From a virus: 64,000 nt of DNA. The stretch is taken from the IMG/VR virus record IMGVR_UViG_3300027770_000050, positions 1 to 64,000 of that record; one strand, written 5' to 3'. The position numbers and the translations under genes were made by a program. How positions within the stretch are numbered: the stretch's first letter is position 1; each line of letters opens with the position of its first letter. A model generated the notes under the pieces. It was not told the DNA's origin. It saw only the letters and a list, made by a program, of their open reading frames with translations, and ran no database searches. Shown piece by piece: positions 1 to 64,000 of the stretch.

Positions 1-2
1 TT

Positions 3-3000
3 TGGTATCCGGGCTATGACTATGAAAACATGGTCTCAATAGAAAGACAATTATCAGGTGTCAATTCTATTGTAGGTCCTGGTGTTATTAATGGTTGGAC
101 TGTTGAAAAATTATCAGACAGTAGAGCAAATCAATTATTATTATTAAATGGATACTCTTCTAGTTCAACAAGTGAGTATGGATTAAAGTTATCAGCCTTA
201 AATCTTAATTTTACAATTACAGTAACCGCAGCAACTACAGTAAATATTACACTTTCTGGTGTTCAAACCATTGATAATGTGTCTGTTATTGCTGGAGACT
301 TAGTATTAGTCAAAAATCAGTCTACTGCTGCCAATAATGGTATATATATTGTTGCCTCCGGTGCATGGACAAGGCACTCTTCACTAGACAACTCTTCTGA
401 TTACACAAACAACTTTGTAGTATATGCTGAAGAAGGATATATAAACGGTAATACTCTTTGGATAGGTGTTACTTCTGCAAACTCTTTTTCATTAGGATCT
501 ACTACTCTTAATTTTGATGATCCATTTAAACAATGCGTAGTTGTAAATCCTGGTAATGGAATTGTATCAAAATATAGAGCAAAAACTGAAAAACCATTTT
601 TCTTTAGATACACAGCTGATAATACATATTACATTTGGGCAGAACCTGGATTGTCAACTTTAACATCAGGATTTTGCAACATAACATCTCCAGCAAATTC
701 AGATAAGAATTACAATACTTATTCAAATGCAGTATATCTAGGCACAATCAAAGTTTCTTCTGATGCAACATATACAAATATTCAAATTGTTAATTCTATC
801 GTTTTAGAAGAGAGAAGAAATCATATCAATGAAACTTCTGGAGAATTTCAAAGGCAACTTCAGCTATCTTATTTAAAACATAAACATATTGGAGACAAAA
901 ATCCATCTAAAATTAATTTGCAAAATTATGTTCATCTTTTAGCGCAGAGTTCAGACAATTTTGGATCTTTTGAAAATTCATCCATATTCTTATTGAAAAA
1001 TCAAGATGGAACAAATTTTTCTGAAACTTTGGTAAATTACGGAGATCCAATTGTTAAAGTTGACGGAAATACTCTTGTTGATACTGAATATTCAATAACA
1101 AATGTGAGTCCTTACACTCTTTACCTCAAAAATACTATAAAGTCTACTTCTAAACTTGATGTTGTTCTACCCATAGCAGATAGAAAAAATCTCATAGCTA
1201 TCAACAGTTCTTATCAAAAATTAGTGTCTGCATTATCATTAGAAACATATTACACTCTTTCTGATGGAACTATTGCACAAGATACTAATCCAGATGGAAG
1301 TATTTTTGACTATTATGTTCCTTTCTCATGGGGACAATATGAGTATTCAATTAAAGGTCTTTATATTAATGATGAACTTATTGATACTGTTCATTATTCA
1401 ATCAATAACACTTCGGGAACAATTTATCTTAATAAATCTCTTCCAAATTATAATAACTTTACATTTGAAGATTTAGTTTTAAAGATTGATAAAAATCAAA
1501 TTGAAATTACTGGTAGCTTGAAGAATTCTAATATTGAAAGCGTATCTGCATCAAAAATCAAATCAGGTAAAATTTCATCAAATATACTAGATATAACTCA
1601 TAGCAATTCTTATAGATACAAAGAACCATGTAGTTTTATACCAACTAAAAATTTAGTAGCTGGTATAGGAAGAACTATTCTTTATCCATACAATACATCT
1701 TCTGTCATTCAATATAATGATAGTATAACTAGTTTTTACAAATCTAAAAATACAAGCGAAGATTTATTTTATGTTGGCGGCAAAAGAGGCATCAGTCTCT
1801 TAAATATAAACTCCAATTTATCAACTCAAGAATTTGTAAATTTTGCAGATTACGGATCAACTTTAGATATCCAAGATAATATCTTAGTTCCTGAAAATGA
1901 AAACTATTTTAAAGAAACTTATATCACAAACAGTCTTGGTAAAATAAATATTTTTAAAGATGAGAAAATTTCAGAATTAAAAGTTCCAAAAAATTCTATT
2001 TATCAAAATATTTTTGTTAATAAATTCTTTGTTTCTTCTAACAAAATACAATCTGGCAGTGGCAATACTATAACATTCTCTTGGCAAAAAGATTATTGTG
2101 CTGCAACTGACAGTGGAGTATATTTTGCACAAATTGCAGAAAATGCAGCTGTTCAAGATTGGTACTGGAGAAAGATAAGCAACGTATTTACATCTGCTGG
2201 AACTGCTGCAACTTATTTTGATAATGTAAAATCTGTTCAAGAAGTTACTACTAAAACAATCAATGTAATTAGTAGTGATTACAATGAAGTTATTTACAAG
2301 AAAAATATTTATGCAGCATCTACTGGAACAACTTCAAAAGGTTTATATGTTGGAAATATTAGTCAACTTACTCAGGTAACTACAGACGAAGTTAAGGGTG
2401 TCTATATAATTAATTCCGGAGGATATAAAAATAATATTCTTTGGTGGAATGATTATGATTTATATCTTACACATGCAACAAGATTATCTACAAGTACTTC
2501 TGGAGAATATTGGACAGTTGCTTTTGAAGACACTGACGCTTCTTTTACTGCTTGCAATGCAGCTACAACTACTAATATTGCTCTATCAGGAATAATTGTA
2601 GTTGATGGATATACTCCTTCTGTGGGCAACAGAATACTTGTTAAAAATCAAAACAATAAAACACAAAATGGTATTTATGTAGTAGCTAGTGGAAGCTGGA
2701 CTAGAGCAACAGATTTTGATGCTTCTTCTGAATATATTAGTTATAAAAAAATAAGCATTAGTTCAGGAACTCTTTACGGTTCAAGCATTTGGTTTTTGAA
2801 AAAAATAGATGCATTTACTTTAGGAACTAATGATGTTGAGTGGGATATTTACAAGCTCAAAGTTTATTCAACAAATACACCTTCAGGAGCCACATCTAGA
2901 TCAGTAATATCTTGTGTAATACAAAAAGACAATTCGAAATTTTACAATGAATATCTTGTTGGACACTCTAATGGTGTTGCAAGAGTTTTAGATTTAAATA

Positions 3001-6000
3001 ATAACAACTCATCAATATCATATGAAGAACTTTACTGGGAACAATCTTTATTAGGTGGAATTAATTCGCTTTATTATTACGATGACAATTCTAACTATGG
3101 AAAATTATACGCTGGTACAGAAAATGGTATGTTTGTTAGCACTGAATTGCTTTGGCAGCCTAATACACAATCAACATCTGGAAATTATAGATGGATAAGA
3201 ACTAATAATATTTTCACAGAGGATGATATAGATTTCACTGTTTTCAATAAAGATTATCAATCTATATCAAATTATTCTCTTATTTATCCATATCAAATGG
3301 TTGCTATTGGAACTTCTTATATTCCAGGTCAGCAATTTTATTACGAAAAAAACTTTGATAAGTTTACTACTGAACCTTGGTATCCAGTACAAAATGATGC
3401 ATCTGGAAGTAACACAAGAGTAATGATGTATATAGGAGATAGCCCTAGTGACATTCCTTTTGTAACAGATGCAAAAAATGGAGAAATATATTTTACTAAA
3501 TCTGTTTCTAAAGATCAGATAAATAATGTTTCCGTAACTGTCTCAAGAGATTTTAAAACAATTGTTGATGGTGGAACAAAACCACATACATCTGAATTTG
3601 TTCCACTCGCAAAAGGCAAAGATCCGATAGCATTATTAGCTTTTACATCATCTCCAATTGATACTATAATTTACTTAAATCAAACAATAGATAGTTCTCT
3701 CAAACTATTGATGTTGAAAACTGACAATAATAGTGAAATTGTTTATATCAAAAGTATTGATAATACAACATATCCAATACAAGTCAGTCTTGTAAATTCT
3801 AGAACTTTAAGTAATATTTCTTTCAATGCTGGAACAACTGTATATTCAATCAAGGATGATATTGTTTCAGGGTTAGAAGATGATTTACAAATTCTTTTAT
3901 CTCAAGAAAAATATAATTTATCTTCCGCTAACAATACAAATGTAAATACATTATCCAGAGCTCTCAAAAAACAAATAGCGACATTGTATGATTTCAGTGC
4001 TCCAGTAGTATCTCAGACTGACACTAGAGGATTGAAAAACAATAATCTTGTTATTGATTTTCTAACAAGTAACTCTGTTGATCTTTTAAATTCAACATAT
4101 AAAAATAGAACTGAATTAGTTCCAAACTCCAATGATATTGATTCCAATCCTACAATAATCAGAAATATTTTTGATCCATCAAAAGATGGAACAAATACAA
4201 GACTAGCAACTAATCAAGGAATTTGGAAGTTCTCAGATAACTATTGGGAACTTGAAACAACTCTTGATGATGCTTATGATATAAGCTACATTGTATATGA
4301 TTACAATTACAATTTGATTGCTGGAGCATCTAATGGTATTTGGAAATATAGCACTTCATGGATTAAAGATAACTCTTCTGAACAAAAACAAAATGCATAT
4401 TTGACAGGTTATTGGGATGGAGAATTATTTGAAGCTTTTGGTAAGTCTAACGGTTTGACAGTGAATGTTTATAACACTGACAGAACTTCATTTATTTCTG
4501 ATTTCTTAAAATTAACTTCCAAGAATATCAATGGAATTTTTATTGGCAATCATGTTAAAAATCAAGTTAGTGTAACTTCTTTTGATTGTTTACATGCAGC
4601 TGGTGACGATGGATATTACATCATATCCAAGGGTGATAAAACTTCAACATTTAGTCCTCTTTTAGTTGCAAGAAAAATGTTTTTTGCAAGCAATCCTGAT
4701 GGAGTTTCTAAATTTTATAAATCATTTCAAGCTTACAATATTCCAGCAATACCATCAGTTCCAGAATATTCTAATATGCTTTTTATTCTTACAGATGATG
4801 GTGTCCTAAGAATAAAAAACTGGAAATATTGTTATCCAGATTTTTCAAATGCAAATGATTTTGTTATTGATGCAAGATATTTAAGATCAAGACATTGTTT
4901 TTGTTTTGCTATTGATAAAGAAGAAACTACTACTGCAGTACCTGGCAAATCCAAAATATATATAGGTACAGATAATGGAGTATATAGGTCTTTTGATGGC
5001 GGATATACATTTGAACCTACACAACTTTTGTCAAATATTTCAGTAGCAGTTTATGACTTAAAAGTATTTTCTTCAACTTACAATTCAACAGTAAGTAATG
5101 TTCTAGTAGCTGCAACAGATAACGGTATTTGGTATACAATTGATGATGGAGACAATTGGTATAGAGCAGCTGAACAAACTGTATCTTCATTATCTCCAGT
5201 TTTATTTAAATCTCAACCATCCAATGATCTAAAAATTGTTGCTTCAGATAGTAATAGTTTAGGGTATTTAGCTCAAACTTTTTCAACTTCATCAACAGCA
5301 AGCACTATAACAAAAGTTTCAGCTTATGTGACTGTTAGAGATCAAGATAGATTATCTTCTGCTTCTTACAACGATAGCTTATCTAATAGCACTGTTACTG
5401 CTTATGTTTACTCTTTGGATAATAATAATTATCCAGACACATTGTTAGCTAGCTCTTCATCAAAAACTTATACTGATATTAATTTAGGCGGATTTACAAC
5501 TTTTGATTTGATAAGTGATTTAGATATTCCAGGATCAGGAACAACTTCATTAGCTTTAGTTCTCAAAGAAGTTTCTAGTTCTGTTCCATTATTCTCATGG
5601 AAGAAATCTAATTTAAATAATCCATATACTTCAGGTAGAGCACAATACAGTTCTAATGACATTACTTGGAGTGGATATAGTACTAGCTACGACTTCTTCT
5701 TCAAAGTTCATTATGATAATATTTCATCACCAACACTTACTTATGTTCCTGTTGGCAATTATGACAACTCTGCTATAGATTGGGAAGACGCAATTTACCA
5801 AGGTGTTTTAGCTGATGACAATGGATATCTGAAGTTAGATGCAAAATTCATTGTTTCAAATCTATTTGATGTTTCTATATCTAATCAAAATTCTACTGGG
5901 TATTCAAATATATCAGCTGGTATCAGCACAGTAATTGGCTCTTTAGTGTCTAGATCAGCAAACACAGTAACATCCTATGTAGACGCATCTACTTATTCAT

Positions 6001-8627
6001 ATTCTAAATCCTTAAATGATATTTGGACTTATGGTTCCACAGTAATACATAGAAGTTCGCTTGGATTTACAAATTCTGGTATAGCAATAACTTCTTCACT
6101 TGTTTATTTTGGAGAAAACACTAACACTGAAGAAGCTGTAAACATTGCTAGTATTGGCTTACAGCCTCAAGGTGTAGTAGATATATTTGAGGTTGCCAGT
6201 GCTGTAGGTAATACTCAACAAATTTCTAAAGTTAGAGATTATCTCTATGAAAGAAGTTTATTGCGTCTATCTGATTTAAAAAATAGATATGCTAATGAAA
6301 GTGGATTGCAACTTACACTTAATCCAAAATCTAGTGCAAGCACAGGAACAACCATTTATTTCAGTACTGATAATACTAATACATTTACATGGAATACAGA
6401 TAAATATCCATACGCTGAAGTAGTAAAGAATTCTACAACACTTAGTTCAGGATATACTGTTTTACCATCGCAAGGTGCAGTATCGTTTACTTCAGCAATT
6501 ACTTCTAACGATGTTGTTATTTTAAAATTAAGAGAAGACTGGGACGGAAGTGTTTTGAATATTCCTTACAGTTCATCTGCATCTTCTTATATGATAGAGA
6601 GATGGTCAAAATCATATATCCCAGTCATTTCTATATTGACAGACGGAGATGATAATACTCAAAATGATTACACTAGTTTATCTGAAAATTTACAAACTAC
6701 TTGGAATAATCAAGGAGTAAAACCGTTAGTCTTTGTGACAGATAAATCTTCTAAGACACAAAAACTTAGAAAACTAGTAACAGACAATAATGGTTTACTA
6801 TTTGAAACATTAAGTGCATCTGATTGGACCGCAACTAACACTTCCTTAATTCATGGTGGAGCTAATAATTTATTTAGTGGCACATGGAATAAAGAAATTA
6901 AATTTGAAACACTTACTTACATAAAGAGTGTTCATACAAATTACACAGTATCATCCGGAGAAAGCATAGATAGTACTTGTGTAGTTCGCTTCAAATACTC
7001 TATTGATAAAAAGACTTACAGCGATTGGATAACAATTACTAGTAGTTACATATTAGATAAATTTATCACAGGATTTATTTTCGATATTGTTATGAAAGAA
7101 GGTTGGAATAATGGTACTAATATTGCAGTAAAACCATTTGTTCAGCAACTTTATTATATTCAAGTTGATCCTATTTCTGATTATATTTTTACTAATAACA
7201 TAACTTCAAATGGTAATGTTGTAAATTATTTACTTTCGTCAGATTATGATGATTACCTCAAGTCAAAATTATCTTGGGGAATTTGTCAAGGAAACTCTAC
7301 AAATTGGAATGATTATATTCCTTTGTTGTCAAACAAAAATGGAACTATAAGCAGCAGGCAAAAATCTTATAAGTTTACTCCTGAACAGACTTATGAAAAA
7401 CTTACATGTGTAAAATCTAACAATAATGATGTTTTATATTTTGCATACAATACGGGTAATAAATTTACTTGGTCTTCAGATGACACTGTTAAGATTTATA
7501 TTAACTCTGCAGAAATAGCATCATATAATTATATTTTAGATAACGTTAACGGAAGTGTAAAGTTCCGTTTACCAGTCACAAGTAATAATCTTGTTCAAAT
7601 AACTGTAATCAAACCAAAAGTAAGATACATTTCTCAAGGTGAAGGCACTATAACAAGTGACTATATAACTTATTATTTTGTTAATGGAAGATGGGCAGAA
7701 GATAGTAAAGTTGTAATTTATTCTGATAACACTATAGTCAGGGGTGGATATAAGCTAGATCGTAAAAATGGTAGACTTATATTCAACAAAGCAAGAAAAA
7801 CAACTGAAATTATAACTGCATCAATCACTCCATCATCTAACTACAGAATTGGATTAAAAGTTGATAAGTATAATTCATCTGCATCAGAAATTTATGATTT
7901 TAGTTTTATTTATTCTTCTGCAAAAAATACAGATGCATACGCTAAATATTTAAACACCCATATACCTTATATTGTCAAAGATAGTTTGATTCTGGGAAGT
8001 CAACTCTACAATTCTTCAGTTGGATCAAGCACTCAAATACCAATATCAAAAAGATTATTTGTAGATTATGATTATGCATCTTTAGAAAATAATCAAGAAT
8101 ATCCTCCTAAAGTTAAGTGGTATAGAACTAGGACTACTGGTATAGCATCTACTACCATTGAGCTCGATAGTAGTCCTAATTATAGAAATAGAATAGTTCA
8201 GCAAAATTCAGATACTAATGAAAATGGAGCTTATTTCCTTGAAAATGATCAAGTATATGTAACTGTAGAACCATATGACGGTCTTGATTATGGAATTGCA
8301 TATACGAGCGATCCGGTAATATTAAAAGATATAACTATTCCTTACGTTTATGATCTTAAGTATTCATCAAATAATACAATTGTAGATAGTACTTTAGTAT
8401 CAGGTTCTACTCTTATTGCTTCATATATGCCTAGCGATCTATCAAGCGATCAAGCTAAAGTAGAATGGTATGACTTGTCATCTATAGAAACTAGAAAAGT
8501 CTATGATGGTGTATCTTTACCACTGACATTTGTTTTGAAAGGTAAGATTTATTCCTTCACTGTAACTCCTTATGACGGAACTACTTATGGTATTCCAATT
8601 GAGAGTTTACCTATATATATAATATAG
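3..8627 (+). CDS. Giant virion structural protein (baseplate/tail-associated), probably 5'-truncated; contains tail module repeats, beta-propeller repeats, a vWA-like domain and C-terminal Ig-like domains
   Basis: The frame is open upstream of the ATG at 30 (W-Y-P-G-Y-D-Y-E-N-M). Two copies of AATT.NI.LSG...(I/V)D....G..(V/I)LVKNQ....NGIY.VASG.WTR. BNR/propeller-like motifs GTDNGVYRSFDGG and ATDNGIWYTIDDG. DVSIS...T...ILTDG. VTVEPYDG and FTVTPYDG at the C-terminus. Ser/Thr/Asn-rich. Confidence 0.7.
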   Translation, partial: WYPGYDYENMVSIERQLSGVNSIVGPGVINGWTVEKLSDSRANQLLLLNGYSSSSTSEYGLKLSALNLNFTITVTAATTVNITLSGVQTIDNVSVIAGDLVLVKNQSTAANNGIYIVASGAWTRHSSLDNSSDYTNNFVVYAEEGYINGNTLWIGVTSANSFSLGSTTLNFDDPFKQCVVVNPGNGIVSKYRAKTEKPFFFRYTADNTYYIWAEPGLSTLTSGFCNITSPANSDKNYNTYSNAVYLGTIKVSSDATYTNIQIVNSIVLEERRNHINETSGEFQRQLQLSYLKHKHIGDKNPSKINLQNYVHLLAQSSDNFGSFENSSIFLLKNQDGTNFSETLVNYGDPIVKVDGNTLVDTEYSITNVSPYTLYLKNTIKSTSKLDVVLPIADRKNLIAINSSYQKLVSALSLETYYTLSDGTIAQDTNPDGSIFDYYVPFSWGQYEYSIKGLYINDELIDTVHYSINNTSGTIYLNKSLPNYNNFTFEDLVLKIDKNQIEITGSLKNSNIESVSASKIKSGKISSNILDITHSNSYRYKEPCSFIPTKNLVAGIGRTILYPYNTSSVIQYNDSITSFYKSKNTSEDLFYVGGKRGISLLNINSNLSTQEFVNFADYGSTLDIQDNILVPENENYFKETYITNSLGKINIFKDEKISELKVPKNSIYQNIFVNKFFVSSNKIQSGSGNTITFSWQKDYCAATDSGVYFAQIAENAAVQDWYWRKISNVFTSAGTAATYFDNVKSVQEVTTKTINVISSDYNEVIYKKNIYAASTGTTSKGLYVGNISQLTQVTTDEVKGVYIINSGGYKNNILWWNDYDLYLTHATRLSTSTSGEYWTVAFEDTDASFTACNAATTTNIALSGIIVVDGYTPSVGNRILVKNQNNKTQNGIYVVASGSWTRATDFDASSEYISYKKISISSGTLYGSSIWFLKKIDAFTLGTNDVEWDIYKLKVYSTNTPSGATSRSVISCVIQKDNSKFYNEYLVGHSNGVARVLDLNNNNSSISYEELYWEQSLLGGINSLYYYDDNSNYGKLYAGTENGMFVSTELLWQPNTQSTSGNYRWIRTNNIFTEDDIDFTVFNKDYQSISNYSLIYPYQMVAIGTSYIPGQQFYYEKNFDKFTTEPWYPVQNDASGSNTRVMMYIGDSPSDIPFVTDAKNGEIYFTKSVSKDQINNVSVTVSRDFKTIVDGGTKPHTSEFVPLAKGKDPIALLAFTSSPIDTIIYLNQTIDSSLKLLMLKTDNNSEIVYIKSIDNTTYPIQVSLVNSRTLSNISFNAGTTVYSIKDDIVSGLEDDLQILLSQEKYNLSSANNTNVNTLSRALKKQIATLYDFSAPVVSQTDTRGLKNNNLVIDFLTSNSVDLLNSTYKNRTELVPNSNDIDSNPTIIRNIFDPSKDGTNTRLATNQGIWKFSDNYWELETTLDDAYDISYIVYDYNYNLIAGASNGIWKYSTSWIKDNSSEQKQNAYLTGYWDGELFEAFGKSNGLTVNVYNTDRTSFISDFLKLTSKNINGIFIGNHVKNQVSVTSFDCLHAAGDDGYYIISKGDKTSTFSPLLVARKMFFASNPDGVSKFYKSFQAYNIPAIPSVPEYSNMLFILTDDGVLRIKNWKYCYPDFSNANDFVIDARYLRSRHCFCFAIDKEETTTAVPGKSKIYIGTDNGVYRSFDGGYTFEPTQLLSNISVAVYDLKVFSSTYNSTVSNVLVAATDNGIWYTIDDGDNWYRAAEQTVSSLSPVLFKSQPSNDLKIVASDSNSLGYLAQTFSTSSTASTITKVSAYVTVRDQDRLSSASYNDSLSNSTVTAYVYSLDNNNYPDTLLASSSSKTYTDINLGGFTTFDLISDLDIPGSGTTSLALVLKEVSSSVPLFSWKKSNLNNPYTSGRAQYSSNDITWSGYSTSYDFFFKVHYDNISSPTLTYVPVGNYDNSAIDWEDAIYQGVLADDNGYLKLDAKFIVSNLFDVSISNQNSTGYSNISAGISTVIGSLVSRSANTVTSYVDASTYSYSKSLNDIWTYGSTVIHRSSLGFTNSGIAITSSLVYFGENTNTEEAVNIASIGLQPQGVVDIFEVASAVGNTQQISKVRDYLYERSLLRLSDLKNRYANESGLQLTLNPKSSASTGTTIYFSTDNTNTFTWNTDKYPYAEVVKNSTTLSSGYTVLPSQGAVSFTSAITSNDVVILKLREDWDGSVLNIPYSSSASSYMIERWSKSYIPVISILTDGDDNTQNDYTSLSENLQTTWNNQGVKPLVFVTDKSSKTQKLRKLVTDNNGLLFETLSASDWTATNTSLIHGGANNLFSGTWNKEIKFETLTYIKSVHTNYTVSSGESIDSTCVVRFKYSIDKKTYSDWITITSSYILDKFITGFIFDIVMKEGWNNGTNIAVKPFVQQLYYIQVDPISDYIFTNNITSNGNVVNYLLSSDYDDYLKSKLSWGICQGNSTNWNDYIPLLSNKNGTISSRQKSYKFTPEQTYEKLTCVKSNNNDVLYFAYNTGNKFTWSSDDTVKIYINSAEIASYNYILDNVNGSVKFRLPVTSNNLVQITVIKPKVRYISQGEGTITSDYITYYFVNGRWAEDSKVVIYSDNTIVRGGYKLDRKNGRLIFNKARKTTEIITASITPSSNYRIGLKVDKYNSSASEIYDFSFIYSSAKNTDAYAKYLNTHIPYIVKDSLILGSQLYNSSVGSSTQIPISKRLFVDYDYASLENNQEYPPKVKWYRTRTTGIASTTIELDSSPNYRNRIVQQNSDTNENGAYFLENDQVYVTVEPYDGLDYGIAYTSDPVILKDITIPYVYDLKYSSNNTIVDSTLVSGSTLIASYMPSDLSSDQAKVEWYDLSSIETRKVYDGVSLPLTFVLKGKIYSFTVTPYDGTTYGIPIESLPIYII

Positions 8628-8653
8628 GGTCTAATATATACAAAAAAGAATAA
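8626..8653 (+). promoter_or_regulatory. Putative phage promoter AGG-N19-GAATAA
   Basis: AGG at 8626-8628 and GAAT at 8648-8651, upstream of the subtilisin gene. The same spacing recurs at many other gene starts. Confidence 0.6.
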
Positions 8654-8676
8654 TATGAATTGTATAGGAGAAAAAA

Positions 8677-9630
8677 ATGGAAAATATACAATTCATACCT
8701 GATGAAGATTTACATGTAGTTTCAGTTCCCTTTGCAGCTTTGTCCCAAACACAAAACTGGGGTATGGCACTAGCTGCTATACAAAATGTTTGGACAGTAA
8801 CCAAAGGTGAAGGAATAAGAGTGGCTATTTTAGACACTGGAATTTCTGATCATACCGATTTGATTACAGCTTGGAAAAAAGACAATGCTATCAACTGTAC
8901 TTCTGATCCTACATGGGAAGATAAAGGCAGTGGACACGGTACTCACGTTGCTGGAATTATTGCTAGTAGTGATAATGATTTTGGTGTTGTAGGAGTTGCT
9001 CCAAATTGCGAAATAATTCCAATTAAAGTTTTAGATAGTAATGGTTCTGGTAATTATGAATCAATTGAAAAAGGACTTAGAAATGCTATTAACATGAATG
9101 TTGATATTATAAACATGTCCTTAGGATCATCAACTACTCCTCCTGAATCTCTGCACGATTTAATTAGACAGGCTGTTGCTCAGGGTATTGTGATAGTTGC
9201 AGCAGCTGGAAATGATGCTCATGCAGTTAATTATCCAGCAAGATATGACGAAGTTATAGCAGTCGCAGCGTTAGATCAAAATGGATGTTTGGCAACATTT
9301 ACTTCTAAAGATGAAACAATTGATATTGTGGCTCCAGGAGTTGATATATATTCAACACACCTGAATAACGAATATTGCAAAATGTCAGGTACAAGTCAAG
9401 CTTCCCCATTTGTTGCGGGTATATGTGCATTAATTAAATCTGCCTTGAAGAAACAAAATTTACTTCCTGAGTTTGGAAATCAATTTTGTCAAGCAGATAT
9501 GATGGTAGCTTTAAGAAACATATGTTCATTAGAAGCAGCACATATTACTCCTGGTGAAGAAAAGAATTGGGGACCTGGCGTTCCTAAATTAGCTAACGTA
9601 GATTGGCAAAATATTTTGGTCAAGAAATAA
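8677..9630 (+). CDS. Subtilisin-like serine protease (peptidase S8), intracellular type
   Basis: Catalytic triad motifs ILDTG, HGTHVAG and GTSQASP; oxyanion motif AAAGN. No signal peptide. SD AGGAG. Confidence 0.95.
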   Translation: MENIQFIPDEDLHVVSVPFAALSQTQNWGMALAAIQNVWTVTKGEGIRVAILDTGISDHTDLITAWKKDNAINCTSDPTWEDKGSGHGTHVAGIIASSDNDFGVVGVAPNCEIIPIKVLDSNGSGNYESIEKGLRNAINMNVDIINMSLGSSTTPPESLHDLIRQAVAQGIVIVAAAGNDAHAVNYPARYDEVIAVAALDQNGCLATFTSKDETIDIVAPGVDIYSTHLNNEYCKMSGTSQASPFVAGICALIKSALKKQNLLPEFGNQFCQADMMVALRNICSLEAAHITPGEEKNWGPGVPKLANVDWQNILVKK

Positions 9631-9651
9631 ACAAGAGCAAATAAAAAAATA

Positions 9652-9688
9652 ACTTCAGCTCTTCTTTTTTAAATAAAAGAGGTGAAGT
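9652..9688 (+). promoter_or_regulatory. Hairpin sequestering the SD of the signal peptidase gene
   Basis: ACTTCAGCTCTT (9652-9663) pairs with AAGAGGTGAAGT (9677-9688) with one mismatch. The right arm contains SD GAGGTG. Confidence 0.5.
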
Positions 9689-10147
9689 ATGAAACTTAGA
9701 TCTTTAGTGACTGGTGTTATAGGGTTGATATTAGCAAGTCTTCTTCTATTGCAACCTTATAAATTAGTTGTTGTTGTTGGAAGATCAATGCTTCCAACAC
9801 TTAAGGGCGGTCAAATACTTTTAGCTAAAAAAACAAATAGTTTTGAAAGAGGCGACATTATAGTAGTAAAAGAGGAAGAAAACATTATTATAAAAAGAAT
9901 AAAATATCTTCCTGGTGAATACTATTACACAGTCTTAGATTTTGATACATCCGAAATGCTATTTATAGATAGCGAGTATAGAGAAATGGTTGTAAGTATT
10001 AAAAAATATGGTTTTGATAATATAAAAAAATTCAAATTAAGCAATGATTCATATTTTGTGTTAGGGGACAATAGTGCAGAATCAGATGACAGTAGGAGAT
10101 TTGGTCCTATTCACAAAGAACAGATTTTGTACAAAGTAATAAGATAA
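9689..10147 (+). CDS. lepB: Signal peptidase I (peptidase S26)
   Basis: N-terminal TM segment; GRSMLPTL (catalytic Ser), IIKRI (catalytic Lys) and GDNSAESDDSRRFG (box E). Confidence 0.9.
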   Translation: MKLRSLVTGVIGLILASLLLLQPYKLVVVVGRSMLPTLKGGQILLAKKTNSFERGDIIVVKEEENIIIKRIKYLPGEYYYTVLDFDTSEMLFIDSEYREMVVSIKKYGFDNIKKFKLSNDSYFVLGDNSAESDDSRRFGPIHKEQILYKVIR

Positions 10148-10854
10148 TGATTAAAAAAGTACCAGGGGAGTTTCGAGGATTTTCATTAGATCTTAATTTA
10201 GTTGATCTATTGATAAAAACTTCCCAAAATTCCGAGAAGATTGATGATCCAGTAAAACAAGTAATTCAACTGGGTCTTCAATCTTCTTGTTCTATTTATG
10301 TAAGATCTGATTCTTCAAAATCACAATGGTCTGGAAGCGGATTTCATGCTGGAAATGGCTTGATAGTAACCGCTGGACATGTTATTCCTTTAGATGCTGA
10401 CATATCAGAGATAAATGTCTCTTTTGATAACAAGCAGTTTTATCCAGCTAATCCCATCAAGTCAGACCCCAATATAGACGCTGGTGTTATTTACTGTGAA
10501 GGAGCAAAAAGATTCCCAGATCTTAAACTTGGTGACAGCGACACTCTCGAAAAAGGTGACATAATCGCAGTTATAGGAGCTCCTGAAGGTTTTCATGACA
10601 CAGCAACTGTTGGTAGAATTTCTAATTTACATCAAGGATTAGGTCAAGGGGCCCCATCTCAAGCTTGGAATGACATTATTTTCGTTGATGCTGATATAAT
10701 GGAAGGTTCTTCTGGCGGTATGGTCATAGGAACAGATGGACTTGTCTATGGTCTAGTTATGGGTGTAACAGGCCAGCATGCAGACGTTGGCATTGGCGAA
10801 AGTTCTGTTTCCCCATCAAATAAAATAAAGAAGATTTTGGCTGAAATAGTATAA
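10147..10854 (+). CDS. Trypsin-like serine protease (S1, HtrA-like protease domain without PDZ)
   Basis: GSGF, VTAGHV (His), IDAGV (Asp), EGSSGG (Ser) and LGDSDTL. Confidence 0.9.
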
Positions 10855-10861
10855 TAATTTC

Positions 10862-11845
10862 ATGTCCAAAAATCCATATGAAATTCTTGGGGTTGATCAT
10901 AACTCTACATTAGATCAAATTAAGACAGCATATAGAAAGTTAGCTAAAAAATATCATCCCGATGTAAACAAAGAGTCTGGAGCTGAGGAAAAATTTAAAG
11001 AAATATCTCAAGCTTACGAAGATATTATTAGTCCAAAACCTCAACAGAATTTTCAACCTCCTCACAATCCTTTTAAGGACACACCTTTAAATAATTTCAG
11101 AAGATCATTAAATTTGCCAATAACACTTAGATTAGAGTTGGAAATTTCAGAAGCTTTTGAAGATCAATTAAAGTCTATTGAATATGATAGATTGCTTTAC
11201 TGCGAAGAGTGTAATGGTAACGGTGGACATGGTGCACAAAATATGTGTACTGATTGTATGGGATCAGGAGAACAATATGTAACTCAAAATCTTGGGTTCA
11301 TGTTCATCAGAAACTACGCAGGTCCATGTCATAAGTGTAGAGGTAAAGGTAGTTATTTCTCCAATACTTGCCAAAAATGTCAAGGTATCGGACATCATAC
11401 CAAACGTGAAATATTTAGAGTAACTCTTCCCAAAGGTTCTGCTTTTAAGGGAGTAGTTTTTGACGGTAGAGGTAATTATGGAGATCGTGAACAAAGTCCA
11501 GGAACTTTGTTTATAGAAGTTATAATCAAACAAAATGAAATATTGTTTTTCGATCAACAGTTAAATTTACATAATGAAATTTATGTTGACCCAATACAAG
11601 CAATAGTGCAACCACATTTTGCATATAAACATCCTAGCGGAAATATTTTGAAATTTAAATTCAATAATAGCGTCAAGAGTGGTTATGTACACATTGTTAA
11701 GAACAAAGGTATACCAACATCTTTAGAAACAAGATCAGACTTGCATTTGAAATTTTTGTATAATATACCAAAGGATCTTAGCGAAGAAGAAGAACAGTTC
11801 TTGAATTCATATATAGAATCAAGAAAAAGGAGAGATTTACTATGA
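10862..11845 (+). CDS. dnaJ: DnaJ/Hsp40 co-chaperone with zinc-finger domain
   Basis: J domain with HPD (YHPDVN), four CxxCxGxG repeats and a C-terminal substrate-binding domain. Confidence 0.93.
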
Positions 11846-12054
11846 GTATGGTCAAAAGAGCTACTGGAAAGATTGAAAAGTTTACAGATAGCGAGGGGCA
11901 TGAAGTACAAGCAGAAAATTTAGTTTGGGCAGATGAGAAGAATGATTCTCCAGCACCAATCAAAGATGAACTTGTAATCCCTTCAACAACTGGAATGGAT
12001 TTAGATATTGATGCATCTGATGAAGATGACACTGTAATAGCTAAGGATTGCTAA
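11842..12054 (+). CDS. Small acidic hypothetical protein
   Basis: ATGA overlap with the dnaJ stop, upstream SD AGGAG, 70 aa. Confidence 0.65.
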
Positions 12055-12055
12055 G

Positions 12056-12490
12056 ATGGAAAAATTGATGTCCATATTCACCAATACACAAAATGATCTA
12101 ATTTTATTTTTAATTTGTTGTGTTGTAGGGATTGCAGTACTTACCTATCTAGCTAAATTTACAGCTGATACCAAAGTTACGTTAAATACACTGCAAGTGA
12201 TCAAGATTGTTCTCGAAGCAAAATTGGGGTCTAAAGCTGGTAAAATTTTAGACATATGGATCGAAGGTCTTAATAAGATTCAAGATGGTGAGTTTTCTGT
12301 AACGGATGGAGTTGATCAATTTGTTAGATTCATTCGTTTAGGAGCAGCATCCAAGGGTATTGAACTTGATGATGAAGATATTGAGAAAATCGAAATGCTC
12401 GTCCTTAGCACTCTTGAAACATTTATAAGTAAGCACCCAAAACAAATTACAACTGCTGTAAATAAATTCAACGCAATGAATTCTAAATAA
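12056..12490 (+). CDS. Hypothetical membrane protein (single N-terminal TM; possibly holin-like)
   Basis: Hydrophobic segment LILFLICCVVGIAVLTYLA followed by a helical soluble domain; tightly packed in the operon. Confidence 0.6.
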   Translation: MEKLMSIFTNTQNDLILFLICCVVGIAVLTYLAKFTADTKVTLNTLQVIKIVLEAKLGSKAGKILDIWIEGLNKIQDGEFSVTDGVDQFVRFIRLGAASKGIELDDEDIEKIEMLVLSTLETFISKHPKQITTAVNKFNAMNSK

Positions 12491-12509
12491 TTTATTTTAT
12501 TTTTATCTG

Positions 12510-12543
12510 ACAACCATTTTGTTGACACCAACAAAATGGTTGT
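12510..12543. repeat. Perfect 15-bp inverted repeat (terminator, cruciform or operator) upstream of the helicase
   Basis: ACAACCATTTTGTTG-acac-CAACAAAATGGTTGT followed by TTCTTT. An extended -10 TGTTATAAT lies at 12551-12559. Confidence 0.8.
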
Positions 12544-12566
12544 TTCTTTATGTTATAATGGTTTAT

Positions 12567-14333
12567 ATGATTGAGATTAAGGTATATAACGATAAGTGTA
12601 TTATTGTAAACAATGATCATGATCATGGTTTATTGCCTCAAATGTATTCTGAAGCAGTAAAGAATGAGTTGTCTTACACTGTACCGTCACATGAATGGTC
12701 AGCAAAATATAAGATGGGGCAATGGGATGGAAAAATTACTCTTTACAACAAGAGATTGCAATCATTCCCTGCCGGATTGAGTAATAGAATTGCAAATCTA
12801 TTTCAAGAATTAAAAGTTCAACATACTTTTATTGATTGCAGAACTAAACCAGCAAAAGATTATCCTATAGCTTGTGATTTTCAAGGTAAAGAGCTAAGAG
12901 ATTATCAGCATATATCAGGAGTCTTAGCACACAAAAGACAAAGAGGAATGTTAGCTCTGGCAACTGGAGCTGGAAAAACTATGACTTCTTGTTTTATATT
13001 TACAAAACTTAAAGTAAAGCCAGTTGTTTTTATTGTTCCAGCTATTGAACTATTAAAACAAACACAAAAAGAATTTGAAAAGTACTTACGATTAGACGGT
13101 CAACCTGTCAAAGTTGGTATTGCTGGCGGTGGATTGTGTGATATCAATATGGATGGTATCAATGTTATCACTTATCAAACAGCGTTGATAGCTTTTGATA
13201 AAAAGTATGTTGAATCAAATAATAAAATTGTGGAAGACAACGGTGAAGGAAGTAAATCAACAGCTCTTCTTCAAAAAGAATTAGAAGATACTTTAGCTGC
13301 ATACAAAAAAGCTAAAAACACAGCAAATAATCAATTGTCAGATTTACATTCTGAAGTAATCAATGCAGAAGAAAATCAATCAAAAGATGCAGAAAAACTA
13401 CGCAAAAAATATGAAAGAGAAATAAATTCTCTTACCAAAATTGAACTAATTGCATACAAAAAAGCTCAGACAGCCTGGGATCACAGACAAGAAATATTAT
13501 TCCAAAAAAGCCAAGTAAGAAAAGTTATTGCTGAATGTACAGCTCTGATTATAGATGAAGCTCATGTTGCTGCTGTGGTTACTGAAGAAATTGGCAAACA
13601 ATCTCTTAATTCATATTATCGCTTAGGGCTATCTGCTACTCCTTTTAGAACTGATAATCAAGAAATTAGAATTGAAGGTACTCTCGGTGGAAAAATTGTT
13701 GAAGTTACAGCAAGTGATTTGATCGAGCAAGGATATTTAGTTCCACCAAAGATCTTCGTTGTTCATATCAAAGATGTGCAATCAGCTCAAACATGGCATG
13801 AAGTTTACAACTTAAATATCGTAAATCACTGGGAAAGAAACTATCGCATAAAGCAGTTTGCAGAAGGTTTCAAACAAAAAGGTGTACCAACTCTCATTCT
13901 TGTTGAAAGAAGAGAGCATGGTGAAATACTCGAAGGTATGATTGAGGATTCAGTATTTGTCCCAGGTGGAGACAAAGGATTTGACGATCCTACTGATGAG
14001 GAAAAAAACTACAGAAGAAGAATGCTTAATGCTGTAGAAAATAATGAAATAATTCTTATAGCAACACAATGGGCAAATGTTGGAGTTGATGCTCCTAAAA
14101 TTTCTTGCTTAGTGTTGGCTGGAAGTAATCAATCTCCTGTTACTACTTATCAACAGGTTGGAAGAGTCTTAAGATGTGTTGGAAAAGATGTGGAAGCTTC
14201 AATACAAAACGGAAAACCTGAAGCTATTATTATTGATTTCGCATCTCAACACAAGAATTTGAAATCACACTCTAATATGAGAAAAAATGTATACAGAAAT
14301 GAACGAGCTTGGAAGATGTATGAAATAAAATAA
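12567..14333 (+). CDS. Superfamily 2 DEAH helicase (UvsW/Rad25-like) with a coiled-coil insertion
   Basis: Q motif LRDYQ, Walker A ATGAGKT, DEAH, LSAT, motif V (VGVDAP) and motif VI (QQVGRVLR). Start moved from TTG 12519 to ATG 12567, just after the -10 box. Confidence 0.9.
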   Translation: MIEIKVYNDKCIIVNNDHDHGLLPQMYSEAVKNELSYTVPSHEWSAKYKMGQWDGKITLYNKRLQSFPAGLSNRIANLFQELKVQHTFIDCRTKPAKDYPIACDFQGKELRDYQHISGVLAHKRQRGMLALATGAGKTMTSCFIFTKLKVKPVVFIVPAIELLKQTQKEFEKYLRLDGQPVKVGIAGGGLCDINMDGINVITYQTALIAFDKKYVESNNKIVEDNGEGSKSTALLQKELEDTLAAYKKAKNTANNQLSDLHSEVINAEENQSKDAEKLRKKYEREINSLTKIELIAYKKAQTAWDHRQEILFQKSQVRKVIAECTALIIDEAHVAAVVTEEIGKQSLNSYYRLGLSATPFRTDNQEIRIEGTLGGKIVEVTASDLIEQGYLVPPKIFVVHIKDVQSAQTWHEVYNLNIVNHWERNYRIKQFAEGFKQKGVPTLILVERREHGEILEGMIEDSVFVPGGDKGFDDPTDEEKNYRRRMLNAVENNEIILIATQWANVGVDAPKISCLVLAGSNQSPVTTYQQVGRVLRCVGKDVEASIQNGKPEAIIIDFASQHKNLKSHSNMRKNVYRNERAWKMYEIK

Positions 14334-14353
14334 TCTACGCCATTGTAGATTAT
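14330..14353. terminator. Hairpin between the convergent helicase gene and the small ORF
   Basis: ATAATCTAC-gccatt-GTAGATTAT, a 9-bp stem without a clear U-tract. Confidence 0.45.
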
Positions 14354-14361
14354 GAATTACC

Positions 14362-14433
14362 TTACATTTGCATTTTGAATAATGCTGAAATTACTTGATT
14401 CATCATCTCTTCAATTTGTTCAAAAATCTTCAT
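14362..14433 (-). CDS. Unannotated 23-aa peptide MKIFEQIEEMMNQVISALFKMQM
   Basis: Strong SD AGAAGGGGGTGA 5 nt before the ATG; open frame to TAA; amphipathic helical pattern. Confidence 0.55.
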   Translation of the reverse strand: MKIFEQIEEMMNQVISALFKMQM

Positions 14434-14456
14434 AATAATCACCCCCTTCTTAACGT

Positions 14457-14489
14457 AAAAAAACCGCTGATTAATACCTTCAGCGGTTT
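14457..14489 (-). terminator. Intrinsic terminator/attenuator-like hairpin upstream of the 23-aa ORF
   Basis: Minus strand AAACCGCTGA-aggtattaa-TCAGCGGTTT-TTTT: a 10-bp stem ending in a run of 7 T. Confidence 0.65.
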
Positions 14490-14530
14490 ACACTATAATA
14501 TTATACCTGTTATCAGAGAATACCTTTTGC

Positions 14531-14558
14531 AAGTGCATTTATACTAAATAGGGAATAA
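14531..14558 (+). promoter_or_regulatory. Putative phage promoter AAG-N19-GAATAA
   Basis: AAG at 14531-14533 and GAATAA at 14553-14558, upstream of the gene at 14584. Confidence 0.55.
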
Positions 14559-14583
14559 GAAATTACCTTTGGAGGAGGAAGCC

Positions 14584-14937
14584 ATGTTTCATCAAACAAT
14601 AGTCGGAAAGCCTAAGCATTGTCTTAACAGGAACTGCAAAACTCCATTTACTAAAAACTCTCATCTTGGTTGGTTGCCAAAATCAGAAGTTGAAGTTTAT
14701 GCAATTATGAGATGTCCTAAGTGTAAAGATACGTTTGCTGTTGTTCAATTAATTTCTATGGCTCATGATTATAGAAATGACTTACCAGCTGATCAAACGA
14801 AAATATCGAAATCTGGTCCTATAACCAAAAGTGAAACTCTGTCATTTAGAAAAAAACTTGAAAATAAAGATGCTTTGAAAGAACTTTTTGAAGGATATAA
14901 ACCTGGAGGAACTGTTTTACCAGAAGATCCAGAATAA
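14584..14937 (+). CDS. Putative zinc-ribbon hypothetical protein
   Basis: CLNRNC...CPKC. Strong SD GGAGGAGG before ATG 14584 (the ORF track starts at TTG 14569). Confidence 0.7.
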   Translation: MFHQTIVGKPKHCLNRNCKTPFTKNSHLGWLPKSEVEVYAIMRCPKCKDTFAVVQLISMAHDYRNDLPADQTKISKSGPITKSETLSFRKKLENKDALKELFEGYKPGGTVLPEDPE

Positions 14938-14954
14938 ATGTATAATCCTATATT

Positions 14955-16649
14955 ATGGGATATGCAATTGGAATTGATTTAGGGAGTACTTTTAGTGTTG
15001 TATCATATGTAAATTCAAATGATCAACCCGAAGTTATTCCAAACGATTTAGGAGAGCGTATAACTCCAAGCGTTGTTAGTTTTGGCGACGAAATATATGT
15101 AGGGCAGTATGCTGTTGACATGGAGCAGCATTTGCCCTTTTTTAGTACCATTCGTGTCGTAAAAAGACACATGGGAACTAGTAAAAGATTTGCAATAAAT
15201 GGTAAGTCATATAGTCCTGAAGAAATTTCATCTCACATTCTTAAATATTTGAAACTATGCGCTGAAACATATTTAGGTACAGAAGTTACCGAAGCAGTTA
15301 TTACCGTACCAGCTTATTTCAACAACGATCAGAGACAATCCACCAAAACGGCTGGAGAACTAGCTGGATTAAAAGTTTTACGTATTATCAATGAACCCAC
15401 AGCAGCATCTCTGGCTTATGGGTTAGATAAGAAAAATGATGCAACAATTTTAGTTTATGATTTGGGGGGAGGAACATTTGATGTCACTTTACTCAAACTT
15501 ATGGACGGTGTTGATTTTCACGTTCAATCTACATCTGGAAATACTTCTCTTGGCGGTGTAGATTTTGATTCTGCTATAAGTGAAATTATTTGCAATAAAA
15601 CTATCAACACATTAGATCCTGTTGATTTGAGAAACATATCGGAGAAAACTAAAAAAATGCTTTCTCATATGTTAGTGGCTAATCTTATGGTGGGCAAATC
15701 ACCAATTAAAATTACTCGTGAAGAGTTTGAAGTTTCTATCAAGCATTATATTGATAAAACAATGGTCTGTGTAAATGATGCACTAAGAGACGCAAATACA
15801 AAAACTGACAAGATAGATGAAGTTGTATTTGTAGGTGGAAGTACTAGAATTCCAATGATTGAAAGAGCTATTGAAGAAAAGTTTGGAAAAAAGCCAAATA
15901 AGTCAATAAATCCTGATGAAGCCGTATCAATAGGGGCAGCAATCCAAGCATCAGTTTTGACAGGAAAATCAAGCAGAGAAGTGTTTCTTTTAGATGTCTG
16001 TCCTCTATCTTTGGGTGTAGAAACTCAAGGTGGAATTATGAGCATCTTAATTTCAAGAAATACTCAAGTTCCGTCAGTTGTAAAGGAAATCTTTACAACT
16101 GCTTATGACAATCAAACTTCTGTTGATGTGAAGATTTTTCAAGGAGAAAGACCAAAGACGATTGATAATTTATGCCTTGGAGAATTTAAGCTTGATGGAA
16201 TAGAAAAATCACCTAGAGGAGTACCAAAGATTGAAGTAACATTTGAAATTGATGCAAATGGTATACTTTCAGTCAAGGCTCAAGATTTGGACACTGGAGT
16301 CAAGAAAGATATTGAGATTACTGGGCAAGCATCATTATCAAATGAAGAAATATCAAAAATTATTGATGATGCACAAAAATACAAAGAAGAAGATGAATAT
16401 TTTAGAAAAATTACAAATATGCACGATTTTCTTTATGATTGCGAAATTCAAGTTGAAGAACTACTTAGAACTAATGCACTAAGCAAAGAAGATATTATTG
16501 ATTTGAATGATTTGAAAATTTCTATACAAGAAGATGGCAAAAGTCAAAATATAGAACTCTTGTCCAGTTTATTAGAATCTGCTAAAGAAACTATTAAAGA
16601 AAAATCAATAAAATTGCATGAGATTGCCAAGGAAAAAGCAAATATATGA
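14955..16649 (+). CDS. dnaK: Hsp70 chaperone DnaK
   Basis: GIDLGST, TVPAYFN, INEPTAA, DLGGGTFD, VGGSTRIP, NPDEAV and linker FLLDVCPLSLG. Confidence 0.97.
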   Translation: MGYAIGIDLGSTFSVVSYVNSNDQPEVIPNDLGERITPSVVSFGDEIYVGQYAVDMEQHLPFFSTIRVVKRHMGTSKRFAINGKSYSPEEISSHILKYLKLCAETYLGTEVTEAVITVPAYFNNDQRQSTKTAGELAGLKVLRIINEPTAASLAYGLDKKNDATILVYDLGGGTFDVTLLKLMDGVDFHVQSTSGNTSLGGVDFDSAISEIICNKTINTLDPVDLRNISEKTKKMLSHMLVANLMVGKSPIKITREEFEVSIKHYIDKTMVCVNDALRDANTKTDKIDEVVFVGGSTRIPMIERAIEEKFGKKPNKSINPDEAVSIGAAIQASVLTGKSSREVFLLDVCPLSLGVETQGGIMSILISRNTQVPSVVKEIFTTAYDNQTSVDVKIFQGERPKTIDNLCLGEFKLDGIEKSPRGVPKIEVTFEIDANGILSVKAQDLDTGVKKDIEITGQASLSNEEISKIIDDAQKYKEEDEYFRKITNMHDFLYDCEIQVEELLRTNALSKEDIIDLNDLKISIQEDGKSQNIELLSSLLESAKETIKEKSIKLHEIAKEKANI

Positions 16650-17044
16650 ACAGGTTAGGTTTTTGGTCAAGTTTAATTTGCGCAATACACTGTACGATTT
16701 TGCCACTTGTTCTAATTTTAATTCCTACATCTGGTGTCTATTTGTTTATCAATGAAACATTTGAGCTTGTATTTCTTATTGTTTCATTACTTATAAATAT
16801 CGCAAATTTGTGTTTTGGGTACAAGGTTCATAAATCTAACAAAGCCTTGAGTATATTAGCTCTTGGATTATTTTTATTTTTAGTCGGCAGATTGCTTCAT
16901 AAACATAATGACGAAAATGTAATTCGATATGATTTATTTAACTTTTTTATGATATTAGGCGGTGTAATGATGGCTTTTTCAAGTTTTATAAATAGCAAGA
17001 TGTGCAATACTTGTAAAAAATGTGAGTGCAAAAAAGATGGATGA
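16646..17044 (+). CDS. MerC-like four-TM membrane protein
   Basis: N-terminal LGFWSSLICAIHC..LP matches the MerC-domain pattern; four hydrophobic segments; Cys-rich tail. Confidence 0.7.
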   Translation: MNRLGFWSSLICAIHCTILPLVLILIPTSGVYLFINETFELVFLIVSLLINIANLCFGYKVHKSNKALSILALGLFLFLVGRLLHKHNDENVIRYDLFNFFMILGGVMMAFSSFINSKMCNTCKKCECKKDG

Positions 17045-17531
17045 TAAAAAAATAGATAGGCAAAAATTAATAACTGATGACAGTTATGAGCTTTTACCTA
17101 TCGAAATTGAAAGTATAGTAGTTAATGCAGAAAGTCGAGTTTTTGTGGCTTTAAGTGATGGATATAATAAAAAAGCTTATGAATTAAATACTTATGAAGC
17201 TAGCATGCTAAGCTTTTTTGCTAAGTATTATCATGAAAATGCACACATACAAACCATGCATCAAGCTTTTCTGAAATTTCTAAAATTATATAAAACAGAA
17301 ATAGATGGTATAGTTATTGAAAGTAAGGTTGGGGATGTAATTTATTGTTCAGTGAAATTTACAGATAGTAAACTAAACAATCTTTTTACCATCTTATCTT
17401 TGAATGATGGTTTGATACTATCCATATTGTCCAAGAAGGAAATAAATATAGTCCAACTTGTTTGGGACAATATGGATAGCATTGATGACTGGGATTATGA
17501 AAACTTCATAATCGATAATGACGAAGACTAG
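17037..17531 (+). CDS. Bifunctional nuclease (DUF151/BFN)-like protein
   Basis: YEA...TMHQ.F...I.I....D..Y.S...SLNDGLILS resembles the DUF151 THDL...RPSDAIALA pattern. The start may be 17022 or 17037. Confidence 0.55.
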   Translation: MDDKKIDRQKLITDDSYELLPIEIESIVVNAESRVFVALSDGYNKKAYELNTYEASMLSFFAKYYHENAHIQTMHQAFLKFLKLYKTEIDGIVIESKVGDVIYCSVKFTDSKLNNLFTILSLNDGLILSILSKKEINIVQLVWDNMDSIDDWDYENFIIDNDED

Positions 17532-17534
17532 TTA

Positions 17535-18551
17535 TTATGCAACGTAGCACATAAAGTCGAAGTCAACTGTTAAGATACCAGTATTGACTTGGAAGTTTGT
17601 AGCGTTGATGATAGCTTTTGAAAGACCAATTCCAGCTGAAATAAGGTTTTGCCAGCCAAAGACGTTTTGTTCATCATACCCGGCAACTTCAAGAGCAAAT
17701 GAAGTTGAACTTGCAGAAGCAAGAATAGTCTTACCTGCACTCTGAGTTGTAATACCAGCAAGGTTTTCGTCAGCATATGTTGAACCAACAACAACTGCAC
17801 CCTTGCCTTTACCAGAAACAGTAATAGCATTAATACCAATGTGTGGGAATGGAGTACCATACTTGTATGAAATACCGTTACCAGACAAACCAGATGGTAA
17901 GTTAGTACCACCACCGCCACCAAGGGAATAACCGCTATTTGGATTGACAAAGTTGTATGGGTTGATGAAATAAGCTTTGCTTGTTTCAACATTAACGCTG
18001 ATAGATGCTTCTTGAATGAAGTAAGTTCTGTTACCAATTTGTGCTCTGAAGTCATAGAAACGAGCAACTCTAGTAGGACCAGCAGTTGAATATCCAACAC
18101 CAGAACCTGTTGGATCTAAGGATGGGTGTGGAGCATTAGACTGAACTACCCAGAAGGAAGATGTACCAATACCAACATCTCCATCACCCTCTAAAGTAAT
18201 GGAAACCGATCCACCACCTTCGTTGATCGAAAACTCAGCAGATTTCAATACAGGAAGTGTAGCGGTGGTTGGATTGAGAATTTCAGTGATTTTATCATCA
18301 GCTAGTTGTCTACCATCCCATCTAGAACCACCACCGATAAGGATAGGAGATTGAATTGAGATAGACTCACTAGCTCCACCGATGTCCATAATTCTGGTTT
18401 TTGGACTACCAGTTATCATTGACTTCGGATTGGCATCAATCGTAACACTTCTACTTGCTGACTCTACAATATAAGAATAACCAGCACCACCACTGGCTGT
18501 TCTAATATAGACAGCTTTGTAAATACCAAGGATGTCATTATTAATAGGCAT
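17535..18551 (-). CDS. Putative tail tube / major structural protein
   Basis: Beta-rich, G/S/T-rich 338 aa protein. Paralogous N-terminal half with the adjacent gene. Has its own AGG-N19-GAA promoter. Confidence 0.5.
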   Translation of the reverse strand: MPINNDILGIYKAVYIRTASGGAGYSYIVESASRSVTIDANPKSMITGSPKTRIMDIGGASESISIQSPILIGGGSRWDGRQLADDKITEILNPTTATLPVLKSAEFSINEGGGSVSITLEGDGDVGIGTSSFWVVQSNAPHPSLDPTGSGVGYSTAGPTRVARFYDFRAQIGNRTYFIQEASISVNVETSKAYFINPYNFVNPNSGYSLGGGGGTNLPSGLSGNGISYKYGTPFPHIGINAITVSGKGKGAVVVGSTYADENLAGITTQSAGKTILASASSTSFALEVAGYDEQNVFGWQNLISAGIGLSKAIINATNFQVNTGILTVDFDFMCYVA

Positions 18552-18613
18552 TTTTTCTACTCACTTTCAAAAGATTTCTTATTTCATTCTTTTGTTTTTA
18601 AAGATTATTGTTC

Positions 18614-18643
18614 TTATTCATTATAAGTTAGATGCTTCCCTTT
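18614..18643 (-). promoter_or_regulatory. Putative phage promoter AAAGG-N19-GAATAA
   Basis: Minus strand AAAGG-gaagcatctaacttataat-GAATAA. Confidence 0.6.
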
Positions 18644-19584
18644 CAAGCGAAAGTGAATAAGCCATTGGCTTGCATCGAAGCGTCTGGTTTATTTATTCCA
18701 ATCCAACTAGTCGTTCTCCTTATTATTTGTGAGGATAATGGAGTTTGTGCGATGTTAAACACTGGATTTGGAAAAGAAGCAGTTATACTTCCAATTTCAA
18801 AAGTAAGATTTTGAAATTGCATAAAACCACCATGAATGAAAGTTTGTTGATCAGAACCTTGTCTTGATACTTCAGTGATTGATCCTGACCACTTTGTTGT
18901 TTTAACAGCAATAAGTTCTATTTGATCTTTGTGTGTAACTCCAGCACCAGCATAATAAGGCATTAGAAAAACAGGAGTTATAAGTTCATTTTCAATCTTG
19001 ATTTCAAATTCAGAAGTTGTTCTCATAGAAGATTCTTTCCTGAAAGCATTGCATTCAGCAAATGACAAAACTCTTCCCTGGAGAGAGTTTTCATTTATAT
19101 TGAATGTTGAACCAGTTCCAGCATCTACCATTCCAGTGACACTTAATGTCACATTTACTGGGCCACCGTCACTGGTTTTTATTGTTAAGTTGTTTATCAC
19201 CACTGAATCTAAAGATAAAAGTTGATTATTGTCAGATCCAGGATTACTTACGGTTGCATTAAAATGAGAAAGAACATGATGTGTATCAATTCTTAAAGCT
19301 GACATAGGCCTTGCTGCATAAGTTAGTAAAGTTCTCGCAGCACTTTCTAAGTTACCATTTTTATCAACTCTTAATGGAAAAGAAATTGAACCTTCGTATT
19401 TCTTTACACCTAAATTGTATATAGAAGCAGATGGTCCACCTTGAACATAATAGTTGATATCAAGTTCCTGTGTTTGATTAATATCACAATTTTCTACTAG
19501 TAGATAATCTCCATTGATACAAATACTCTTAGTTTGTAATCCAGTAGCAAATTGACCTCTTGTTAGGATACCTGGGAATGCCAC
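18643..19584 (-). CDS. Tail-tube-like paralog
   Basis: VE......I/V.G.P...I..(I/L)G.....SI..P and RV..F motifs shared with 17535..18551; YEGSISFP and WSGSIT are typical of tube folds. Confidence 0.5.
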   Translation of the reverse strand: MAFPGILTRGQFATGLQTKSICINGDYLLVENCDINQTQELDINYYVQGGPSASIYNLGVKKYEGSISFPLRVDKNGNLESAARTLLTYAARPMSALRIDTHHVLSHFNATVSNPGSDNNQLLSLDSVVINNLTIKTSDGGPVNVTLSVTGMVDAGTGSTFNINENSLQGRVLSFAECNAFRKESSMRTTSEFEIKIENELITPVFLMPYYAGAGVTHKDQIELIAVKTTKWSGSITEVSRQGSDQQTFIHGGFMQFQNLTFEIGSITASFPNPVFNIAQTPLSSQIIRRTTSWIGINKPDASMQANGLFTFA

Positions 19585-19585
19585 T

Positions 19586-19903
19586 TTACCACCTAGAGTC
19601 TTTTACTTCAAAGAAGCTTTTGAATGTTGAGTTAACTCCATTATAAGATTCCCAAGTATATTTGTGTTTACCAACTCTTGACGGTGTCCAGGATTTATAA
19701 TACGATCCAGTAGTTCCAGTGCCTTGAATATTTTGTGTATTTCCAGATCCTGATCCAACTCCGAATGTAAAAGTATAACCTATTCCACCAGGTTCAAACA
19801 TATAAAATTTAAGACCTGTAGTAGTTATACCAACACCAGATTCATCTGTAAGAGCTGCATAAATTTTTATTGTTGTTCCAGTGTATATCTCACTATTGTT
19901 CAT
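19586..19903 (-). CDS. Small Ig-like virion protein (hypothetical)
   Basis: Beta-strand pattern TGSYYKSWTPSRVGKHKYTW; co-transcribed with the tube-like genes. Confidence 0.55.
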   Translation of the reverse strand: MNNSEIYTGTTIKIYAALTDESGVGITTTGLKFYMFEPGGIGYTFTFGVGSGSGNTQNIQGTGTTGSYYKSWTPSRVGKHKYTWESYNGVNSTFKSFFEVKDSRW

Positions 19904-20143
19904 CTAGTTATCCTTATTGCTAACAATATCTGATGTTAGTATGTATGGAGTTTTTATATAAGATTGCAAATTGTATGCTTTTTTTAATGGACTATTTTCT
20001 ACTGTTATATGAGAAACAATATTGAAAACTTTATTAATTGATGCTGACAAAAGATATTTACTAGAAATATTTTCCTCTTTAGTAAGATAAACATCAATGT
20101 TAAATGATTTTTGTATATAACTTACAATTTTTTCACTTGCCAT
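19904..20143 (-). CDS. Hypothetical protein
   Basis: 79 aa, abuts the downstream gene, preceded by AAGG-N20-GAAAAT. Confidence 0.55.
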   Translation of the reverse strand: MASEKIVSYIQKSFNIDVYLTKEENISSKYLLSASINKVFNIVSHITVENSPLKKAYNLQSYIKTPYILTSDIVSNKDN

Positions 20144-20182
20144 AGCTTTTATTTTCCTGCAATTAAGGTGTGTATTCCTTAT

Positions 20183-20217
20183 AAAAAAAAAGCTCAGGAC
20201 TTGCCTGAGCTTTTTTT
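20183..20217 (-). terminator. Rho-independent terminator after gyrA (bidirectional shape)
   Basis: A-run, GCTCAGG-acttg-CCTGAGC, T-run. Confidence 0.9.
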
Positions 20218-20219
20218 GC

Positions 20220-22730
20220 TTACTCTTCTGTTTCTTCTATTTCAGAACTGAGTGGTACTAAAATCACACTTTGCACCATATCATTGTCATCTAATGAGAC
20301 TATATTATTTGCTTGTGTTGCTTTGGATTTATTCCTAAGACTGTCAAGATTACATCTCATCATTTTGCCTTTAGATGTTAGAACCAAGATGTCATCATTA
20401 TCAGTAACAGCTAAAGCAGAAACAATCTTTCCTGTCTTTTCTCTTTTGGACTGATTGATAGTTCTTTGCCCTTTGACACATCTACCAGCAGTTGACCTAT
20501 ATTCAGATGCAGAAGTTTTCTTTCCTTTTCCATATTCAGTAATAACTAAAATGGATGGGTCTGCTTCTGAATCAATAGCTAGAACAGATGCAATGCTATC
20601 TTCTGGTCTTAGTAGCATAGATCGACTACCTTGTCCATTCTTTCCAATGCATCGAACTAAAGTCTCATTGTAACGAACAGCCATACCTAGCGAAGTAACA
20701 AGCATAACATCTTTATTACCGTCAGTCATCATAACAAAACTCAATCTATCACCTTCGGTAAGAGTTATTGCTTTCAAACCACGTTTTCGCAAGCTTGTAT
20801 CGTATTCACGAATTTCGGAACGCTTAATCAAACCCTTGTTTGTGACCATAATAAAATAACCATCTATGTCTAATGATTTCATGGTGATTGTAGAAGATAC
20901 AGATTCACCCTCAGTTAGATTCAAGAGATTATTTAAGTGTGTGCCTTTAGAAGTACGTGAAGCTAGGGGAATTTCATAACCCTTCTTCTTTAACAAATTA
21001 CCTTGATTTGTAAAGAATAAGAACAAGTCATGAGTTGTACCACTGTAGATATCAGAAGCTTCATCTTCTTCGCGAGATTTGACACCAATCACTCCCTTAC
21101 CACCACGGTTTTGTGTTCTAAATGTATCAAGGGGAACACGCTTGATATATCCATCTTTTGTTAGGGAGACAATAATATCTTCTTCTTGAATTAAATCTTC
21201 ATAAGAAATTTCATCTTCAAGAGCAAGAATTTCAGAACGTCGATCATCACCAAATTTTTCAGCAAGTTCAAGCTGTTCTTTTGATATAAGACCAAGCATT
21301 TTGCTCTCTGATGCCAACTGAGCAGATAACCATTCATTACGCTTAGCTAACTTATCAAATTCATCTTGCAATGCACGAGTGTCAAGTTTTGTAAGGTTTC
21401 CAAGAGTAATCCTAAGAACTGCATCAGCTTGTTCTTGCGAAGATACAAACTCTTGAGCAATAAGCTCCTTGGCTGCTTCTTCTTTGTTATCGGCATTACG
21501 AACAAGTTTAATAACAGCATCAATCTTGTCAGTAATTCCAAGAAGACCTTCAAGGATATGAATTCGTGAACTATTCTTTACATGTTCTGCAGTAAATTTA
21601 TTAGTAAGAACTTCTTTACGATGATCTACAAATGCTTTTACAAGTTGAAGTATAGCAACATTCTCAACAACTTTTTTGCCATCTAAAAGAACTGTTGAGT
21701 TAACAGAAAAACTTGTTCGAAGAGACGTACGCTTCAAGAGTTGATTCAAAATAACTTGTGAACTTGCAGTTTTGTGAAGCCAGATACGGACATCCATACC
21801 TTTTTTGCTTGTAAGATTCTTGAGACCAGTAATTCCCTCAATCTTCTTACTTTCAACTAATTCTTTGATTTCACGACAAAAGCTTTCAGCACTACTGCCG
21901 TAAGGTAGTTCTATTATCTTGATAATTTCCTGATTACGCTCTTGAACAATGTCGTAATATCCTTCAAGTTGAACAGTACCGCGTCCGTTTGTAAAGTATG
22001 AACGAATACCATCTAACCCTAAAACCTTACAGCGAATTGGGAAGTCTGGACCAGGAACAATTTGCAATGCTTCATCTGTAGTGATATCTGGATTTTTGAT
22101 ATAAGCATCAATCAATTTAGCAACTTCACGTAAATTGTGAGGTGCCATATTAGTAGCCCATCCAACTGCAATACCACTACATCCATTTACAATCAAGTTA
22201 GGAAAGAGTGAAGGAAGAACAGTTGGCTCCATCATTTCATCATTGTAGTTTGATTGATAACGAACTACCTGATCAGACAATTCGTTTACCATCAAATCAC
22301 CAAATGAAGACAATTTAGCTTCAGTGTAACGCATAGCAGCTGGTTTATCTTCAGGAGCAGGGGAACCAAAATTCCCCTGTGGAGTGATAAGAGGGTAACG
22401 CAATGACCAAGTCTGTGCCATACGAACAAGAGTTGGATAAACTACTGCTTCTCCGTGTGGATGGTAATTTCCAGATACATCACCACAAATCTTTGCACAC
22501 TTCTTAGTCTTACCAGATGCACGGAGTTTTAGATCATCCATAGCAACTAAGGTTCGTCGTTGTGATGGTTTCATTCCATCACGAGCATCTGGCAGTGCCC
22601 GATCTTCCATAACTGCAAAAGCATAATTGGTAAATCGTTCATCAATAAGATCTACAAAGTTCTTTTCAAGAATTGTATCAACTAAGTCTGATGCTTCCGC
22701 AACATTCTTAACTCTAAGATTCCTAGCCAT
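20220..22730 (-). CDS. gyrA: DNA gyrase subunit A
   Basis: RALPDARDGMKPSQRR, YHPHG, active site AAMRYTE, GyrA box QNRGGKG and C-terminal beta-pinwheel repeats. Confidence 0.97.
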   Translation of the reverse strand: MARNLRVKNVAEASDLVDTILEKNFVDLIDERFTNYAFAVMEDRALPDARDGMKPSQRRTLVAMDDLKLRASGKTKKCAKICGDVSGNYHPHGEAVVYPTLVRMAQTWSLRYPLITPQGNFGSPAPEDKPAAMRYTEAKLSSFGDLMVNELSDQVVRYQSNYNDEMMEPTVLPSLFPNLIVNGCSGIAVGWATNMAPHNLREVAKLIDAYIKNPDITTDEALQIVPGPDFPIRCKVLGLDGIRSYFTNGRGTVQLEGYYDIVQERNQEIIKIIELPYGSSAESFCREIKELVESKKIEGITGLKNLTSKKGMDVRIWLHKTASSQVILNQLLKRTSLRTSFSVNSTVLLDGKKVVENVAILQLVKAFVDHRKEVLTNKFTAEHVKNSSRIHILEGLLGITDKIDAVIKLVRNADNKEEAAKELIAQEFVSSQEQADAVLRITLGNLTKLDTRALQDEFDKLAKRNEWLSAQLASESKMLGLISKEQLELAEKFGDDRRSEILALEDEISYEDLIQEEDIIVSLTKDGYIKRVPLDTFRTQNRGGKGVIGVKSREEDEASDIYSGTTHDLFLFFTNQGNLLKKKGYEIPLASRTSKGTHLNNLLNLTEGESVSSTITMKSLDIDGYFIMVTNKGLIKRSEIREYDTSLRKRGLKAITLTEGDRLSFVMMTDGNKDVMLVTSLGMAVRYNETLVRCIGKNGQGSRSMLLRPEDSIASVLAIDSEADPSILVITEYGKGKKTSASEYRSTAGRCVKGQRTINQSKREKTGKIVSALAVTDNDDILVLTSKGKMMRCNLDSLRNKSKATQANNIVSLDDNDMVQSVILVPLSSEIEETEE

Positions 22731-24856
22731 TAGTTTTCAATTTCCTTACTACGTTCAAAAGACTTCTTAATAATGTGAGCCTTACGTGGACCAACTTCAC
22801 TACCCATTAATACTGTTAGCATATTAGAAGCTTCTTCAGCATCATCGACACCAATTTTTATTATTTGACGTGTGCCAATTTCCATAGTTGTGTGTCCAAG
22901 TTCTTCAGCATCCATTTCTCCCAAACCCTTGAATCGTGTCACATCAATTTTATCACCATACTTAGCACGATAGGAATTTAGTTCTTCTTCAGTGTGAATA
23001 TAATTGTGAACATTCTTCACAGTGACACGATACAGAGGTGGTTTTGCAAGGTAAAGATGTCCCTTCAAAACAAGTGGACGCATAAATCGATAGAAGAATG
23101 TCATAAGAAGAGCAGCAATATGAGCGCCATCATCATCAGCGTCAGTCATAATAATAACCTTGCCATAACGCAAATCTTCAATCTTAAAATCATCACGAAT
23201 TCCAGTTCCAATTGCTGAGATAAGAGCAGAAACTTCTTCATTTGCAAGAAGCTTAGCAAGTTCATTCTTTTCTGGATTGATGATTTTTCCACGAATAGGA
23301 AGAATTGCTTGAGTGATTGGATTTCGACCACCCTTGGAAGACCCAGCAGCTGAATCACCTTCAACCAAGAATAATTCAGAAATGGCTACATCTTCAGTAT
23401 CACAGTCAGACAACTTGCCAGGAAGAGATCCTGACTTACCTAAAAATCCTTGACGCTTAATAGACTCAGAAGCTTTCTTTGCTGCAGCTCTTGCACGAGC
23501 TGCTCGTAAAGCACGTTCAGAAATCATTTTAAGAATTGATGGATTTTTTTCAAAATATTCAGTAAGAGCTTCAGAGAAAAGTCTGTTTACCACACCTTCA
23601 ACTTCAGGTGAACCAAGTTTGCCCTTAGTTTGTCCTTCAAATTGTGGCTGTGGTAGACGAACAGAGATGATAGCTACAATACCTTCACGAATATCTTCAC
23701 CTGTCAAATTAGGCTCTTTTTCCTTGATAATATTTAAGGAACGAGAGAATTGATTTATAACCCTTGTGATAGATGTTTTAAATCCACTAAGATGAGTTCC
23801 ACCGTCAGCAGTATTAATGTTATTCGCAAATGCATAAATTGTTTCATCATCATCTTCTGAATATTGAAACGAAACTTGAACATTTACTTTGCCCGATTTA
23901 TTTTCAAAGTAAAATGGTTTTGAAGGATATGGATTTGAACGAGTAGATGCAAGATAGCTTACGTAATCAGCAATCCCACCTTCGTAATAAAAATCTTCTT
24001 TAGTTCCAGTATGCTCATTTTTGTAAACAATTTTGAGTCCACCGTTAAGATAAGCAGTTTCTTTTAAACGTCGTACAATAACAGTTTCATCAAATTGGAT
24101 ATTGCTATTTGAATGTTTATTCCAATTTTTATAAATGACATCCAAAGTTTGCTCATTTATATTTGTTGACTTGAAAATATCAAAGAAAATAGCACCGTTA
24201 ATTTCTCCATTGATTAATGCTTTACGCCACTTACCGGAACATTCTGCAAAAACTTCATCAATTTCAAAATCATCAACAAGAACTTCTTGGAAAGCATCTT
24301 CAACAGAAAATTGGCCAAAAATATTATAGTCAGGAGTGAAAGATATTTTTGTTCCAGTTGCGTTAGATGTCCCTATTTCTTTGACAGAATTTACAGGGAT
24401 ACCACGCTCAAATGACAATTGGTATTTTTTCTTGTCACGATAAACTTCAACATCAAGATTTACTGAAAGAAAGTTTACACAAGAAGCACCAACACCGTGC
24501 AAACCACCAGATGCTTCGTATCCAGATCCATCATCACCAAACTTACCACCAGCGTGAAGTTCAGTAAGTACGATTTCAAGTGTAGATCGCTTCTTTGGAT
24601 CTTCTTGTTTGACTGCAACAGGGATACCACGTCCATTGTCTATTACGGTGAGCGTACGATTGTCTTTTGAAATAATGACATCAATTTTTGAACAGTGACC
24701 AGCCATGTGTTCATCTACAGAGTTGTCCAAAATTTCCCAAACAAGGTGATGAAGTCCCTTTTTACCAGTATCACCAATATACATAGCAGGACGTGTACGA
24801 ACTGCCTCTTGACTTTCCAAAATCTGGATTGAGTCTTCGTTGTATTGATTTGCCAT
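22730..24856 (-). CDS. gyrB: DNA gyrase subunit B
   Basis: EILDNSVDE, DNGRGIP, GGLHGVG, TOPRIM VEGDSAAG, PIRGK, MTDADDDG and RFKGLGEM. Confidence 0.97.
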   Translation of the reverse strand: MANQYNEDSIQILESQEAVRTRPAMYIGDTGKKGLHHLVWEILDNSVDEHMAGHCSKIDVIISKDNRTLTVIDNGRGIPVAVKQEDPKKRSTLEIVLTELHAGGKFGDDGSGYEASGGLHGVGASCVNFLSVNLDVEVYRDKKKYQLSFERGIPVNSVKEIGTSNATGTKISFTPDYNIFGQFSVEDAFQEVLVDDFEIDEVFAECSGKWRKALINGEINGAIFFDIFKSTNINEQTLDVIYKNWNKHSNSNIQFDETVIVRRLKETAYLNGGLKIVYKNEHTGTKEDFYYEGGIADYVSYLASTRSNPYPSKPFYFENKSGKVNVQVSFQYSEDDDETIYAFANNINTADGGTHLSGFKTSITRVINQFSRSLNIIKEKEPNLTGEDIREGIVAIISVRLPQPQFEGQTKGKLGSPEVEGVVNRLFSEALTEYFEKNPSILKMISERALRAARARAAAKKASESIKRQGFLGKSGSLPGKLSDCDTEDVAISELFLVEGDSAAGSSKGGRNPITQAILPIRGKIINPEKNELAKLLANEEVSALISAIGTGIRDDFKIEDLRYGKVIIMTDADDDGAHIAALLMTFFYRFMRPLVLKGHLYLAKPPLYRVTVKNVHNYIHTEEELNSYRAKYGDKIDVTRFKGLGEMDAEELGHTTMEIGTRQIIKIGVDDAEEASNMLTVLMGSEVGPRKAHIIKKSFERSKEIEN

Positions 24857-24895
24857 TTGCTTTCCTTCGCTTCAGTTCAAGTACAGGCATAAAAA

Positions 24896-24950
24896 AATGC
24901 TGTGATGTTTTATATCACAGCATTATACCCAAAACAAGGGTTTTTGTCAA
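24896..24950 (-). promoter_or_regulatory. Consensus sigma70/sigmaA promoter of gyrBA with an overlapping 11-bp inverted repeat
   Basis: TTGACA (24950-24945)-N17-TATAAT (24927-24922). Palindrome AATGCTGTGAT-N7-ATCACAGCATT at 24896-24924. Confidence 0.9.
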
Positions 24951-24955
24951 CTTTT

Positions 24956-25567
24956 CTACAGGATGCGATCAGCTACACTATAAAGACCATAAAAATCCAA
25001 ATTACGTGCTAATTTTACCATGTTCTTGAGTTTTAGTGAAGCCATTGGCATTCCACCAGGAGCTCCTCCAGCTTGTTCTTTAGATTTATTTTTAGCAAAA
25101 CCAAATGACAGAAACTTAACCGCGTTAGCCATATCATCAAGTTCAATTTCTAAATCAATCAAACTTTGTCCAAATGGCAGTCTTTCCCATCTACTTTTAT
25201 CTGTGGCATTAATTTCTTCATCGGTAATTTCATTGCCTTCTTTCCTTTTACCGGAATGACCGTCTTTAACTCCACCTTCATCATCCCCGCCATACATTTT
25301 CCAAATTTTATTTGCAATTTCTCTTTCGTTAAATTGCAATTCTTCCATGAGCATTTTTTCAATTTCAGCATCAGCAAGTATAAGTCCCAAATTGGACAAT
25401 GGTTCTTTGATTGCTTTTTGATTTGAGCTTGGAGTTGCTCCTGGAGGTGGTGGCATCCCTGACATACCTGGAAGTCCTGGTAAAGGAGGTAATGAAGGCA
25501 TAGGTGCTCCCAATCCTGGTGGGGGTAAAATACCAGGAGGAGCAGCTATTTTTAAAAATTTGGACAT
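24956..25567 (-). CDS. Proline-rich hypothetical protein with a K-x-A tag and a C-terminal helical motif
   Basis: MSKFLKIA followed by a Pro/Gly tract; C-terminus MVKLARNLDFYGLYSVADRIL. Confidence 0.7.
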   Translation of the reverse strand: MSKFLKIAAPPGILPPPGLGAPMPSLPPLPGLPGMSGMPPPPGATPSSNQKAIKEPLSNLGLILADAEIEKMLMEELQFNEREIANKIWKMYGGDDEGGVKDGHSGKRKEGNEITDEEINATDKSRWERLPFGQSLIDLEIELDDMANAVKFLSFGFAKNKSKEQAGGAPGGMPMASLKLKNMVKLARNLDFYGLYSVADRIL

Positions 25568-26046
25568 TATCTTGAATGACCGCTTAGAGAATCAGTTTTA
25601 TGAGTGCCTCTTCCTGGAGTTTTAAAGACATCTGGAGATTGCTCAGCATTTTCAAAAGTTACTTCTGAAAAACTTTCTTCGTCTTCGTCAAATTCAAGCG
25701 CTTCTTTCAATCCTTCCGGATTGAGTATATCCATGTTGCCAAAACTTGATTTAGCAGATGACGCAACTCTCTTAATTAATTGCATAGGAGATAATCCTCT
25801 GCCATCAACATATCCATATGAAAAGTCATCTTCCCAAGTTTCTAGAACACTCATTGATTGTAACAAAGCATCAGTCAAGTATGCTTCAACTTGCCTTGAA
25901 CTTGTTTTTGTTAATTTTCTGGAGTTATATTTTTTATTTATAATTGCTGAAGCAGTTGCTATGATTTTAGCTGTCTCATCGTAGTTGTGTGCTTCGGGAG
26001 CAATTTCTTCCAATAGTGTATGAAGTTGAGCTTCTAGATTATGCAT
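25567..26046 (-). CDS. Hypothetical protein
   Basis: 159 aa, TAATG coupling to the next gene, upstream AAAGG-N18-GAAA. Confidence 0.7.
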   Translation of the reverse strand: MHNLEAQLHTLLEEIAPEAHNYDETAKIIATASAIINKKYNSRKLTKTSSRQVEAYLTDALLQSMSVLETWEDDFSYGYVDGRGLSPMQLIKRVASSAKSSFGNMDILNPEGLKEALEFDEDEESFSEVTFENAEQSPDVFKTPGRGTHKTDSLSGHSR

Positions 26047-26108
26047 ATTTTATCTCTCTTGATAAATTGTTATTATATTTTTTCAAATACGAAATGCTTT
26101 TACCTTTA

Positions 26109-29100
26109 CTAATCTTTTACTGTTTTGTATTCAGATTTGAATCTAAGGTTACGCACTTGACCATTTGTTGTAATATTATTTGCAGAAAGAATCGCAACAG
26201 ATGGTGTTTTTACAGCTATACCAAATATTTTACTTCGTGATGTTTGTTCAATACCTAGTTTTGCATTACCAATATTTATGGCATTGGAATAACCAGCTTT
26301 AAGAGTTTGCCAGGTTTCAGGAGAGCTATCGTAAGCTTCCGTTGTAGTATTAACCCAATCTATATTAGTTGTGTCTAATGTATATTCAGTCAATACTGTA
26401 TTTGACAAAAATGCTGGTAAAGGTAATTTTATTCTAAAATTATCTTCTGAATAAGTATTGCCACTACTTACTCTTACTGTGATTTGCGGTTTTACTTCAA
26501 CGCTAGTATCTAAATCTGTAGATCTTGACCAAACATTTGATGATCCAATGCTTGCTACATAATAGATACCATTTTGCGTCTTGTTGCTTTGATCTTTAAG
26601 TAAAACACGATCAAATTTTTCTAAAGTTACACCGTCTAATGTTGCTGGAGGATTTGTCAAAATTATGTTAGCGGTTGATGCAGCAACTACGTCACTTAAA
26701 AATGAATTGTTATTGACCTTTGCAAAATAAATAGGAGTAACACCTATTCCTGGGGATGAAATTGTTTCATCGTAAATCAATCCGTAATAACCAGATGAAG
26801 TATTTCCACCTAATACATTAACTTTTTTAGTAAGTGAAATTTGATTATCTAAAATTAAATCACTATGTCTTGTAAGATAAAACAAAGCACTTTCATCAAC
26901 AAAATAAATGCCATTTTGTTTATTGTTTGTTTGGTCCTTAAGTAATACTCTGTCACCTATTTGAACATTAGATATGTTTACAGCTAATCCTAATGCTTGA
27001 TTTTGTGTAGAAGCAAAAGAACACAAAGTATAGTTTGTCAGGTAATTTTGTTGGAAAAATTCAACATTATGTGTTCCAACAGTTGCAGTAGAAGGATTGA
27101 AATATGTTTCGTAAAATTTATTTGTGTTTGCATCTTTGACGAACAAACTTGCTATGGAAAATTGTGTTGTACTACTACCCGTACCAACTCTTATAAGGTT
27201 AGGTTGAGATACTTGCTTTACTCTTGCTACATATCTTTCAGCTTCAGAAGTTTGTCCTAAGAATAAGACTTTGTCTCCATCAGTCACTCCTATTCCGTTA
27301 ATTATGTCAGGTATTGAAGTAAATCCAGAATAATTTGCAGTAGAAACTCCAACAACATCTATTGTGAATTCAGAACCTAATTGTTTCCAGAATAGTGGAG
27401 TATTGAGAGCTGAGGAACCTAAATTATAAGCGCTACTATCTTCAGGAATATTTAATTCAAAAATTCTATTGTCATATGAAACTCTTCCAAGTTCATAAAG
27501 TTCATTAGTAGCATTTAAGTCAGGTGCTCTTTCTATTGTCCAGGTATAGTTTTGAACTGCTGTATATATGCCATTTTTAGTTGTATCTGTTTGGTTTTTA
27601 AGTAGTATTTTGTCACCAAATTGTACTGTGTAACTATCAATAATTGCTGTGCTAGCAATTCCAGATCCTTCGGGTATATATGTAAATGGAGTCAAGACAC
27701 CTTGGTAAGAAATATTATTTGGGTCTGGAATATTTCCTGTTGAACCAACGGATGTATTATAAATTGTTCTTGTTGAAATATCAATCCACGACCTAGAAGA
27801 AGTAGATTTGAATGAGCTTGTTGGATCAAAATACAAGCAGAAAGTTCCGTATCCTGCTGAGTTTTGAACACTTGCGTAAACTGCACTGAAATTATTTCCA
27901 GCAAATACAGATGTACCAGCTAATCCTACTGTAGCATATTCTGAACGTACAAATTTATATATTTTTTGATCTTTTTTACCTGTTTTATCATGAACAACTA
28001 AAGAGTTTTTGTCACTATAATATGAAGATTGATATCCACTATCAATAATTTTATCTGCATACGAAGTTGTTGGCTTGTTTGTTAGGACTAAAACATTACT
28101 ATCAGTTGAAAAAGCTATTCCACTATACCAAGTATTATCTAGTGTAGCAGCAGTTCCAGAGTTTGTAATTTTTTGTAAATATAAAGAACCAGTGTATATT
28201 CCTAAAGTATTTCTTGTAACTGGATCTGCAGCTACATCTGTAAATTTAGATGTATTACCAGAACCTGATTTAACATAGTATCCATCTGAAGACAGTCTCT
28301 GAGTAAAGAAATATTCTGTATTTGATGATGATTCAAAAATATTATGAATATGAGAACTATAGTTTTTATTTGCAGAATAAGATTTTATCCACGAACTTCT
28401 GTCCCTATTGTATTTCTTTTCTGTTGTAGTAGATGTTCCAGCACTGTTAACAATTTGGAAATATGCTCCGTCTTCAACCAAGTTTGCTGAAAGTTTTGCA
28501 GTAGTAGTAAGTAGATTGCTTCTGTAAGTTAGTGCTTGTGGTAAGTAATAATATCTATTAAATAATTGTTTCGGATCTTCATTGTATTTTGGAACTGAAG
28601 TATCTGTGTATAGATACATGTAAAGTGTTCCAGTCCATCCAGTTCCAGAAATTGACAATAAGCCATTTTTAGCATCAATAGTAAAGTTAGTATTTAAAGT
28701 TCTGGAGACGATTGTTCCCCCAGTTGACACTACATAAACATCTGCTAAAGCATCTGGATATTGTTTTTTATCCCATGTAAATCTTGTTGTTGGAGTTTCT
28801 GGTCTAGCTAAATATATAGTAGATCCAGTTGCAGAATATCCCACTAATCTTTTTGTAAAATCAAGGTATCCGTTGACTGAATTATATTTTACTTTTCTGA
28901 GATAATAATTGAAATTATTATCAATATGAACTATTTGATAAACACCACTAGTTGATTTTCTAACTGTATTATTATATAAATCTTCATTAGCAGAGTAATA
29001 GAAAACTCTATCACCAAGAGCATAATAATAGTTATTTAAATCACCAGAAACTGTACTGAAAAGTTGAGTTCCATTTCTTTTAACAATTACAATATCGTTA

Positions 29101-31928
29101 CTTACAGTATCAAGAGTTGTATTTGCTTCAAGAGTGTGTTGGATTGGAGCAATTTTAGGAAACTTACTTAAGTTTAAGAAATCAGAAGAAAGTCTTATTT
29201 CACTATCTAATGTATATGTTTCGGAACCTGCATTAAGTACAGTTTCAAGATCTTCAGAGATATATGAAGTTCCAGTCAAACCTGCTCTTACTCCAACTTC
29301 TGCTTGCATATAAGTTCTGTCATAGCTGAAAGTTGAACCAGCTGCGACATATCCATAATTGATATTGACTAAAGTTGGTCTTTCGTAAGGAGAAGCTAAA
29401 GTTTTATAATCTGAATTTGATGCGAATTTTGTGTTGAAATAAAAATCTTCATGCTGAGCGAAGTAAACACTTCCAATGTTCGTGTATACAGGTCTATATA
29501 TACCATTCTTGACATGTGTGGATGCAGCACCTGACCCAATAAATACTAAAATACTTTCATTTGATTGTAATGTACTTGTGCCACTGCCAGTTTTAGATCT
29601 TACAAGACTTGATACAGCTGTTCCAGCTGTTGTTGGAAATCCTGAATCTGTAGCTGAATAATAGATTGCTCTTACATTATATTTTTGAAAATCTTGTTCT
29701 TTCCAATCAATATCAATTTCTTGAATGAATGATGAAGATTTGCCATCTATGCCAAAGAAATTTTCATAGTTTGCTGTTGATGAGAATGAAATTTCTGGAA
29801 CAAAAATTTCACCATAGTGAGTAGCTGCAATTGAACTTGCTTGATAAACACCTGATAATTGTTTCTTTAAATTAGGAGAAACATAGTAAGTTCCATCTGT
29901 ATTAGTTGTAAGAACATTTGTTAAAATATCTTTTGACCAGTTGACTAATCCATCTGCAAAATCAAATACTCTTTTTGATGAGCTTCCAATAGATGATACT
30001 GCGTATATTCCATTGTTGAGTTGATTTGAGGAGTTGACTAGAACTGTCATTCCTATACTGACAGGAACATCAAAATCTCCAGGCATAATATAACTACCCG
30101 TAGAATTTCCCGTAGACGCTTTGCAGATTACAGTAGGAGCAGATGTGATATTTACAAATGTTACTCCTATAGATCCAGCAGAAGTGTTTGACCCTAATGC
30201 ATACAAGAAATATGAAGTACCAGCACCAACAGATCCATTAGAGACAGTTATTAATGCTCCTCTTTCAATACTGTAAGTGCTTGAAAATTCAAGACCTTTT
30301 ATAGTTTCACAAAGAGCTGAAACACTGTAAATGCCATTTTGTGATGGATATGTTGTTTGTCCGGAAACTAAAATTCTTTGCGAAACTCCAATTCCTGGAT
30401 CTGCAAAAATTGTTGAATTAACTTTTGCAAAGTCAGCAATATTTGATGTTATTATATTGGAGACTGGTTCATATGTGTAAGGATAAAATCTTTCCTGAAC
30501 TGCAATGCCATCATAGTTGATAGAAAAACTGTTAGAATAAGTAGTGTTTTTACCAAGATAAAAAATATTTCCACCAATAGAGTTGGTATAGTTAGCAACT
30601 TTTATTACAGTTTGAGAAATCTCATTTGATTGATCATAAGAAGTAGATCTAGTCCACAGGTTTGATGATCCTACGGACGTGACACTGTAAATACCGCTTG
30701 CAGCATTATTGTAATGTTTTACTAAAAGTGTATTACCAACTGTAAGAGCTGCAGTACTGCCGCTTCCAGTAGACACTATGGAAGTTGTTTGAGCAAGCAC
30801 TCCCAAGCTATTTCTAAATACTGATGTTGAACCAGAGGATACTTCGTAATAATAATCTACATTTGCACGAGAGTAATTGTAAGTAGCATTTGACCATTTC
30901 AACACAGAAGTTGAAGCAGTTCCCCCCGTAAGTCCTGAACCTGAATAAAATCTAAAGTATGCTCCGCTATATGCAACTCCTGCTGTCAACACTTGTATAT
31001 TGACATAATTATTTGCGTTGATATAACTTACAGCATTATCCCAAAAATCATCTGCAGCAACAGTGCTGCTATATGGATTGTATATAGTTGAACCATTAGC
31101 TTTATATAAGCTATTTACGCTATAAATTCCATTTTGTATTTTATTAGTTTGATCTTTAACTAAAATTCTGTCATTTAGTGCAAGAGTACGATTATCTATA
31201 GTGGCTGTTAAGCTTGATAATCCAGTTGCTGAAGATCCTAAATTTGTAGTTGTAGCAGCTTGTACGTCTGTAAGCTGATATATATTGTTTCTGCTAACAA
31301 ATAGTACTGATGTAGTTCCGTAAGCTGCTGATTGAAATGGACTTAGATATTGGCTGTAGGTAACCCATGATGAGCTTCCTACAGCTACAATCCTACCTGC
31401 TGTAAGAATATCTTCAGCATTATTAACCGTAATAGTTCCATATCCTGCAGACGAAAGAACTTTATACAATCCATTTTCTTTAGCATCTGTCTGATTTTTT
31501 ACTAGAACAATTTTATTATTGTTCATTTGCAAACCATCAACATATTTGGCTGTAGTTAATCTTGTAACTCCAGCCAATGATGCGCTCGATAAATTTGTAG
31601 TTGTTGCTACGTCTGCGTTAGGAAGATCTGTTACTGTAAATGAGTCAAAAATAGTAAATCTTATGTCAAAACCTAAGTCTTGCAAAAGTTTTACTCCGCT
31701 TGTATTTTTAATTTGTGGATAATTCTGATCAGTGTAAATATCAGCAAATTCGTTTTCTATCCAAATTTTGACATCTTCTACACTAGAGTTTATCCACTTT
31801 AGTCTAAATAATTTTTTGTTCCAAGTTCCAGAAACATTTGTACCAAACCCAACACTAGACACTTCTCTATATGTTTCTAAACTTGGAGTTGAGGAATTTA
31901 TTTCAGACCAAATAAAAGCGTGTGACAT
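26109..31928 (-). CDS. Giant repetitive virion protein with about 10 copies of a tail-associated module
   Basis: Repeated (A)ATT.N.....(I/L)DG..L...D(R/K)(V/I)L(L/V)K(D/N)Q....NGIY.V......W.R..D; 1939 aa; S/T/N/G-rich. Confidence 0.75.
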   Translation of the reverse strand: MSHAFIWSEINSSTPSLETYREVSSVGFGTNVSGTWNKKLFRLKWINSSVEDVKIWIENEFADIYTDQNYPQIKNTSGVKLLQDLGFDIRFTIFDSFTVTDLPNADVATTTNLSSASLAGVTRLTTAKYVDGLQMNNNKIVLVKNQTDAKENGLYKVLSSAGYGTITVNNAEDILTAGRIVAVGSSSWVTYSQYLSPFQSAAYGTTSVLFVSRNNIYQLTDVQAATTTNLGSSATGLSSLTATIDNRTLALNDRILVKDQTNKIQNGIYSVNSLYKANGSTIYNPYSSTVAADDFWDNAVSYINANNYVNIQVLTAGVAYSGAYFRFYSGSGLTGGTASTSVLKWSNATYNYSRANVDYYYEVSSGSTSVFRNSLGVLAQTTSIVSTGSGSTAALTVGNTLLVKHYNNAASGIYSVTSVGSSNLWTRSTSYDQSNEISQTVIKVANYTNSIGGNIFYLGKNTTYSNSFSINYDGIAVQERFYPYTYEPVSNIITSNIADFAKVNSTIFADPGIGVSQRILVSGQTTYPSQNGIYSVSALCETIKGLEFSSTYSIERGALITVSNGSVGAGTSYFLYALGSNTSAGSIGVTFVNITSAPTVICKASTGNSTGSYIMPGDFDVPVSIGMTVLVNSSNQLNNGIYAVSSIGSSSKRVFDFADGLVNWSKDILTNVLTTNTDGTYYVSPNLKKQLSGVYQASSIAATHYGEIFVPEISFSSTANYENFFGIDGKSSSFIQEIDIDWKEQDFQKYNVRAIYYSATDSGFPTTAGTAVSSLVRSKTGSGTSTLQSNESILVFIGSGAASTHVKNGIYRPVYTNIGSVYFAQHEDFYFNTKFASNSDYKTLASPYERPTLVNINYGYVAAGSTFSYDRTYMQAEVGVRAGLTGTSYISEDLETVLNAGSETYTLDSEIRLSSDFLNLSKFPKIAPIQHTLEANTTLDTVSNDIVIVKRNGTQLFSTVSGDLNNYYYALGDRVFYYSANEDLYNNTVRKSTSGVYQIVHIDNNFNYYLRKVKYNSVNGYLDFTKRLVGYSATGSTIYLARPETPTTRFTWDKKQYPDALADVYVVSTGGTIVSRTLNTNFTIDAKNGLLSISGTGWTGTLYMYLYTDTSVPKYNEDPKQLFNRYYYLPQALTYRSNLLTTTAKLSANLVEDGAYFQIVNSAGTSTTTEKKYNRDRSSWIKSYSANKNYSSHIHNIFESSSNTEYFFTQRLSSDGYYVKSGSGNTSKFTDVAADPVTRNTLGIYTGSLYLQKITNSGTAATLDNTWYSGIAFSTDSNVLVLTNKPTTSYADKIIDSGYQSSYYSDKNSLVVHDKTGKKDQKIYKFVRSEYATVGLAGTSVFAGNNFSAVYASVQNSAGYGTFCLYFDPTSSFKSTSSRSWIDISTRTIYNTSVGSTGNIPDPNNISYQGVLTPFTYIPEGSGIASTAIIDSYTVQFGDKILLKNQTDTTKNGIYTAVQNYTWTIERAPDLNATNELYELGRVSYDNRIFELNIPEDSSAYNLGSSALNTPLFWKQLGSEFTIDVVGVSTANYSGFTSIPDIINGIGVTDGDKVLFLGQTSEAERYVARVKQVSQPNLIRVGTGSSTTQFSIASLFVKDANTNKFYETYFNPSTATVGTHNVEFFQQNYLTNYTLCSFASTQNQALGLAVNISNVQIGDRVLLKDQTNNKQNGIYFVDESALFYLTRHSDLILDNQISLTKKVNVLGGNTSSGYYGLIYDETISSPGIGVTPIYFAKVNNNSFLSDVVAASTANIILTNPPATLDGVTLEKFDRVLLKDQSNKTQNGIYYVASIGSSNVWSRSTDLDTSVEVKPQITVRVSSGNTYSEDNFRIKLPLPAFLSNTVLTEYTLDTTNIDWVNTTTEAYDSSPETWQTLKAGYSNAINIGNAKLGIEQTSRSKIFGIAVKTPSVAILSANNITTNGQVRNLRFKSEYKTVKD

Positions 31929-31946
31929 TATTTATCAACCATTTAA

Positions 31947-33314
31947 TTAATTTCTTCTAGCTTCCGGTCTATTGAAAATTTCGCTTGCTACAGCAGCTAA
32001 TTCAGACCTTTCAACCTTACTTAATGTTACAGATGAAACAAGTTCACTTTTCTTTCCACCAGAAATTGCGTGAGAAAGACCATTAGATTTTGCATCAAGA
32101 TAAGGATTTTCGACCTGTGAAAGGTCGCCAAGGAGGATGACTTTACTGTCTTTTCCGCATCTTTCTACAACCATCCTTGCTTCTCTAGGTGAAATATTTT
32201 CAGCTTCATCAAGAATAATGACAGATCGTGGGATAGAACGTCCCTGAATAAAAGCCATAGCCTCTACTTCAATAATTCCATCTCTGCACATTTCTTCAAA
32301 CATATTATTAGCTGAAAGAGATTTTGATCCTAAGATTTGATCAATATTATCTTTGATTGGACCAAGCCAAGCAGAGATCTTATCAAATTTATCTCCAGGC
32401 AAAGCACCAATATCTTTACCGCCAACAGGAATCAAAGGCTTCATAACAACAATTTTGTCATAGATACCTTCATTGATCATTTGTAACGCAGCTGCCAAAG
32501 CTAAGAATGATTTACCTGTACCTGCTGGTCCAGAAAGAGTTACAAGAGGAATAGTTAGATCAGCAAGAATTTCTAAAGCACATTTTTGTTCTAAGTTTTT
32601 ACCTTGAACACCAGAGTATCCTTTAGTCTCTTTTGCGTTAGATTTTTCTTTAAGAACTTTCAAAATACCTCTCTTGTATAGAGTTGGGCAAATACTTTCT
32701 CCATATTGAAATAAAATAAATTCATTTGGATATATATCACCAAGTTTATTTACTGTATCTTCGGATAATTTTTTAAGTTCAATTTCGTTATCAGACCATA
32801 AATAGGTCCAGTCTGCTTGGCTTGTAAGTTCTAAATTTCTTAAGCCAGTATAAATTTCATCAGAAAGTTGATCAGATCTGTAATTTTCAGCTGCACATCC
32901 CCATGTGATAGCACGAATTCTCAATCCAGTATCTTTTGTAATAATTGCAACTTTTTTTCTTGGGTTTGCAGATTTAAGAGCTAAGCAGCATTCTATAATT
33001 GCGTTATCAGAGTGAACTTTGACAATATTTGGTCGTTCGTTTTTTTGTAAAGGAGACTCTGTATTGTAGACGAACAATCTTCCTCCGAGCTCATTGATCT
33101 TCACACCTTTGAGAAGATCTTGAAGTGAATAATGTTCTAAATTTCTAAATACTTGTCTGGCTGACCATCCAACATTTTCTTTTCTTGTCTTGATGTCGTC
33201 TAAATCATCGATGACTGCTAATGGTATGTAAATATCATTGTCACCGAATTTATATAGGGCAAGGGGATCGTGAAGTAAGACACAAGTGTCGATGATGTAA
33301 ATATGCTTTGCCAA
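31947..33314 (-). CDS. phoH: PIN-domain PhoH family ATPase (PhoH2/YlaK-like)
   Basis: N-terminal PIN (IIDTCVLLHD...DDLD...DN.I...TKD), GPAGTGKS, GRS, ILDEAEN and GDLSQ. TTG start with SD GAGGAG. Confidence 0.92.
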   Translation of the reverse strand: MAKHIYIIDTCVLLHDPLALYKFGDNDIYIPLAVIDDLDDIKTRKENVGWSARQVFRNLEHYSLQDLLKGVKINELGGRLFVYNTESPLQKNERPNIVKVHSDNAIIECCLALKSANPRKKVAIITKDTGLRIRAITWGCAAENYRSDQLSDEIYTGLRNLELTSQADWTYLWSDNEIELKKLSEDTVNKLGDIYPNEFILFQYGESICPTLYKRGILKVLKEKSNAKETKGYSGVQGKNLEQKCALEILADLTIPLVTLSGPAGTGKSFLALAAALQMINEGIYDKIVVMKPLIPVGGKDIGALPGDKFDKISAWLGPIKDNIDQILGSKSLSANNMFEEMCRDGIIEVEAMAFIQGRSIPRSVIILDEAENISPREARMVVERCGKDSKVILLGDLSQVENPYLDAKSNGLSHAISGGKKSELVSSVTLSKVERSELAAVASEIFNRPEARRN

Positions 33315-33360
33315 ATTATTGGTCTCCTCGCATTTTTGTTGATATTATAATCACAGTATT

Positions 33361-33388
33361 CTTTTCTTTTTTATGCTTGGTGAGCCCT
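33361..33388 (-). promoter_or_regulatory. Putative phage promoter AGG-N19-GAAAAG
   Basis: Minus strand TAGG-gctcaccaagcataaaaaa-GAAAAG upstream of phoH. Confidence 0.5.
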
Positions 33389-33389
33389 A

Positions 33390-34394
33390 CTAAAAAGGCA
33401 AGTCTGGTTTATCTGATACAGCTTTTATAATCTTATGTTTATCAATATTATCAATAAAATCAGCTGCATTTTCATTCATTGTGGTTTCAAATTTTCTAAT
33501 ATTAAAAATTTGGTCTAGTTGTGACTTGTCAAATTCTTTTAATTTATCTGTTTCCATCCACTTTGTTTCAGTCACATTTGCAAGATTTTTATTTAATTTA
33601 TTTAGTTTGCCGTCTTTAAAAAGTAAAAGATCTCCCGATAATAAACTGTCTAAATAACTATGCGCATTATCAAGATTAGTTGTTTCAAGAAGATTTTGAT
33701 CGTTATATAAAACTTTAGTAATGCTAGCATTGGTCAAGATATTTCCCGTAGGACTTAGTACTTGTGTATTATCTCTTACAAAACACAAACTAGCTTTTGG
33801 TATACAAATATAAATCTTAAATGGTAATGCATGTTCTACATCAGAACTATCTGACAATCTTAGAACTTCATTTTCATCATTTACTATTGATATTACAAGT
33901 TTTGATTTGTTATCTGTATTCTTGATTACAAAATCCCATTCATAGTTGTGCTCATTAGAAGTTGGATAAAATGCTGGTACTAAATTTAATTCTTCTTTTC
34001 TTTCACATAATTTCAAAAATAAACTAAATCCAATGCTATCTTCTGGAGTACCTTTGCGATATGTTCCTACTTTACTCCAATCAACATCAAAATCACTTTC
34101 TAAGCTTCCAATAGTAAATTCATCAAAGAAACCTTGATCATAAATTTTTTTTAGAATTGGATCTTCAAGTATTCTTCTAGCTCTAACAATATCCAAAAAC
34201 GCTTCATTAGACCCACCAAAATCAGGGTGACATTTTCTAGCTCTTTTTCTAAAAGCACTTTCTAGTATTTGAGAAGTCTTAACTCTCTCATCTCTAGATT
34301 TACCACTTGGCAAATCAAGTTTATCAATATCTAAAATCTCATAATAATTCTTATTGAAATCGATTATTTTCTTTGGATCAAATTCATTTGACAT
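33390..34394 (-). CDS. J-domain protein (type III DnaJ-like) with unknown C-terminal domain
   Basis: NYYEIL...AFRKRARKCHPDFGGSNEAF...ARRILEDP..KKIYD. Confidence 0.85.
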   Translation of the reverse strand: MSNEFDPKKIIDFNKNYYEILDIDKLDLPSGKSRDERVKTSQILESAFRKRARKCHPDFGGSNEAFLDIVRARRILEDPILKKIYDQGFFDEFTIGSLESDFDVDWSKVGTYRKGTPEDSIGFSLFLKLCERKEELNLVPAFYPTSNEHNYEWDFVIKNTDNKSKLVISIVNDENEVLRLSDSSDVEHALPFKIYICIPKASLCFVRDNTQVLSPTGNILTNASITKVLYNDQNLLETTNLDNAHSYLDSLLSGDLLLFKDGKLNKLNKNLANVTETKWMETDKLKEFDKSQLDQIFNIRKFETTMNENAADFIDNIDKHKIIKAVSDKPDLPF

Positions 34395-34422
34395 AAGAGT
34401 TTTATAAAGATTTAAAGAATAA
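34395..34422 (+). promoter_or_regulatory. Putative phage promoter AAG-N19-GAATAA
   Basis: AAG at 34395-34397 and GAAT at 34417-34420, 9 nt before the ATG of the first MWY gene. Confidence 0.55.
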
Positions 34423-34429
34423 AAATAAT

Positions 34430-34909
34430 ATGTGGTACAAATTTGCTCAGACTCATCCTTATATTGAAAAAGCTATAGATAGATTTAATCTAACAAAGGA
34501 TCCTAATAAAGCTGGATATGTATTATCTGACGGTAAGATGTTGGATTTTTCAGATGGTCATGATGTCAGAGACCTTACTCATGACAGTGTTTTTGAAGTC
34601 ATGCCTATAATGCCAGATATAGAAGATGGATATACAAATTTTCATAAACAATATGTTGTTCCATTTATGCAAAGCACTGATAGTATAAGAATTTCTAAAG
34701 ATGGAAATGACTTAAGCGTTGAAATACACACAATTCCATCTAAAGAACAAATAATCGCTATACAAAAAAGTATAAACAAAGGTGACAATTTCTTTTACGA
34801 AATACCTATGCTTCCAAATGATCCTGGTGGCGCAATATATGATACTAATCCATCATATATTGGAAAATGGTTGACAGATATCAAAAACGTCATGATTGGA
34901 AAAAAATAA
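34430..34909 (+). CDS. Hypothetical protein, MWY-tag family
   Basis: Starts MWYKFAQ; contains KAGYVLSDGKMLDFS. Confidence 0.75.
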   Translation: MWYKFAQTHPYIEKAIDRFNLTKDPNKAGYVLSDGKMLDFSDGHDVRDLTHDSVFEVMPIMPDIEDGYTNFHKQYVVPFMQSTDSIRISKDGNDLSVEIHTIPSKEQIIAIQKSINKGDNFFYEIPMLPNDPGGAIYDTNPSYIGKWLTDIKNVMIGKK

Positions 34910-34910
34910 C

Positions 34911-35381
34911 ATGTGGTACAAAACTGCTCTCAAGGGACATAAAACTTACTATGATTTCAATGATCTTAGTTATGAATTGAAACAAGTTTCTGACACTGAT
35001 GATAGTGATTGGAAGCATTCTGGAACAAGAATGAGAATAATATCATATGTCTTAAATGCATATGATTTAGAACATATGGATAAAGATAAACCAGTTGGGA
35101 AAATGCATTTAGACTTAGATTTCTATAGTTCTGGTAAAAAACAAATATATATCAAATTAGTCAGAACTGATGATTACCATGAAGGGATGGGTGTAGCTTC
35201 TAATCTTTATAAATGGCTTAAATATAATTATGAGAATTTTGATAAACCAGAATATTTAGTTAGTAATCCAATCAATCCAGCCGCAGAAAGAATTAGAGAA
35301 AAAATATTAGGAAAACCTCAAAGTTTGTATCCTATGCGTGAATATGATTTAGATTATTCTCAAGGAAAATTGGATATTTAA
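34911..35381 (+). CDS. MWY-tag protein with a possible GNAT-like fold
   Basis: In-frame ATG 34911 gives MWYKTA. YHEGMGVASNLY resembles the acetyl-CoA-binding loop of GNATs. Confidence 0.6.
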   Translation: MWYKTALKGHKTYYDFNDLSYELKQVSDTDDSDWKHSGTRMRIISYVLNAYDLEHMDKDKPVGKMHLDLDFYSSGKKQIYIKLVRTDDYHEGMGVASNLYKWLKYNYENFDKPEYLVSNPINPAAERIREKILGKPQSLYPMREYDLDYSQGKLDI

Positions 35382-35807
35382 ATGTGGTATCGAGAAGCAG
35401 TAACATATAATCTCCTTGGTCAACTCACCGAAGGTAATCCAAAGAAAAAGATTATTAAACAATTTGTTGATGATGAAATTGATGATCTCAATATTGAAGA
35501 TCAACAAGATGATCAAACTGAGGAACCCACTCAAGAAGCACCAGAGTTTACTCCAGTTCCTACTAATATTCCCCCAGCAACAGACACACCTGCTGGAGTT
35601 GCAAATAGAGAACCAATTCAAGTTCAACTACCAGCTAATTTTAAAGTTCCACCATTGCATGAATTTTGTCATTGTGAAATAAATACATTGCCTAGCGGAA
35701 GACAAATTTGGAAACTTGGCAATGGGGAAATGCACTGCTCAGAATGTGTTATGAATAGAGATTTGTTTAACAGATCAAATGAATTAGCTTACAGAAATAT
35801 TACGTAA
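35382..35807 (+). CDS. MWY-tag protein with a minor-head-protein-like Cys/His motif
   Basis: Starts MWYREA. PPLHEFCHC resembles the PPxHPNCRC motif of Mu gpF/SPP1 gp7-type proteins; also HCSEC. Confidence 0.6.
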   Translation: MWYREAVTYNLLGQLTEGNPKKKIIKQFVDDEIDDLNIEDQQDDQTEEPTQEAPEFTPVPTNIPPATDTPAGVANREPIQVQLPANFKVPPLHEFCHCEINTLPSGRQIWKLGNGEMHCSECVMNRDLFNRSNELAYRNIT

Positions 35808-36390
35808 GTATAGTATTTATTTTTATTGTGTAACCGTGCAAATCTACATCAATCTTCTTTTTCAAGATTTTATTGTTTGGTGATTTGACAACTGATAATG
35901 CTTTAAACATTCTTGTTTTTAGCAATATAGAAATATCAAGCTTATTTATTTCTTTCTTTATAAAATTCTTTATTTTTAAAAAATCACTTTCTGTATGCAA
36001 TAAATTATAAAAAATAGTTTCTTCAAATGTTTCAAATAAATCAGAATAAATTTTAGATTCTTCTCTTGATATACATTTGAACAATTCTAGCAACGTATAG
36101 TTTATGTAATTATATTTTTTTAAATTTATAAGACAAAAATCATCTATTTCTTCTATTTCAAATAAAAAGTCAAGAGAACCATAAATTTGATGAAGTTCCC
36201 CATCATTTGTAATTAAATAGAAAGCTATTATTCTAAAGCTTTCTATTACACAAACAATAGGCTGTCCAGATCTTAAATTAAATTTTTCAAGCACACTTAT
36301 ATTTTTTGGATTTTTAATTCCAAGTAAATGTATTTCTTTTTCAATACTCTGTTTTACATTTTGTCTACAGAATGTTATAAATGCATTCAT
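35800..36390 (-). CDS. Hypothetical protein (very AT-rich)
   Basis: 196-aa ORF with ATGA overlap with the upstream gene. Confidence 0.6.
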   Translation of the reverse strand: MNAFITFCRQNVKQSIEKEIHLLGIKNPKNISVLEKFNLRSGQPIVCVIESFRIIAFYLITNDGELHQIYGSLDFLFEIEEIDDFCLINLKKYNYINYTLLELFKCISREESKIYSDLFETFEETIFYNLLHTESDFLKIKNFIKKEINKLDISILLKTRMFKALSVVKSPNNKILKKKIDVDLHGYTIKINTILT

Positions 36391-36989
36391 AAAATTATTT
36401 GATCTACAATTGTTTGATTTATATACTTTTCAGATAATCCCCAAGTATTTTTCCAATAATCTATTATTTTATTTTTTCTTGAAATTAAAAAATTAGTTTC
36501 GTGAATTCTTTTTGGTATATTCGTATCTTTTATTAACTTTGTTTTTTCTAAACTTCTTGTTTTGTAGAGATTAAAAATTTTGTCTGTGAATTTTTCATCA
36601 TTTTCTTCAATATACTTAAATAAATAATCTTCACTGTATGGATTTGTTCTGACGTGATCATGCAACATCACACAATCTGGATAATAATTATCAATTACCG
36701 AATTAATATGATCTAAAATAGTATTCTTTTTGTTTTTTGGTAATAAAAAAATATCTATAGGTTTTAAGTTTATTTTTTTCAAGTTGGCTTCGTTTTGTTT
36801 TTTAAATACTAGATAATTAAGTTCGTGAGATTTAATTATTAAATCTTCTGAATCAAAACACTTACAAAAAATAAACCAAGGACAATCTTCGCATCCTAAT
36901 AAAAATGCTCTCAAACTGATTAATATTTCTATTTTATCAAGTTGAGAGCATTCAGTTATTTTTTTACTGATCTCAAGTATTGTGTTCAC
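36387..36989 (-). CDS. Hypothetical protein (very AT-rich)
   Basis: 200-aa ORF, GTG start, operon packing. Confidence 0.6.
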   Translation of the reverse strand: MNTILEISKKITECSQLDKIEILISLRAFLLGCEDCPWFIFCKCFDSEDLIIKSHELNYLVFKKQNEANLKKINLKPIDIFLLPKNKKNTILDHINSVIDNYYPDCVMLHDHVRTNPYSEDYLFKYIEENDEKFTDKIFNLYKTRSLEKTKLIKDTNIPKRIHETNFLISRKNKIIDYWKNTWGLSEKYINQTIVDQIIL

Positions 36990-36995
36990 TTCTCA

Positions 36996-37283
36996 TCATT
37001 TTTCTTTGAACATCTCGCTGACTTTCTTTTCAATTAATGGCATCAATTCTAAACCTGGTGCTGCATTTCTTACATTACCAAAAGTTTGATATTCTTCTAT
37101 TAGCATATCTCTAAATCTTGCGAGATATCTACTCACCATTATGTCAGTGGGATTGTATATACGCTTTTGTAAAAAAAGTTTCATCAAAATAACTTTTTTA
37201 GCATCTGACATTATGATTTTTTCTTCATAATCTGGAAAACTTTTGTCATCTTTATCTTTTCTATTTAAAGCTTGATACCACAT
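36996..37283 (-). CDS. Hypothetical protein, MWY-tag family
   Basis: Starts MWYQAL; 95 aa. Confidence 0.7.
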   Translation of the reverse strand: MWYQALNRKDKDDKSFPDYEEKIIMSDAKKVILMKLFLQKRIYNPTDIMVSRYLARFRDMLIEEYQTFGNVRNAAPGLELMPLIEKKVSEMFKEK

Positions 37284-37284
37284 A

Positions 37285-37518
37285 TTATTTTTCTATCTTC
37301 AAGTCTTGTACGTGAATTTCATTGTAGGCAAAAGCTACATTTTGGCTTGGAACGTTGAATAAACATATTGACATTTTCTCATCTTTGTAAATAGTATAGA
37401 AATCTTTATTTACAATAAGAACTCCTTCAATATGTCCAATTAAGGTATTTGGATTGTAAGTTTGAATCTTCCATTTTCCAAATCCTCTATTTTGTGAATT
37501 ATTATCAATAATTGCCAT
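37285..37518 (-). CDS. Hypothetical protein
   Basis: 77 aa; SD GGAGGAG. Confidence 0.7.
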   Translation of the reverse strand: MAIIDNNSQNRGFGKWKIQTYNPNTLIGHIEGVLIVNKDFYTIYKDEKMSICLFNVPSQNVAFAYNEIHVQDLKIEK

Positions 37519-37599
37519 ATCTCTCCTCCAGATATCTATAGTATTATTTTATTCGACACTTATTTCCTACCTAGATGTATAATAAAAATAGGTAAATAT

Positions 37600-38967
37600 A
37601 TGTCAAAAAAGTCCCTTGCCAAAACAGTATGTAATTTTTGTGAACGTCCAGCTAGTAAAGAAGTTATCACAGATATTGAAGTATTAAGCGAATTATTGAC
37701 GGGTAAAAGCTTAAATATTTCTTTATGTACTTTTTGTTTTCAAAGTTATCTTGCTGGAAATAAATTTGGACAGATGCAAGTACATCAAAACATTCTTTCT
37801 ATGATTATAAACGCAGATGAAAAAGCTAGTGTTTTGTCTCTCAAAGAAAGGATCGCTGAAGTTGCTCCTGTATCTAAAAGACATCTTTTTGGTTTAAATA
37901 ATTACAGACTGAAGAATACTAGTCCACACGAGCTTTATGAGGCTTTGGAGAAAAAAGTAGTTGGACAAGATTTAGCTAAGAAAAGATTAAGTATTGCTGT
38001 TTACGAACACATAAGAAATATTATCAATGAAGATGTTTCAGAAAAGCAAAATATTTTGTTCCTTGGTCCTTCTGGTAGTGGAAAAACATTAATTGTAAAT
38101 ACAATCTCAAGTCACTTAGAAGTTCCATTTGTTTCTGGAGATGCAACTTCTTTTTCTCCAACTGGTTTTCAAGGTAGTGATGCTGATAGCTGTATTACTG
38201 ATCTTTTAATCAAAGCTAATGGTGAAACATCTTTAGCTGAAAAAGGTGTTGTTTTTATTGATGAAATTGACAAATTGGCTTCATCTCATAATTCTGCAAC
38301 AAGATTAGAAAGTTTTCATTATTCTACTCAATCAACATTGTTAAAGTTAATTGAAGGCAAAAAAGTAAAGATAAATCCAAATGCTCTGGGTGAACAAACA
38401 ACATTCCCTTACGTTGTAGACACTTCTAAAATCTTATTTTGCTTTGGTGGAGCGTTTAATCATTTAGAGAAAATTGTAGCTAAAAAGTTAGGTTTATCTG
38501 AAGGCTCAATTGGTTTTAGAAAAAATAATAAGTTAGAATACGAAAACCAAATAAAAAACTATGAAATTTACAACAATGTCTCACACGATGTTCTTGTTGA
38601 AAGTTTAATTGAATATGGATTAGCTACTGAATTTGTTGGAAGATTGCAGTCTATAGTTCCTCTTGTTCCATTATCTAAAGAACAAATGCTATATTGTTTG
38701 AAAGATTTAGATAATTCTCCAATAAAGAAAACTATTTTATTGTTTGCTGAATCAAATGTAGAAGTTGAATTTGATGAAAAATATTTTGATGCAGTTGTAG
38801 AAAAAGCTATTAAGTCTGGAACTGGAACTAGAGCTCTTAATTCAATTGTTAAATCATCAATTTCACAAGCAGCTTTTAGTTTATTAGGAAAAGTTAACTC
38901 AAGCAGGAAGCATATTGTTTTAACAGAAAAATGCGTTTCTAATCCTAATGAATATTTGACACTTTAA
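37600..38967 (+). CDS. clpX: ClpX-like AAA+ unfoldase
   Basis: N-terminal CNFC...CTFC zinc domain, VVGQDLAK, Walker A GPSGSGKT, Walker B FIDEIDK, GGAF, IGF loop, EFVGRL and sensor GTRAL. Confidence 0.92.
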   Translation: MSKKSLAKTVCNFCERPASKEVITDIEVLSELLTGKSLNISLCTFCFQSYLAGNKFGQMQVHQNILSMIINADEKASVLSLKERIAEVAPVSKRHLFGLNNYRLKNTSPHELYEALEKKVVGQDLAKKRLSIAVYEHIRNIINEDVSEKQNILFLGPSGSGKTLIVNTISSHLEVPFVSGDATSFSPTGFQGSDADSCITDLLIKANGETSLAEKGVVFIDEIDKLASSHNSATRLESFHYSTQSTLLKLIEGKKVKINPNALGEQTTFPYVVDTSKILFCFGGAFNHLEKIVAKKLGLSEGSIGFRKNNKLEYENQIKNYEIYNNVSHDVLVESLIEYGLATEFVGRLQSIVPLVPLSKEQMLYCLKDLDNSPIKKTILLFAESNVEVEFDEKYFDAVVEKAIKSGTGTRALNSIVKSSISQAAFSLLGKVNSSRKHIVLTEKCVSNPNEYLTL

Positions 38968-38995
38968 AGGATTAGAGCATCTTGAGTTTGAATTA
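38966..38995 (+). promoter_or_regulatory. Putative phage promoter AAAGG-N19-GAATTA
   Basis: AGG at 38968-38970, GAAT at 38990-38993, ATG at 39005. Confidence 0.6.
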
Positions 38996-39004
38996 TATAT
39001 TATT

Positions 39005-40066
39005 ATGACTGATCCACTAGAACAAATAATTTTACAAGCTGAAAAAATTGTTAAAGAAAATAATAAAGTTTATCAGTTTACTAAGATATCTCAATCTCAA
39101 ACAGCTTTTGCAATAAGAGCGAGAAATACAGCTGGTGATTTTACTTCATTTTTGACAGTAAGAGGAACTTCCGATGAAGCTAGCTGGGAAAGAGCTTTTT
39201 ATGGTCAAGGTTGGATGGATGTAAATGTTCATCCAACACTATTGACAGGATCAATTACAATAGCATCAGTACCATCAGCAGCCACTACTCCAGGAGATGC
39301 AGCGTTTACTCAAAGATCTTTTTCAGGAACTGCAACATCAGTTTCGGTTAAGCCATTCAAAAATTTCGATCCATTATTTTCTGTTCCAGGAATTGGACTG
39401 AGACGCTTCACTCCTGTTGCACACACCCCAACAACTCCATATGGTGTAAGTAGTTCTGATAATGATATTCAATTATACTTTATGGGATTGAGTAACGATC
39501 AAAAATACGAAATGAGATGGGAAGGTGGTAATTTTATGAGTTGGTGGAATGAAAGAGCAGCAAGAGCCGCTGCCCCTTCAAATTCAACTAGTCATCCACA
39601 TTCTGTTCCTCAATCTCCAGAAGCAGTTGCTGCATTTGCTCAAAAAATTCCTTTTAAGCGAGTTCCAGGATATGACGAATTCTTGAAATTAATGAGAAAA
39701 GTCAAGAGTGGAACTGGAGCTACGGCATTAGATATATTACCTGATGAAGCTCTAATTGATGAATATGAAAGCAGAACAGGCAACACAGTCCAAACTGTTT
39801 TTGCACTAGGTAGAGAGCGAATTATGAAGTTTAGGGATTACGATAGACCTATAATGATAAAATCACTCGAAAATTTACGATCTGCTTTAAAAGTTCAAGA
39901 GGATTATGAAACAGCTCAAAGTGCAGAAGATAGAATTGATGAAGATGCCAAAGGTCGAGCAGATACTTTCAAAAATAAAGTAAATGAAATTACCGGATTG
40001 GCAGGTGGTTTTTTAGGAGCTATTTCTGACGAAAAAAACCGCATAAAGGGAGATTATAGACCATGA
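39005..40066 (+). CDS. Hypothetical protein (candidate internal virion protein)
   Basis: 353 aa; N-terminal segment ending FTKISQ. Confidence 0.7.
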   Translation: MTDPLEQIILQAEKIVKENNKVYQFTKISQSQTAFAIRARNTAGDFTSFLTVRGTSDEASWERAFYGQGWMDVNVHPTLLTGSITIASVPSAATTPGDAAFTQRSFSGTATSVSVKPFKNFDPLFSVPGIGLRRFTPVAHTPTTPYGVSSSDNDIQLYFMGLSNDQKYEMRWEGGNFMSWWNERAARAAAPSNSTSHPHSVPQSPEAVAAFAQKIPFKRVPGYDEFLKLMRKVKSGTGATALDILPDEALIDEYESRTGNTVQTVFALGRERIMKFRDYDRPIMIKSLENLRSALKVQEDYETAQSAEDRIDEDAKGRADTFKNKVNEITGLAGGFLGAISDEKNRIKGDYRP

Positions 40067-40737
40067 AAAAAGAAGCAATATATCCTGGTGGTAGAGCAGC
40101 ATTTGTTCGTCAACTTCTTAATGCAACTTTAAATCCTCAAGCAATGTCTGATTTTTTCACTAAACCTGAAGGGTTTCAAAGAATGTTAGATTTGGGATTT
40201 ACCAACTGGGCAAGCTTAGCTACAGCTTTAGGTGGACATGACTACAAACCTCAAGAAATGGTTGGTATGCAAGAAAATCCTGGATATAGAATACCGGGTT
40301 TAGACCCAGCAGCAGAAACAGACTTAGCTGCTGGAGGTTTTGATTACTTAGGTCCTCACTCTCCTACTGTTCCATCTTCAACACCACGCCCTTCTGGAAT
40401 TGCACCAGAACCTGATCCTGATGTTTATTATGAAAAATTAGGGTCAGGAAATAAAAAGTTTAGATTAGCAAATCAACCTACTCCTGAACAACCAGCCCAA
40501 GCTGAAACATCAAAACCTCCATTACCAGGTTGGACTTTTGAAGATTTAGTTGCTTCTTTGAAAAAAATTGAACGGTCTCAGCAATTATCAGAGGAAGCTA
40601 AGGTTCAAAATTATAAAAGAATACTTGATGAATATAGTAGTAGCATGCGTCCATTGAGAAATTGGTTGTCTCAAAATGGTATTTCTTCACAGCAGTTAAA
40701 AGGCATAGCAAATGAAGCTGAGAAAAGACGTAAATAG
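40063..40737 (+). CDS. Hypothetical Pro-rich protein (candidate internal virion protein)
   Basis: 224 aa, ATGA overlap; MKKEA and internal KFRLAN. Confidence 0.7.
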   Translation: MKKEAIYPGGRAAFVRQLLNATLNPQAMSDFFTKPEGFQRMLDLGFTNWASLATALGGHDYKPQEMVGMQENPGYRIPGLDPAAETDLAAGGFDYLGPHSPTVPSSTPRPSGIAPEPDPDVYYEKLGSGNKKFRLANQPTPEQPAQAETSKPPLPGWTFEDLVASLKKIERSQQLSEEAKVQNYKRILDEYSSSMRPLRNWLSQNGISSQQLKGIANEAEKRRK

Positions 40738-41617
40738 TTTATTAAAAATATCCGATAAACTTGATAAAGAAGGTAAATATACACTTGCTGACAGTGTATT
40801 TAATTTGCTTAAAATTTCTCAGTTTTCTCCAACTCCAACACAGTTGCCAACTACACAAGTTAATTTACCTGAAAGCTTGAGACCATTCTTGAGTCCAGAC
40901 ACATTTCAGGATAGCGTATTAGTTAATAAAAATGTTATGAGGCAAGTAGATGCTCCGTACGCAAGCAAGTTTGGTCCTGATACTCCATTAATTTTCAATA
41001 CATTAACTCCAACTCAATATGCTCAATTAGAAAGCTCAGGAAACTTACAAAAAATACTTGACATACAAAGTGCTCAAGGTGCTGCTGCTCTTAAATATTT
41101 AGCTTCAACAGGAGCTGATGTTCAAGGATTAGGAGCTTTAATTGGACAATGGTCTAAAGCTCCTAATCAAAATAATAAAGTTGTTGTTGAAAATGCTATT
41201 GCAACTTCAGTGTCTCAAGCAGTTGTTGATGGTTTGTCAGCCATAACAACCAACAGAAATAAATTTAATTTCAATGAATGGCAAATGAGATTGAACGAAA
41301 TATCTGGACAAATAAATAGATATCCACCAACTTTAGCTTCAGCAATATCCCAGGGAATCAACACGGGACTTAGAAGACAAATAAATAAGTTGTCAACTCA
41401 AAATCCTGATGTTTTGAGAAGATCTATTTCTCCATCCAACCCTGACTGGATGTCATTTGCTAGTACACATGGTTTGTCAAGCTTTACATCACAGTTTGGT
41501 TCAGGTCCAGTTCCTGCAGCTGTACCGAAACCAGCAACTAAACCAGGAGCACCAACAACTCCAGACACAGAAGCTACTCCTGGGAATAAACCTATTTCTG
41601 GAGAACCAGCAGTATAA
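40712..41617 (+). CDS. Hypothetical protein with N-terminal helical motif (candidate internal virion protein)
   Basis: LLKISDKLDKEGKYTLADSVFNLLKISQ; Q/N/P-rich. Confidence 0.7.
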   Translation: MKLRKDVNSLLKISDKLDKEGKYTLADSVFNLLKISQFSPTPTQLPTTQVNLPESLRPFLSPDTFQDSVLVNKNVMRQVDAPYASKFGPDTPLIFNTLTPTQYAQLESSGNLQKILDIQSAQGAAALKYLASTGADVQGLGALIGQWSKAPNQNNKVVVENAIATSVSQAVVDGLSAITTNRNKFNFNEWQMRLNEISGQINRYPPTLASAISQGINTGLRRQINKLSTQNPDVLRRSISPSNPDWMSFASTHGLSSFTSQFGSGPVPAAVPKPATKPGAPTTPDTEATPGNKPISGEPAV

Positions 41618-41641
41618 TCTTATTGACTGTATAAAATATGC

Positions 41642-42409
41642 ATGTCAGATTTATGCCCTTTATATTTACAAGAAAAAAGCTGTCTCTTAAAATTAGTTTC
41701 AAATTCTACAATTACTTCAGTTTTATCTAAAATAGACCTTGAAGTGATTAACAATACTTGGAACCTTGATTGTGAAGGCAGCTTGTCTAATTGTAGTTTT
41801 AAAAGTCCAAGTGAGCAAGTTTTTCAAAATGTAGAACCTGAGAAACCTGTTGTAGAAGAGGAAAAACCAGAAACAAAAATTCCTCAAGAAACTACTAAAG
41901 TAAGTATTCATATTGTTAAGAATCCATATCTAGTAAAATCTGATGTTCTTTTTTATCCTACCAATATAGCTTTAACAATTGACGATCCATTGTTGATGAG
42001 ATTATCATTTGGAAAAATTCAAGAAGAATGTGATACTTTCAAGAAGCCATACAAAATGGGCACTTTGTATATCACTTCTAATGGTGGAGAAAATTCTAAA
42101 GTACAAGCCAAACATGTTTATCATTTAACAGTCTCAGGTGTAAGTAGATTAGTTAATGAGGGAGATGTAAAGTCTGCTTTGAGAAAAGCTTTAGATATGG
42201 CAGACACAAATAACGCTAGAAATGTTGTCATGCTCCCTGCAGATTGCGGAACTCATGACATAAATGACATTGCTAGAGTACAGCTATCTTCTATCAAAAC
42301 TTATTTATCAACACATAAAAATTGCAAAATAAAAAACGTTTTTATTGTAATGGAAGACAAGGAAAGCTATCAAGTGTTCGAAGAATATTATAATAGAATT
42401 TTTGATTGA
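41642..42409 (+). CDS. Macrodomain-like protein with Cys-rich N-terminus
   Basis: DVLFYPTN, G.IQEEC, GTLYITSNGG, AKHVYHL, VVMLPADCG and IKNVFIV follow the macro (Appr-1''-p) fold order. Confidence 0.7.
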   Translation: MSDLCPLYLQEKSCLLKLVSNSTITSVLSKIDLEVINNTWNLDCEGSLSNCSFKSPSEQVFQNVEPEKPVVEEEKPETKIPQETTKVSIHIVKNPYLVKSDVLFYPTNIALTIDDPLLMRLSFGKIQEECDTFKKPYKMGTLYITSNGGENSKVQAKHVYHLTVSGVSRLVNEGDVKSALRKALDMADTNNARNVVMLPADCGTHDINDIARVQLSSIKTYLSTHKNCKIKNVFIVMEDKESYQVFEEYYNRIFD

Positions 42410-42423
42410 GGTAGTTTGCACTT

Positions 42424-42768
42424 ATGGAAAATAATGAAGAATACGCAAGTCCATCGAAACTACTGATGGGCATTTTAGATACTTTTATAGCTCCTACTTG
42501 TATAGTAGATGATTGTGATAACTGTATTATGAATGAATTGGCTAAAGAATTATACGATAAAGGTTTTGATGTTCCCGGATATTCTTTACGTACTAAAAAT
42601 GGTTCAACATCAACATTTTTTCATAAAGGTAAAAAGTATTTTATCAATAAAAAAGATATGAACCACGGTACAAAAAGTTTTTTATGCACTATTGAACTTG
42701 AAGATGAAACTATTTTAAAATTGAAAAAATCTTCTGATAAGTTGAAAGAAGTTCTTAGTGTCCTCTAG
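42424..42768 (+). CDS. Hypothetical protein (weak PAS-like start)
   Basis: ILDTFIAPTCIVD...MNELAKEL; SD GAGG. Confidence 0.55.
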   Translation: MENNEEYASPSKLLMGILDTFIAPTCIVDDCDNCIMNELAKELYDKGFDVPGYSLRTKNGSTSTFFHKGKKYFINKKDMNHGTKSFLCTIELEDETILKLKKSSDKLKEVLSVL

Positions 42769-42777
42769 GGTAGCCTC

Positions 42778-43236
42778 ATGCAAGAAGAAAATAACATTGG
42801 GATAGAGCAACTTAAAAGCGTCTACAAAGCACATACTGAAGCGTACCTTGATTTCAATATGGCTTTGATCAATATTATATCTAATCAAAAAGAATTAATA
42901 AGTAAAGTTGAAACTCTCAAGTCTATTTCAGATGAAGAGTTTAGAAATCTTGCTAAAGAATATGCTGTTTTAGAAAAATTATTTGAAAACTTCCAATCAA
43001 CTCAATTAAAAAGAGACAATGAATTAGAAGAAGTACAAGTTGAATATACTGCTCAAATTTCAAACTTTGGAACAGATATTGAAGAAGTAAAATCTGAGTT
43101 AAAGCAGATGAAAAAAATCTATTGGGATATTAAAAACAATATCAACAAAGCATGGTGGACTATTGGTGGAGTTATAGCTTTCTTAACTGCTATCCAATTA
43201 ATTACTGGTAAAGGTATTGTAGATTTTCTAAAATAA
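42778..43236 (+). CDS. Coiled-coil protein with C-terminal TM anchor
   Basis: Heptad-rich E/K/Q body; terminal hydrophobic segment AWWTIGGVIAFLTAIQLITG. Confidence 0.7.
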   Translation: MQEENNIGIEQLKSVYKAHTEAYLDFNMALINIISNQKELISKVETLKSISDEEFRNLAKEYAVLEKLFENFQSTQLKRDNELEEVQVEYTAQISNFGTDIEEVKSELKQMKKIYWDIKNNINKAWWTIGGVIAFLTAIQLITGKGIVDFLK

Positions 43237-43466
43237 TGCCAACTGTAACCTGTGCTTGTGAAATATGCGGAAAGTTATATTACTCTAAAGATGAGTTGTA
43301 TCTTCCAGCAATGAAAAATGGATATAGATTTTCACGCAAAGATAAGACACTAAAAACTTGGGAAGATTGGATAATACACGTATCAAGTCACTGCGAAGAA
43401 TGCAGGTTAAAAGAAGTACCTGAAAGTTGCGAACTTGATAAACTTAAATACAGAAAATTAATCTGA
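43236..43466 (+). CDS. Small zinc-finger protein
   Basis: CEICG...HCEEC; TAATG coupling. Confidence 0.65.
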   Translation: MPTVTCACEICGKLYYSKDELYLPAMKNGYRFSRKDKTLKTWEDWIIHVSSHCEECRLKEVPESCELDKLKYRKLI

Positions 43467-43766
43467 AACTAATTCTGTAAATACTGAAGGAAGCTTAGAT
43501 AGCGTAGCTTCAGAACTATTTGGATCTTCAAGTAACTCATGAAGCATCCCACCAACAATTTTTTCCAATTCAGCAACTACTTCTGGATCATTGAAAATTT
43601 CGTTTGCTGTCATACTGGAATTTTCTCCAGGAGCTTCTTTTTGCTGTTCGGGATTTTGTTGAATTTCAGGTGTTTGCTCAATAGCATCAACAAGGTTATT
43701 AGCTTCATCTTCAAACCCATTTTCAGCTAAATTTTTTACTATTTGTGCTAGCTTGTATATATTCAT
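43458..43766 (-). CDS. Acidic hypothetical protein with K-x-A-Q tag and helical motif
   Basis: MNIYKLAQIVKNLAENGFEDEANNL. Confidence 0.65.
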   Translation of the reverse strand: MNIYKLAQIVKNLAENGFEDEANNLVDAIEQTPEIQQNPEQQKEAPGENSSMTANEIFNDPEVVAELEKIVGGMLHELLEDPNSSEATLSKLPSVFTELVSD

Positions 43767-44056
43767 TAGTCATCACTCTTGAAAAGTTCAGCAAATAGTA
43801 TATCAACTTTGGAAGCAATCTTAGTATTGTTTTCAGAGCTAAAAAGCTTAGGAGGTAAACATCTTTCACAAACCATTTTGCCAACTCTGTCTTCTTGATT
43901 GAAAGGAGAGTATTGTAAAAATTCCTTTCTGTAAAGAGTAAGTTGACCAAATGGAGTCATGGTTCCACAAGTATCACACTGCCTTCCCATAATTCTAGGT
44001 TGATTGGCAGGTGTTGAATTTTTCTGATATTGTTTAATTTGTTCAGTTGGAATCAT
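43766..44056 (-). CDS. Small zinc-finger hypothetical protein
   Basis: CDTCG...CERC; TAATG coupling to the next gene. Confidence 0.65.
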   Translation of the reverse strand: MIPTEQIKQYQKNSTPANQPRIMGRQCDTCGTMTPFGQLTLYRKEFLQYSPFNQEDRVGKMVCERCLPPKLFSSENNTKIASKVDILFAELFKSDD

Positions 44057-44134
44057 AATAGTTATCCGATAAAAACACTATAATCTTATTATAATAAAAA
44101 TTTCAGGTGATTTCCTGCTTGAAATGAAAAGGAG

Positions 44135-44755
44135 ATGACAATGATTGAGGTAATCAGTCAAGTGGCAATCTCTACTATTCTTTTACTTATTAGTGCAAGA
44201 GTAGTAAAGCTACCACCGAAACCATACCATCAAGATGCGAAATTTTCCGTATCAACATCAAAGGATAAACTTGATAAAAAAGAAAAAATTTCTAAATTTA
44301 TCAAACTTGTTCAACCCAGATATTCGCAATCATACATAAAGAAAATTACAGATGCTATCATGAAGTATGCTGCAGTTTTTAAAGTAGACCCATATGTAAT
44401 AGCTTCTACTGCATATGTTGAAAGTGAATTCAAGATGACTAGTAGACCCTGTATTGGTATGATGCAGCTAGTCAGACCATCAATTAGGTATTATGACCCC
44501 AAAAGAGTCTACAATCCTTACACTATTGATGGGAATATAGCAATCGGCACAAAAGAGCTTTCTAGACACTTAAAAAGGTATTCTAGAGGTAAATTGCCCA
44601 ACAGAACAGCCTATAGAAATATGTACAGATCTTATAATGGATCTTATATGAAAAATAGGTATTCTGTAAAAACTTTGCTAGTTCAAACGAGATTAGAACA
44701 TCTTTCAGTAGATGTTATAAAATCTAAACTCAAAAAAGGGCCAATTTGGAAATAA
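44135..44755 (+). CDS. Lytic transglycosylase (SLT domain) with N-terminal signal/TM anchor
   Basis: VDPY...AYVESEF (catalytic Glu), GMMQL, NI.IG and YNG; SD AAGGAG; very basic. Confidence 0.85.
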   Translation: MTMIEVISQVAISTILLLISARVVKLPPKPYHQDAKFSVSTSKDKLDKKEKISKFIKLVQPRYSQSYIKKITDAIMKYAAVFKVDPYVIASTAYVESEFKMTSRPCIGMMQLVRPSIRYYDPKRVYNPYTIDGNIAIGTKELSRHLKRYSRGKLPNRTAYRNMYRSYNGSYMKNRYSVKTLLVQTRLEHLSVDVIKSKLKKGPIWK

Positions 44756-44790
44756 AAAAAGAGGGGAGATTTCTCTCCCCTCTTTTTTTT
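44754..44790. terminator. Bidirectional intrinsic terminator between convergent genes
   Basis: A7-GAGGGGAGA-tttc-TCTCCCCTC-T8. Confidence 0.92.
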
Positions 44791-44811
44791 GTCTGTTTAT
44801 AACTAAAAGGA

Positions 44812-45321
44812 TTAGATACCACCAGCGGTATTTGTGAATCTGTTGAAAGAAGATGGGTACTTTCTTGCAGATACCGACTTAAGACTATCAGTTGCAGCTT
44901 CAGCACCAAGTAATGTGATGTCTGCATTCATTCTATTGAGTTCAAAAGTAATTTTCTCAAATTTGCTTTGTAAGTTAAAATAGGTATTGCCTGTAAAACT
45001 TGCTGCAATTTTTGTTTCGTTAGAATCACAAGAAGCAATAGCAGTGGTGTAAGCACTGAGAACAGTCGATAAGTTTGAAACCGCAGTTGCAAAATCAGTG
45101 ATTGTTCTTGTTCTGTTTGTGATAACCTCAGTACCGATGTTAGTGTCAGTAGGATATTTTGCCGCACTGTTGTATGCGATAGAAACATCACCTGCACCAT
45201 TTACAATATCAACTAACTCTTGGTAAGTTGTTAAGTTATTGCGGGTGATAGATCCAGTGACGTTTGATCCTAATGTAGATGGTCTATCCGCTTTATATAA
45301 ACTTGAAGGATATGTTGGCAT
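44812..45321 (-). CDS. Hypothetical T/S/A-rich helical protein (possibly an abundant virion protein)
   Basis: SD AAGGAG; own AAAGG-N19-GAAAT promoter and terminator. Confidence 0.7.
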   Translation of the reverse strand: MPTYPSSLYKADRPSTLGSNVTGSITRNNLTTYQELVDIVNGAGDVSIAYNSAAKYPTDTNIGTEVITNRTRTITDFATAVSNLSTVLSAYTTAIASCDSNETKIAASFTGNTYFNLQSKFEKITFELNRMNADITLLGAEAATDSLKSVSARKYPSSFNRFTNTAGGI

Positions 45322-45393
45322 AATATATCTCCTTATATCAATCTTTTCTTCGAAGAAACTAAACTAAAAACATTTTTTTGTTTTCACTCATTC

Positions 45394-45422
45394 ATTTCTG
45401 AATAAGCTTCTTACATACCTTT
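45394..45422 (-). promoter_or_regulatory. Putative phage promoter AAAGG-N19-GAAAT
   Basis: Minus strand AAAGG-tatgtaagaagcttattca-GAAAT. Confidence 0.6.
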
Positions 45423-45478
45423 AATCAAAAAGATAATGATTATTTATTTATTTGAGCAGCGTTGTCCTTTTTTTTGGG

Positions 45479-45506
45479 AAGTTACAAGACCTAAAATTTT
45501 GAATAT
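45479..45506 (+). promoter_or_regulatory. Putative phage promoter AAG-N19-GAATAT of the fibre operon
   Basis: AAG at 45479-45481 and GAATAT at 45501-45506. Confidence 0.55.
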
Positions 45507-45587
45507 ATAAGATAGATATTGTTTTAGCTGTAAAATTTATCTAACTACCAATGTACAGCATGCCATCTAAGATCAAAATAATTTCAA

Positions 45588-48500
45588 ATGTCTGATTTTT
45601 ATATAGTACCTCCCAGATTAATTGTAGGATCGCTAGATAGATCTAATGTAGTCACATCTCTAAATACACTAAGAGGTGATTTGTCATTCAAGGTCAATCC
45701 AGAGACAGGATTGACTTTAAATATTGCAAGTGGCATATTTACATTTTCTATCCTGCCAGATTTCTATGTTAAGAAATCTGGAGACACAATTAACTCCAAC
45801 ATCATTTTTCAGCCATCAACTGGAAATTATGGTCTTGCTGTAGGTTCAGGAACTTCAGACCCAAATGCTGGTATTGCTGGTGCACTTTTTTACAATACCA
45901 ACTCAAATGTCCTTAAGGTTTACGATGGATTAACCTGGAATGAAATAGCTTCTACAGGTACAACTGGTATCACAGTATCTTTTGCTGACAATAGATATTT
46001 AAAATTAAATGGGACTAATACTCCAACAGGTCACATTTCTATGGGAAGTCAATTCCTTAGATTTGCAAACCTTACTACAAGAGCAATAGCTGGCACTGCT
46101 GGACAAGTTTACTTTAACACTGACACTAATAGACTAGATCTTTATGATGGATCAAGCTGGGTTCCTGTCGGTACTGGTATTACTGGAATATTTGCTGGTG
46201 TTGGAGCGTCAGTATCACCAAACCCTATAACAAACACTGGTACAGTTTCAGTCAACCAAAGCTACAATTTCAACTGGACTGGTACACATACTCACAATAA
46301 TCCTATTACTTTTGCGTCAAATCAACAGTTTGATGCCAGTAAACTTACAATAGCTTACGAAGTAGCTGGAGATATACTAACATACAGTGGTACAGCATGG
46401 ACAAGATTACCTAAAGGCGGAGCAAATACACTTTTAGGTGTTCATTGTTGTGGTGGAAATTTAGAATATAAAACTCTTGTGCCTGGTGCTGGAATATTAA
46501 TTTCCTATCAAGGTAGTTCTATATTCTTATCGTCAACTGGTGGTACAGGAAGTGGTGGCAGCGGAGGAAGTGGCACAGGGTTCACTTTTTATGATAAGGG
46601 TGATCTTTTAGTTGGTTTAGGAAGTAGTCTATATAAACTTCCTGTTGGCCCTAATAAAAGATATTACTTACATAGCAATTCAGATACAGTTTCAGGAATA
46701 GCTTGGACTACAACTGTTGGAATGGCAATAACTTCTATTGCTCCTTCTGCAATTGTTTCTTACTATGGAGACCTTTGGTACAACACTGCAGATGGAACTC
46801 TCAATGTGTTCTACAACGATGTAGATACATCTCAATGGGTTGAAGTTGTTAGTGGTGGTGCTTTCTCACAAGTTTATCAAGGTATCAATTACGGAATTCC
46901 ATTTTATGTCAGTAGTGGTACAGCTATCACTAGTAACAATAATTTTACCAATGTTGGAACTGGAGTTTCTTTACTTTACACTGCTCAATCTACATCTACT
47001 ACTACAGGTGCTCTTGTTATTTCTGGTGGTGTTGGTATTGGAGGAACTGTATTTATTGGTGGTGCTACTCAAATACAAGGCACTACTAATGTTTCAGCTG
47101 ATGGTTGGCAAAGTTTAGTTGGCAGTTTTGGAATACTTTCAAGAGATTTCAAAGCACTAGCAGATGGTGTTACAGTTGGTTCTCTTGTAAATTTAGGTGG
47201 TTTTGCAAATGTAGGCAATGCTTTTATTGGTGGAACTACAACAATCACCAACAATACCCCATCTTTTTCATATGATACTGGAGCTTTAGTTGTTTATGGC
47301 GGGGTTGGTATTGGCGGAACATTATTTGTTTCCCCTAATAAAGCTTCTTCTGTTTCAGGTGTCAAACTATTCAATAGTGTTGTAAGTCAAGCAACTTGGC
47401 AAGGAAACATTGTTGGATATATTTATGGTGGTACTGGATATAGCACATTTAGTAAAGGTGATATTCTTGTTGGTACAGGGACATCTTTATTCAAATTAGC
47501 AGTTGGAACAAATAACCAAGTACTAGCAGCAGACAGCTCTTCTGCTACTGGTTTGACATGGACAAATGTTGCAAGTAATGGTTTCGCAACTATAGGTATC
47601 ACTTCTTTAAATGGAATATCTTTAGGTCAACAATATTTAGACGCTACTTACTCTGGAAATACTTTTGGATTTACGAGTTCAGGATCAACTCACACTCTCA
47701 ACATTCCAATAGCAGGAACATCTACTACTGGTTTAGTTTCTACTGGTTCACAAACATTTTCTGGAAGTAAGACATTCTCGTCTAACACAAATATAACTTC
47801 TGCTACTGATGCATCTAACACATCATCAGGAGCTTTAGTAGTTTCAGGTGGTGCAGGTTTTGGTAAGTCAGTATTTATTGGTGGAAATCTTGATGTAGTT
47901 GGAGATTTGTACATCAGAGGTACGATGACCACAATAAATACGGTCAATCTTACTGTTGATGATAAAAACATTGAAATAGGTTCAGTAGACACACCTACAG
48001 ATATAACCGCTGAAGGTGGAGGAATAACACTTAAGGGTTCTACTGACAAGACTATAGTTTGGAACTCAGGTATTGGTTGGTCGTTCAATAATCCTGTCAA
48101 TCTATCTAATGGTAATACGTTTAAGATTGGTAATTCAACAGTATTATCATCCACAACTCTAGGTTCATCAGTTGTTAATTCTTCGTTGACATCTGTAGGA
48201 ACATTGATTTCTGGAACTTGGAATGCTAGCACAATCACTGTTCCTTATGGTGGTACTGGATATACAAATTACACTCATAGCACAATACTTGTAGGTTCAG
48301 GCAGTTCGTTTATTCAACTACTTTCTGGTTCAAATGATCAAGTATTAACTGCTGACAGTACTACATCTTCTGGATATAAATGGGCATTTGCGTCTGGATT
48401 AAATTCAAATGGAACGCTGACATCTATAAATGGTATTGGAGTATCACAGCAATATCTTACTTTTGGATATTTAGGAACTCTTCCAAATATTGTTTCTTCT

Positions 48501-51104
48501 GGTTCTACTCACACTTTCAACATACCGTTAGCTGGTGTTGGAAGTACTGGATTAGTTTCAACACAAGCTCAATCTTTTGCTGGTAATAAAACATTTACTG
48601 GATCTGTTTATATTACAGACACAACAGCAAGCACTTCATATACTTCTGGAGCATTAGTTGTCTCTGGTGGATTAGGTGTTAGCAATAATCTTTATGTTGA
48701 CAAGAATGTTCATGTAGGGAATGGATTTACTGGAAGTCTCTATTTTGAAAGAGCTTATATGGGATCTGCTGGAGCATCGCAGATACCTTATATGGCATTT
48801 ATTGGACAAACAAATCTTCCAATAACTCTTAGAATATTACCAGACAATACGTTAAGTTACGAAGCAAATTACGGACAAATATTATCTCTATCAAATTCAA
48901 GCATTTACGACAGTTGGATTTATAGAATTAATGATATTTCAGGTATGCCACTTATTAGAGCAAGCAATGACGGTATTGTTGCTCTTGCAGAATATGGTGG
49001 ATCAGTTGGTATTGGTAAAAGTAATCCAAACTATACACTTGATGTTGTTGGTAATGTAAATGTATCTGCTGGATATAATTTCTTAATTGACGGAATACCT
49101 ATTTCTGCTGGTGCTGGAAGTAGTGGTATTTATTCAATTAATGGTCTAACTAATTTTGTTCAATATTTTAATATTGGAACAAATGGTAACGATTTTAATA
49201 TTTCTTCTGTTGGGTACACACACACTTTTAATATCCCAATAGCTGGTGTTGGAAAAACTGGTTTACTAAGCTCCCTACCTCAAACATTAGGTGGAATAAA
49301 AACATTTTCTGATGGTTTTATTTCATCATCTGGAGCAACAATATATGGTAGTTTAGTCTTACCTGATAATCCCTTAGCATATTCTTATGGTGGCACTGGA
49401 TATACAAATTATGCTAAGGGTGATCTGTTAGTTGGTACAGGAACATCCTTACTAAAACTTCCAGTAGGTAGCAATAATCAAGTCTTAACAGTTGATGGTA
49501 CTACAGCAACAGGACTGACTTGGTCAAATGCTTCTAGTTCTGGTACTACAACAATAGGTATTCCAACTGACAGTACATACACTGATGGATTTTTCTCTAC
49601 ATGGACAAGTGGTACACCCATTTCAAACGCATTTGATGACATTAATGAACTGTTAGCGTTACTAGCACCAGCAAGACCAAATTATCTTACTGGCACATCA
49701 CTTGTAGCTAGTAGTGTACCTACATACTATACAGTCAAAATATCTGCTGGTTTAGGAACTGAATGGTATCAAGCTGGTTATGGCACAGGCAGCCAAATAA
49801 CTAGCAAATATTATTTATCAGGGGCTCATACTCTAAATACTGCAAGTACTACCACTACATTTTCAGCTGGTAGTTTGACAACATCAACTTATGGAACAAT
49901 ATTATTTAACAGATATAATTATTTAGCTCCAACAGGTGCTGGTGTTGGAACTATTGATTTAACAACAAATTACACTGTTGGATTTACAAATAATAATCTA
50001 AAATTAACAGCTTTAGGCACTTACAACAGTATATGGACTAAGGCAAATGCACAAATTCTCACATACACACAACCTAATCCTGGATATGAGGGAGTTTACA
50101 TTGCTCATTCTGAAAATAGCCAGTTAACAAATACATATGAAATGTGGAAAGATCCTTGGTCAGCATCTAATGGAAGTCCAATATTTTCCCAAGCAGCGAC
50201 AGCATCTACTTACAGTCAATCAGATAAGTGGTTATCAGGTATTTCTTACTATGCTACAGGAACAGGATTTAGTGTTTACTTCAAGGGAGCAGCTGGTATT
50301 TATAGCTGTGCATATAATGTAACTCAAGTTTACGCTATTTCAGCAACTGGATTAAATACTTCTACAGGACTGCCAGCTAGTCCACCGTTGTTCACCGATG
50401 AATTAGATAAGTCAGGTTCTAACCATGTCAGAGTATCTTTATCTGTTGGCAGTCAATCTTCTTTTAATAAATATTTAACTGTAACAATTTATAAAGCACA
50501 TGGAACTACTGCAGCTTCAAATGCAACGATAAGTAAAGCAATAAATACTTATGGCACAGTATCCACAGACACTTATGAGGGTTTCCAAGATGAGGCAAGA
50601 AGATTGGTTATAGGTTCAGGTATAGCATTTACTTCAACTATAGATATGGCTAGCGGAAATGCTCAAGTTAGGTCAGGTACTTTGCAATATCCTTTAGTAG
50701 CTGACTATGACACGCAATGGGGAGGATCACATACCTTCTCAGGTGATCAAGAGTATCAAAGATATTTCTATAAAACGTCAGCAAGTACTGGAAGTTTGAC
50801 ATTTACAGGATTTACTGCTTCAAATATAGCACCTTATGGAACTGGAAGCGTAAATGCATTAATTTATTTAGATGGTGATGCTTTGTGGTTTGATTTAGGT
50901 GTTTTGCAAGGTTCAAATGCTAATGACGGTTCAATCAGATCTGCAGCAATATCTGCTAAAACTTCTGCATCTGGAGGTGCACTTGGTTGGTCAATTGGTA
51001 CTAAAACTACCGGAGTTGCAGGAGCTGGAAATTCTGCAAGATATAGAGTAGTGATAATTTTCAGAAACAACACTTACAGCATGACAAGCATAACGAGTTC
51101 ATAA
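45588..51104 (+). CDS. Large tail fibre-like protein (1838 aa)
   Basis: G/S/T-rich modules GALV(V/I).GG.G(I/F)G, YGGTGY..Y.KGD.LVG, GDLWYN and STHTFNIP; YNT....L.VYDG..W repeats. Confidence 0.85.
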   Translation: MSDFYIVPPRLIVGSLDRSNVVTSLNTLRGDLSFKVNPETGLTLNIASGIFTFSILPDFYVKKSGDTINSNIIFQPSTGNYGLAVGSGTSDPNAGIAGALFYNTNSNVLKVYDGLTWNEIASTGTTGITVSFADNRYLKLNGTNTPTGHISMGSQFLRFANLTTRAIAGTAGQVYFNTDTNRLDLYDGSSWVPVGTGITGIFAGVGASVSPNPITNTGTVSVNQSYNFNWTGTHTHNNPITFASNQQFDASKLTIAYEVAGDILTYSGTAWTRLPKGGANTLLGVHCCGGNLEYKTLVPGAGILISYQGSSIFLSSTGGTGSGGSGGSGTGFTFYDKGDLLVGLGSSLYKLPVGPNKRYYLHSNSDTVSGIAWTTTVGMAITSIAPSAIVSYYGDLWYNTADGTLNVFYNDVDTSQWVEVVSGGAFSQVYQGINYGIPFYVSSGTAITSNNNFTNVGTGVSLLYTAQSTSTTTGALVISGGVGIGGTVFIGGATQIQGTTNVSADGWQSLVGSFGILSRDFKALADGVTVGSLVNLGGFANVGNAFIGGTTTITNNTPSFSYDTGALVVYGGVGIGGTLFVSPNKASSVSGVKLFNSVVSQATWQGNIVGYIYGGTGYSTFSKGDILVGTGTSLFKLAVGTNNQVLAADSSSATGLTWTNVASNGFATIGITSLNGISLGQQYLDATYSGNTFGFTSSGSTHTLNIPIAGTSTTGLVSTGSQTFSGSKTFSSNTNITSATDASNTSSGALVVSGGAGFGKSVFIGGNLDVVGDLYIRGTMTTINTVNLTVDDKNIEIGSVDTPTDITAEGGGITLKGSTDKTIVWNSGIGWSFNNPVNLSNGNTFKIGNSTVLSSTTLGSSVVNSSLTSVGTLISGTWNASTITVPYGGTGYTNYTHSTILVGSGSSFIQLLSGSNDQVLTADSTTSSGYKWAFASGLNSNGTLTSINGIGVSQQYLTFGYLGTLPNIVSSGSTHTFNIPLAGVGSTGLVSTQAQSFAGNKTFTGSVYITDTTASTSYTSGALVVSGGLGVSNNLYVDKNVHVGNGFTGSLYFERAYMGSAGASQIPYMAFIGQTNLPITLRILPDNTLSYEANYGQILSLSNSSIYDSWIYRINDISGMPLIRASNDGIVALAEYGGSVGIGKSNPNYTLDVVGNVNVSAGYNFLIDGIPISAGAGSSGIYSINGLTNFVQYFNIGTNGNDFNISSVGYTHTFNIPIAGVGKTGLLSSLPQTLGGIKTFSDGFISSSGATIYGSLVLPDNPLAYSYGGTGYTNYAKGDLLVGTGTSLLKLPVGSNNQVLTVDGTTATGLTWSNASSSGTTTIGIPTDSTYTDGFFSTWTSGTPISNAFDDINELLALLAPARPNYLTGTSLVASSVPTYYTVKISAGLGTEWYQAGYGTGSQITSKYYLSGAHTLNTASTTTTFSAGSLTTSTYGTILFNRYNYLAPTGAGVGTIDLTTNYTVGFTNNNLKLTALGTYNSIWTKANAQILTYTQPNPGYEGVYIAHSENSQLTNTYEMWKDPWSASNGSPIFSQAATASTYSQSDKWLSGISYYATGTGFSVYFKGAAGIYSCAYNVTQVYAISATGLNTSTGLPASPPLFTDELDKSGSNHVRVSLSVGSQSSFNKYLTVTIYKAHGTTAASNATISKAINTYGTVSTDTYEGFQDEARRLVIGSGIAFTSTIDMASGNAQVRSGTLQYPLVADYDTQWGGSHTFSGDQEYQRYFYKTSASTGSLTFTGFTASNIAPYGTGSVNALIYLDGDALWFDLGVLQGSNANDGSIRSAAISAKTSASGGALGWSIGTKTTGVAGAGNSARYRVVIIFRNNTYSMTSITSS

Positions 51105-51105
51105 G

Positions 51106-54100
51106 ATGCCCTGGACACAAACAGATACAAGTTTCAAGAAGCTAAGTAATAAAAGAATTACAACTAGCACTGGGAAAGGTCTGCCAGAAGAAAAAGGTGC
51201 ATCTACGCTTGAGTTATATCTTCCTGATATCAAAACTGGGCTTATACCTGGAACTGGATATGCTGGATATGGAGTTTCAGGAAATTTATTTTACTACGGT
51301 CCGACAGCTTCATTTGGTCAAACTTTAGCAGTAGATACTTCTGTTCCAGGAAATTTGACTTGGTTTGCAACATCGGGATGGGGAAACACCACTTCTGCAA
51401 ATGATGGTAGTGCAGGATCTGAAGCTCAAAGATTAGGAGATTGGGTATCTGATAAATATGATGCATTTGGTACGGTACCGGGTGCTGGTTATGAAATTAA
51501 GGTTTTTGACAGAAACAATAACCTAATTACAAAATCTGATAACTCGAACTGGCTTTTTGATTATCAGACCGGAATTTTAGTTTTTAATAATGATACGACA
51601 AGTATCAGCACTCTTATTTCAACTAGTGGTCCGTTCAAAATTGTTGGATGGAGATATATTGGTCCTAAAGGTATTATCCCAACATCTTTTGGTGGCTTAG
51701 GAAATACATCATACAATTTAGGAGACTTAGTAGTTGGCGCTGGTTCTACTGTTATTTCTTTTCCTCTGGGAAATAATGGTTATATTCTTTCCGTAAATAC
51801 CTCAACATCATCTGGATTACAATGGATACCTAATACTGGTGGTGGTAGCGGTTCAGGTATATCTCTTCTTAATAACCTAACAGCTGGTCAACAATATTTT
51901 GCTACTGGAACATCAGGTAGCGAGTTCAATATAAGTTCTTTTGGATCTACTCACACATTCAACATACCTATAGCTGGAACTGGTTCAACTGGTTTAGTAA
52001 GTTCACTACCGCAAACAATTGGTGGACTGAAAACATTCTCAGATGGTTTGATATCTTCATCTGGAGCAACTATTTATGGTAACTTAGTTTTACCAAATAA
52101 TCCATTAGCAGCTCTTTATGGTGGTACTGGATATACAAATTACGCTAAAGGTGATCTTTTAGTTGGTGCTGGTAATACTTTTGTAAAGCTTAGTGTTGGA
52201 AGTTATAACCAAGCACTTCTTGCAGATAATAGCACAGCATCAGGATTAAAATGGGGAACAGTATCAGGTGGTGGAGGTGGTAGTGGATTATCACTTTACA
52301 TTACAGATATAGCTCCGATAGTTGCTAACATTGGAGATCTTTGGTTTAATTCTGAAACTGCTATACTCTCAGTTAACTATACAGATGTAGATAGCACACA
52401 ATGGGTAGAGATTGGTTTAAATCTAGCAGCAATAGAAAATATTACTAATATTGGTATAGGAATCACTAAGCTAAATAATCTTGGTAGTTCTTCTCAATAT
52501 TTTGCTACTGGAACAAGTGGTTCTGGATTTAACATTACTTCTAGTGGTTCTTATCACTTCTTTAATTTACCAATAGCATCCACAGCATCAACAGGTTTAG
52601 TTTCAGGTTTAGCTCAGACATTTGGTGGTAATAAGACTTTTATTAATGGTTTTATATCATCTGCTGGAGCTACAATTTATGGAAGTTTATATCTTCCAGA
52701 CAATCCATTAGCAAGTATTTATGGTGGTACAGGATATACAAATTATAATCTTGGAGACTTAATTGTTGGTGCTGGTTCATCAACAATTAAACTGGCAAAA
52801 GGTCCAGATAGATATGTACTTCAAAGCAACCCAGCATTCTCTTCAGGATTAGGGTGGACAAATGCATCAGGAGGAGTTGGAGTATCTACTGTTCCTCCTT
52901 CTAATCCTTTTGCTGGAGATTTGTGGTGGAACTCTGGTGATGGAAGTTTGTCAGTTTATTATGATGATGTAGACGGAGATGGATACTGGGTTGAGATAGA
53001 ACATGGTCCCGGAACTGGTACTGTTGTTGGTGGTGGAGGAGGAGCTGGTCTTACTTTATTAAATGGATTGACATCGTATGACCAGTATTTTCAAGTTGGA
53101 TCTTCCGGAGCTGGATTTAATATATCTTCAGTTGGCTCTACTCACACATTCAATATTCCAATAGCTGGTAATGGAATAACTGGTTTAGTTTCTGGAATTG
53201 CGCAGACATTTTCTGGAAATAAAACATATATTGACAATGTAATCATTTTATCATCAACAGCATCAACTTCTACTAGTACTGGAGCATTGGTAGTAAGAGG
53301 TGGACTTGGAGTTACTGGTCAACTATCATTTTCTCAAGCTTCTTTTGGATTTACTGGAATAACAACAAACCCAACCATGTCATTTATTGGAGCAACATCA
53401 AGTTCTCCAATAACACTTACGGTTCAAACAGATAACTCACTTAACTTTGAAAGCTCACAAGGATCAGTGTTTTCTATTGATAGCAATTTATCTTCTGGTG
53501 AAATATTCTCTGTAAGTGATATATCTGGTTTGCCAATCATTAGTGCTTCTGCTGGTCAAACTGTAAATATCAATGAGTTTGGTGGCTATACACAAATTGG
53601 CAATGGTTCAATAAATTCATCATCCACTTCTACTGGTTCTCTAGTTATTGCTGGTGGATTAGGACTCACAGGTAATGCAAATATTGGTGGAACTGTTAGA
53701 ATTACTAATACTACTAATAGCACTTTATCTTCGTCTGGTGCTTTAGTTGTTTCTGGTGGTGTAGGTATTGGTGGAACCTTAAATGTTGGAGCAGATTTAA
53801 GTATTACTGGTTTAACTACTCTTACATATACTTCAGAAAAATTAACTACAAAAACATCTGCTGGTTCTGCTGGTACTGTAACACACGATTTGTCAACAGG
53901 TTCAATATTTTATCACAGCTCTATTTCAAATAACTTTACAGCGAATTTTACGAATGTTCCAACTACAAATGATAGAGCGATTGGTGTAACTCTAGTATTA
54001 GCACAAGGTGGTACTGGTTATATAGTAAATGTTCTTCAAATAGATGGAAGTACACAAACAATAAAATGGGTCAATAATACAACCCCAACTGGAACAGCAA

Positions 54101-54183
54101 ACAAAGTTGACATAGTTGGATTCAGCTTAATTAGAACTGGATCTGCTTGGACAGTCTTAGGTCAATATTCTACATACGGATAA
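51106..54183 (+). CDS. Tail fibre-like protein (1025 aa)
   Basis: Same modules as the upstream fibre; C-terminal IKW....PT.TANK.DI..F...RTG..W domain. Confidence 0.85.
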   Translation: MPWTQTDTSFKKLSNKRITTSTGKGLPEEKGASTLELYLPDIKTGLIPGTGYAGYGVSGNLFYYGPTASFGQTLAVDTSVPGNLTWFATSGWGNTTSANDGSAGSEAQRLGDWVSDKYDAFGTVPGAGYEIKVFDRNNNLITKSDNSNWLFDYQTGILVFNNDTTSISTLISTSGPFKIVGWRYIGPKGIIPTSFGGLGNTSYNLGDLVVGAGSTVISFPLGNNGYILSVNTSTSSGLQWIPNTGGGSGSGISLLNNLTAGQQYFATGTSGSEFNISSFGSTHTFNIPIAGTGSTGLVSSLPQTIGGLKTFSDGLISSSGATIYGNLVLPNNPLAALYGGTGYTNYAKGDLLVGAGNTFVKLSVGSYNQALLADNSTASGLKWGTVSGGGGGSGLSLYITDIAPIVANIGDLWFNSETAILSVNYTDVDSTQWVEIGLNLAAIENITNIGIGITKLNNLGSSSQYFATGTSGSGFNITSSGSYHFFNLPIASTASTGLVSGLAQTFGGNKTFINGFISSAGATIYGSLYLPDNPLASIYGGTGYTNYNLGDLIVGAGSSTIKLAKGPDRYVLQSNPAFSSGLGWTNASGGVGVSTVPPSNPFAGDLWWNSGDGSLSVYYDDVDGDGYWVEIEHGPGTGTVVGGGGGAGLTLLNGLTSYDQYFQVGSSGAGFNISSVGSTHTFNIPIAGNGITGLVSGIAQTFSGNKTYIDNVIILSSTASTSTSTGALVVRGGLGVTGQLSFSQASFGFTGITTNPTMSFIGATSSSPITLTVQTDNSLNFESSQGSVFSIDSNLSSGEIFSVSDISGLPIISASAGQTVNINEFGGYTQIGNGSINSSSTSTGSLVIAGGLGLTGNANIGGTVRITNTTNSTLSSSGALVVSGGVGIGGTLNVGADLSITGLTTLTYTSEKLTTKTSAGSAGTVTHDLSTGSIFYHSSISNNFTANFTNVPTTNDRAIGVTLVLAQGGTGYIVNVLQIDGSTQTIKWVNNTTPTGTANKVDIVGFSLIRTGSAWTVLGQYSTYG

Positions 54184-54189
54184 AATACA

Positions 54190-54942
54190 ATGCCTTTAAG
54201 TACATTTTCTAGTCAACATAGACCTGTAAATAGAATATTTTCAACTAGTGTAGCTGCAGTAGTTAGTTCTGGATTAATTTGTCACTTAAAAACAGCTCCT
54301 CCTACAGGATCAACTTGGACTGACAATGTAGGAAATAGTAATGCAACTTTAGCTAATAGCCCAACTTATTCTAGCAGTAACGGTGGGTACATATCCTTAA
54401 ATGGCTCTAACCAATATGTTATGACTTCAACATCTCTAAATGCACAGATTACTGGAACATCGCCTAATAAATCTACTGCGCAATCAATTTTTATTTGGTG
54501 CTATCCTACTGAGCAAGGGATTATAGTTTCTGAAATAGGACAAGCTACTATAAATACTGGCTGGCACGATTCTAACATTGAAATTACAAGTTCAGGAGTT
54601 GTTTGTTTTAGTGTATGGCACGGGTCACTTACTAACAAGGTTTCCAGTACTGCAAAATCTTTTAACACTTGGTATCACTTAGGTTGGACTTACTCTGGAA
54701 CTACACTTACTGCATATATAAATGGAGTGTCAGTTGGAACAGCAACTTTGACAAGATCAGCTCCTTTTAATAATGGCAATAATTTACATTATGCTTTAGG
54801 AGCTATCGATGGCACAAAAATGGATAGCGACGGATCCTATTGTGCTATGAATGTAGGTAGTTTCCAAGTATATAACAGAGCTTTAACAATTGATGAAGTG
54901 ACAACTAACTTTAACAGTAATAAGTCTAACTATGGGTTATAA
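54190..54942 (+). CDS. LamG/concanavalin A-like lectin domain protein 1
   Basis: NTWYHLGWTYSG...YING...YNRALT..EV..NF. Confidence 0.85.
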   Translation: MPLSTFSSQHRPVNRIFSTSVAAVVSSGLICHLKTAPPTGSTWTDNVGNSNATLANSPTYSSSNGGYISLNGSNQYVMTSTSLNAQITGTSPNKSTAQSIFIWCYPTEQGIIVSEIGQATINTGWHDSNIEITSSGVVCFSVWHGSLTNKVSSTAKSFNTWYHLGWTYSGTTLTAYINGVSVGTATLTRSAPFNNGNNLHYALGAIDGTKMDSDGSYCAMNVGSFQVYNRALTIDEVTTNFNSNKSNYGL

Positions 54943-54945
54943 ATA

Positions 54946-55629
54946 ATGGGAACTAAATATAGTCCAAGAATAGTCTCCAGTGGATTATTAGCATATTTTG
55001 ATGCTGCTAATACAAGAAGTTATATCGGATCTGGAACAACTGTAAATGGTCTCATAAGTGGAATAGGATTTACATTAGTCAACGGTGTAGGTTTTGGTTC
55101 TACTAATAACGGACATTTTATTTTTGATGGAATTGACGACAATATACCATTTTCAATACCTAGTCCTGGCACAATTTTATCAATTGAAATGTGGGTAAGA
55201 GCAAAATCATTTTCAAATAATGGAATGTTTTTTGGATTTAATATTTATGATGTTTGGACCGGAAATGGAGGATTAGGATACAACACTGGTGCTTCTGATG
55301 TTTATGGATTGACATCAACTCAAGTGACTAATCTTGACCTTCTCAATCAATGGAAACATTATGTCTTTGAAATGAGAAGTGATGTAGCGTATACAAATAA
55401 TAAAATTTATGTTAATGGAGAAAATCAATCTTTATCACAAGTTTCAGGTTCTGAAAGTGCAGCTAATAGAAATTTCAATAGTGGTAATGGAAGAATAGGC
55501 AGTTGGCTTTCTTCTAATAATTTTTTTATGGCAATGGATCATTCTCAATTTAAAGTTTACAACAGAGCTTTAACAGCTGCAGAAATAGTACAAAATTATA
55601 ATGCTACAAAAAGGAGATATGGATTGTAA
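54946..55629 (+). CDS. LamG/concanavalin A-like protein 2
   Basis: DAANTRSY.GSG...FDG...WKHY...YNRALTAAEIVQNYNATKRRYGL. Confidence 0.85.
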   Translation: MGTKYSPRIVSSGLLAYFDAANTRSYIGSGTTVNGLISGIGFTLVNGVGFGSTNNGHFIFDGIDDNIPFSIPSPGTILSIEMWVRAKSFSNNGMFFGFNIYDVWTGNGGLGYNTGASDVYGLTSTQVTNLDLLNQWKHYVFEMRSDVAYTNNKIYVNGENQSLSQVSGSESAANRNFNSGNGRIGSWLSSNNFFMAMDHSQFKVYNRALTAAEIVQNYNATKRRYGL

Positions 55630-56303
55630 TGGGACTAGGACATTCTCCTACAATTATCACTGATGGATTAGTGTTTTCTTTAGATGCTGCTAATTCTAGA
55701 AGTTACAGTGGTTCTGGAACTTCTTGGTATGAAATAAGTGGAAGTGGTAGCACAGCAACATTATCAAACAGTCCTACATTTTCTTCTATTAATAACGGAG
55801 GATTTATCTTTAATGGATCAAATCAATATGCTACAGTTCCAACAGCAAGTAGATTTGATTTTTCAACAGGAAGTACCACCGTTACGGCTTGGTTTAAATT
55901 AACATCTTCAGGTTACAATTGTATAGTATCTAAAAGAAATGGTACTGGTTTTCAGCTTTATTCTTTATCAGGAAAATTGTATGCGGATGGTGCTGGAACT
56001 GCAGGTAAATCTTCTTCTCAATCTGTTAACACTGGAAATATATTTTATGGAGCTGTAGTTTATGATAGAGCTTCATCTTTAATGCGACTTTATATAAATG
56101 GCGTAGAAGATGGAAATGTTGCCCTAGATTCTACAACACTTACAGACGTAGCTGGTGTAAATGTTGGAAGAGCTACTCTTGGCGGCGGTTCTTCAGACTA
56201 TTTCAATGGCACTATTTATCAAGTACAAATTTACAACAGAGCTTTATCAGCTACAGAAGTCAAACAAAATTACAATGCTACGAAAAGAAGGTTCGGATTA
56301 TAA
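55629..56303 (+). CDS. LamG/concanavalin A-like protein 3
   Basis: Same conserved termini; TAATG coupling. Confidence 0.85.
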   Translation: MGLGHSPTIITDGLVFSLDAANSRSYSGSGTSWYEISGSGSTATLSNSPTFSSINNGGFIFNGSNQYATVPTASRFDFSTGSTTVTAWFKLTSSGYNCIVSKRNGTGFQLYSLSGKLYADGAGTAGKSSSQSVNTGNIFYGAVVYDRASSLMRLYINGVEDGNVALDSTTLTDVAGVNVGRATLGGGSSDYFNGTIYQVQIYNRALSATEVKQNYNATKRRFGL

Positions 56304-56989
56304 TGGGCATTGACGTAGGACCTATCGAAGTTACTGATGGATTGATATGCCAATTTGATCCAGCAAACTTTAGAAGTTATTCTGGCTCTGGATTAACCTC
56401 ATATGGTTTGGTAGGGGGTATTGGAGCAACTCTTGTCAACGGGACTGGATACACTTCTGATGGCGGAGGAAGTTTTGTTTTTGATGGTACTAATGATTAT
56501 GTTATCACCTCTGCAAACGTTGGACCTTTAGGAGCAAATCCACGAACAATCTGTATTTGGTTTTATATTCCAAGTGCTCAAAGTAAAAATGTTTATGGAT
56601 ATGGGCAAGGAACTACAGGATCGATATTTGACATAATAACTTGGGATAACAGTGGATATAACAGAGTAATTGGACATTATTGGTCCGGTGGATATGACAC
56701 TATAGGAACCTTGCCACCAAGAAATACCTTAAATGTTCCTGGATGGAATTTTGTAGTCCATACTTATAATGGAAGTGCAGTATCATTATATACAAATACA
56801 GTTTTTTCTAATTCTACTAATTTAAATCTTACTACTTTGGATGGACCTTTAACTTTAGGAAAAGGTACATATAATGGCTATGATCATTTTACAGGTAAAG
56901 TTTCAAACATTCAAATCTATAACAGAGTACTGACTGATCAAGAAATGTTACAAAATTTCAACGCTACAAAAGGGAGATATGGATTATAA
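56303..56989 (+). CDS. LamG/concanavalin A-like protein 4
   Basis: Same conserved termini; TAATG coupling. Confidence 0.85.
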   Translation: MGIDVGPIEVTDGLICQFDPANFRSYSGSGLTSYGLVGGIGATLVNGTGYTSDGGGSFVFDGTNDYVITSANVGPLGANPRTICIWFYIPSAQSKNVYGYGQGTTGSIFDIITWDNSGYNRVIGHYWSGGYDTIGTLPPRNTLNVPGWNFVVHTYNGSAVSLYTNTVFSNSTNLNLTTLDGPLTLGKGTYNGYDHFTGKVSNIQIYNRVLTDQEMLQNFNATKGRYGL

Positions 56990-57690
56990 TGGGACTTGAG
57001 CACTCTCCTACTATTGTGACAAATGGATTAGTTTATTATCTCGACGCTGCTAATACAAGAAGTTATAGTGGTTCTGGTCTTACTGCCAATAGTTTATCTG
57101 GTAGCTTAAGTGGAAGTCTTGTCAATGGTGTTGGTTTTACATCTTTGAATAATGGCAGTTTTCTTTTTGATGGAACTAATGATGTTATAGATCTTGGTGA
57201 TAATTTTGACATGGGATTATCAAGCTTTTCTTTTTGCGCTTATTTTAAAGCTAATAATATTTCAAATCTTCAAGGGATATTTTCAAAATCAATTGCTGCT
57301 GCTGCTGGATCAAGATATGCAGTTTTTGTATACAATAATAAAATAAATACTTTTATGAGTAATGGTGGTGCAACAGATGTTGAAACACCCTCAAGTCAGA
57401 CATTATCTATAAATACTTGGTATCACATCGGAGCTGTTTACAATAGAGCTGATAAATTAATTCTGTTCATAAATGGAATTTTTGATTCATCAGCGACAAT
57501 ATCTCAGTTTCAAGCAAATGATTTTCAAGCAACACATATATTTAGAATTGGATCTTACAGTGATGCAGGCAACAGTGCAAATTATTTCTTAAATGGATCT
57601 ATATCTCAACTTCAAATTTACAACAGAGTTTTATCAGCTCAGGAAATACTTCAAAATTACAATGCTACTAAAGGGAGATATGGACTGTAA
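56989..57690 (+). CDS. LamG/concanavalin A-like protein 5
   Basis: Same conserved termini; TAATG coupling. Confidence 0.85.
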   Translation: MGLEHSPTIVTNGLVYYLDAANTRSYSGSGLTANSLSGSLSGSLVNGVGFTSLNNGSFLFDGTNDVIDLGDNFDMGLSSFSFCAYFKANNISNLQGIFSKSIAAAAGSRYAVFVYNNKINTFMSNGGATDVETPSSQTLSINTWYHIGAVYNRADKLILFINGIFDSSATISQFQANDFQATHIFRIGSYSDAGNSANYFLNGSISQLQIYNRVLSAQEILQNYNATKGRYGL

Positions 57691-58388
57691 TGGGCATTGA
57701 ATATAATCCAGTTGTCCCTACAGATGGACTTGTTTATTGGTATGACACTGCTAATCCAAGATCTTTCCCTGGATCTGGAAACACGATGTATAGTTTACTA
57801 AATGGGTCGATTATGACCTTAAATAATGGATATACAACTTTCGGTACTGGTGCTGGTTTAGCTGTTTCTTTTACAGGAACAGATGCTTACACTATGACGC
57901 AAACCAATCTATATAGTCAATTTCCAACAGCTCAAACATCAATGTTTATTTGGGCATATTCAGTTGGATCTGGAAATATAATAACTGAATTGGGACAAAC
58001 AATTCCAAATGCTGGTTGGATAGATAGCAACATAGAGATAAATGCTTCTGGAAATGTGTCAATGTCTGTTTGGCACGGAAGTTTAGCAAACAGAGTAATA
58101 AGTAGTGCTTTGAGTTTTAATACTTGGTATCACATTGGTTGGACTTATAATGGGACAAGTTTCATTGGATATATAAATGGAGCTTCAATAGGAACAACAA
58201 CATTAGGTAGAAGCAGAAATGGAAGTGCAATTCATTATACTATTGGAGCAACTGCATCTAATCAAAATATGGGCACAGGTACTTATTGGAAAGGTATGTT
58301 TAGTAACTTCTCTGTTTACAATAGATCTTTGTCAAGCTTAGAAGTTTTACAATTTTACAATGCCACTAAAAGTAGGTATGGATTATAA
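57690..58388 (+). CDS. LamG/concanavalin A-like protein 6
   Basis: Same conserved termini; core similar to copy 1. Confidence 0.85.
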   Translation: MGIEYNPVVPTDGLVYWYDTANPRSFPGSGNTMYSLLNGSIMTLNNGYTTFGTGAGLAVSFTGTDAYTMTQTNLYSQFPTAQTSMFIWAYSVGSGNIITELGQTIPNAGWIDSNIEINASGNVSMSVWHGSLANRVISSALSFNTWYHIGWTYNGTSFIGYINGASIGTTTLGRSRNGSAIHYTIGATASNQNMGTGTYWKGMFSNFSVYNRSLSSLEVLQFYNATKSRYGL

Positions 58389-59071
58389 TGGGCATTGCAT
58401 ATAACACATCTATAGTTTCCGATGGTCTTGTTTATGCCATTGATGCTGCTAATTCAAGATCTTATGCAGGGAGTGGATTGACACTTTATGATTTGTATTC
58501 AGGAACAGCTACAACACTTATCAATGGAGTTGGAATTACAAGTTTTAATTCAGGTGCATTTGTTTTTGATGGTTCTAACGATTACATAAACCCAAATTTC
58601 CCAGTAAGTAATAATTCTGATTTTACAGTTGGATTTTGGATGAATTATCAAGATGTTACTAATGTTGATAGAGGGCTAGTAGCAACATGGGATACAAGCT
58701 GGAACGGATTTGGCATAGGAACATATCAAGCACAAATTAGATCTTGGGTAAATGATGGAGCTGGAGGTGGATTGAACTGGGCTGGAATTACTACAAATGT
58801 ATGGAAATATTACACTCTTGCGTTTAGCAATTCAGCAAAGACTCAATTCGTATATATTGATGGAAATTTCTTAGCCAGTGAAGGTAGAAATGCAACAGTT
58901 ACTCATTCTAGTTTACAAATAGCTAGAGGGGGACAATCAGGCTCGACACAGTTGACTTATTATCCATATCTAAAATGTCAAATATCTCAACTTTCAATTT
59001 ATAACAAAAGACTTTCAAATGCAGAAATCAAGCAAAATTATAACGCTACAAAGAAGAGGTATGGATTATAA
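58388..59071 (+). CDS. LamG/concanavalin A-like protein 7
   Basis: Same conserved termini; TAATG coupling. Confidence 0.85.
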   Translation: MGIAYNTSIVSDGLVYAIDAANSRSYAGSGLTLYDLYSGTATTLINGVGITSFNSGAFVFDGSNDYINPNFPVSNNSDFTVGFWMNYQDVTNVDRGLVATWDTSWNGFGIGTYQAQIRSWVNDGAGGGLNWAGITTNVWKYYTLAFSNSAKTQFVYIDGNFLASEGRNATVTHSSLQIARGGQSGSTQLTYYPYLKCQISQLSIYNKRLSNAEIKQNYNATKKRYGL

Positions 59072-59781
59072 TGGGAGTAATAGCTGGAGTAAATGCTGTC
59101 AATGATGGTTTAATTTTTACCATTGATGCTGGAAACTTTAGATCATATTCTGGTTCTGGAAATACTTCTATTGGTTTAGTAGGTGGTATAGGTGGCACTC
59201 TTGTAAATGGAGTTGGATTTACAAGTACAAACAGTGGAAGTTTTATTTTTGATGGCACAAATGATTATATTGAAGTATCTGATTCTAATTTGCTTGCTTT
59301 TGGAACCAATCCTTTTACTATAGATTTTTGGTTATATTCTACTTATATATATCCAGGATCTGGAACAATTTACAGAACAATTTTGAGTAATTATTTAGAT
59401 TACCAGGGAGTCTATGCTACATTTTTTTATTTGGGTTTATTTAATAATGGCAGCACTTTGATTAATTTTGTAAGTTTCCTAAATTCCTCATCAGGAAATT
59501 TAATGGGTTCACTTGGAGCAAATATAAATGCAAATGAATGGACAAATGTAAATTTCACAAGAAGTGGTGACAACTTAATTTGTTATAAGAATGGTGTTTT
59601 AGTATCTACAGTAGTTTCTACAAATAATTTTTCAGGAACTCGTAATGCAAGAATTGGCGGAGGTGTCGCCTCTGTAAATACGTTTCAAGGGTCTTTACCT
59701 TCATTCAAAATCTACAATCGAGCATTATCAGCTGCAGAAATCAAACAAAATTACAACGCCACTAAAAAGAGATACATCTAG
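59071..59781 (+). CDS. LamG/concanavalin A-like protein 8
   Basis: Same conserved termini; ends YNATKKRYI. Confidence 0.85.
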   Translation: MGVIAGVNAVNDGLIFTIDAGNFRSYSGSGNTSIGLVGGIGGTLVNGVGFTSTNSGSFIFDGTNDYIEVSDSNLLAFGTNPFTIDFWLYSTYIYPGSGTIYRTILSNYLDYQGVYATFFYLGLFNNGSTLINFVSFLNSSSGNLMGSLGANINANEWTNVNFTRSGDNLICYKNGVLVSTVVSTNNFSGTRNARIGGGVASVNTFQGSLPSFKIYNRALSAAEIKQNYNATKKRYI

Positions 59782-59786
59782 TCGCT

Positions 59787-59814
59787 AGGTCTTATAGGTT
59801 ATATTTTAGAAAAG
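59787..59814 (+). promoter_or_regulatory. Putative phage promoter AGG-N19-GAAAAG
   Basis: AGG at 59787-59789 and GAAA at 59809-59812. Confidence 0.55.
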
Positions 59815-59843
59815 TATAAGCATCAACATATGTGGAGTGACTA

Positions 59844-62800
59844 ATGGCTGATCTTAATTTTCCTAACCCTGGTGTACAGCAAACGTATTCATTCGTAGGT
59901 AAGACTTGGAATTGGGATGGACAACGCTGGGCTTTTGCTTCTAGTGGCTCCGGTATTACCAAACTTAATGAACTTACATCTTCAGTTCAAAACTTTTTAA
60001 TTGGTTATTCTGGGACATTTCCAAATATTGTTTCATCTGGATCTGACCATACATTTAATTTTCCATTAGCTGGAATTGCTGCGACAGGTCTTGTAAATAC
60101 CTCTGCTCAAAGTTTTGCAGGAGCTAAAACATTTGCTTCCACAACAAATGCAACTTATATAGGTGTTGGTGGTGTTGTTGTTCATGGTGGCATTGCTATA
60201 TCTGGCAATGCTGCTATAGGTGGATCTGCAATATTCACTAATACAAGTAATACAAATACTTTAGCAATTAGAGCTGGAGTACAAGCAAGCACTCTTACAT
60301 ATGTTTTTCCTATTGGCTCTCCAACATCGGGGCAGATATTATCAGCTTCAGCTCCAGCATCAGGTGTTGTCACTCTTACATGGGCAGATGATCAAACTGG
60401 AGCTCCTGCTGGTGGTATTACTCAACTCAATGGTCTTACTGCATCTACACAAACATTTCAAACTGGTACTTCTGGAGTTGATTTTGGTATATCTTCAACT
60501 ACTTCAACACACACATTCAACCTTCCAGATGCTAGTGCTTCAGCTAGAGGTGCTGTCACTACAGGGTCGCAAACTATTGCTGGTGCTAAAACATTCTCTT
60601 CTTCAATTATTGGTAATCTGACTGGAACAGCTACTACTTCTGAAAATGTAAATGTAACAACAACAACTAGAAGTCTTACTCACTACTTGACGTTTACCAA
60701 TGCAACAAGTGGAAGTGGATTAGCCTTAACTACTAGTGCTGTAGGTATTGGATTTACAGTCAACCCAGCACAAAATACCTTAGCTGCAGGGACGTTCATT
60801 GGAAATTTATCTGGAACAGCAGCTACAGCCACTAATTTCTATGGAACATTAGTAGGAAATTCTTCAACAGCAACTACTTCTCAAAACGTAAATGTCAATA
60901 CCACTACTGCTGGTGGAAGTTTCTTCTTAACATTTACAAATCAATCAAGTGGAAGTGGTTTAGCTTTAACAACATCCACTATTGGTATTGGTTTTACTGT
61001 CAATCCTGCTCAAAATACACTAGCTGCTGGTACTTTCATTGGTAATCTATCTGGAACGGCTGCTACTGCTACTAATTTCTATGGAACTCATATTGGTAAT
61101 GTAACAGGAACAGCAACTACATCTCAAAATGTTAATGTTACAACCACAACAGCAGGTGGTAATTTCTACCTCACATTTACTAACCAATCAAGTGGATCTG
61201 GATTAGCACTTACTACTAGCGCTATTGGCATTGGTTTTACTGTAAACCCAGCACAAAACACATTAGCTGCAGGGACATTTATTGGTAATCTATCTGGGAC
61301 AGCAGCTACAGCAACTAATTTCTATGGTACGTTAGTTGGAAATTCATCAACAGCAACTACTTCAGCTAATCTTAACACTGTTGCTGCTACTACTGGTACT
61401 GGACATTATTTATTATTTAGTCCTGTAAATGGTGCTTCAGGCGTTGCAGTATCTAGTGACGCTCAACTTCAATTTAGTCCCTCAACCAATGTTCTAACTG
61501 CTGATGTTTTCAATGGAAATCTTACTGCTACTGGAGCTACTGTCACAGGCATATTAGATGTTCAAGGAGATGCTGCTCTTGGTAATGCTACAGGAGACAC
61601 AGTAACATTTAATGCAAGAATAGGATCTCATTTTAATCCTACTACTGATAATACTTATGATATAGGTTTGCCTTCATTTAGATGGAGAAATGCATACCTC
61701 GTAAATATCACTGGTACTGCAGTTACAGCAACTAATTTCTATGGAACATTAACTGGTAACGTAACAGGTACAGCAACAACAGCAACAAATATTAATACAA
61801 CAAGTGCTGATACTGCTGGAGCACACTATTTACTTTTCAGTCCAACAAATGCTACTGCTTCTGGTGTTGCGGTAAGTTCTGATGCAACTCTACAATTTAA
61901 TCCTTCAACAAATGTATTAACTACAGATGTATTTAGTGGGAACTTTACAGGAACAGCAGCAACTGCTACTAATTTCTACGGAACATTAACTGGTAATGTA
62001 ACAGGCACAGCAACAACAGCACAAAATGTAAATGTTACTACAACAACACTAAGTAATAATTTTTATCTTACATTTACTGGTGCTTCTTCAGGAAGTGGTC
62101 TTGCCCTTACTACTAGTGCAGTCGGATCGGGCTTAACATATAATCCTGCTACTAACACATTATCTGCATTATTCTTTACAGGTACAGCTACAACTACTAG
62201 AAATAGTGTTGTTAACTCAACAACAATAAGTTCTGATCATTATTTATTATTTGCAAATGCTTCTTCAGGAAGTGGATTAGCTCTTTCTGCTAGTGCTGTA
62301 GGTATGGGTCTTACTTACAATCCAGCTACAAACACTCTTAGTGCTCAATTCTTCACTGGTACTGCAACTACTGCAAGAAATGTAGTAGTCAATACTACAA
62401 CAAGAAATGCTAATCATTATCTGTTATTTAGTCCTGACAGTTCTGGTTCTGGAGTTGCACTAACAACAAGCACAGTTGGCATGGGTCTTACTTACAACCC
62501 TGCTACGAATACATTATCAGCACAATTCTTTACTGGAACTGCAACTACTGCAAGAAATGTTGATGTAACTTCAACAACAATAAACTCAACACATTATCTT
62601 ACATTTACTAATGCTACATCAGGAAGTGGATTAGCATTAACTACAAGTACTGTTGGAGTTGGGTTGACATACAATCCAGCACAAAATACTTTAGGTTCTG
62701 GCACATTTGTTGGTAATGTATCAGGTTCTGCCACAACAAGCACATATATAACAGGTATCTTAAGAAACGCTAGTTATGTACAGGGTGATCTTTTAGCTGG

Positions 62801-63749
62801 AGCGTCTACTGGTAATACTCTTACCAGACTACCTGTTGGAGCAACTAATAGATACTTCTTGAAACCTGATTCAACTACACAATCAGGATTAGGATGGTCA
62901 ACATTTGCAGGTGTATTTGTAACATCACTAGCTCCTGTATATCCAGCTTTCACTCTACTTGAAGGTGATCTCTGGTACAAAGTTGACGACGGTTCATTCA
63001 ACGTTTATTACACTGACGTAGATGAAACAGCTCAATGGGTTGAAATTGTAAGTGCTGGTGGTGCTGGTGGAGGAAGTGCAACTCCTGCTGGATCAAATAC
63101 AAACGTTCAGTTCAACGACAGTAGTGCTTTTGGAGGAGTAGCTGATTTTACATTCTCAAAAGATGTGCCCTCTTTAGCTATAAAAAGTTTTCCAACAGAA
63201 AGTCCATCCAGTTCTACTGCAGCTATAGTATTAACAGGTACTGGAGTTAATTTTAGTGGAAGCGTCAATGGTACATTCCTTGCAATAAACTCGGCAAGTG
63301 GCTTCTCTGGTAATATGATAGACGCAAGGAAGAATGGAACAACACAATTTAGTGTCAATAATGATGGAAGCACTTATATTGCAACTCTTAACTCTAATGG
63401 TACTGTTTATTCTAACTCTGGAGTATTAACTAACTCAAATCCATCTGATCAAAACTTAAAAGAAAATATTCAGTCAATGATTGGTGGAACAACAATTGTA
63501 AATCAATTAAATCCAGTTTCTTTTGAATGGAAATCAGGTGTTGGTGGAACTGGAACTAAATATGGATTTATTGCTCAAGAAGTTCAAGCAGTCATTCCTG
63601 ATATTGTTTCTACTGATCAATCAGGCACTGTTGGTATAGATACAGTATCTATAATACCTTTCCTTGTAAAATCAATTAAGGAACAGCAAGAAACAATAGA
63701 ACAGTTGAGAGCAGAAATTCAATTTATAAAAACTGAACTTGGAATATAA
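59844..63749 (+). CDS. Tail fibre with long internal repeats and C-terminal peptidase S74 (intramolecular chaperone) domain
   Basis: N-terminal LNFP...W.WDG.RW; repeated GTATT..NV....YL.F...SGSG units; SDQNLKENI...YGFIAQEV...P..V...coiled coil. Confidence 0.9.
60610..62745 (+). repeat. Tandem ~62-77 aa coding repeats (about 9 units) in the fibre shaft
   Basis: For example [33 protein letters not shown] three times and [21 protein letters not shown] three times. Confidence 0.85.
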
Positions 63750-63752
63750 AAT

Positions 63753-64000
63753 ATGCCAGATATAGATTTTCCAGTAAACCCATCCCTAAATGCAACCTAC
63801 TCGAAAGACGGTAAAACATGGATTTGGGATGGGTCTAGATGGAGAACAAATAATATACTTTCTTACAGTGGCGGAGGAACAGGTTATGCTTCTTACAACA
63901 CTGGAGACTTACTTGTTGGAACAGGGAATTCATTAATAAAATTCCCTGTTGGACAAAATAATTTTCAATATTTGAGAGTTGATTCAGCCAATTCTGCATC
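63753..64000 (+). CDS. Next tail fibre-like protein, 3'-truncated
   Basis: MPDIDFPVNPSLNATYSKDGKTWIWDGSRW is paralogous to the N-terminus of 59844; followed by the GGTGY.SYNTGDLLVG module. Confidence 0.8.
   Translation, partial: MPDIDFPVNPSLNATYSKDGKTWIWDGSRWRTNNILSYSGGGTGYASYNTGDLLVGTGNSLIKFPVGQNNFQYLRVDSANSA

Follow-up and report, generated by a model that had tools for sequence, protein, structure and literature searches.

The window, the whole 64,000-nt stretch of DNA that was analysed, is part of a freshwater giant phage genome, and the contig from which it comes covers about a quarter of that genome. A search of sequencing runs located this DNA in freshwater and lake metagenomes, and in no RNA run. 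The window genes are longest-ORF calls, made with a crude ORF caller that also set their starts. Candidate promoters of two classes lie 5' of these genes; coordinates, strand and surroundings are as follows (SD, Shine-Dalgarno).

8626..8651 (+): AGG-N19-GAAT; AGG overlaps the TAG stop of a 2,865-aa ORF, and GAAT ends 25 nt 5' of the ATG (8677) of a subtilase gene with an SD-like sequence
14531..14556 (+): AAG-N19-GAAT, 5' of a 116/122-aa ORF and the DnaK block; an ATG at 14587, preceded by GGAGGAGG, is 30 nt on
18616..18641 (-): AGG-N19-GAAT, 5' of a 338-aa ORF (17535-18551, -); TATAAT directly precedes GAAT
20153..20179 (-): AGG-N20-GAAA, a spacer variant just past a terminator-like hairpin; the ATG of a 79-aa ORF (19904-20143, -) lies 9 nt past GAAA without an SD, and is thus a candidate leaderless start
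24922..24950 (-): TTGACA-17-TATAAT (12/12), the contrasting sigma-70-type class, 5' of gyrB-gyrA
26081..26106 (-): AAG-N19-GAAA, 5' of a 159-aa ORF (25567-26046, -)
33363..33388 (-): AGG-N19-GAAA, 5' of PIN-PhoH (31947-33314, -)
34395..34420 (+): AAG-N19-GAAT, occupying a 35-nt divergent gap, a geometry also present in the relatives' loci L001 and L004; the ORF at 34430 has its ATG 9 nt past GAAT without an SD, hence a candidate leaderless mRNA
37579..37606 (-): TTGACA-16-TATTAT (11/12), sigma-70-type, 5' of a block of small genes running from 37518 to 35800 (-)
38968..38993 (+): AGGA-N18-GAAT, the site closest to the SigH consensus, directly past the stop of a ClpX-like gene; the ORF at 39005 has its ATG 11 nt past GAAT without an SD
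45395..45420 (-): AGG-N19-GAAA, for a 169-aa ORF (44812-45321, -) and half of a divergent pair; a conserved inverted repeat (45367-45384) comes next
45479..45504 (+): AAG-N19-GAAT, the divergent partner, for a 1,838-aa ORF and a tail-fibre / Laminin_G_3 block
59787..59812 (+): AGG-N19-GAAA, 5' of a 1,301-aa tail-fibre gene with a Peptidase_S74 chaperone domain

The initial annotation had described the bipartite motif A(A/G)G-N19-GAA(T/A) at nine positions, all of which we found in the sequence, as well as two spacer variants. The variant with N20 at 20179(-) is present as described. The one reported at 26105(-) with an 18-nt spacer is a genuine site, but its spacing is exactly N19 when counted from the A at 26106, and the window thus holds ten N19 sites. 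The targets had been called mostly structural. This holds in part: a protease/DnaJ block, the DnaK block and PhoH are also among the targets. In the relative G001, 28 genes downstream of sites were compared with PHROG, and 20 of them had no match.

The same annotation was right in assigning gyrBA to a different promoter, since a perfect TTGACA-17-TATAAT lies 5' of gyrB, and in setting the motif apart from T4-type promoters: the T4-type late TATAAATA occurs 8 times in the window against 9.59 +/- 3.07 expected, with no match in intergenic gaps of 25 nt or more. Nor is it enriched in the relatives examined (3 matches for 4.7 expected, 2 for 2.2 and 3 for 3.3). Extended -10 promoters of the form TGnTATAAT and frequent SD sequences were also found.

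Compared with composition-matched random sequence, the motif is at chance level over the whole window (48 matches against 52.05 +/- 7.19 in 100 shuffles), where the spacer profile of the two motif words is flat, at 31-66 matches per spacer over N10-29. It is enriched, however, in promoter-oriented intergenic DNA, with 10 matches in 10 of 19 region-strands (1,906 nt) and none in the 13 non-promoter-oriented intergenic region-strands (1,062 nt), so that the claim of a recurrent signal survives for this fraction of the sequence. Shuffling these regions gave 0.85 +/- 0.89 matches when mononucleotide composition was kept and 1.01 +/- 1.01 when dinucleotide composition was kept, and in neither case did any of 2,000 shuffles reach 10. 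These counts exclude a 50-aa ORF (14395-14547); if it is retained, the 14531 site falls in a gap of less than 25 nt and the count becomes 9 in 18.

As a correction for post-hoc choice of the motif, we scored 352 x 1,792 patterns at 12 spacers, that is, 7.6 million two-block patterns. The best-scoring of all was A(A/G)G-N19-GAA(T/A) itself, with a log10 P of -8.66, against a best of -7.82 and a mean of -5.79 +/- 0.58 for the same scan on 100 shuffled sets. With the words fixed and the spacer varied from 0 to 44, N19 gave 10 matches in the window, N20 gave 6, N21 gave 3 and all others 0-3. Many sites start 0-5 nt from the stop codon of the preceding gene. Both in the window and in a set of 69 sites, conservation is confined largely to the seven defining positions. 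Outside the window, the contig extends for another 22 kb, where none of the four promoter-oriented intergenic regions has a strict match.

The pattern recurs in related phages. Across nine non-redundant 21-kb loci of relatives, N19 was found 23 times in 89 promoter-oriented regions, with other spacers at 1-13, and not once in the 49 opposite orientations. Whole contigs gave 29 matches for G001 (5.7 +/- 2.4 shuffled, maximum 15 in 1,000), 16 for G003 (2.7 +/- 1.7) and 14 for G002 (5.1 +/- 2.2), the last a weak peak, with a shuffle maximum of 13 and an N18 count of 11. In the window, and likewise in three relatives, the N19 peak has an N20 shoulder. Two giant phages without a sigma-H-like gene, G009 (2 matches against 5.0 expected) and G005 (6 against 4.3), have no N19 peak; these two genomes are the only negative controls, and the three genomes that show the peak are themselves interrelated. 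The peak is also absent from the pooled loci L012-L080.

N19 sites occur at orthologous positions with diverged spacers in three near-complete relatives. Upstream of PhoH, for instance, AGG and GAAA are held at N19 in the window and in six of the nine relatives' loci while the sequence between them diverges; TAAAGG after the ClpX-like stop is likewise conserved, and the divergent pair at 45395..45420 and 45479..45504 has a counterpart in L004. Some orthologous -10 elements read GTAA or AAAA, and two of the G001 matches sit within a hairpin repeat. On this sequence evidence, we regard the motif as a genuine and conserved type of promoter, similar to those of bacterial sigma-H.

The likeness lies first in the spacing. 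SigH promoters, as summarized in a passage of PMC12456013, have AGGA at -35 and GAAT at -10, separated by 17-18 nt. Because AGG-N19-GAAW equals AGGN-N18-GAAW, the motif has this published geometry, and its peak at N19 counted from AGG corresponds to N18 counted from AGGN, within the 17-18 nt given there. As far as that passage describes them, the Bacillus, Clostridioides and other Firmicute SigH promoters share with the motif AGG(A), GAA(T) and a spacing equal to N19, and the A/T-rich flank 3' of the motif's -10 is a further resemblance. The match of the words is partial. AGG/AAG and GAA were preset by the search pattern; among the 69 sites, the second position of the -35 is G in 38, and at the fourth position 28 sites have A, 25 have T, 12 have G and 4 have C, with the full AGGA at one window site (38968). 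The -10 ends in A (36/69) or T (33/69) about equally, and in these two respects the phage promoters differ from SigH promoters.

The initial annotation had proposed that a sigma-H-like factor, of phage or host, drives these units, and had suggested a search for its gene. PF04542 had no match in the window's contig, which is 24% complete, and two to four matches in each of four relatives (G001-G004). The proposal is supported in part, by the SigH promoter geometry and by a SigH-like gene in four relatives, but not by a gene in this contig. By family-model scoring of eight sigma proteins, three of them sigma-H-like, one type of 231-263 aa reached 105-117 bits on SigH models, against 52-57 for generic sigma-70 and at most 40 for SigF/K. 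Its top five models were all SigH/PRK08295, aligned over profile positions 8-215, with generic sigma-70 next. None of these scores reaches the curated SigH cut-offs (208-414 bits; TIGR02859 / PRK08295), and the relatives' protein is therefore SigH-like rather than a called SigH. Its best solved structure was 3mzy, a 'sigma-H factor' (E 2.3e-14; next best 4e-5). With cellular SigH-like homologues it has 32-36% overall identity, a common region 2 helix and the region 4.2 helix KxVDNALxRIxKK.

Among the clusters listed, this protein keeps 74-97% identity across at least 120 clusters. In close relatives its gene adjoins the clamp-loader gene, and the relatives' ClpX-like protein is 47-69% identical to that of this phage. 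Relatives carry two or three further sigma types, each a conceivable reader of the motif, making at least three types in all, and five more distant giant phages have no sigma-H-like gene (0/5). Gene and motif occur together: all three whole relatives that have the gene show the N19 peak, and neither of the two giant phages that lack it does, in a small and related sample. Taken as the presumed reader, this factor resembles the cellular system in having SigH as its best match among both families and solved structures, and departs from it in being phage-encoded, at 32-36% identity and below the SigH cut-offs, and in having the phage's own genes as its regulon rather than a host stationary-phase regulon. 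We consider that the sigma-H-like gene of the close relatives probably encodes the factor that reads the motif.

The promoter could be real and yet depend on a sigma factor of the host, its sigma-H or a different alternative sigma, with the phage sigma-H-like protein serving some other role. The motif does fit cellular SigH geometry as printed, no sigma gene was found in the contig, and the TGnTATAAT promoters and frequent SD sequences would suit a host of low-GC Gram-positive type. We nevertheless regard this reading as unlikely, given that all four large relatives carry the highly conserved sigma-H-like gene, that the two giant phages lacking it also lack the motif peak, and that the DNA comes from freshwater and lake metagenomes; sigma-H-bearing Firmicutes are not known to be abundant in plankton of this kind.

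It is similarly improbable that the sigma-H likeness is coincidental and that another phage sigma, ECF-like or SigB/F/G-FliA-like, is the reader, even though each relative encodes two to four members of the sigma-70 family, which fall into at least three types. Promoters of ECF factors have AAC/CGT-like words and those of FliA have TAAA/GCCGATAA-like words. The words and spacing of the motif fit the printed SigH consensus, and the sigma-H-like protein has the same recognition helix in region 4.2 as its cellular SigH-like counterparts.

The distance from the motif to the start codon provides a further line of evidence. A start codon lies 8-9 nt past GAAW in 15 of the 69 sites against 2.6 expected, a count reached in none of 20,000 simulations, and SD-like sequences precede only 2 of the 19 genes at a distance of 6-12 nt, compared with 29 of 48 with longer leaders. 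A fixed 8-9 nt to SD-less start codons points to leaderless mRNAs with GAAW at -12 to -9, and this promoter geometry suggests that a subclass of sites would have leaderless starts. As in known leaderless mRNAs, the start codon would coincide with the predicted transcription start and no Shine-Dalgarno sequence is present; here, however, the feature belongs to a subclass of one phage promoter type and is not a genome-wide habit of the host.

The same geometry makes it very unlikely that the motif is a conserved element other than a promoter, such as the target site of a regulator made by the phage, or an intergenic RNA-level signal. Sites that begin 0-5 nt from an upstream stop codon, and the two G001 matches belonging to a hairpin repeat, could be expected of such an element; the strict orientation to the downstream gene, on both arms of divergent gaps, the two blocks at a fixed helical spacing typical of sigma-70-family promoters, and SD-less starts at the 8-9 nt predicted for a -10 at -12 to -9 argue against it. 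A chance pattern, chosen by eye in A-rich intergenic DNA, would agree with the chance-level count over the whole window and with the motif's low information content and little conservation beyond the chosen positions, but it is hardly credible and was rejected in view of the shuffles, the ranking among 7.6 million patterns and the N19 peak in the window, and of the independent replication in relatives' loci and in G001, G002 and G003.

Consequently, our model of a phage-encoded reader is as follows. Most transcription units would start with a phage-specific promoter, (t)aA-A(G/A)G-N19-(A)GAA(T/A)-Aaa, in which A(A/G)G would be the -35 element at about -34 to -32 and GAAW the -10 element at -12 to -9. 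The reader would be the host core polymerase together with a sigma of the sigma-H lineage that the phage encodes; the gene for this sigma should lie in the portion of the phage genome that the contig does not cover. A minority of early-type units, gyrBA included, would use ordinary sigma-70 promoters and the host primary sigma. For roughly a fifth of the sigma-H-like promoters, transcription would begin at the A of the ATG and give a leaderless mRNA, and the remainder would yield leaders of 20-80 nt with Shine-Dalgarno sequences. Transcription from the motif and its start sites, this sigma as the reader, late timing and the presence of the gene in this phage are inferred. We consider the scheme as a whole reasonably likely: a private promoter class read by host core with a phage sigma-H-lineage factor, a sigma-70 minority and a leaderless fifth.

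More tentatively, and with some doubt, freshwater giant phages of about 300-360 kb may form a cosmopolitan clade in which most of the genome is expressed as a private regulon of a highly conserved but deeply diverged sigma-H-lineage factor with matching AGG-N19-GAAW promoters, about a fifth of them leaderless, perhaps in a non-Firmicute host. If so, a 'sporulation-type' sigma would have been taken over as an all-purpose switch for phage transcription. To our knowledge, almost no transcription signals have been described for giant phages known from metagenomes only. Here we define such a class of promoter, with replication in four genomes and a candidate sigma factor to go with it. In annotation, it would mark transcription units and true start codons, SD-less leaderless ones included, in widespread freshwater phages. 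It also offers a test case for how much of sigma-H-type recognition is kept in a protein about one-third identical to the cellular factor.

In the scheme known from SPO1 and T4, early genes use host-type promoters and a phage sigma then switches the host core polymerase. The logic proposed here is similar to that of SPO1 gp28 and gp33/34 and T4 gp55, in which a phage sigma directs host core to promoters of its own; the lineage of the sigma is different, as are the promoter words, with the T4 late sequence unenriched here. Passages of Schwartz et al. (bioRxiv 10.1101/2021.11.12.468384) name SPO1 gp28 and gp34. The sporulation-like sigmas of Bacillus phages described in the same passages by Schwartz, Lehmkuhl and Lennon resemble sigF/sigG and act on host sporulation genes, and at least some are dispensable; sigH figures in those passages only as a bacterial reference sequence. 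Those proteins and the ones studied here are alike as phage-borne homologues of Firmicute-type alternative sigmas. Unlike the sigF/sigG-like proteins of those passages, the relatives' sigma is SigH-like and has a matching promoter class across the phage genome. The 'sporulation-specific sigma factor' genes of this clade may be ordinary phage transcription switches, not a means of controlling host dormancy. That name is the JGI catch-all for the relatives' sigma proteins.

Every site that the initial annotation had listed for the two-part motif A(A/G)G-N19-GAA(T/A) is present in the window sequence. Over the whole window the motif occurs at chance (48 matches vs 52 expected) and its spacer profile is flat, whereas it is above chance in intergenic DNA read towards a downstream gene, here called promoter-oriented. 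Genes were called as the longest non-overlapping ORFs, and 16 gaps of at least 25 nt were used, each with 3 nt of padding; a 50-aa ORF at 14395-14547 was taken out of the gene list (with it, the motif count is 9/18). We observed the motif in 10 of 19 promoter-oriented region-strands (1,906 nt) and in 0 of the 13 facing no gene (1,062 nt). Per-region shuffles gave about one match, and 10 was reached in none of 2,000 mononucleotide and none of 2,000 dinucleotide shuffles.

Because the pattern had been fitted to these same regions, we scored all patterns of the same form (a 3-mer plus a 4-mer, neither having more than one two-fold degenerate position, at spacers of 12-23). The proposed pattern ranked first of 7.6 million, with a log10 P of -8.66; among 100 shuffled sets the best pattern gave -7.82 and the mean was -5.79. 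As a composition-independent control, the words were fixed and only the spacer was varied, which gave 10 matches at N19, 6 at N20, 3 at N21 and 0-3 elsewhere. Over the final 22 kb of the contig, none of the four promoter-oriented gaps had a strict match. The observation that the motif stands before genes is confirmed.

Relatives were found by a search with the ClpX-like protein (47-69% identity). Nine non-redundant 21-kb loci contained 23 N19 matches in 89 promoter-oriented gaps, with 1-13 for other spacers, and none in the 49 opposite orientations. These matches are orthologous footprints. Upstream of PhoH, both the window and six of these nine loci have AGG and GAAA exactly 19 nt apart, with a diverged spacer between them. 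In two loci, the sequence upstream of the ORF 34430 homologue keeps A(A/G)G-N19-GAAT, with the ATG 8-9 nt beyond it. The ClpX-like stop codon is followed by TAAAGG in six relatives' loci, and the -10 word after it varies (GAAT, GTAA, GAAA, AAAA).

Whole contigs of close relatives were also scanned. G001 contained 29 N19 matches vs 5.7 +/- 2.4 in shuffles (maximum 15 in 1,000), with 6 in the wrong orientation; G003 contained 16 vs 2.7 +/- 1.7, and G002 14 vs 5.1 +/- 2.2, where the peak is weak. Support for the motif in G001 consists of the spacer profile and the shuffles. Occurrence-based two-block motif discovery with a composition null was dominated there by A-run/T-run terminators, and a spacer-specific z-score scan ranked a hairpin repeat on top. 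A base profile anchored on AGG was of little use, the many AGGs of Shine-Dalgarno sequences having drowned the signal. The hairpin repeat of G001, AGG-N10-ACC(A/G) with CCT-N10-GTCA as its other arm, is intergenic and has about 12 copies, against 0.1 for other spacings. The promoter pattern fits two of these copies as well, and no repeat of this type was found in the window.

At 15 of 69 strict sites (window and three relatives) the start codon lies 8 or 9 nt past GAA(T/A); random placement within gaps predicts 2.6, and 15 was reached in none of 20,000 simulations. Genes starting 6-12 nt from GAA(T/A) carried a Shine-Dalgarno-like word in 2 of 19 cases, vs 29 of 48 with longer leaders. In G001, 8 of the 17 GAA(T/A) words placed 8-9 nt from a start are preceded by A(A/G)G at N19. 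If the A of ATG is taken as +1, GAA(T/A) occupies -12 to -9 with its first A at -11, the position of the key adenine in sigma-70-family -10 elements. This internal consistency is an argument for a promoter role of the motif and for a leaderless subclass among its transcripts. The candidate leaderless starts in the window are:

ORF 34430: ATG 9 nt past GAA(T/A)
ORF 39005: ATG 11 nt past GAA(T/A)
19904-20143 (-), 79-aa ORF: start 9 nt past GAA(T/A), from an N20 variant

The initial annotation had attributed late transcription to a phage-encoded sigma-H-like factor or to the host's own sigma-H. A sigma gene was sought, and the contig (86,315 bp, rated 24% complete; the window is its first 64 kb) contains no sigma-70-family gene, but the large contigs G001-G004 of close relatives carry two to four each. 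One type, of 231-263 aa, adjoins a clamp-loader gene. Over its full length it matches the five SigH/PRK08295 models of NCBIfam with scores of 105-117 bits, which are under the SigH cut-offs of 208-414 bits; the next-best model is generic sigma-70 (52-57 bits), with SigF/SigK at 40 bits or less. The closest solved structure is 3mzy, 'RNA polymerase sigma-H factor' (E 2.3e-14; following chain 4e-5). Cellular relatives from Clostridia, Bacillales, Fusobacterium and Chthonomonas are 32-36% identical and share with the phage protein the region 2 motif DREDV-QE and the region 4.2 helix K-x-V/I-DNAL-x-R-I/V-K/R-K/R-K. Among the matches listed, the phage protein is highly conserved (74-97% identity across at least 120 clusters, on contigs up to 337 kb); none was found among the isolate phages of the GenBank collection. 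When a promoter for its gene was looked for, the gene proved to be embedded in a long operon, with no gap next to it. Further sigma factors of 183-191 aa, ECF-like and SigB/F/G-FliA-like, occur in loci L081 and L085-L088 of relatives, and one type adjoins a putative polymerase clamp-loader subunit.

The SigH promoter printed in PMC12456013 has AGGA at -35, GAAT at -10 and a 17-18-nt spacer; against that consensus, the motif has the same spacing and word geometry and keeps half of the defining bases only in part. It would work like a SigH-type promoter. In view of this incomplete match, and of a presumed factor that is SigH-like but scores below the curated cut-offs of the family, we call it sigma-H-like, not SigH.

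The gene and the motif also co-occur. None of five more distant giant phages has the sigma-H-like gene, and the N19 peak is absent from both gene-less giant phages scanned whole (2 vs 5.0 and 6 vs 4.3) and from the pooled distant loci L012-L080. The peak is therefore seen in 3/3 genomes with the gene vs 0/2 without, in a small and phylogenetically clustered sample. Taken on SigH geometry and the SigH-like gene of relatives, the core of the sigma-H-like proposal is supported, while its details are unproven.

Two other points of the initial annotation held: gyrBA has a sigma-70-type promoter, and the T4 late word TATAAATA is enriched neither in the window nor in the relatives. The sigma-70-type promoters are:

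24950-24922 (-): perfect TTGACA-17-TATAAT before gyrB
before the block 37518 to 35800 (-): TTGACA-16-TATTAT

TATAAT words without a sigma-H-like site occur in gaps 37519-37599 and 44057-44134, and TGnTATAAT is enriched in promoter orientation in three relatives (10, 5 and 11 vs 1.8, 1.0 and 1.3 after shuffling). A natural reading of these sequences is a two-tier scheme, in which host sigma would transcribe a few early units and most of the genome would later pass to the phage sigma. Downstream of the G001 sites, 20 of 28 genes lack a PHROG match; the few matched are protease-, endolysin-, structural-, PhoH- and NUDIX-like.

SPO1 gp28 and T4 gp55 use the same strategy as proposed here. A phage sigma with a private promoter class is a known type of system, to which the leaderless subclass adds a further feature here. 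A full-text literature search, within the text it returned, found no report that ascribes promoters of the sigma-H type, or a factor resembling SigH, to giant phages. In the available sections, Schwartz et al. (10.1101/2021.11.12.468384) describe sigF/sigG-like phage factors and mention sigH solely as a bacterial reference, and a human-gut phage paper places SigH under the catch-all K03091.

Several elements adjoin these promoters. At 24896-24950 (-), the gyrB promoter overlaps a terminator-like hairpin (24924-24896) that has a T-run after it and is probably the terminator of the 203-aa gene upstream. Directly after the 45420(-) promoter comes the inverted repeat AAAACA-N6-TGTTTT (45367-45384), which could serve the 169-aa ORF as an operator or as a hairpin in the 5'-UTR; similar repeats follow orthologous promoters in L001, L010 and L011. 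Downstream of the PhoH promoter, 33330-33362 (-) reads ACTGTGAT-(T/C)A-(T/C)AA-ATC, partly kept in L001, L002, L005 and L006, with a TATAAT inside it in the window only. This stretch could represent the region where transcription starts, or else another promoter that overlaps the first.

Window DNA occurs in freshwater and lake metagenomes (20 studies) and IMG/VR relatives of the contig reach 300-358 kb; the window thus comes from the genome of a giant phage of fresh water. The 24 runs listed for 32000-41900 were all DNA contigs (20 studies), with no RNA run among them. GyrA and DnaK searches against one genome per species found identities no higher than 39% and 45%, over scattered phyla, apart from one DnaK match at 58% on a MAG contig of 5.7 kb. 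A sigma profile search matched, at 76%, a 7-kb contig from a Bacteroidetes bin, probably a phage fragment, and the Bacteroidetes promoter word TAnnTTTG is not enriched. The moraphage lineage (PMC12619734) resembles this phage in DnaK/DnaJ and freshwater habitat; in the accessible text the paper reports no RNA polymerase genes, and 'sigma' appears solely in a cited title. We did not adopt membership of that lineage, because the source places moraphage DnaK within Flavobacteriaceae, unlike the DnaK of this phage.

The window has 27-39% GC, no tRNA genes were found in it, and it encodes very large structural proteins, tail-fibre genes, gyrB, gyrA and a PIN-PhoH protein. Its chaperone and protease set is unusual (subtilase, signal peptidase, trypsin-like protease, DnaJ, DnaK, ClpX-like ATPase, second J-domain protein). 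Such genes are crowded, for a phage, at 8677-17044 and 33390-38967, including signal peptidase I, a full-length DnaJ, a MerC-like membrane protein and the ClpX-like AAA+ ATPase. Past the window, one frame stays open for 3,402 codons or more (about 76.1-86.3 kb) and runs off the contig end. At 54190-59781 (+), nine ORFs of 224-250 aa follow one another head to tail, the stop codon of each overlapping the next start; they look like a paralogue array beside the tail-fibre genes, since their pre-start sequences resemble one another; all three ORFs scanned carry Laminin_G_3 (concanavalin-like) domains.

Follow-up and report, generated by a model that had tools for sequence, protein, structure and literature searches.

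In this study, a short peptide tag was found at the extreme N-terminus of otherwise unrelated proteins in uncultured megaphages that form one freshwater clade (estimated genome size, 360-490 kb), and this tag is conserved at the protein level, modular and located outside the fold. With a probability of about one half, we read the tag, MWY[KR]-x-A or, in a second lineage, M-[NS]-W-Y-K-x-[AS]-Q, as a capsid or virion address tag comparable to the capsid-targeting sequence (CTS) of T4. If this reading is true, the set of injected proteins would be readable from sequence.

The window, 64,000 nucleotides long, is part of an IMG/VR fragment of 86,315 bp from a freshwater megaphage, and the whole record (60 called genes) is referred to as G000. 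The relatives compared were G001, G002, G003 and the loci L001-L019. All tag-bearing genomes come as fragments from metagenomes, with a completeness of 13-34% according to CheckV, and the family DNA set of 423,345 bp yields 30 non-redundant proteins with an MWY start.

A conserved start on unrelated proteins

Four ORFs of the window start with M-W-Y-[KRQ]-x-A, each at the position given by the original prediction, and every other peptide quoted there was likewise recovered in its place. The four genes and the two genes bordering them are as follows:

34430..34909, plus strand: tagged protein 1 (159 aa), MWYKFAQ; tag codons at 34430-34447
34911..35381, plus strand: tagged protein 2 (156 aa), MWYKTAL; GNAT acetyltransferase fold
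35382..35807, plus strand: tagged protein 3 (141 aa), MWYREAV
36996..37283, minus strand: tagged protein 4 (95 aa), MWYQALN; Q for K/R at position 4
33390..34394, minus strand: J-domain-like protein, divergent from the tag island; J-domain read by eye, with no match in a search for PHROGs families
37600..38967, plus strand: ClpX-like ATPase, flanking the tag island

The MWY start pattern is real and far above chance. Among the 60 called genes of G000, four M-W-Y starts were observed against 0.023 expected (Poisson P = 1.2e-8), and four of the five MWY tripeptides present over its six frames are ORF starts. Moreover, all 49 MWY tripeptides of L001-L019 stand at an ORF start, and 74 of the 79 in the family DNA are strictly start-like. 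In a background of 236 unrelated loci, retrieved via a DNA pattern, 32 of 659 MWY tripeptides resemble ORF starts; [KRQ]-x-A is present in eight of these 32, and all eight come from three true relatives.

The motif always stands at the start codon of genes that are tightly packed in islands on one strand, and the upstream sequence is A-rich, often abuts the preceding stop and has no obvious Shine-Dalgarno. These features would fit a translation-initiation feature, in which the codons after AUG are selected for initiation or early elongation without a Shine-Dalgarno. However, it is the amino acids that are conserved, while the codons vary synonymously: among the 30 non-redundant proteins, Tyr is encoded by TAT (17) and TAC (13), Lys/Arg by AAA, AAG, AGA, AGG and CGA, and Ala by four codons, which indicates that the tag acts at the protein level. 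Furthermore, the sister lineage (M-N/S-W-Y-K) has one inserted residue that shifts the RNA register and keeps the peptide, only 4 of 60 G000 genes use the motif, and both W and Y are specific residues with a high cost, so that an initiation feature is very improbable. A GTG start with WYK retained was seen in the L001-L003 orthologue of the 34911 protein, and an MWF variant in one orthologue.

In the 34430 family, M1, W2 and Y3 are invariant in 16 sequences, including paralogues at 32-39% identity that differ by a 4-residue indel directly after the tag. Since the tag residues are invariant while the remainder is at about 30% identity, selection on the tag is required. In the MNWYK group, the spacer between tag and domain varies from 0 to about 100 residues. 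AlphaFold2 gave pLDDT <50 for residues 1-5 of the 34430 protein and residues 1-10 of the 34911 protein, with folded bodies in both (overall 89.3 and 75.3, respectively), and the hhalign alignment of two tagged families was confined to residues 1-9. The predicted disorder, together with this confined similarity, demonstrates that the tag is a module outside the fold.

The sequences after the tag differ, as had been claimed. The 34430 body was modelled with high confidence as an alpha/beta domain, for which a structure search with the AlphaFold2 model returned no PDB fold match; the 34911 model returned 17 Foldseek PDB matches at E<=1e-3, all of them GNAT-type domains. The 35382 protein continues after its tag with a linker that is acidic and rich in Pro, and it has a Cys/His motif at the C-terminus. 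Neither this protein nor the 37283 protein, whose position-4 Q is kept in its orthologues, had a Pfam or PHROG match, even at E<=10. Clustered without the tag, the tagged proteins form eight BLASTP clusters. A second tagged family is weakly GNAT (Acetyltransf_1, 22.5 bits versus a cutoff of 20.7), two tagged proteins are PcfJ-like, and carriers with Peptidase_M23 (2e-33) and GH108 lysozyme (5.7e-21) are tagged peptidoglycan hydrolases; for most tagged proteins, family searches gave no recognisable function.

The tag as an inert relic of one duplicated ancestral gene, of which the first residues alone were retained, was also considered. The genes are in tandem and some are true paralogues (the 159-aa and 158-aa families share one cluster). 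The relic reading is nevertheless largely refuted by the M23, GH108 and PcfJ-like families, the GNAT fold and the restriction of hhalign similarity to residues 1-9; the unmatched alpha/beta domain and the invariance of the tag at low identity elsewhere add to this, and we give it hardly any credence.

Polyvalent proteins, head genes and a putative address label

According to the preferred reading, the clade would equip a varying set of single-domain proteins with the tag, and the free, unstructured N-terminus would dock to the head during assembly, at its core, scaffold, portal or protease fusion. We infer that the carriers are packed into the virion and exit with the DNA into the host at infection; the tag may thereby replace, in function, the covalent linkage of domains in the giant polyvalent proteins of other phages. 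The proposal of an address label draws indirect, comparative support from a disordered module on unrelated folds, polyvalent homology, the hydrolases and a portal neighbour.

The 34430-family profile matched 13 of 14 giant ORFs (E 9e-17 to 9e-8, Z = 1e6), and these matches begin at profile positions 8-14, that is, past the tag. At untagged IMG/VR loci, the domain lies in ORFs of at least 1000 aa in 19 of 24 cases and, in a second scan, in 75 of 77; among the best 150 of 1785 library matches, 44 are at least 1000 aa. The giants also carry MuF_C with LPD3, Radical_SAM and GNAT domains, and ART-PolyVal at 30.0 bits, just below the cutoff of 31.2. This repertoire is that of the polyvalent proteins which Iyer et al. 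2017 (PMC5512222) describe from phages as well as conjugative elements, where GNATs are listed as polyvalent domains and the class is predicted, rather than measured, to be packaged and injected with the DNA, the same fate as is proposed here for the tagged carriers. Unlike polyvalent proteins, each tagged protein has a single domain and a gene of its own, and the giants are without the tag. The polyvalent homology of this one carrier domain points to injection. When 87 tagged proteins were compared by phmmer with the 14 giants, which had been picked via the 34430 family, no other family matched, and family searches on a subset of the 87 gave no MuF or portal fusion. The 34430 family is the most widespread tagged family.

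In G003, a 553-aa gene is followed by an MWY gene (180 aa), the portal gene (3.7e-33) and a gene with a head-maturation protease domain (3.2e-20), and then, after two further genes, by the major head protein gene (2.5e-67). The same MWY gene lies directly 5' of the portal gene in G001 too, near the large terminase gene. The protease domain adjoining the G003 portal belongs to a gene other than that of the trypsin-like protease (10147). The tag island of the window lies between the J-domain gene and the ClpX gene, outside any head module.

The tag could instead direct its carriers to some common partner that is not the capsid interior, such as an ejection complex of the tail or baseplate, a chaperone or hub (the J-domain protein or the phage DnaK), or the cell envelope. 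In favour of this, the tag is a modular and exposed peptide, the island of the window is divergent from the J-domain gene with a DnaK/DnaJ set near, the two tagged peptidoglycan hydrolases must reach the wall, and other island proteins bear a second module, a hairpin at the N-terminus, whose hydrophobic-hydrophobic-K-hydrophobic-[AS] core is similar. However, for the best-studied carrier domain, the related proteins are polyvalent, head-associated and equipped with MuF_C, and a tagged gene stands beside the portal gene, not tail genes. The tag also lacks signal-peptide or transmembrane character, and its six residues are too short. A non-capsid partner is therefore considered unlikely.

Comparison with known targeting systems

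The CTS of the T4 proteins IPI, IPII, IPIII and Alt is a short peptide at the extreme N-terminus, and nothing else is conserved among these highly diverse internal proteins, which include host-modifying enzymes (PMC3012670, PMC7411985); the tagged set resembles this arrangement as described. The megaphages are unrelated to T4, and their set differs in having up to 10-14 carriers per fragment, peptidoglycan hydrolases and some proteins of 500-900 aa. T4-type phages also keep the genes of CTS proteins in variable clusters. In T4, the prohead protease gp21 cuts off the CTS at a defined site, whereas the 30 non-redundant proteins have no conserved residue beyond tag position 7, and Q at position 7 occurs in 5 of 30. 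The part of the original prediction that saw a cleavage site in the tag thus finds no support, and the sequences do not suggest cleavage.

In phage P1, the first 30 residues of DarB are enough to bring the protein, and likewise a reporter, inside the capsid (PMC9024508), but this signal sits on one 250-kDa protein, unlike a 6-residue motif on many proteins. Giant phages of the SPN3US/phiKZ type have numerous ejection proteins, and a prohead-targeting role is proposed for the N-terminal parts of these (PMC7411985); the propeptides of 111-130 residues are cut at A-x-E, and no common start sequence is described for them, unlike the tag. No conserved A-x-E-like site was found after the tag in the 30 non-redundant proteins (x-x-E was judged by eye only).

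Another possibility is that the phage ClpX, acting with host ClpP or alone as an unfoldase, reads the tag as a degron or handle at the N-terminus. This would set the time at which a group of phage effectors is removed or remodelled. ClpX reads short, unstructured degrons of three classes at the extreme N-terminus (PMC12723719), and the tag is likewise unstructured and terminal. Moreover, the ClpX gene flanks the island in G000, L001, L005 and L006. The order hydrophobic-hydrophobic-basic-hydrophobic resembles the class-1 ClpX consensus, which is said to stem from Flynn et al. in 2003. However, the linkage is confined to these near-syntenic close relatives, and a ClpX homologue was found in none of four other tag-bearing fragments (13-34% complete). 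Furthermore, it is hard to explain why peptidoglycan hydrolases and a head-module gene should bear a degron, the carrier set resembles delivered effectors rather than regulated substrates, and the relationship to polyvalent proteins speaks for delivery rather than turnover. A degron is accordingly rated as quite unlikely, below a non-capsid partner.

The looser motif, the hairpin module and the promoter

The original prediction extended the tag to a [KR]-x-[AS]-Q element, for which the following proteins are relevant:

43458..43766, minus strand: 102-aa protein, MNIYKLAQ; its start is the first helix of a helical-hairpin module
40712..41617, plus strand: 301-aa protein with an N-terminal hairpin module; LLKISQ is residues 32-37
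24956..25567, minus strand: 203-aa protein, MSKFLKIA followed by a Pro-rich stretch
39005..40066, plus strand: 353-aa protein; FTKISQ is residues 25-30
10147..10854, plus strand: Trypsin_2 protease (235 aa); LIKTSQ is residues 22-27

An enrichment of this element over shuffled sequences was found near N-termini, where it occurs 6 times in the first 45 residues versus 1.0 (0 of 200 shuffles reach 6). Over whole proteins the element is not enriched (10 versus 9.35; 93 of 200 shuffles reach 10). A pattern refined post hoc on data already seen, hydrophobic-hydrophobic-K-hydrophobic-[AS]-Q, occurs 5 times versus 0.24 in G000, 4 versus 0.28 in G002 and 0 versus 0.17 in G001. MKKEA and KFRLAN (40063) could not be upheld as tag elements. 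The placement of several tag genes behind an A(A/G)G-N19-GAA promoter was not borne out, given 48 occurrences versus 52 expected, with a single match (34395-34420) lying directly 5' of an MWY gene.

The MNIYKLAQ start (43766) resembles the second-lineage M-N-W-Y-K-x-A-Q tag. The hairpin module of the 40712 protein has the form K-[IL]-[AS]..LD..G.Y..AD and ends in LLKISQ, and this N-terminus matches G001 41965-42423, two genes after the large terminase gene. In the 25567 protein, the hairpin module is at the extreme C-terminus. The Trypsin_2 domain of the 10147 protein spans residues 63-203, after LIKTSQ, and FTKISQ of the 39005 protein is kept in three of four orthologues, as judged by eye.

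The N-terminal tag and its constraint

Five MWY tripeptides are present in the six frames of the whole 86,315-bp IMG/VR record (G000), of which the window forms the first 64 kb; four of the five are the first codons of ORFs encoding proteins of 95-159 aa. These four genes carry the N-terminal tag, whose common form is M-W-Y-[KR]-x-A:

34430 (+), 159-aa protein without a Pfam, PHROG or PDB fold match
34911 (+), 156-aa protein with a GNAT fold (17 Foldseek matches at E<=1e-3)
35382 (+), 141-aa protein of a family with no Pfam match even at E<=10
37283 (-), 95-aa protein

Among the 60 called genes, the four M-W-Y starts stand against 0.023 expected (P = 1.2e-8). Genes were called from the first ATG in ORFs of at least 45-50 aa, by which small genes and other start codons were missed (one GTG case was found). 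The peptides quoted in the original prediction were all located in the sequence. The looser motif that it had proposed for further proteins, [KR]-x-[AS]-Q, was not enriched overall (10 against 9.35 expected) but did exceed expectation when only residues 1-45 were considered (6 against 1.0). A narrower pattern, drawn up once the data were known (hydrophobic-hydrophobic-K-hydrophobic-[AS]-Q), was enriched in G000 and in the related fragment G002, but not in the related fragment G001. Moreover, the promoter that was said to precede several of these genes did not hold up, since ARG-N19-GAAW was found 48 times on both strands of 8626-59814 against 52.05 expected, and a count of at least 48 was obtained in 72 of 100 shuffles.

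The tag was conserved across relatives. In orthologues of the 159-aa protein, M-W-Y-[KR]-x-A-Q was kept down to 47% identity. In the 19 metagenome loci carrying the 159-aa gene, all 49 MWY tripeptides, in any frame, were ORF starts, and the tag was also found there on new families. Tag islands were observed in three related fragments: four clustered tags and one more in G001, 10 MWY-start genes within 12.5 kb in G002, and five in G003. In the pooled set of 423,345 bp, 74 of 79 MWY tripeptides were strictly start-like and three more were probably so. The matches listed for a DNA pattern with two tags were mostly due to chance, and 236 unrelated loci among them were reused as a background set; there, 32 of 659 MWY tripeptides were start-like, and the 8 of these followed by [KRQ]-x-A all lay in 3 real relatives. 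The 30 non-redundant carriers of the pooled set share M-W-Y-[RK]-x-[AV], with R (16), K (11), Q (2) or S (1) at position 4, mainly F, T or L at position 5, mainly A (22) or V (4) at position 6, and I (7), Q (5), L (5), V (4), K (4) or others at position 7.

The codons of the tag differ synonymously among carriers, one orthologue has a GTG start ahead of WYK and another begins with MWF, which together place the constraint on the peptide. A translation-start effect could also give unrelated genes a shared beginning; the codon variation and a one-residue register shift argue against this explanation. In the closely related loci L001 (10482-11700), L002 and L003, the 159-aa gene and a GNAT gene are separated by a 248-aa MWYRKAL gene; the GNAT gene has a GTG start and keeps W-Y-K. 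Cassettes seem to have been gained exactly at tag boundaries in these loci.

A module outside the fold and the identity of its carriers

Several lines of evidence place the tag outside the folded body of its carriers. When the 159-aa family was aligned with its distant paralogues, three tag residues were invariant and a four-residue indel followed directly after them. In the AlphaFold2 models, the 159-aa protein (pLDDT 89.3) has a body of a single domain and scores below 50 at residues 1-5, and the 156-aa protein (pLDDT 75.3) does so at residues 1-10. Furthermore, only residues 1-9 aligned in the profile-profile comparison (hhalign) of the 159-aa and 156-aa families, and 53 carriers without their first eight residues fell into eight BLASTP clusters. 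The differing folds of the carriers also argue against the explanation that the tag is an inert relic of common descent.

In each tagged protein with a family assignment, a single main or catalytic domain was recognised. A second tagged family gave weak Pfam matches to GNAT, and the G002 assignments were as follows:

Tagged proteins of the related fragment G002
220 aa, Peptidase_M23 (2e-33)
248 aa, GH108 lysozyme (5.7e-21); a peptidoglycan-binding domain scored slightly below the Pfam cutoff
543 aa and 737 aa, PcfJ-like

The family of the gene at 35382 was also considered as MuF/SPP1-gp7 on the basis of Pro-Pro-Leu-His...Cys-x-Cys, which is like the signature of that group; this assignment was rejected, as Pfam returned nothing at E<=10.

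The body of the 159-aa protein proved to be widespread. At E<=1e-3, its profile matched 1785 cluster representatives in a set of 1.84 billion proteins; of the best 150, 44 are at least 1000 aa long (the longest 6128 aa) and hold the domain internally. A first scan of untagged IMG/VR loci placed the domain in ORFs of at least 1000 aa in 19 of 24; a second scan, which took in 77 of the 80 kept loci (L283, L373 and L375 were left out as duplicate contigs), did so in 75. Of 14 such giants, 13 matched the profile of the 34430 family with E-values of 9e-17 to 9e-8 (Z = one million), from profile positions 8-14 onwards, just past the tag. The Pfam scan of five giants revealed MuF_C with LPD3, Radical_SAM with GNAT and DUF7178, cREC_REC, a zinc ribbon, and ART-PolyVal slightly below the cutoff. 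These giants are polyvalent proteins, a class described by Iyer et al. (2017, PMC5512222) as predicted to be packaged and injected along with the DNA. With the 34430 family, the tagged carriers draw on the polyvalent domain repertoire. They differ from polyvalent proteins in that these hold two or more disparate domains per polypeptide. As for packaging genes, one tagged gene directly precedes the portal gene in G001 and G003, the main islands lie elsewhere, and no MuF domain was found in tagged carriers. When 87 tagged proteins were compared with the 14 giants by phmmer, the sole matching family was the one used to choose those giants. The 159-aa body had no Foldseek match in the PDB (best E 0.73), and with VIA-align none of 48,161 chains scored above Z 3.5 (3.2 Å rmsd over 76 aligned residues). 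This body is a widespread domain that no Pfam model matched; additional polyvalent domains, perhaps this one too, may be given in the supplements of PMC5512222. Among the library proteins P0018-P0166, P0020 (1299 aa) matches the domain in seven stretches. Many giants of phages of about 20-40 kb (L308-L370) begin M-[AG]-W-[STK]-[AS]-x, with Trp at position 3.

A second form of the tag and a recurrent hairpin module

Five of the best 150 domain matches start with M-N-W-[YF]-K, and 0-100 variable residues separate this tag from the domain. The related fragment G004 (107 kb, 22% complete) contains 10 exact matches to the DNA pattern of the tag, on one strand and within 14.5 kb, against 0 for a control pattern, and at least 13 of its ORFs start with M-[NST]-W-Y. 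Because of these starts, MNIYKLAQ in the window is a credible relative of the tag, and the second-lineage form M-[NS]-W-Y-K-x-[AS]-Q accounts for the apparent recurrence of K-x-[AS]-Q.

MSKFLKIA, LLKISQ, MNIYKLAQ and others like them form part, or the end, of a second module that recurs, a helical hairpin of about 35 residues. It reads K-[IL]-[AS]..LD..G.[YF]..[AS]D followed by hydrophobic-x-K-hydrophobic-[AS], and it is located at the N-termini (once at the C-terminus) of many otherwise different proteins whose genes are interleaved with MWY genes.

Positions of the hairpin module
Window: 40712-40825; 43670-43766 (-); 24956-25020 (-)
Metagenome locus L008: 4042, 6804, 9525
Metagenome locus L015: 1714, 2507
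Fragment G001: 32145, 41965
Fragment G002: 52721, 53903, 54878, 55321, 55821
Fragment G003: 99284, 112063

In both G001 and G003, the second gene past that for the large terminase encodes the module as well. The first helix of the hairpin and the tag share a hydrophobic-hydrophobic-K-hydrophobic-[AS] core, and the same partner may read both.

Head genes, possible roles of the tag and source genomes

In G003, the head module starts with the large terminase gene, a 330-aa gene, a 152-aa hairpin-module gene, five further genes and a 180-aa MWY gene, which is followed by the genes for the portal (3.7e-33), a 1383-aa protein, two further genes and the major head protein (2.5e-67). The same MWY gene precedes the portal gene in G001, with the large terminase gene nearby. 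The 1383-aa protein, encoded at 86498-90649 of G003 (4498-8649 (-) of the locus L279), has a head-maturation-protease domain at residues ~52-244 (phrog_18299, 3.2e-20), for which Pfam gave no protease match. This protein begins M-Y-K-V-A-K, like the tag minus Trp. Residues 703-772, at the C-terminus of the 786-aa portal protein (L279 8775-11135 (-), or G003 90775-93135), form an MTES_1575/DUF559 endonuclease-like domain. The large terminase ORF encodes 1070 aa in G003 (100805-104017, -) and 707 aa in G001 (38809-40932), a difference in length that would fit inserted sequence, for example an intein or homing element.

The tag may be a virion (head) address label, a reading to which we assign a probability of about one half. 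This role is suggested by the presence of the tag on wall hydrolases and on the product of a gene next to the portal gene, by the relationship between one carrier domain and polyvalent proteins, and by the likeness to two known systems. The capsid-targeting sequence (CTS) of T4 is described in PMC3012670 and PMC7411985 as a short N-terminal peptide that is the only conserved part of diverse injected proteins and binds the prohead core. The present tag is likewise a short N-terminal peptide common to otherwise unrelated carriers with different folds, a likeness of anatomy. It is also like the N-terminal packaging signal of P1 DarB as described in PMC9024508. The principle is therefore already known from T4 and P1; for the tag motif as a peptide, no paper was found in one full-text search. 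In T4, the prohead protease cuts off the CTS at a defined end site, whereas no conserved residue was found after position 7 in the 30 carriers, among which x-x-E was sought by eye. The cleavage site predicted at the end of the tag is thus without support, and a cut inside the tag itself is conceivable from the sequences.

Among the other rival explanations, the tag may dock to another shared partner. It may instead be a degron for the adjacent phage ClpX: the ClpX gene adjoins the island in G000, L001, L005 and L006, and the tag, like N-terminal ClpX degrons, is unstructured at the extreme N-terminus (pLDDT <50). A homologue of the window ClpX was found in 0 of 4 other fragments (G001-G004), which weakens the degron proposal, although at 13-34% completeness this negative carries little information.

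More tentatively, and rather improbably in our view, the address-label reading may be extended to a non-covalent code, hydrophobic-hydrophobic-[KR]-hydrophobic-[AS], that replaces the covalent polyvalent protein in megaphages and docks dozens of separate effectors on one prohead receptor. The code would be presented either as a bare six-residue N-terminus (MWYKxA or MNWYKxAQ) or as the first helix of the hairpin module, and the docked effectors would include acetyltransferases, wall hydrolases, PcfJ-like proteins and new-fold domains.

Proteins that a phage injects are its first means of attack on host defences, and hardly any of them can be identified unless the virion proteome is analysed. 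Should the tag prove to be a loading signal, the injected proteins of a whole uncultured giant-phage clade could be listed by sequence alone. The T4 CTS and the polyvalent fusion proteins would then be linked as two solutions to one problem, and polyvalent domains would be deliverable as separate tagged units. If the non-covalent code is also true, the complete injected proteome could be read from an uncultured virus genome, and cassettes would be swappable at the tag. A portable tag of six residues would be a natural candidate for protein-delivery tools.

The window has a G+C content of ~33% and contains GyrA/GyrB-like, helicase, protease and ClpX-like genes and many very large ORFs; the names GyrA, GyrB and ClpX are in part readings by eye. 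The fragments of the relatives are 48-122 kb long and 13-34% complete (CheckV), which corresponds to genomes of roughly 360-490 kb. The DNA of the stretch recurs in freshwater and lake metagenomes of 16 studies, in which 20 runs contain part of it, and no RNA datasets matching 33300-38000 were listed. The 159-aa protein had no match in 50,697 deposited phage records (tblastn), and the ESM Atlas yielded no row that was both named and above threshold. With a first alignment (A1), nothing related was detected in viral_contigs or genome_contigs; relatives were recovered with the more diverse alignments A2 and A5. The locus L282 (29% G+C) carries six MWY genes and one MWF gene at 6563-19138, including genes for proteins of 763 and 500 aa, and also encodes hairpin-module proteins of 1307 and 1092 aa. 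In G002, a 322-aa ORF (51288-52256, -) has by eye a prepilin-like N-terminus of the hydrophobic F-T-L-I-E-L-L type. Finally, a 206-aa protein of the window (44135-44755, +) is a candidate untagged wall hydrolase; its N-terminus includes a hydrophobic segment, and a motif like that of lytic transglycosylases was read in it by eye.

What the first reader, a model, noticed from the sequence alone, without database searches (positions are those of the whole stretch)
24956..43766. A ~22-aa helical motif (K.A..LD..G.Y..AD.I) reused at the ends of three unrelated proteins
Seen in sequence: MVKLARNLDFYGLYSVADRIL (C-terminus of 24956..25567), LLKISDKLDKEGKYTLADSVF (N-terminus of 40712..41617) and the more divergent QIVKNLAENGFEDEANNLV (N-terminus of 43458..43766). 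Inference: a portable helix-turn-helix docking element, distinct from the MWY tag, that may bind scaffold or capsid and recruit cargo. In 40712 it is directly followed by KISQ, as expected of a removable leader.
Basis: partly seen in the sequence, partly recalled or inferred. Interest (0 to 1): 0.7.

Follow-up and report, generated by a model that had tools for sequence, protein, structure and literature searches.

The report
Portable helical-hairpin tag in giant phages
A 30-35-residue two-helix module sits at the ends of unrelated proteins in this uncultured giant phage and in many others; it is a real, unnamed building block that probably docks proteins into a shared assembly, most likely the phage head.

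Summary
As raw pairs they are at chance level: the A-B match scores 20.4 bits, and 62 other short alignments among this genome's 60 proteins score as well.

The motif is nevertheless real. It is conserved across both protein families. A profile of it finds 193 cluster representatives at E<=1e-3 among 1.84 billion proteins. These carry 250 copies: 95 N-terminal, 32 C-terminal and 123 internal.

- Copy B (40712-41617) is canonical.
- Copy A (24956-25567) is a shortened C-terminal variant.
- Copy three (43458-43766) is supported only by profile-profile comparison.

AlphaFold predicts a helix-turn-helix set off by disordered linkers. The pattern resembles a single TPR unit, but no Pfam, NCBIfam, PHROG or PDB entry covers it.

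Carriers include four kinds of cell-wall hydrolase, ferritin-like, DnaJ and AP2 proteins, and many orphans. In phage-G-like contigs, runs of 7-9 carrier genes lie between the portal, head-protease and major-head-protein genes.

Best reading: a portable docking module for head assembly. The binding partner, packaging and cleavage are all untested.

The parts
40712..40822 (+). Canonical N-terminal copy of the module on protein B (residues 1-37; helix 2-19, turn 20-22, helix 23-37), ending in KISQ at 40811-40822
   Evidence: Broad HMM E=1.7e-11. HMM without A/B relatives E=1e-11. AF2 helices H2-19 and H23-37 with pLDDT 64-80, then disorder at 38-100. L17, D18, G21, D27, S36 and Q37 are invariant or nearly so across 24 family members.
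40712..41617 (+). Protein B, 301 aa: module, then a disordered Pro/Thr-rich linker, then a helical core of unknown fold. It overlaps the upstream gene's end by 26 nt and is the last gene of a 39005/40063/40712 run after a ClpX-like gene.
   Evidence: ORF list. 11 close homologues, more distant ones. No Pfam or PHROG family. Foldseek against PDB found nothing at E<=0.001. Synteny ClpX - x - y - B - macro holds in relatives.
24959..25042 (-). C-terminal, shortened copy of the module on protein A (residues 176-203). The second helix stops after 7 residues at the protein's end.
   Evidence: Broad HMM E=2.3e-7. HMM without A/B relatives E=3.3e-3, covering profile positions 1-23 of 30. AF2 helices H176-192 and H196-202 follow a Gly-rich disordered linker at 165-177. 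The motif is nearly invariant in the family.
24956..25567 (-). Protein A, 203 aa: disordered Pro/Met-rich N-terminus, small domain, Gly linker, module. It always lies beside gyrB and a 1939-aa virion-structural-like protein.
   Evidence: 222 homologues at E<=1e-3. Conserved neighbourhood in 5 related loci. No family or fold match.
43677..43766 (-). Possible highly divergent N-terminal copy on a 102-aa acidic protein (residues 1-30). It can also be read as a short MNIYKLAQ tag of the MWY kind.
   Evidence: Not found by any HMM. hhalign of its 38-row family N-terminus against the module profile: probability 84%, P 7e-6, 0 of 197 shuffles as good. Most orthologues have EAD where the window has EAN.
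39083..39094 (+). KISQ near the N-terminus (residues 27-30) of the first gene of the B run. This is the same tetrapeptide that closes B's module.
   Evidence: Pattern scan of N-terminal 45-residue windows.
10216..10227 (+). KTSQ (residues 24-27, within ...DLLIKTSQ) in the N-terminal leader of the trypsin-like peptidase. It resembles the end of the module.
   Evidence: Pattern scan. Trypsin_2 domain at 63-203.

Best explanation
The motif is a copy of a real, phage-borne, portable module of about 30-35 residues. Its consensus is IKKLIKLANKLDKKGLYKLADKIDNLIKIA, often followed by [AS]Q.

It folds as two amphipathic helices joined by a tight turn at the invariant Gly, much like one TPR unit. It is tethered by a disordered linker to whatever 'cargo' the protein carries.

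It most likely works as a docking unit. A lone hairpin of this kind is not expected to be stable, so it should fold against a partner surface and so bring unrelated proteins to one assembly. The assembly I think most likely is the prohead interior (scaffold, core, portal or inner shell). The carriers would then be built into or loaded into the head, in the manner of phage T4's capsid-targeting sequence. In N-terminal copies the conserved K-x-[AS]-Q at the end of helix 2 may be where a phage protease removes the tag.

Shown: the module exists, is conserved, recurs on unrelated proteins at either end, is predicted to be a helical hairpin next to disordered linkers, and clusters with head genes in phage-G-like contigs.

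Inferred: that it binds anything, what it binds, that carriers are packaged, and that it is cut off.
For: Recurrence:
- 193 representatives at E<=1e-3 in 1.84e9 proteins.
- 250 copies in 148 fetched hits; 78 proteins carry 2-4 copies.
- No Pfam, NCBIfam or PDB entry covers it.

Portability, by the domains Pfam finds on carriers:
- GH108 lysozyme (L007/L008) and glucosaminidase (L010), in close relatives of this phage.
- LysM + Hydrolase_2 (two proteins), ferritin-like, DnaJ and DUF5661.
- AP2 and ferritin.
- Most carriers are orphans.

Structure:
- AF2 hairpins with flanking disorder in both A and B.
- The module is the most conserved part of family B.

Context:
- In G006, 7 of 9 consecutive genes between a portal gene (plus a 2602-aa multi-enzyme protein) and the head-protease fusion carry the module.
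- In G007, 8 of 11 do.
- In G008, 6-7 carriers flank the head-protease gene and lie upstream of a major head protein (phrog_2522, 1.9e-76). That protein is 53% identical to Bacillus phage G gp27.

Virus-borne:
- A strict back-translated pattern gives 26 stretches in IMG/VR, on contigs up to 371 kb.
- A longer form gives 12 matches in those viral loci. In 185,579 prokaryote genomes it gives only 1 match, which has no open frame.

Possible cleavage site:
- [AS]Q lies 15-16 residues after the turn Gly in 31 of 86 N-terminal copies.
- [KR]x[AS]Q occurs 6 times in N-terminal 45-residue windows of this genome, against 0.42 expected.
Against: - No head gene (major capsid, portal, terminase, prohead protease) was recognised in this 86-kb contig. 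A and B do not sit in a recognisable head module here; the context evidence comes from another lineage.
- 123 of 250 copies are internal and 32 are C-terminal. Copy A ends its protein, so a cut-off N-terminal leader cannot be the whole story.
- Some carriers (DnaJ, AP2, ferritin-like) are not classic virion proteins.
- Cultured Bacillus phage G shows no copy (its head region), so no proteome can be consulted.
- The [KR]x[AS]Q pattern was defined after seeing three of its six hits. Without them, 3 were seen against 0.42 expected (my own Poisson estimate from the counts: P about 0.01).
- The hairpin pLDDT is only 64-80.
Confidence: 0.45

Rival explanations
1. It is a general self-association unit. 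The hairpins pack against each other, as four-helix bundles or as stacked TPR-like units, and simply make their proteins dimeric or join different carriers to each other. There is no link to the capsid.
For: - A lone two-helix hairpin needs a partner. This follows from established knowledge of TPR units, not from a test here.
- Many small proteins carry two units 35-37 residues apart, like adjacent TPRs (P0146, P0147, P0156, P0169, P0224 and others).
- 78 of 148 hits have 2-4 copies.
- A and B have the unit at opposite ends, as complementary partners might.
Against: - It does not explain why runs of carrier genes sit inside head gene clusters.
- It does not explain the conserved K-x-[AS]-Q end.
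- No direct evidence of self-association was obtained.
Confidence: 0.2
2. It docks carriers to another hub. Candidates are the phage's own chaperone/unfoldase set (Hsp70, DnaJ, ClpX-like), a host protein, or the cell envelope. The last would position lysins at the wall or membrane.
For: - The genome encodes Hsp70, two DnaJ-type proteins and a ClpX-like ATPase.
- B lies two genes after the ClpX-like gene, and that synteny is conserved.
- One carrier has a J domain.
- Four kinds of cell-wall hydrolase carry the module.
Against: - Two lysin carriers already have a LysM wall-binding domain next to the module, so wall binding is not needed from it.
- The module has no hydrophobic stretch for membrane insertion; this is read directly from the sequence.
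- Nothing ties module presence to the chaperone genes in the phage-G-like contigs examined.
Confidence: 0.15
3. It is an ordinary degenerate TPR repeat with no special 'tag' role. The resemblance between A, B and the third protein reflects a common helical-hairpin pattern, not shared function.
For: - At least 12 of the 148 hits are fungal-type TPR_10/TPR_12 proteins.
- The best PDB match is a TPR unit of TTC7B, at an insignificant E=0.3.
- P0137's copy gives a weak TPR_2 hit, E=0.0069 and below the cut-off.
- The raw A-B similarity is at chance level.
Against: - TPR units score only 6-13 bits each against the profile, while module copies score 20-50 bits.
- Pfam TPR models do not detect A, B or multi-copy carriers.
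- Copies are mostly single and terminal, next to disordered linkers, and occur on runs of neighbouring genes. That is not how TPR domains are built.
Confidence: 0.1

Closest known systems
Capsid targeting sequence (CTS) of phage T4 internal proteins IPI-III and Alt
   Same: A conserved terminal tag on otherwise diverse proteins. In T4 it encapsidates them into the scaffolding core and is removed by the head protease (passages read in PMC3012670 and PMC5694885). Here the tag also sits on diverse proteins, carrier genes lie in head gene clusters in phage-G-like contigs, and N-terminal copies often end in a conserved short motif.
   Different: The T4 CTS is 10-20 residues and always N-terminal (PMC5694885). 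This module is 30-35 residues, is predicted to be a structured hairpin, and occurs at either end or internally, sometimes 2-4 times per protein. Packaging and cleavage are unproven, and there is no sequence similarity.
Long N-terminal propeptides of giant phage head and ejection proteins (SPN3US, phiKZ, 201phi2-1)
   Same: Giant phages give several inner-head proteins N-terminal propeptides that are thought to target them to the prohead. The paralogues gp53 and gp54 keep identical first 15 residues (PMC5694885, passages).
   Different: Those propeptides are 20 to more than 100 residues, are shared among paralogues rather than among unrelated proteins, and end in (S/A/G)-x-E motifs. This module is a discrete unit found on unrelated proteins and across many phage lineages.
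Tetratricopeptide repeat (TPR), especially the TPR_10/TPR_12 type
   Same: The same helix-turn-helix length and the same pattern of small and hydrophobic core positions (A, L, G-turn, Y, A). TPR proteins are the only named proteins pulled in by the profile.
   Different: TPRs work as tandem arrays of three or more units forming a groove. This unit is usually solitary and terminal, scores far above TPR units with its own profile (20-50 against 6-13 bits), and is not recognised by Pfam TPR models.
C-terminal helix-turn-helix coat-binding domain of scaffolding proteins (P22 gp8; 80alpha scaffold and SaPI1 CpmB sharing one C-terminal motif). Recalled, not checked in a paper here.
   Same: A short terminal helical hairpin or helix, after a flexible region, that docks a protein on the inside of the capsid shell. 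Protein A has this layout.
   Different: No sequence relation was tested, no coat protein is known for this phage, and the module is also N-terminal and multi-copy.
Encapsulin cargo-loading peptides. Recalled, not checked in a paper here.
   Same: A short terminal tag that loads unrelated enzymes, among them ferritin-like proteins, into an HK97-fold shell. Ferritin-like carriers occur here too.
   Different: Those peptides are short and extended, not hairpins. No encapsulin context was seen.

Membership tests
TPR repeat (Pfam TPR clan) | Helix-turn-helix unit of about 34 residues with small or hydrophobic residues at the canonical core positions | tested here: met
   AF2 predicts H2-19/H23-37 in B and H176-192/H196-202 in A. 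Column frequencies: A 92%, L/F 95%, Y/F 69%, A 90%, I/L/V 93% at fixed spacing around the turn Gly. Aligns with TPR units of TTC7B and of fungal TPR_10 proteins.
TPR repeat (Pfam TPR clan) | Recognised by curated TPR profile HMMs above their cut-offs | tested here: not met
   No TPR family at E<=5 for A, B or the third protein. None at E<=0.01 for multi-copy carriers such as P0142, P0146 and P0149. Only a sub-threshold TPR_2 hit on P0137 (16.9 bits against a cut-off of 27).
TPR repeat (Pfam TPR clan) | Tandem array of three or more contiguous units forming one domain | tested here: not met
   One copy each in A, B and the third protein. Among 148 hits, 67 have one copy and 56 have two. Copies are mostly far apart or in adjacent pairs only.
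T4-type capsid targeting sequence | N-terminal position on otherwise unrelated proteins | tested here: inconclusive
   95 of 250 copies are N-terminal, including B. But 32 are C-terminal (including A) and 123 are internal.
T4-type capsid targeting sequence | Ends in the head protease's cleavage motif and is removed on maturation | not testable with these tools
   Only a conserved K-x-[AS]-Q after helix 2 in 31 of 86 N-terminal copies, and enrichment of that pattern near N-termini. No protease specificity or proteome is known.
T4-type capsid targeting sequence | Necessary and sufficient to load a protein into the prohead | not testable with these tools
   Gene context only: carriers lie between the portal, head-protease and major-head-protein genes in G006-G009.
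Scaffolding-protein C-terminal coat-binding hairpin | C-terminal helix-turn-helix after a flexible segment, binding the coat protein | tested here: inconclusive
   Protein A has this layout in the AF2 model. No coat protein is available in this contig, so binding could not be examined.

The most novel reading that the evidence does not exclude
The solitary hairpins of different proteins stack on one another in trans, like consecutive TPR units. In doing so they build the head's internal core or scaffold in phage-G-like and related giant phages. Each unit would bring its own enzyme or lysin on a flexible tether, and a K-x-[AS]-Q cut would then free the cargo. That would be a self-assembling, modular cargo-scaffold: a mechanism not described for any phage, and a way to read the packaged proteome of uncultured giant phages from sequence alone.
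Probability: 0.1. Interest if true: 0.85.

Novelty: new variant of a known kind. Interest (0 to 1): 0.6.

Why it matters
Giant phages carry hundreds of orphan genes. It is an open problem which of them are built into the particle or delivered into the host.

If this module is a head-loading or docking tag, it becomes a searchable sequence label. It marks candidate virion or ejected proteins (lysins, ferritin-like enzymes, J-domain proteins, many orphans) in uncultured giant phages from several lineages. It would also be a tag that could be borrowed to load foreign proteins, as was done with the T4 CTS.

Even without the function, it is a well-defined protein module that is absent from Pfam, NCBIfam, PHROGs and the PDB. 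It could be given a family model now.

Tried and rejected
- Complex prediction on A residues 166-203 with B residues 1-42, each with its own alignment. Verdict 'no answer'; it counts neither for nor against binding.
- Foldseek against the PDB for the A and B models. Nothing at E<=0.001. The models have mean pLDDT of only 63 and 57.
- ESM Atlas for A: no usable hit.
- tblastn of A, B, carrier P0142 and the 338-aa conserved protein against 50,697 GenBank phage records: no match.
- Scan of Bacillus phage G. The whole record with profile A4 gave 0 matches and 0 first-look candidates, so this is weak evidence of absence. The broad HMM on the 40.8-kb head region gave nothing at E<1.
It was replaced by a degenerate DNA pattern.
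- Paper searches. Motif strings (KEADYLD, KLANHLD, KLANELD, KLANKLD, KLANQLD, KGLYKEAD, matched anywhere) hit 0 papers. A topical search returned only the T4 and SPN3US head papers. So I found no description in print within that library.
- EF-hand, SAP/HeH and wall-binding readings were considered from the sequence and dropped. The loop lacks the EF-hand ligand pattern, the spacing differs from SAP/HeH, and two lysin carriers already have LysM. These comparisons are from recall; no tool tested them.
- The first shuffle control read a stale output file once. It was repeated cleanly.


Full report
**The setting.** The window is the first 64 kb of a single 86,315-bp virus record.
- It has low GC, about 0.27-0.39 in 2-kb windows.
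- It encodes an unusual set of cell-like functions: Hsp70, two J-domain proteins, a ClpX-like ATPase, GyrA and GyrB, a PIN-PhoH fusion, MerC, and three peptidases in a row (S8 subtilase, S26/S24-like, trypsin-like).
- It also encodes very large fibre-like or virion-structural-like proteins.
- No major capsid, portal, terminase or head protease was recognised.
- Close relatives in IMG/VR are 103-169-kb fragments that CheckV puts at 27-47% complete. The phage is probably a giant one, and this contig is only a part of it.
- GenBank phages hold nothing similar to A, B or a conserved 338-aa protein.

**The observation.** By themselves the matches are weak.
- A against B gives 20.4 bits over 23 residues.
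- 62 other short alignments among the genome's 60 ORFs do as well.
- An HMM built from family A alone does not find B at E<20. One built from family B alone finds A only at E=7.
- On the sequence of this genome alone, the finding could not be told from chance.

**Conservation.** Both proteins have families in metagenomes: 222 hits for A and 11 close hits for B.
- In family A the C-terminal NMVKLAxNLDxxGxYxVADRIL is nearly invariant.
- In family B, widened to 24 members down to about 20% identity, the invariant or nearly invariant columns are almost all in the first 37 residues: L17, D18, G21, D27, S36, Q37.

**Portability in close relatives.** Relatives share the gyrase - A - 1939-aa - PhoH - DnaJ block with the window at 50-95% identity.
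- In those relatives, the gene next to the DnaJ-like gene starts with the same motif and continues as a GH108 lysozyme in L007/L008, or as a glucosaminidase in L010.
- Relative G001 has two more carriers of other families, 152 and 208 aa.

**Recurrence at large.** A 38-position profile of 12 copies (A4) was run against every one of 1.84 billion cluster representatives.
- 193 proteins scored E<=1e-3 and 4 scored E<=1e-10.
- The 148 fetched hits hold 250 copies at domain E<0.1. By position, 95 are N-terminal, 32 C-terminal and 123 internal.
- 67 proteins have one copy, 56 have two, 17 have three, 5 have four, and 3 have none at that threshold.
- At least 12 of the 148 are fungal-type TPR_10/TPR_12 proteins. 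Their units score only 6-13 bits each, against 20-50 bits for the others.
- The consensus of the 208 non-TPR copies is IKKLIKLANKLDKKGLYKLADKIDNLIKIA.
- Around the turn Gly, the residue frequencies are: Leu 67% at -11, Lys 64% at -9, Leu/Ile 88% at -8, Ala 92% at -7, Leu/Phe 95% at -4, Asp 98% at -3, Tyr/Phe 69% at +2, Ala 90% at +5, Asp 85% at +6, Ile/Leu/Val 93% at +8 and Asp 66% at +9. These 192 copies were picked with a pattern that fixes the Gly and restricts three other positions.

**Re-testing the window's copies.**
- The broad profile finds exactly two places in the whole 86-kb genome at E<5: B at 1.7e-11 and A at 2.3e-7.
- After removing 18 copies from relatives of A or B, the profile of 190 copies still finds B at 1e-11 and A at 3.3e-3. 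Short B-type fragments could not be removed, so B's value is partly circular.
- A matches only profile positions 1-23 of 30, because its second helix is cut short by the protein's end.
- The third protein is never found by an HMM.
- Its 44 homologues mostly read ...NGFExEAD..., closer to the consensus than the window's ...EDEAN.... In 197 column shuffles the maximum was 17.4 and none reached 24.3.
- I count it as a plausible, very divergent copy. Its first eight residues (MNIYKLAQ) also resemble the short MWYKFAQ-type tags nearby.

**Shape.**
- AlphaFold2 with family alignments gives B helices 2-19 and 23-37 (pLDDT 64-80), followed by about 60 disordered residues.
- For A it gives a disordered Pro/Met-rich start (1-51), a small domain, a Gly-rich disordered linker (165-177), then helices 176-192 and 196-202.
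- The module is therefore a separate helix-turn-helix on a tether.
- Its pattern of small and hydrophobic positions is that of one TPR unit. The only named proteins the profile attracts are TPR proteins, and the best (insignificant, E=0.3) PDB match is a TPR of TTC7B.
- Pfam's TPR models do not see it, and nothing in NCBIfam or PHROGs covers it.

**Who carries it, and where.**
- Domains found on carriers are GH108, glucosaminidase, LysM + Hydrolase_2 (twice), ferritin-like (three proteins), DnaJ, AP2 and DUF5661. The large majority have no known domain.
- A strict back-translated DNA pattern finds 26 stretches in IMG/VR, on contigs up to 340 and 371 kb. The 371-kb record is complete with terminal repeats.
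- A longer form of the pattern matches 12 times in those viral loci. Among 185,579 prokaryotic species genomes it matches once, in a frame full of stops. In this narrow test the canonical module is virus-borne.
- One carrier (P0140) is labelled by NCBI as a Patescibacteria MAG protein on a 246,754-bp contig. By its printed first 40 residues and its length, it matches a protein of G008.
- G008 encodes a major head protein 53% identical to that of Bacillus phage G.

**Gene context.** In four phage-G-like contigs the carriers are neighbours.
- G006: portal (with a LAGLIDADG insert) - homing endonuclease - 91-aa ORF - 2602-aa multi-enzyme protein - nine genes, seven of which carry the module - homing endonucleases - the start of a long protein with a head-maturation-protease domain.
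- G007: a 1584-aa multi-enzyme protein - eleven genes, eight of them carriers - the 1232-aa protease fusion - then another carrier.
- G008: carriers lie on both sides of the 1156-aa protease fusion, and the major head protein comes at the end of the run.
- This is the place where head core, scaffold and internal proteins are encoded in T4-like head modules. The comparison rests on PMC5694885 (passages read) and on general knowledge.
- Cultured phage G itself shows no copy, so no published proteome can be used.

**The KISQ question.**
- [AS]Q lies 15-16 residues after the turn Gly in 31 of 86 N-terminal copies, 16 of 77 internal copies and 1 of 29 C-terminal copies.
- In this genome, [KR]-x-[AS]-Q occurs 6 times in the first 45 residues of the 60 ORFs. 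It occurs 4 times in the remaining 25,466 residues. That is 0.42 expected and Poisson P 6e-6.
- The six are B (LLKISQ), the first gene of B's run (FTKISQ), the trypsin-like peptidase (LIKTSQ), the DnaJ-like gene (VKTSQ), an MWY gene (MWYKFAQ) and the third protein (YKLAQ).
- Three of these suggested the pattern in the first place. The other three against 0.42 expected give P about 0.01, by my own Poisson estimate from the counts.
- Earlier notes of this scan (unchecked AI notes) report MWY-[KR]-x-A tags on many proteins of phage-G-like giant phages and read them as head-loading tags. That is a lead, not evidence.
- The enrichment here is compatible with a shared processing or recognition site. 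It does not show cleavage.

**Mechanism.**
- What is shown: a conserved, portable, hairpin-shaped module on tethers, at either end of unrelated proteins, virus-borne, clustered with head genes in one lineage.
- What I infer: it is a docking unit that folds against a partner and gathers its carriers into one assembly, most probably the prohead interior. N-terminal copies would possibly be clipped after K-x-[AS](-Q).
- I put about 0.45 on that reading, 0.2 on plain self-association, 0.15 on another hub (chaperones, host, envelope) and 0.1 on 'just a degenerate TPR'.
- That the module is real and portable I hold at about 0.9.

**Limits.**
- The head-context evidence is from another lineage than the window's.
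- Structure confidence is moderate.
- The one complex prediction gave no verdict.
- No experiment or proteome exists.
- Supplements of the two papers were not opened.

Noticed in passing
window 34430-37283: Four ORFs of 95-159 aa begin with Met-Trp-Tyr: 34430+, 34911+ (inside the TTG-started ORF 34896-35381), 35382+ and 37283-. Only 0.02 such genes are expected from composition. Four of the five ATGTGGTAY sites in the genome open such an ORF. Relatives of protein A start MKYVKLAQ and the third protein starts MNIYKLAQ, so a short M-x-Y-K-x-A-Q type tag may be shared more widely.
   Followed up: partly
window 10216-10227, 33390-34394(-), 34430-34450, 39083-39094, 40811-40822, 43743-43754(-): [KR]-x-[AS]-Q is about 14-fold enriched in the first 45 residues of this genome's proteins: 6 seen against 0.42 expected. 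The hits include the trypsin-like peptidase and the first gene of B's run. It could be a processing or recognition site. The pattern was defined post hoc.
   Followed up: partly
window 54190-59781: Eight consecutive genes of 224-250 aa. The three tested carry a concanavalin-A-like lectin/glucanase domain (Laminin_G_3). The run sits between large fibre-like genes. This looks like a cassette of alternative receptor-binding tips.
   Followed up: no
window 8677-16649 and 37600-38967: A cluster of cell-like protein-handling genes: S8 subtilase, S26/S24-like peptidase, trypsin-like peptidase, a full DnaJ (J, Zn-finger and C-terminal domains), a UvsW-like helicase and an Hsp70. Elsewhere there is a ClpX-like ATPase and a second J-domain protein.
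   Followed up: no
window 30-8627, 26109-31928, 45588-54183, 59844-63749; genome 63753-86315: Eight ORFs of 1025 to more than 3400 aa, several with repeated virion-structural, head-decoration or tail-fibre-like PHROG domains. One carries an endosialidase-chaperone (Peptidase_S74) C-terminus.
   Followed up: no
L008 101-1057(-), L010 212-1138(-) versus window 34430-35807: In relatives, the gene beside the DnaJ-like gene is a module-tagged lysin (GH108 or glucosaminidase). In the window, the same position holds the MWY-started small genes instead. The only lysin-like gene in the window is an untagged SLT transglycosylase at 44135-44755.
   Followed up: partly
L050 2885-10693(+), L051 15140-19894(-): In phage-G-like contigs, giant multi-enzyme proteins lie next to the portal gene and ahead of the module-tagged gene run. 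One is 2602 aa: topoisomerase IB + 2',5'-RNA-ligase/LigT + poly(A)/CCA polymerase. The other is 1584 aa: LigD primase-polymerase and phosphoesterase + LigT. They are candidates for packaged enzymes.
   Followed up: no
L050 77-1840(+): The portal gene of G006 appears to hold a LAGLIDADG homing-endonuclease or intein-like insert. Several endonuclease-VII/HNH-like genes interrupt the head gene run.
   Followed up: no
P0140 / L053 17178-17819(-): A two-copy carrier named by NCBI as a Patescibacteria MAG protein (246,754-bp contig) has the same printed first 40 residues and the same length (213 aa) as a protein of IMG/VR record G008. G008 is flagged 'provirus' and has a phage-G-like major head protein. 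This is either a mis-binned giant phage or a giant prophage.
   Followed up: no
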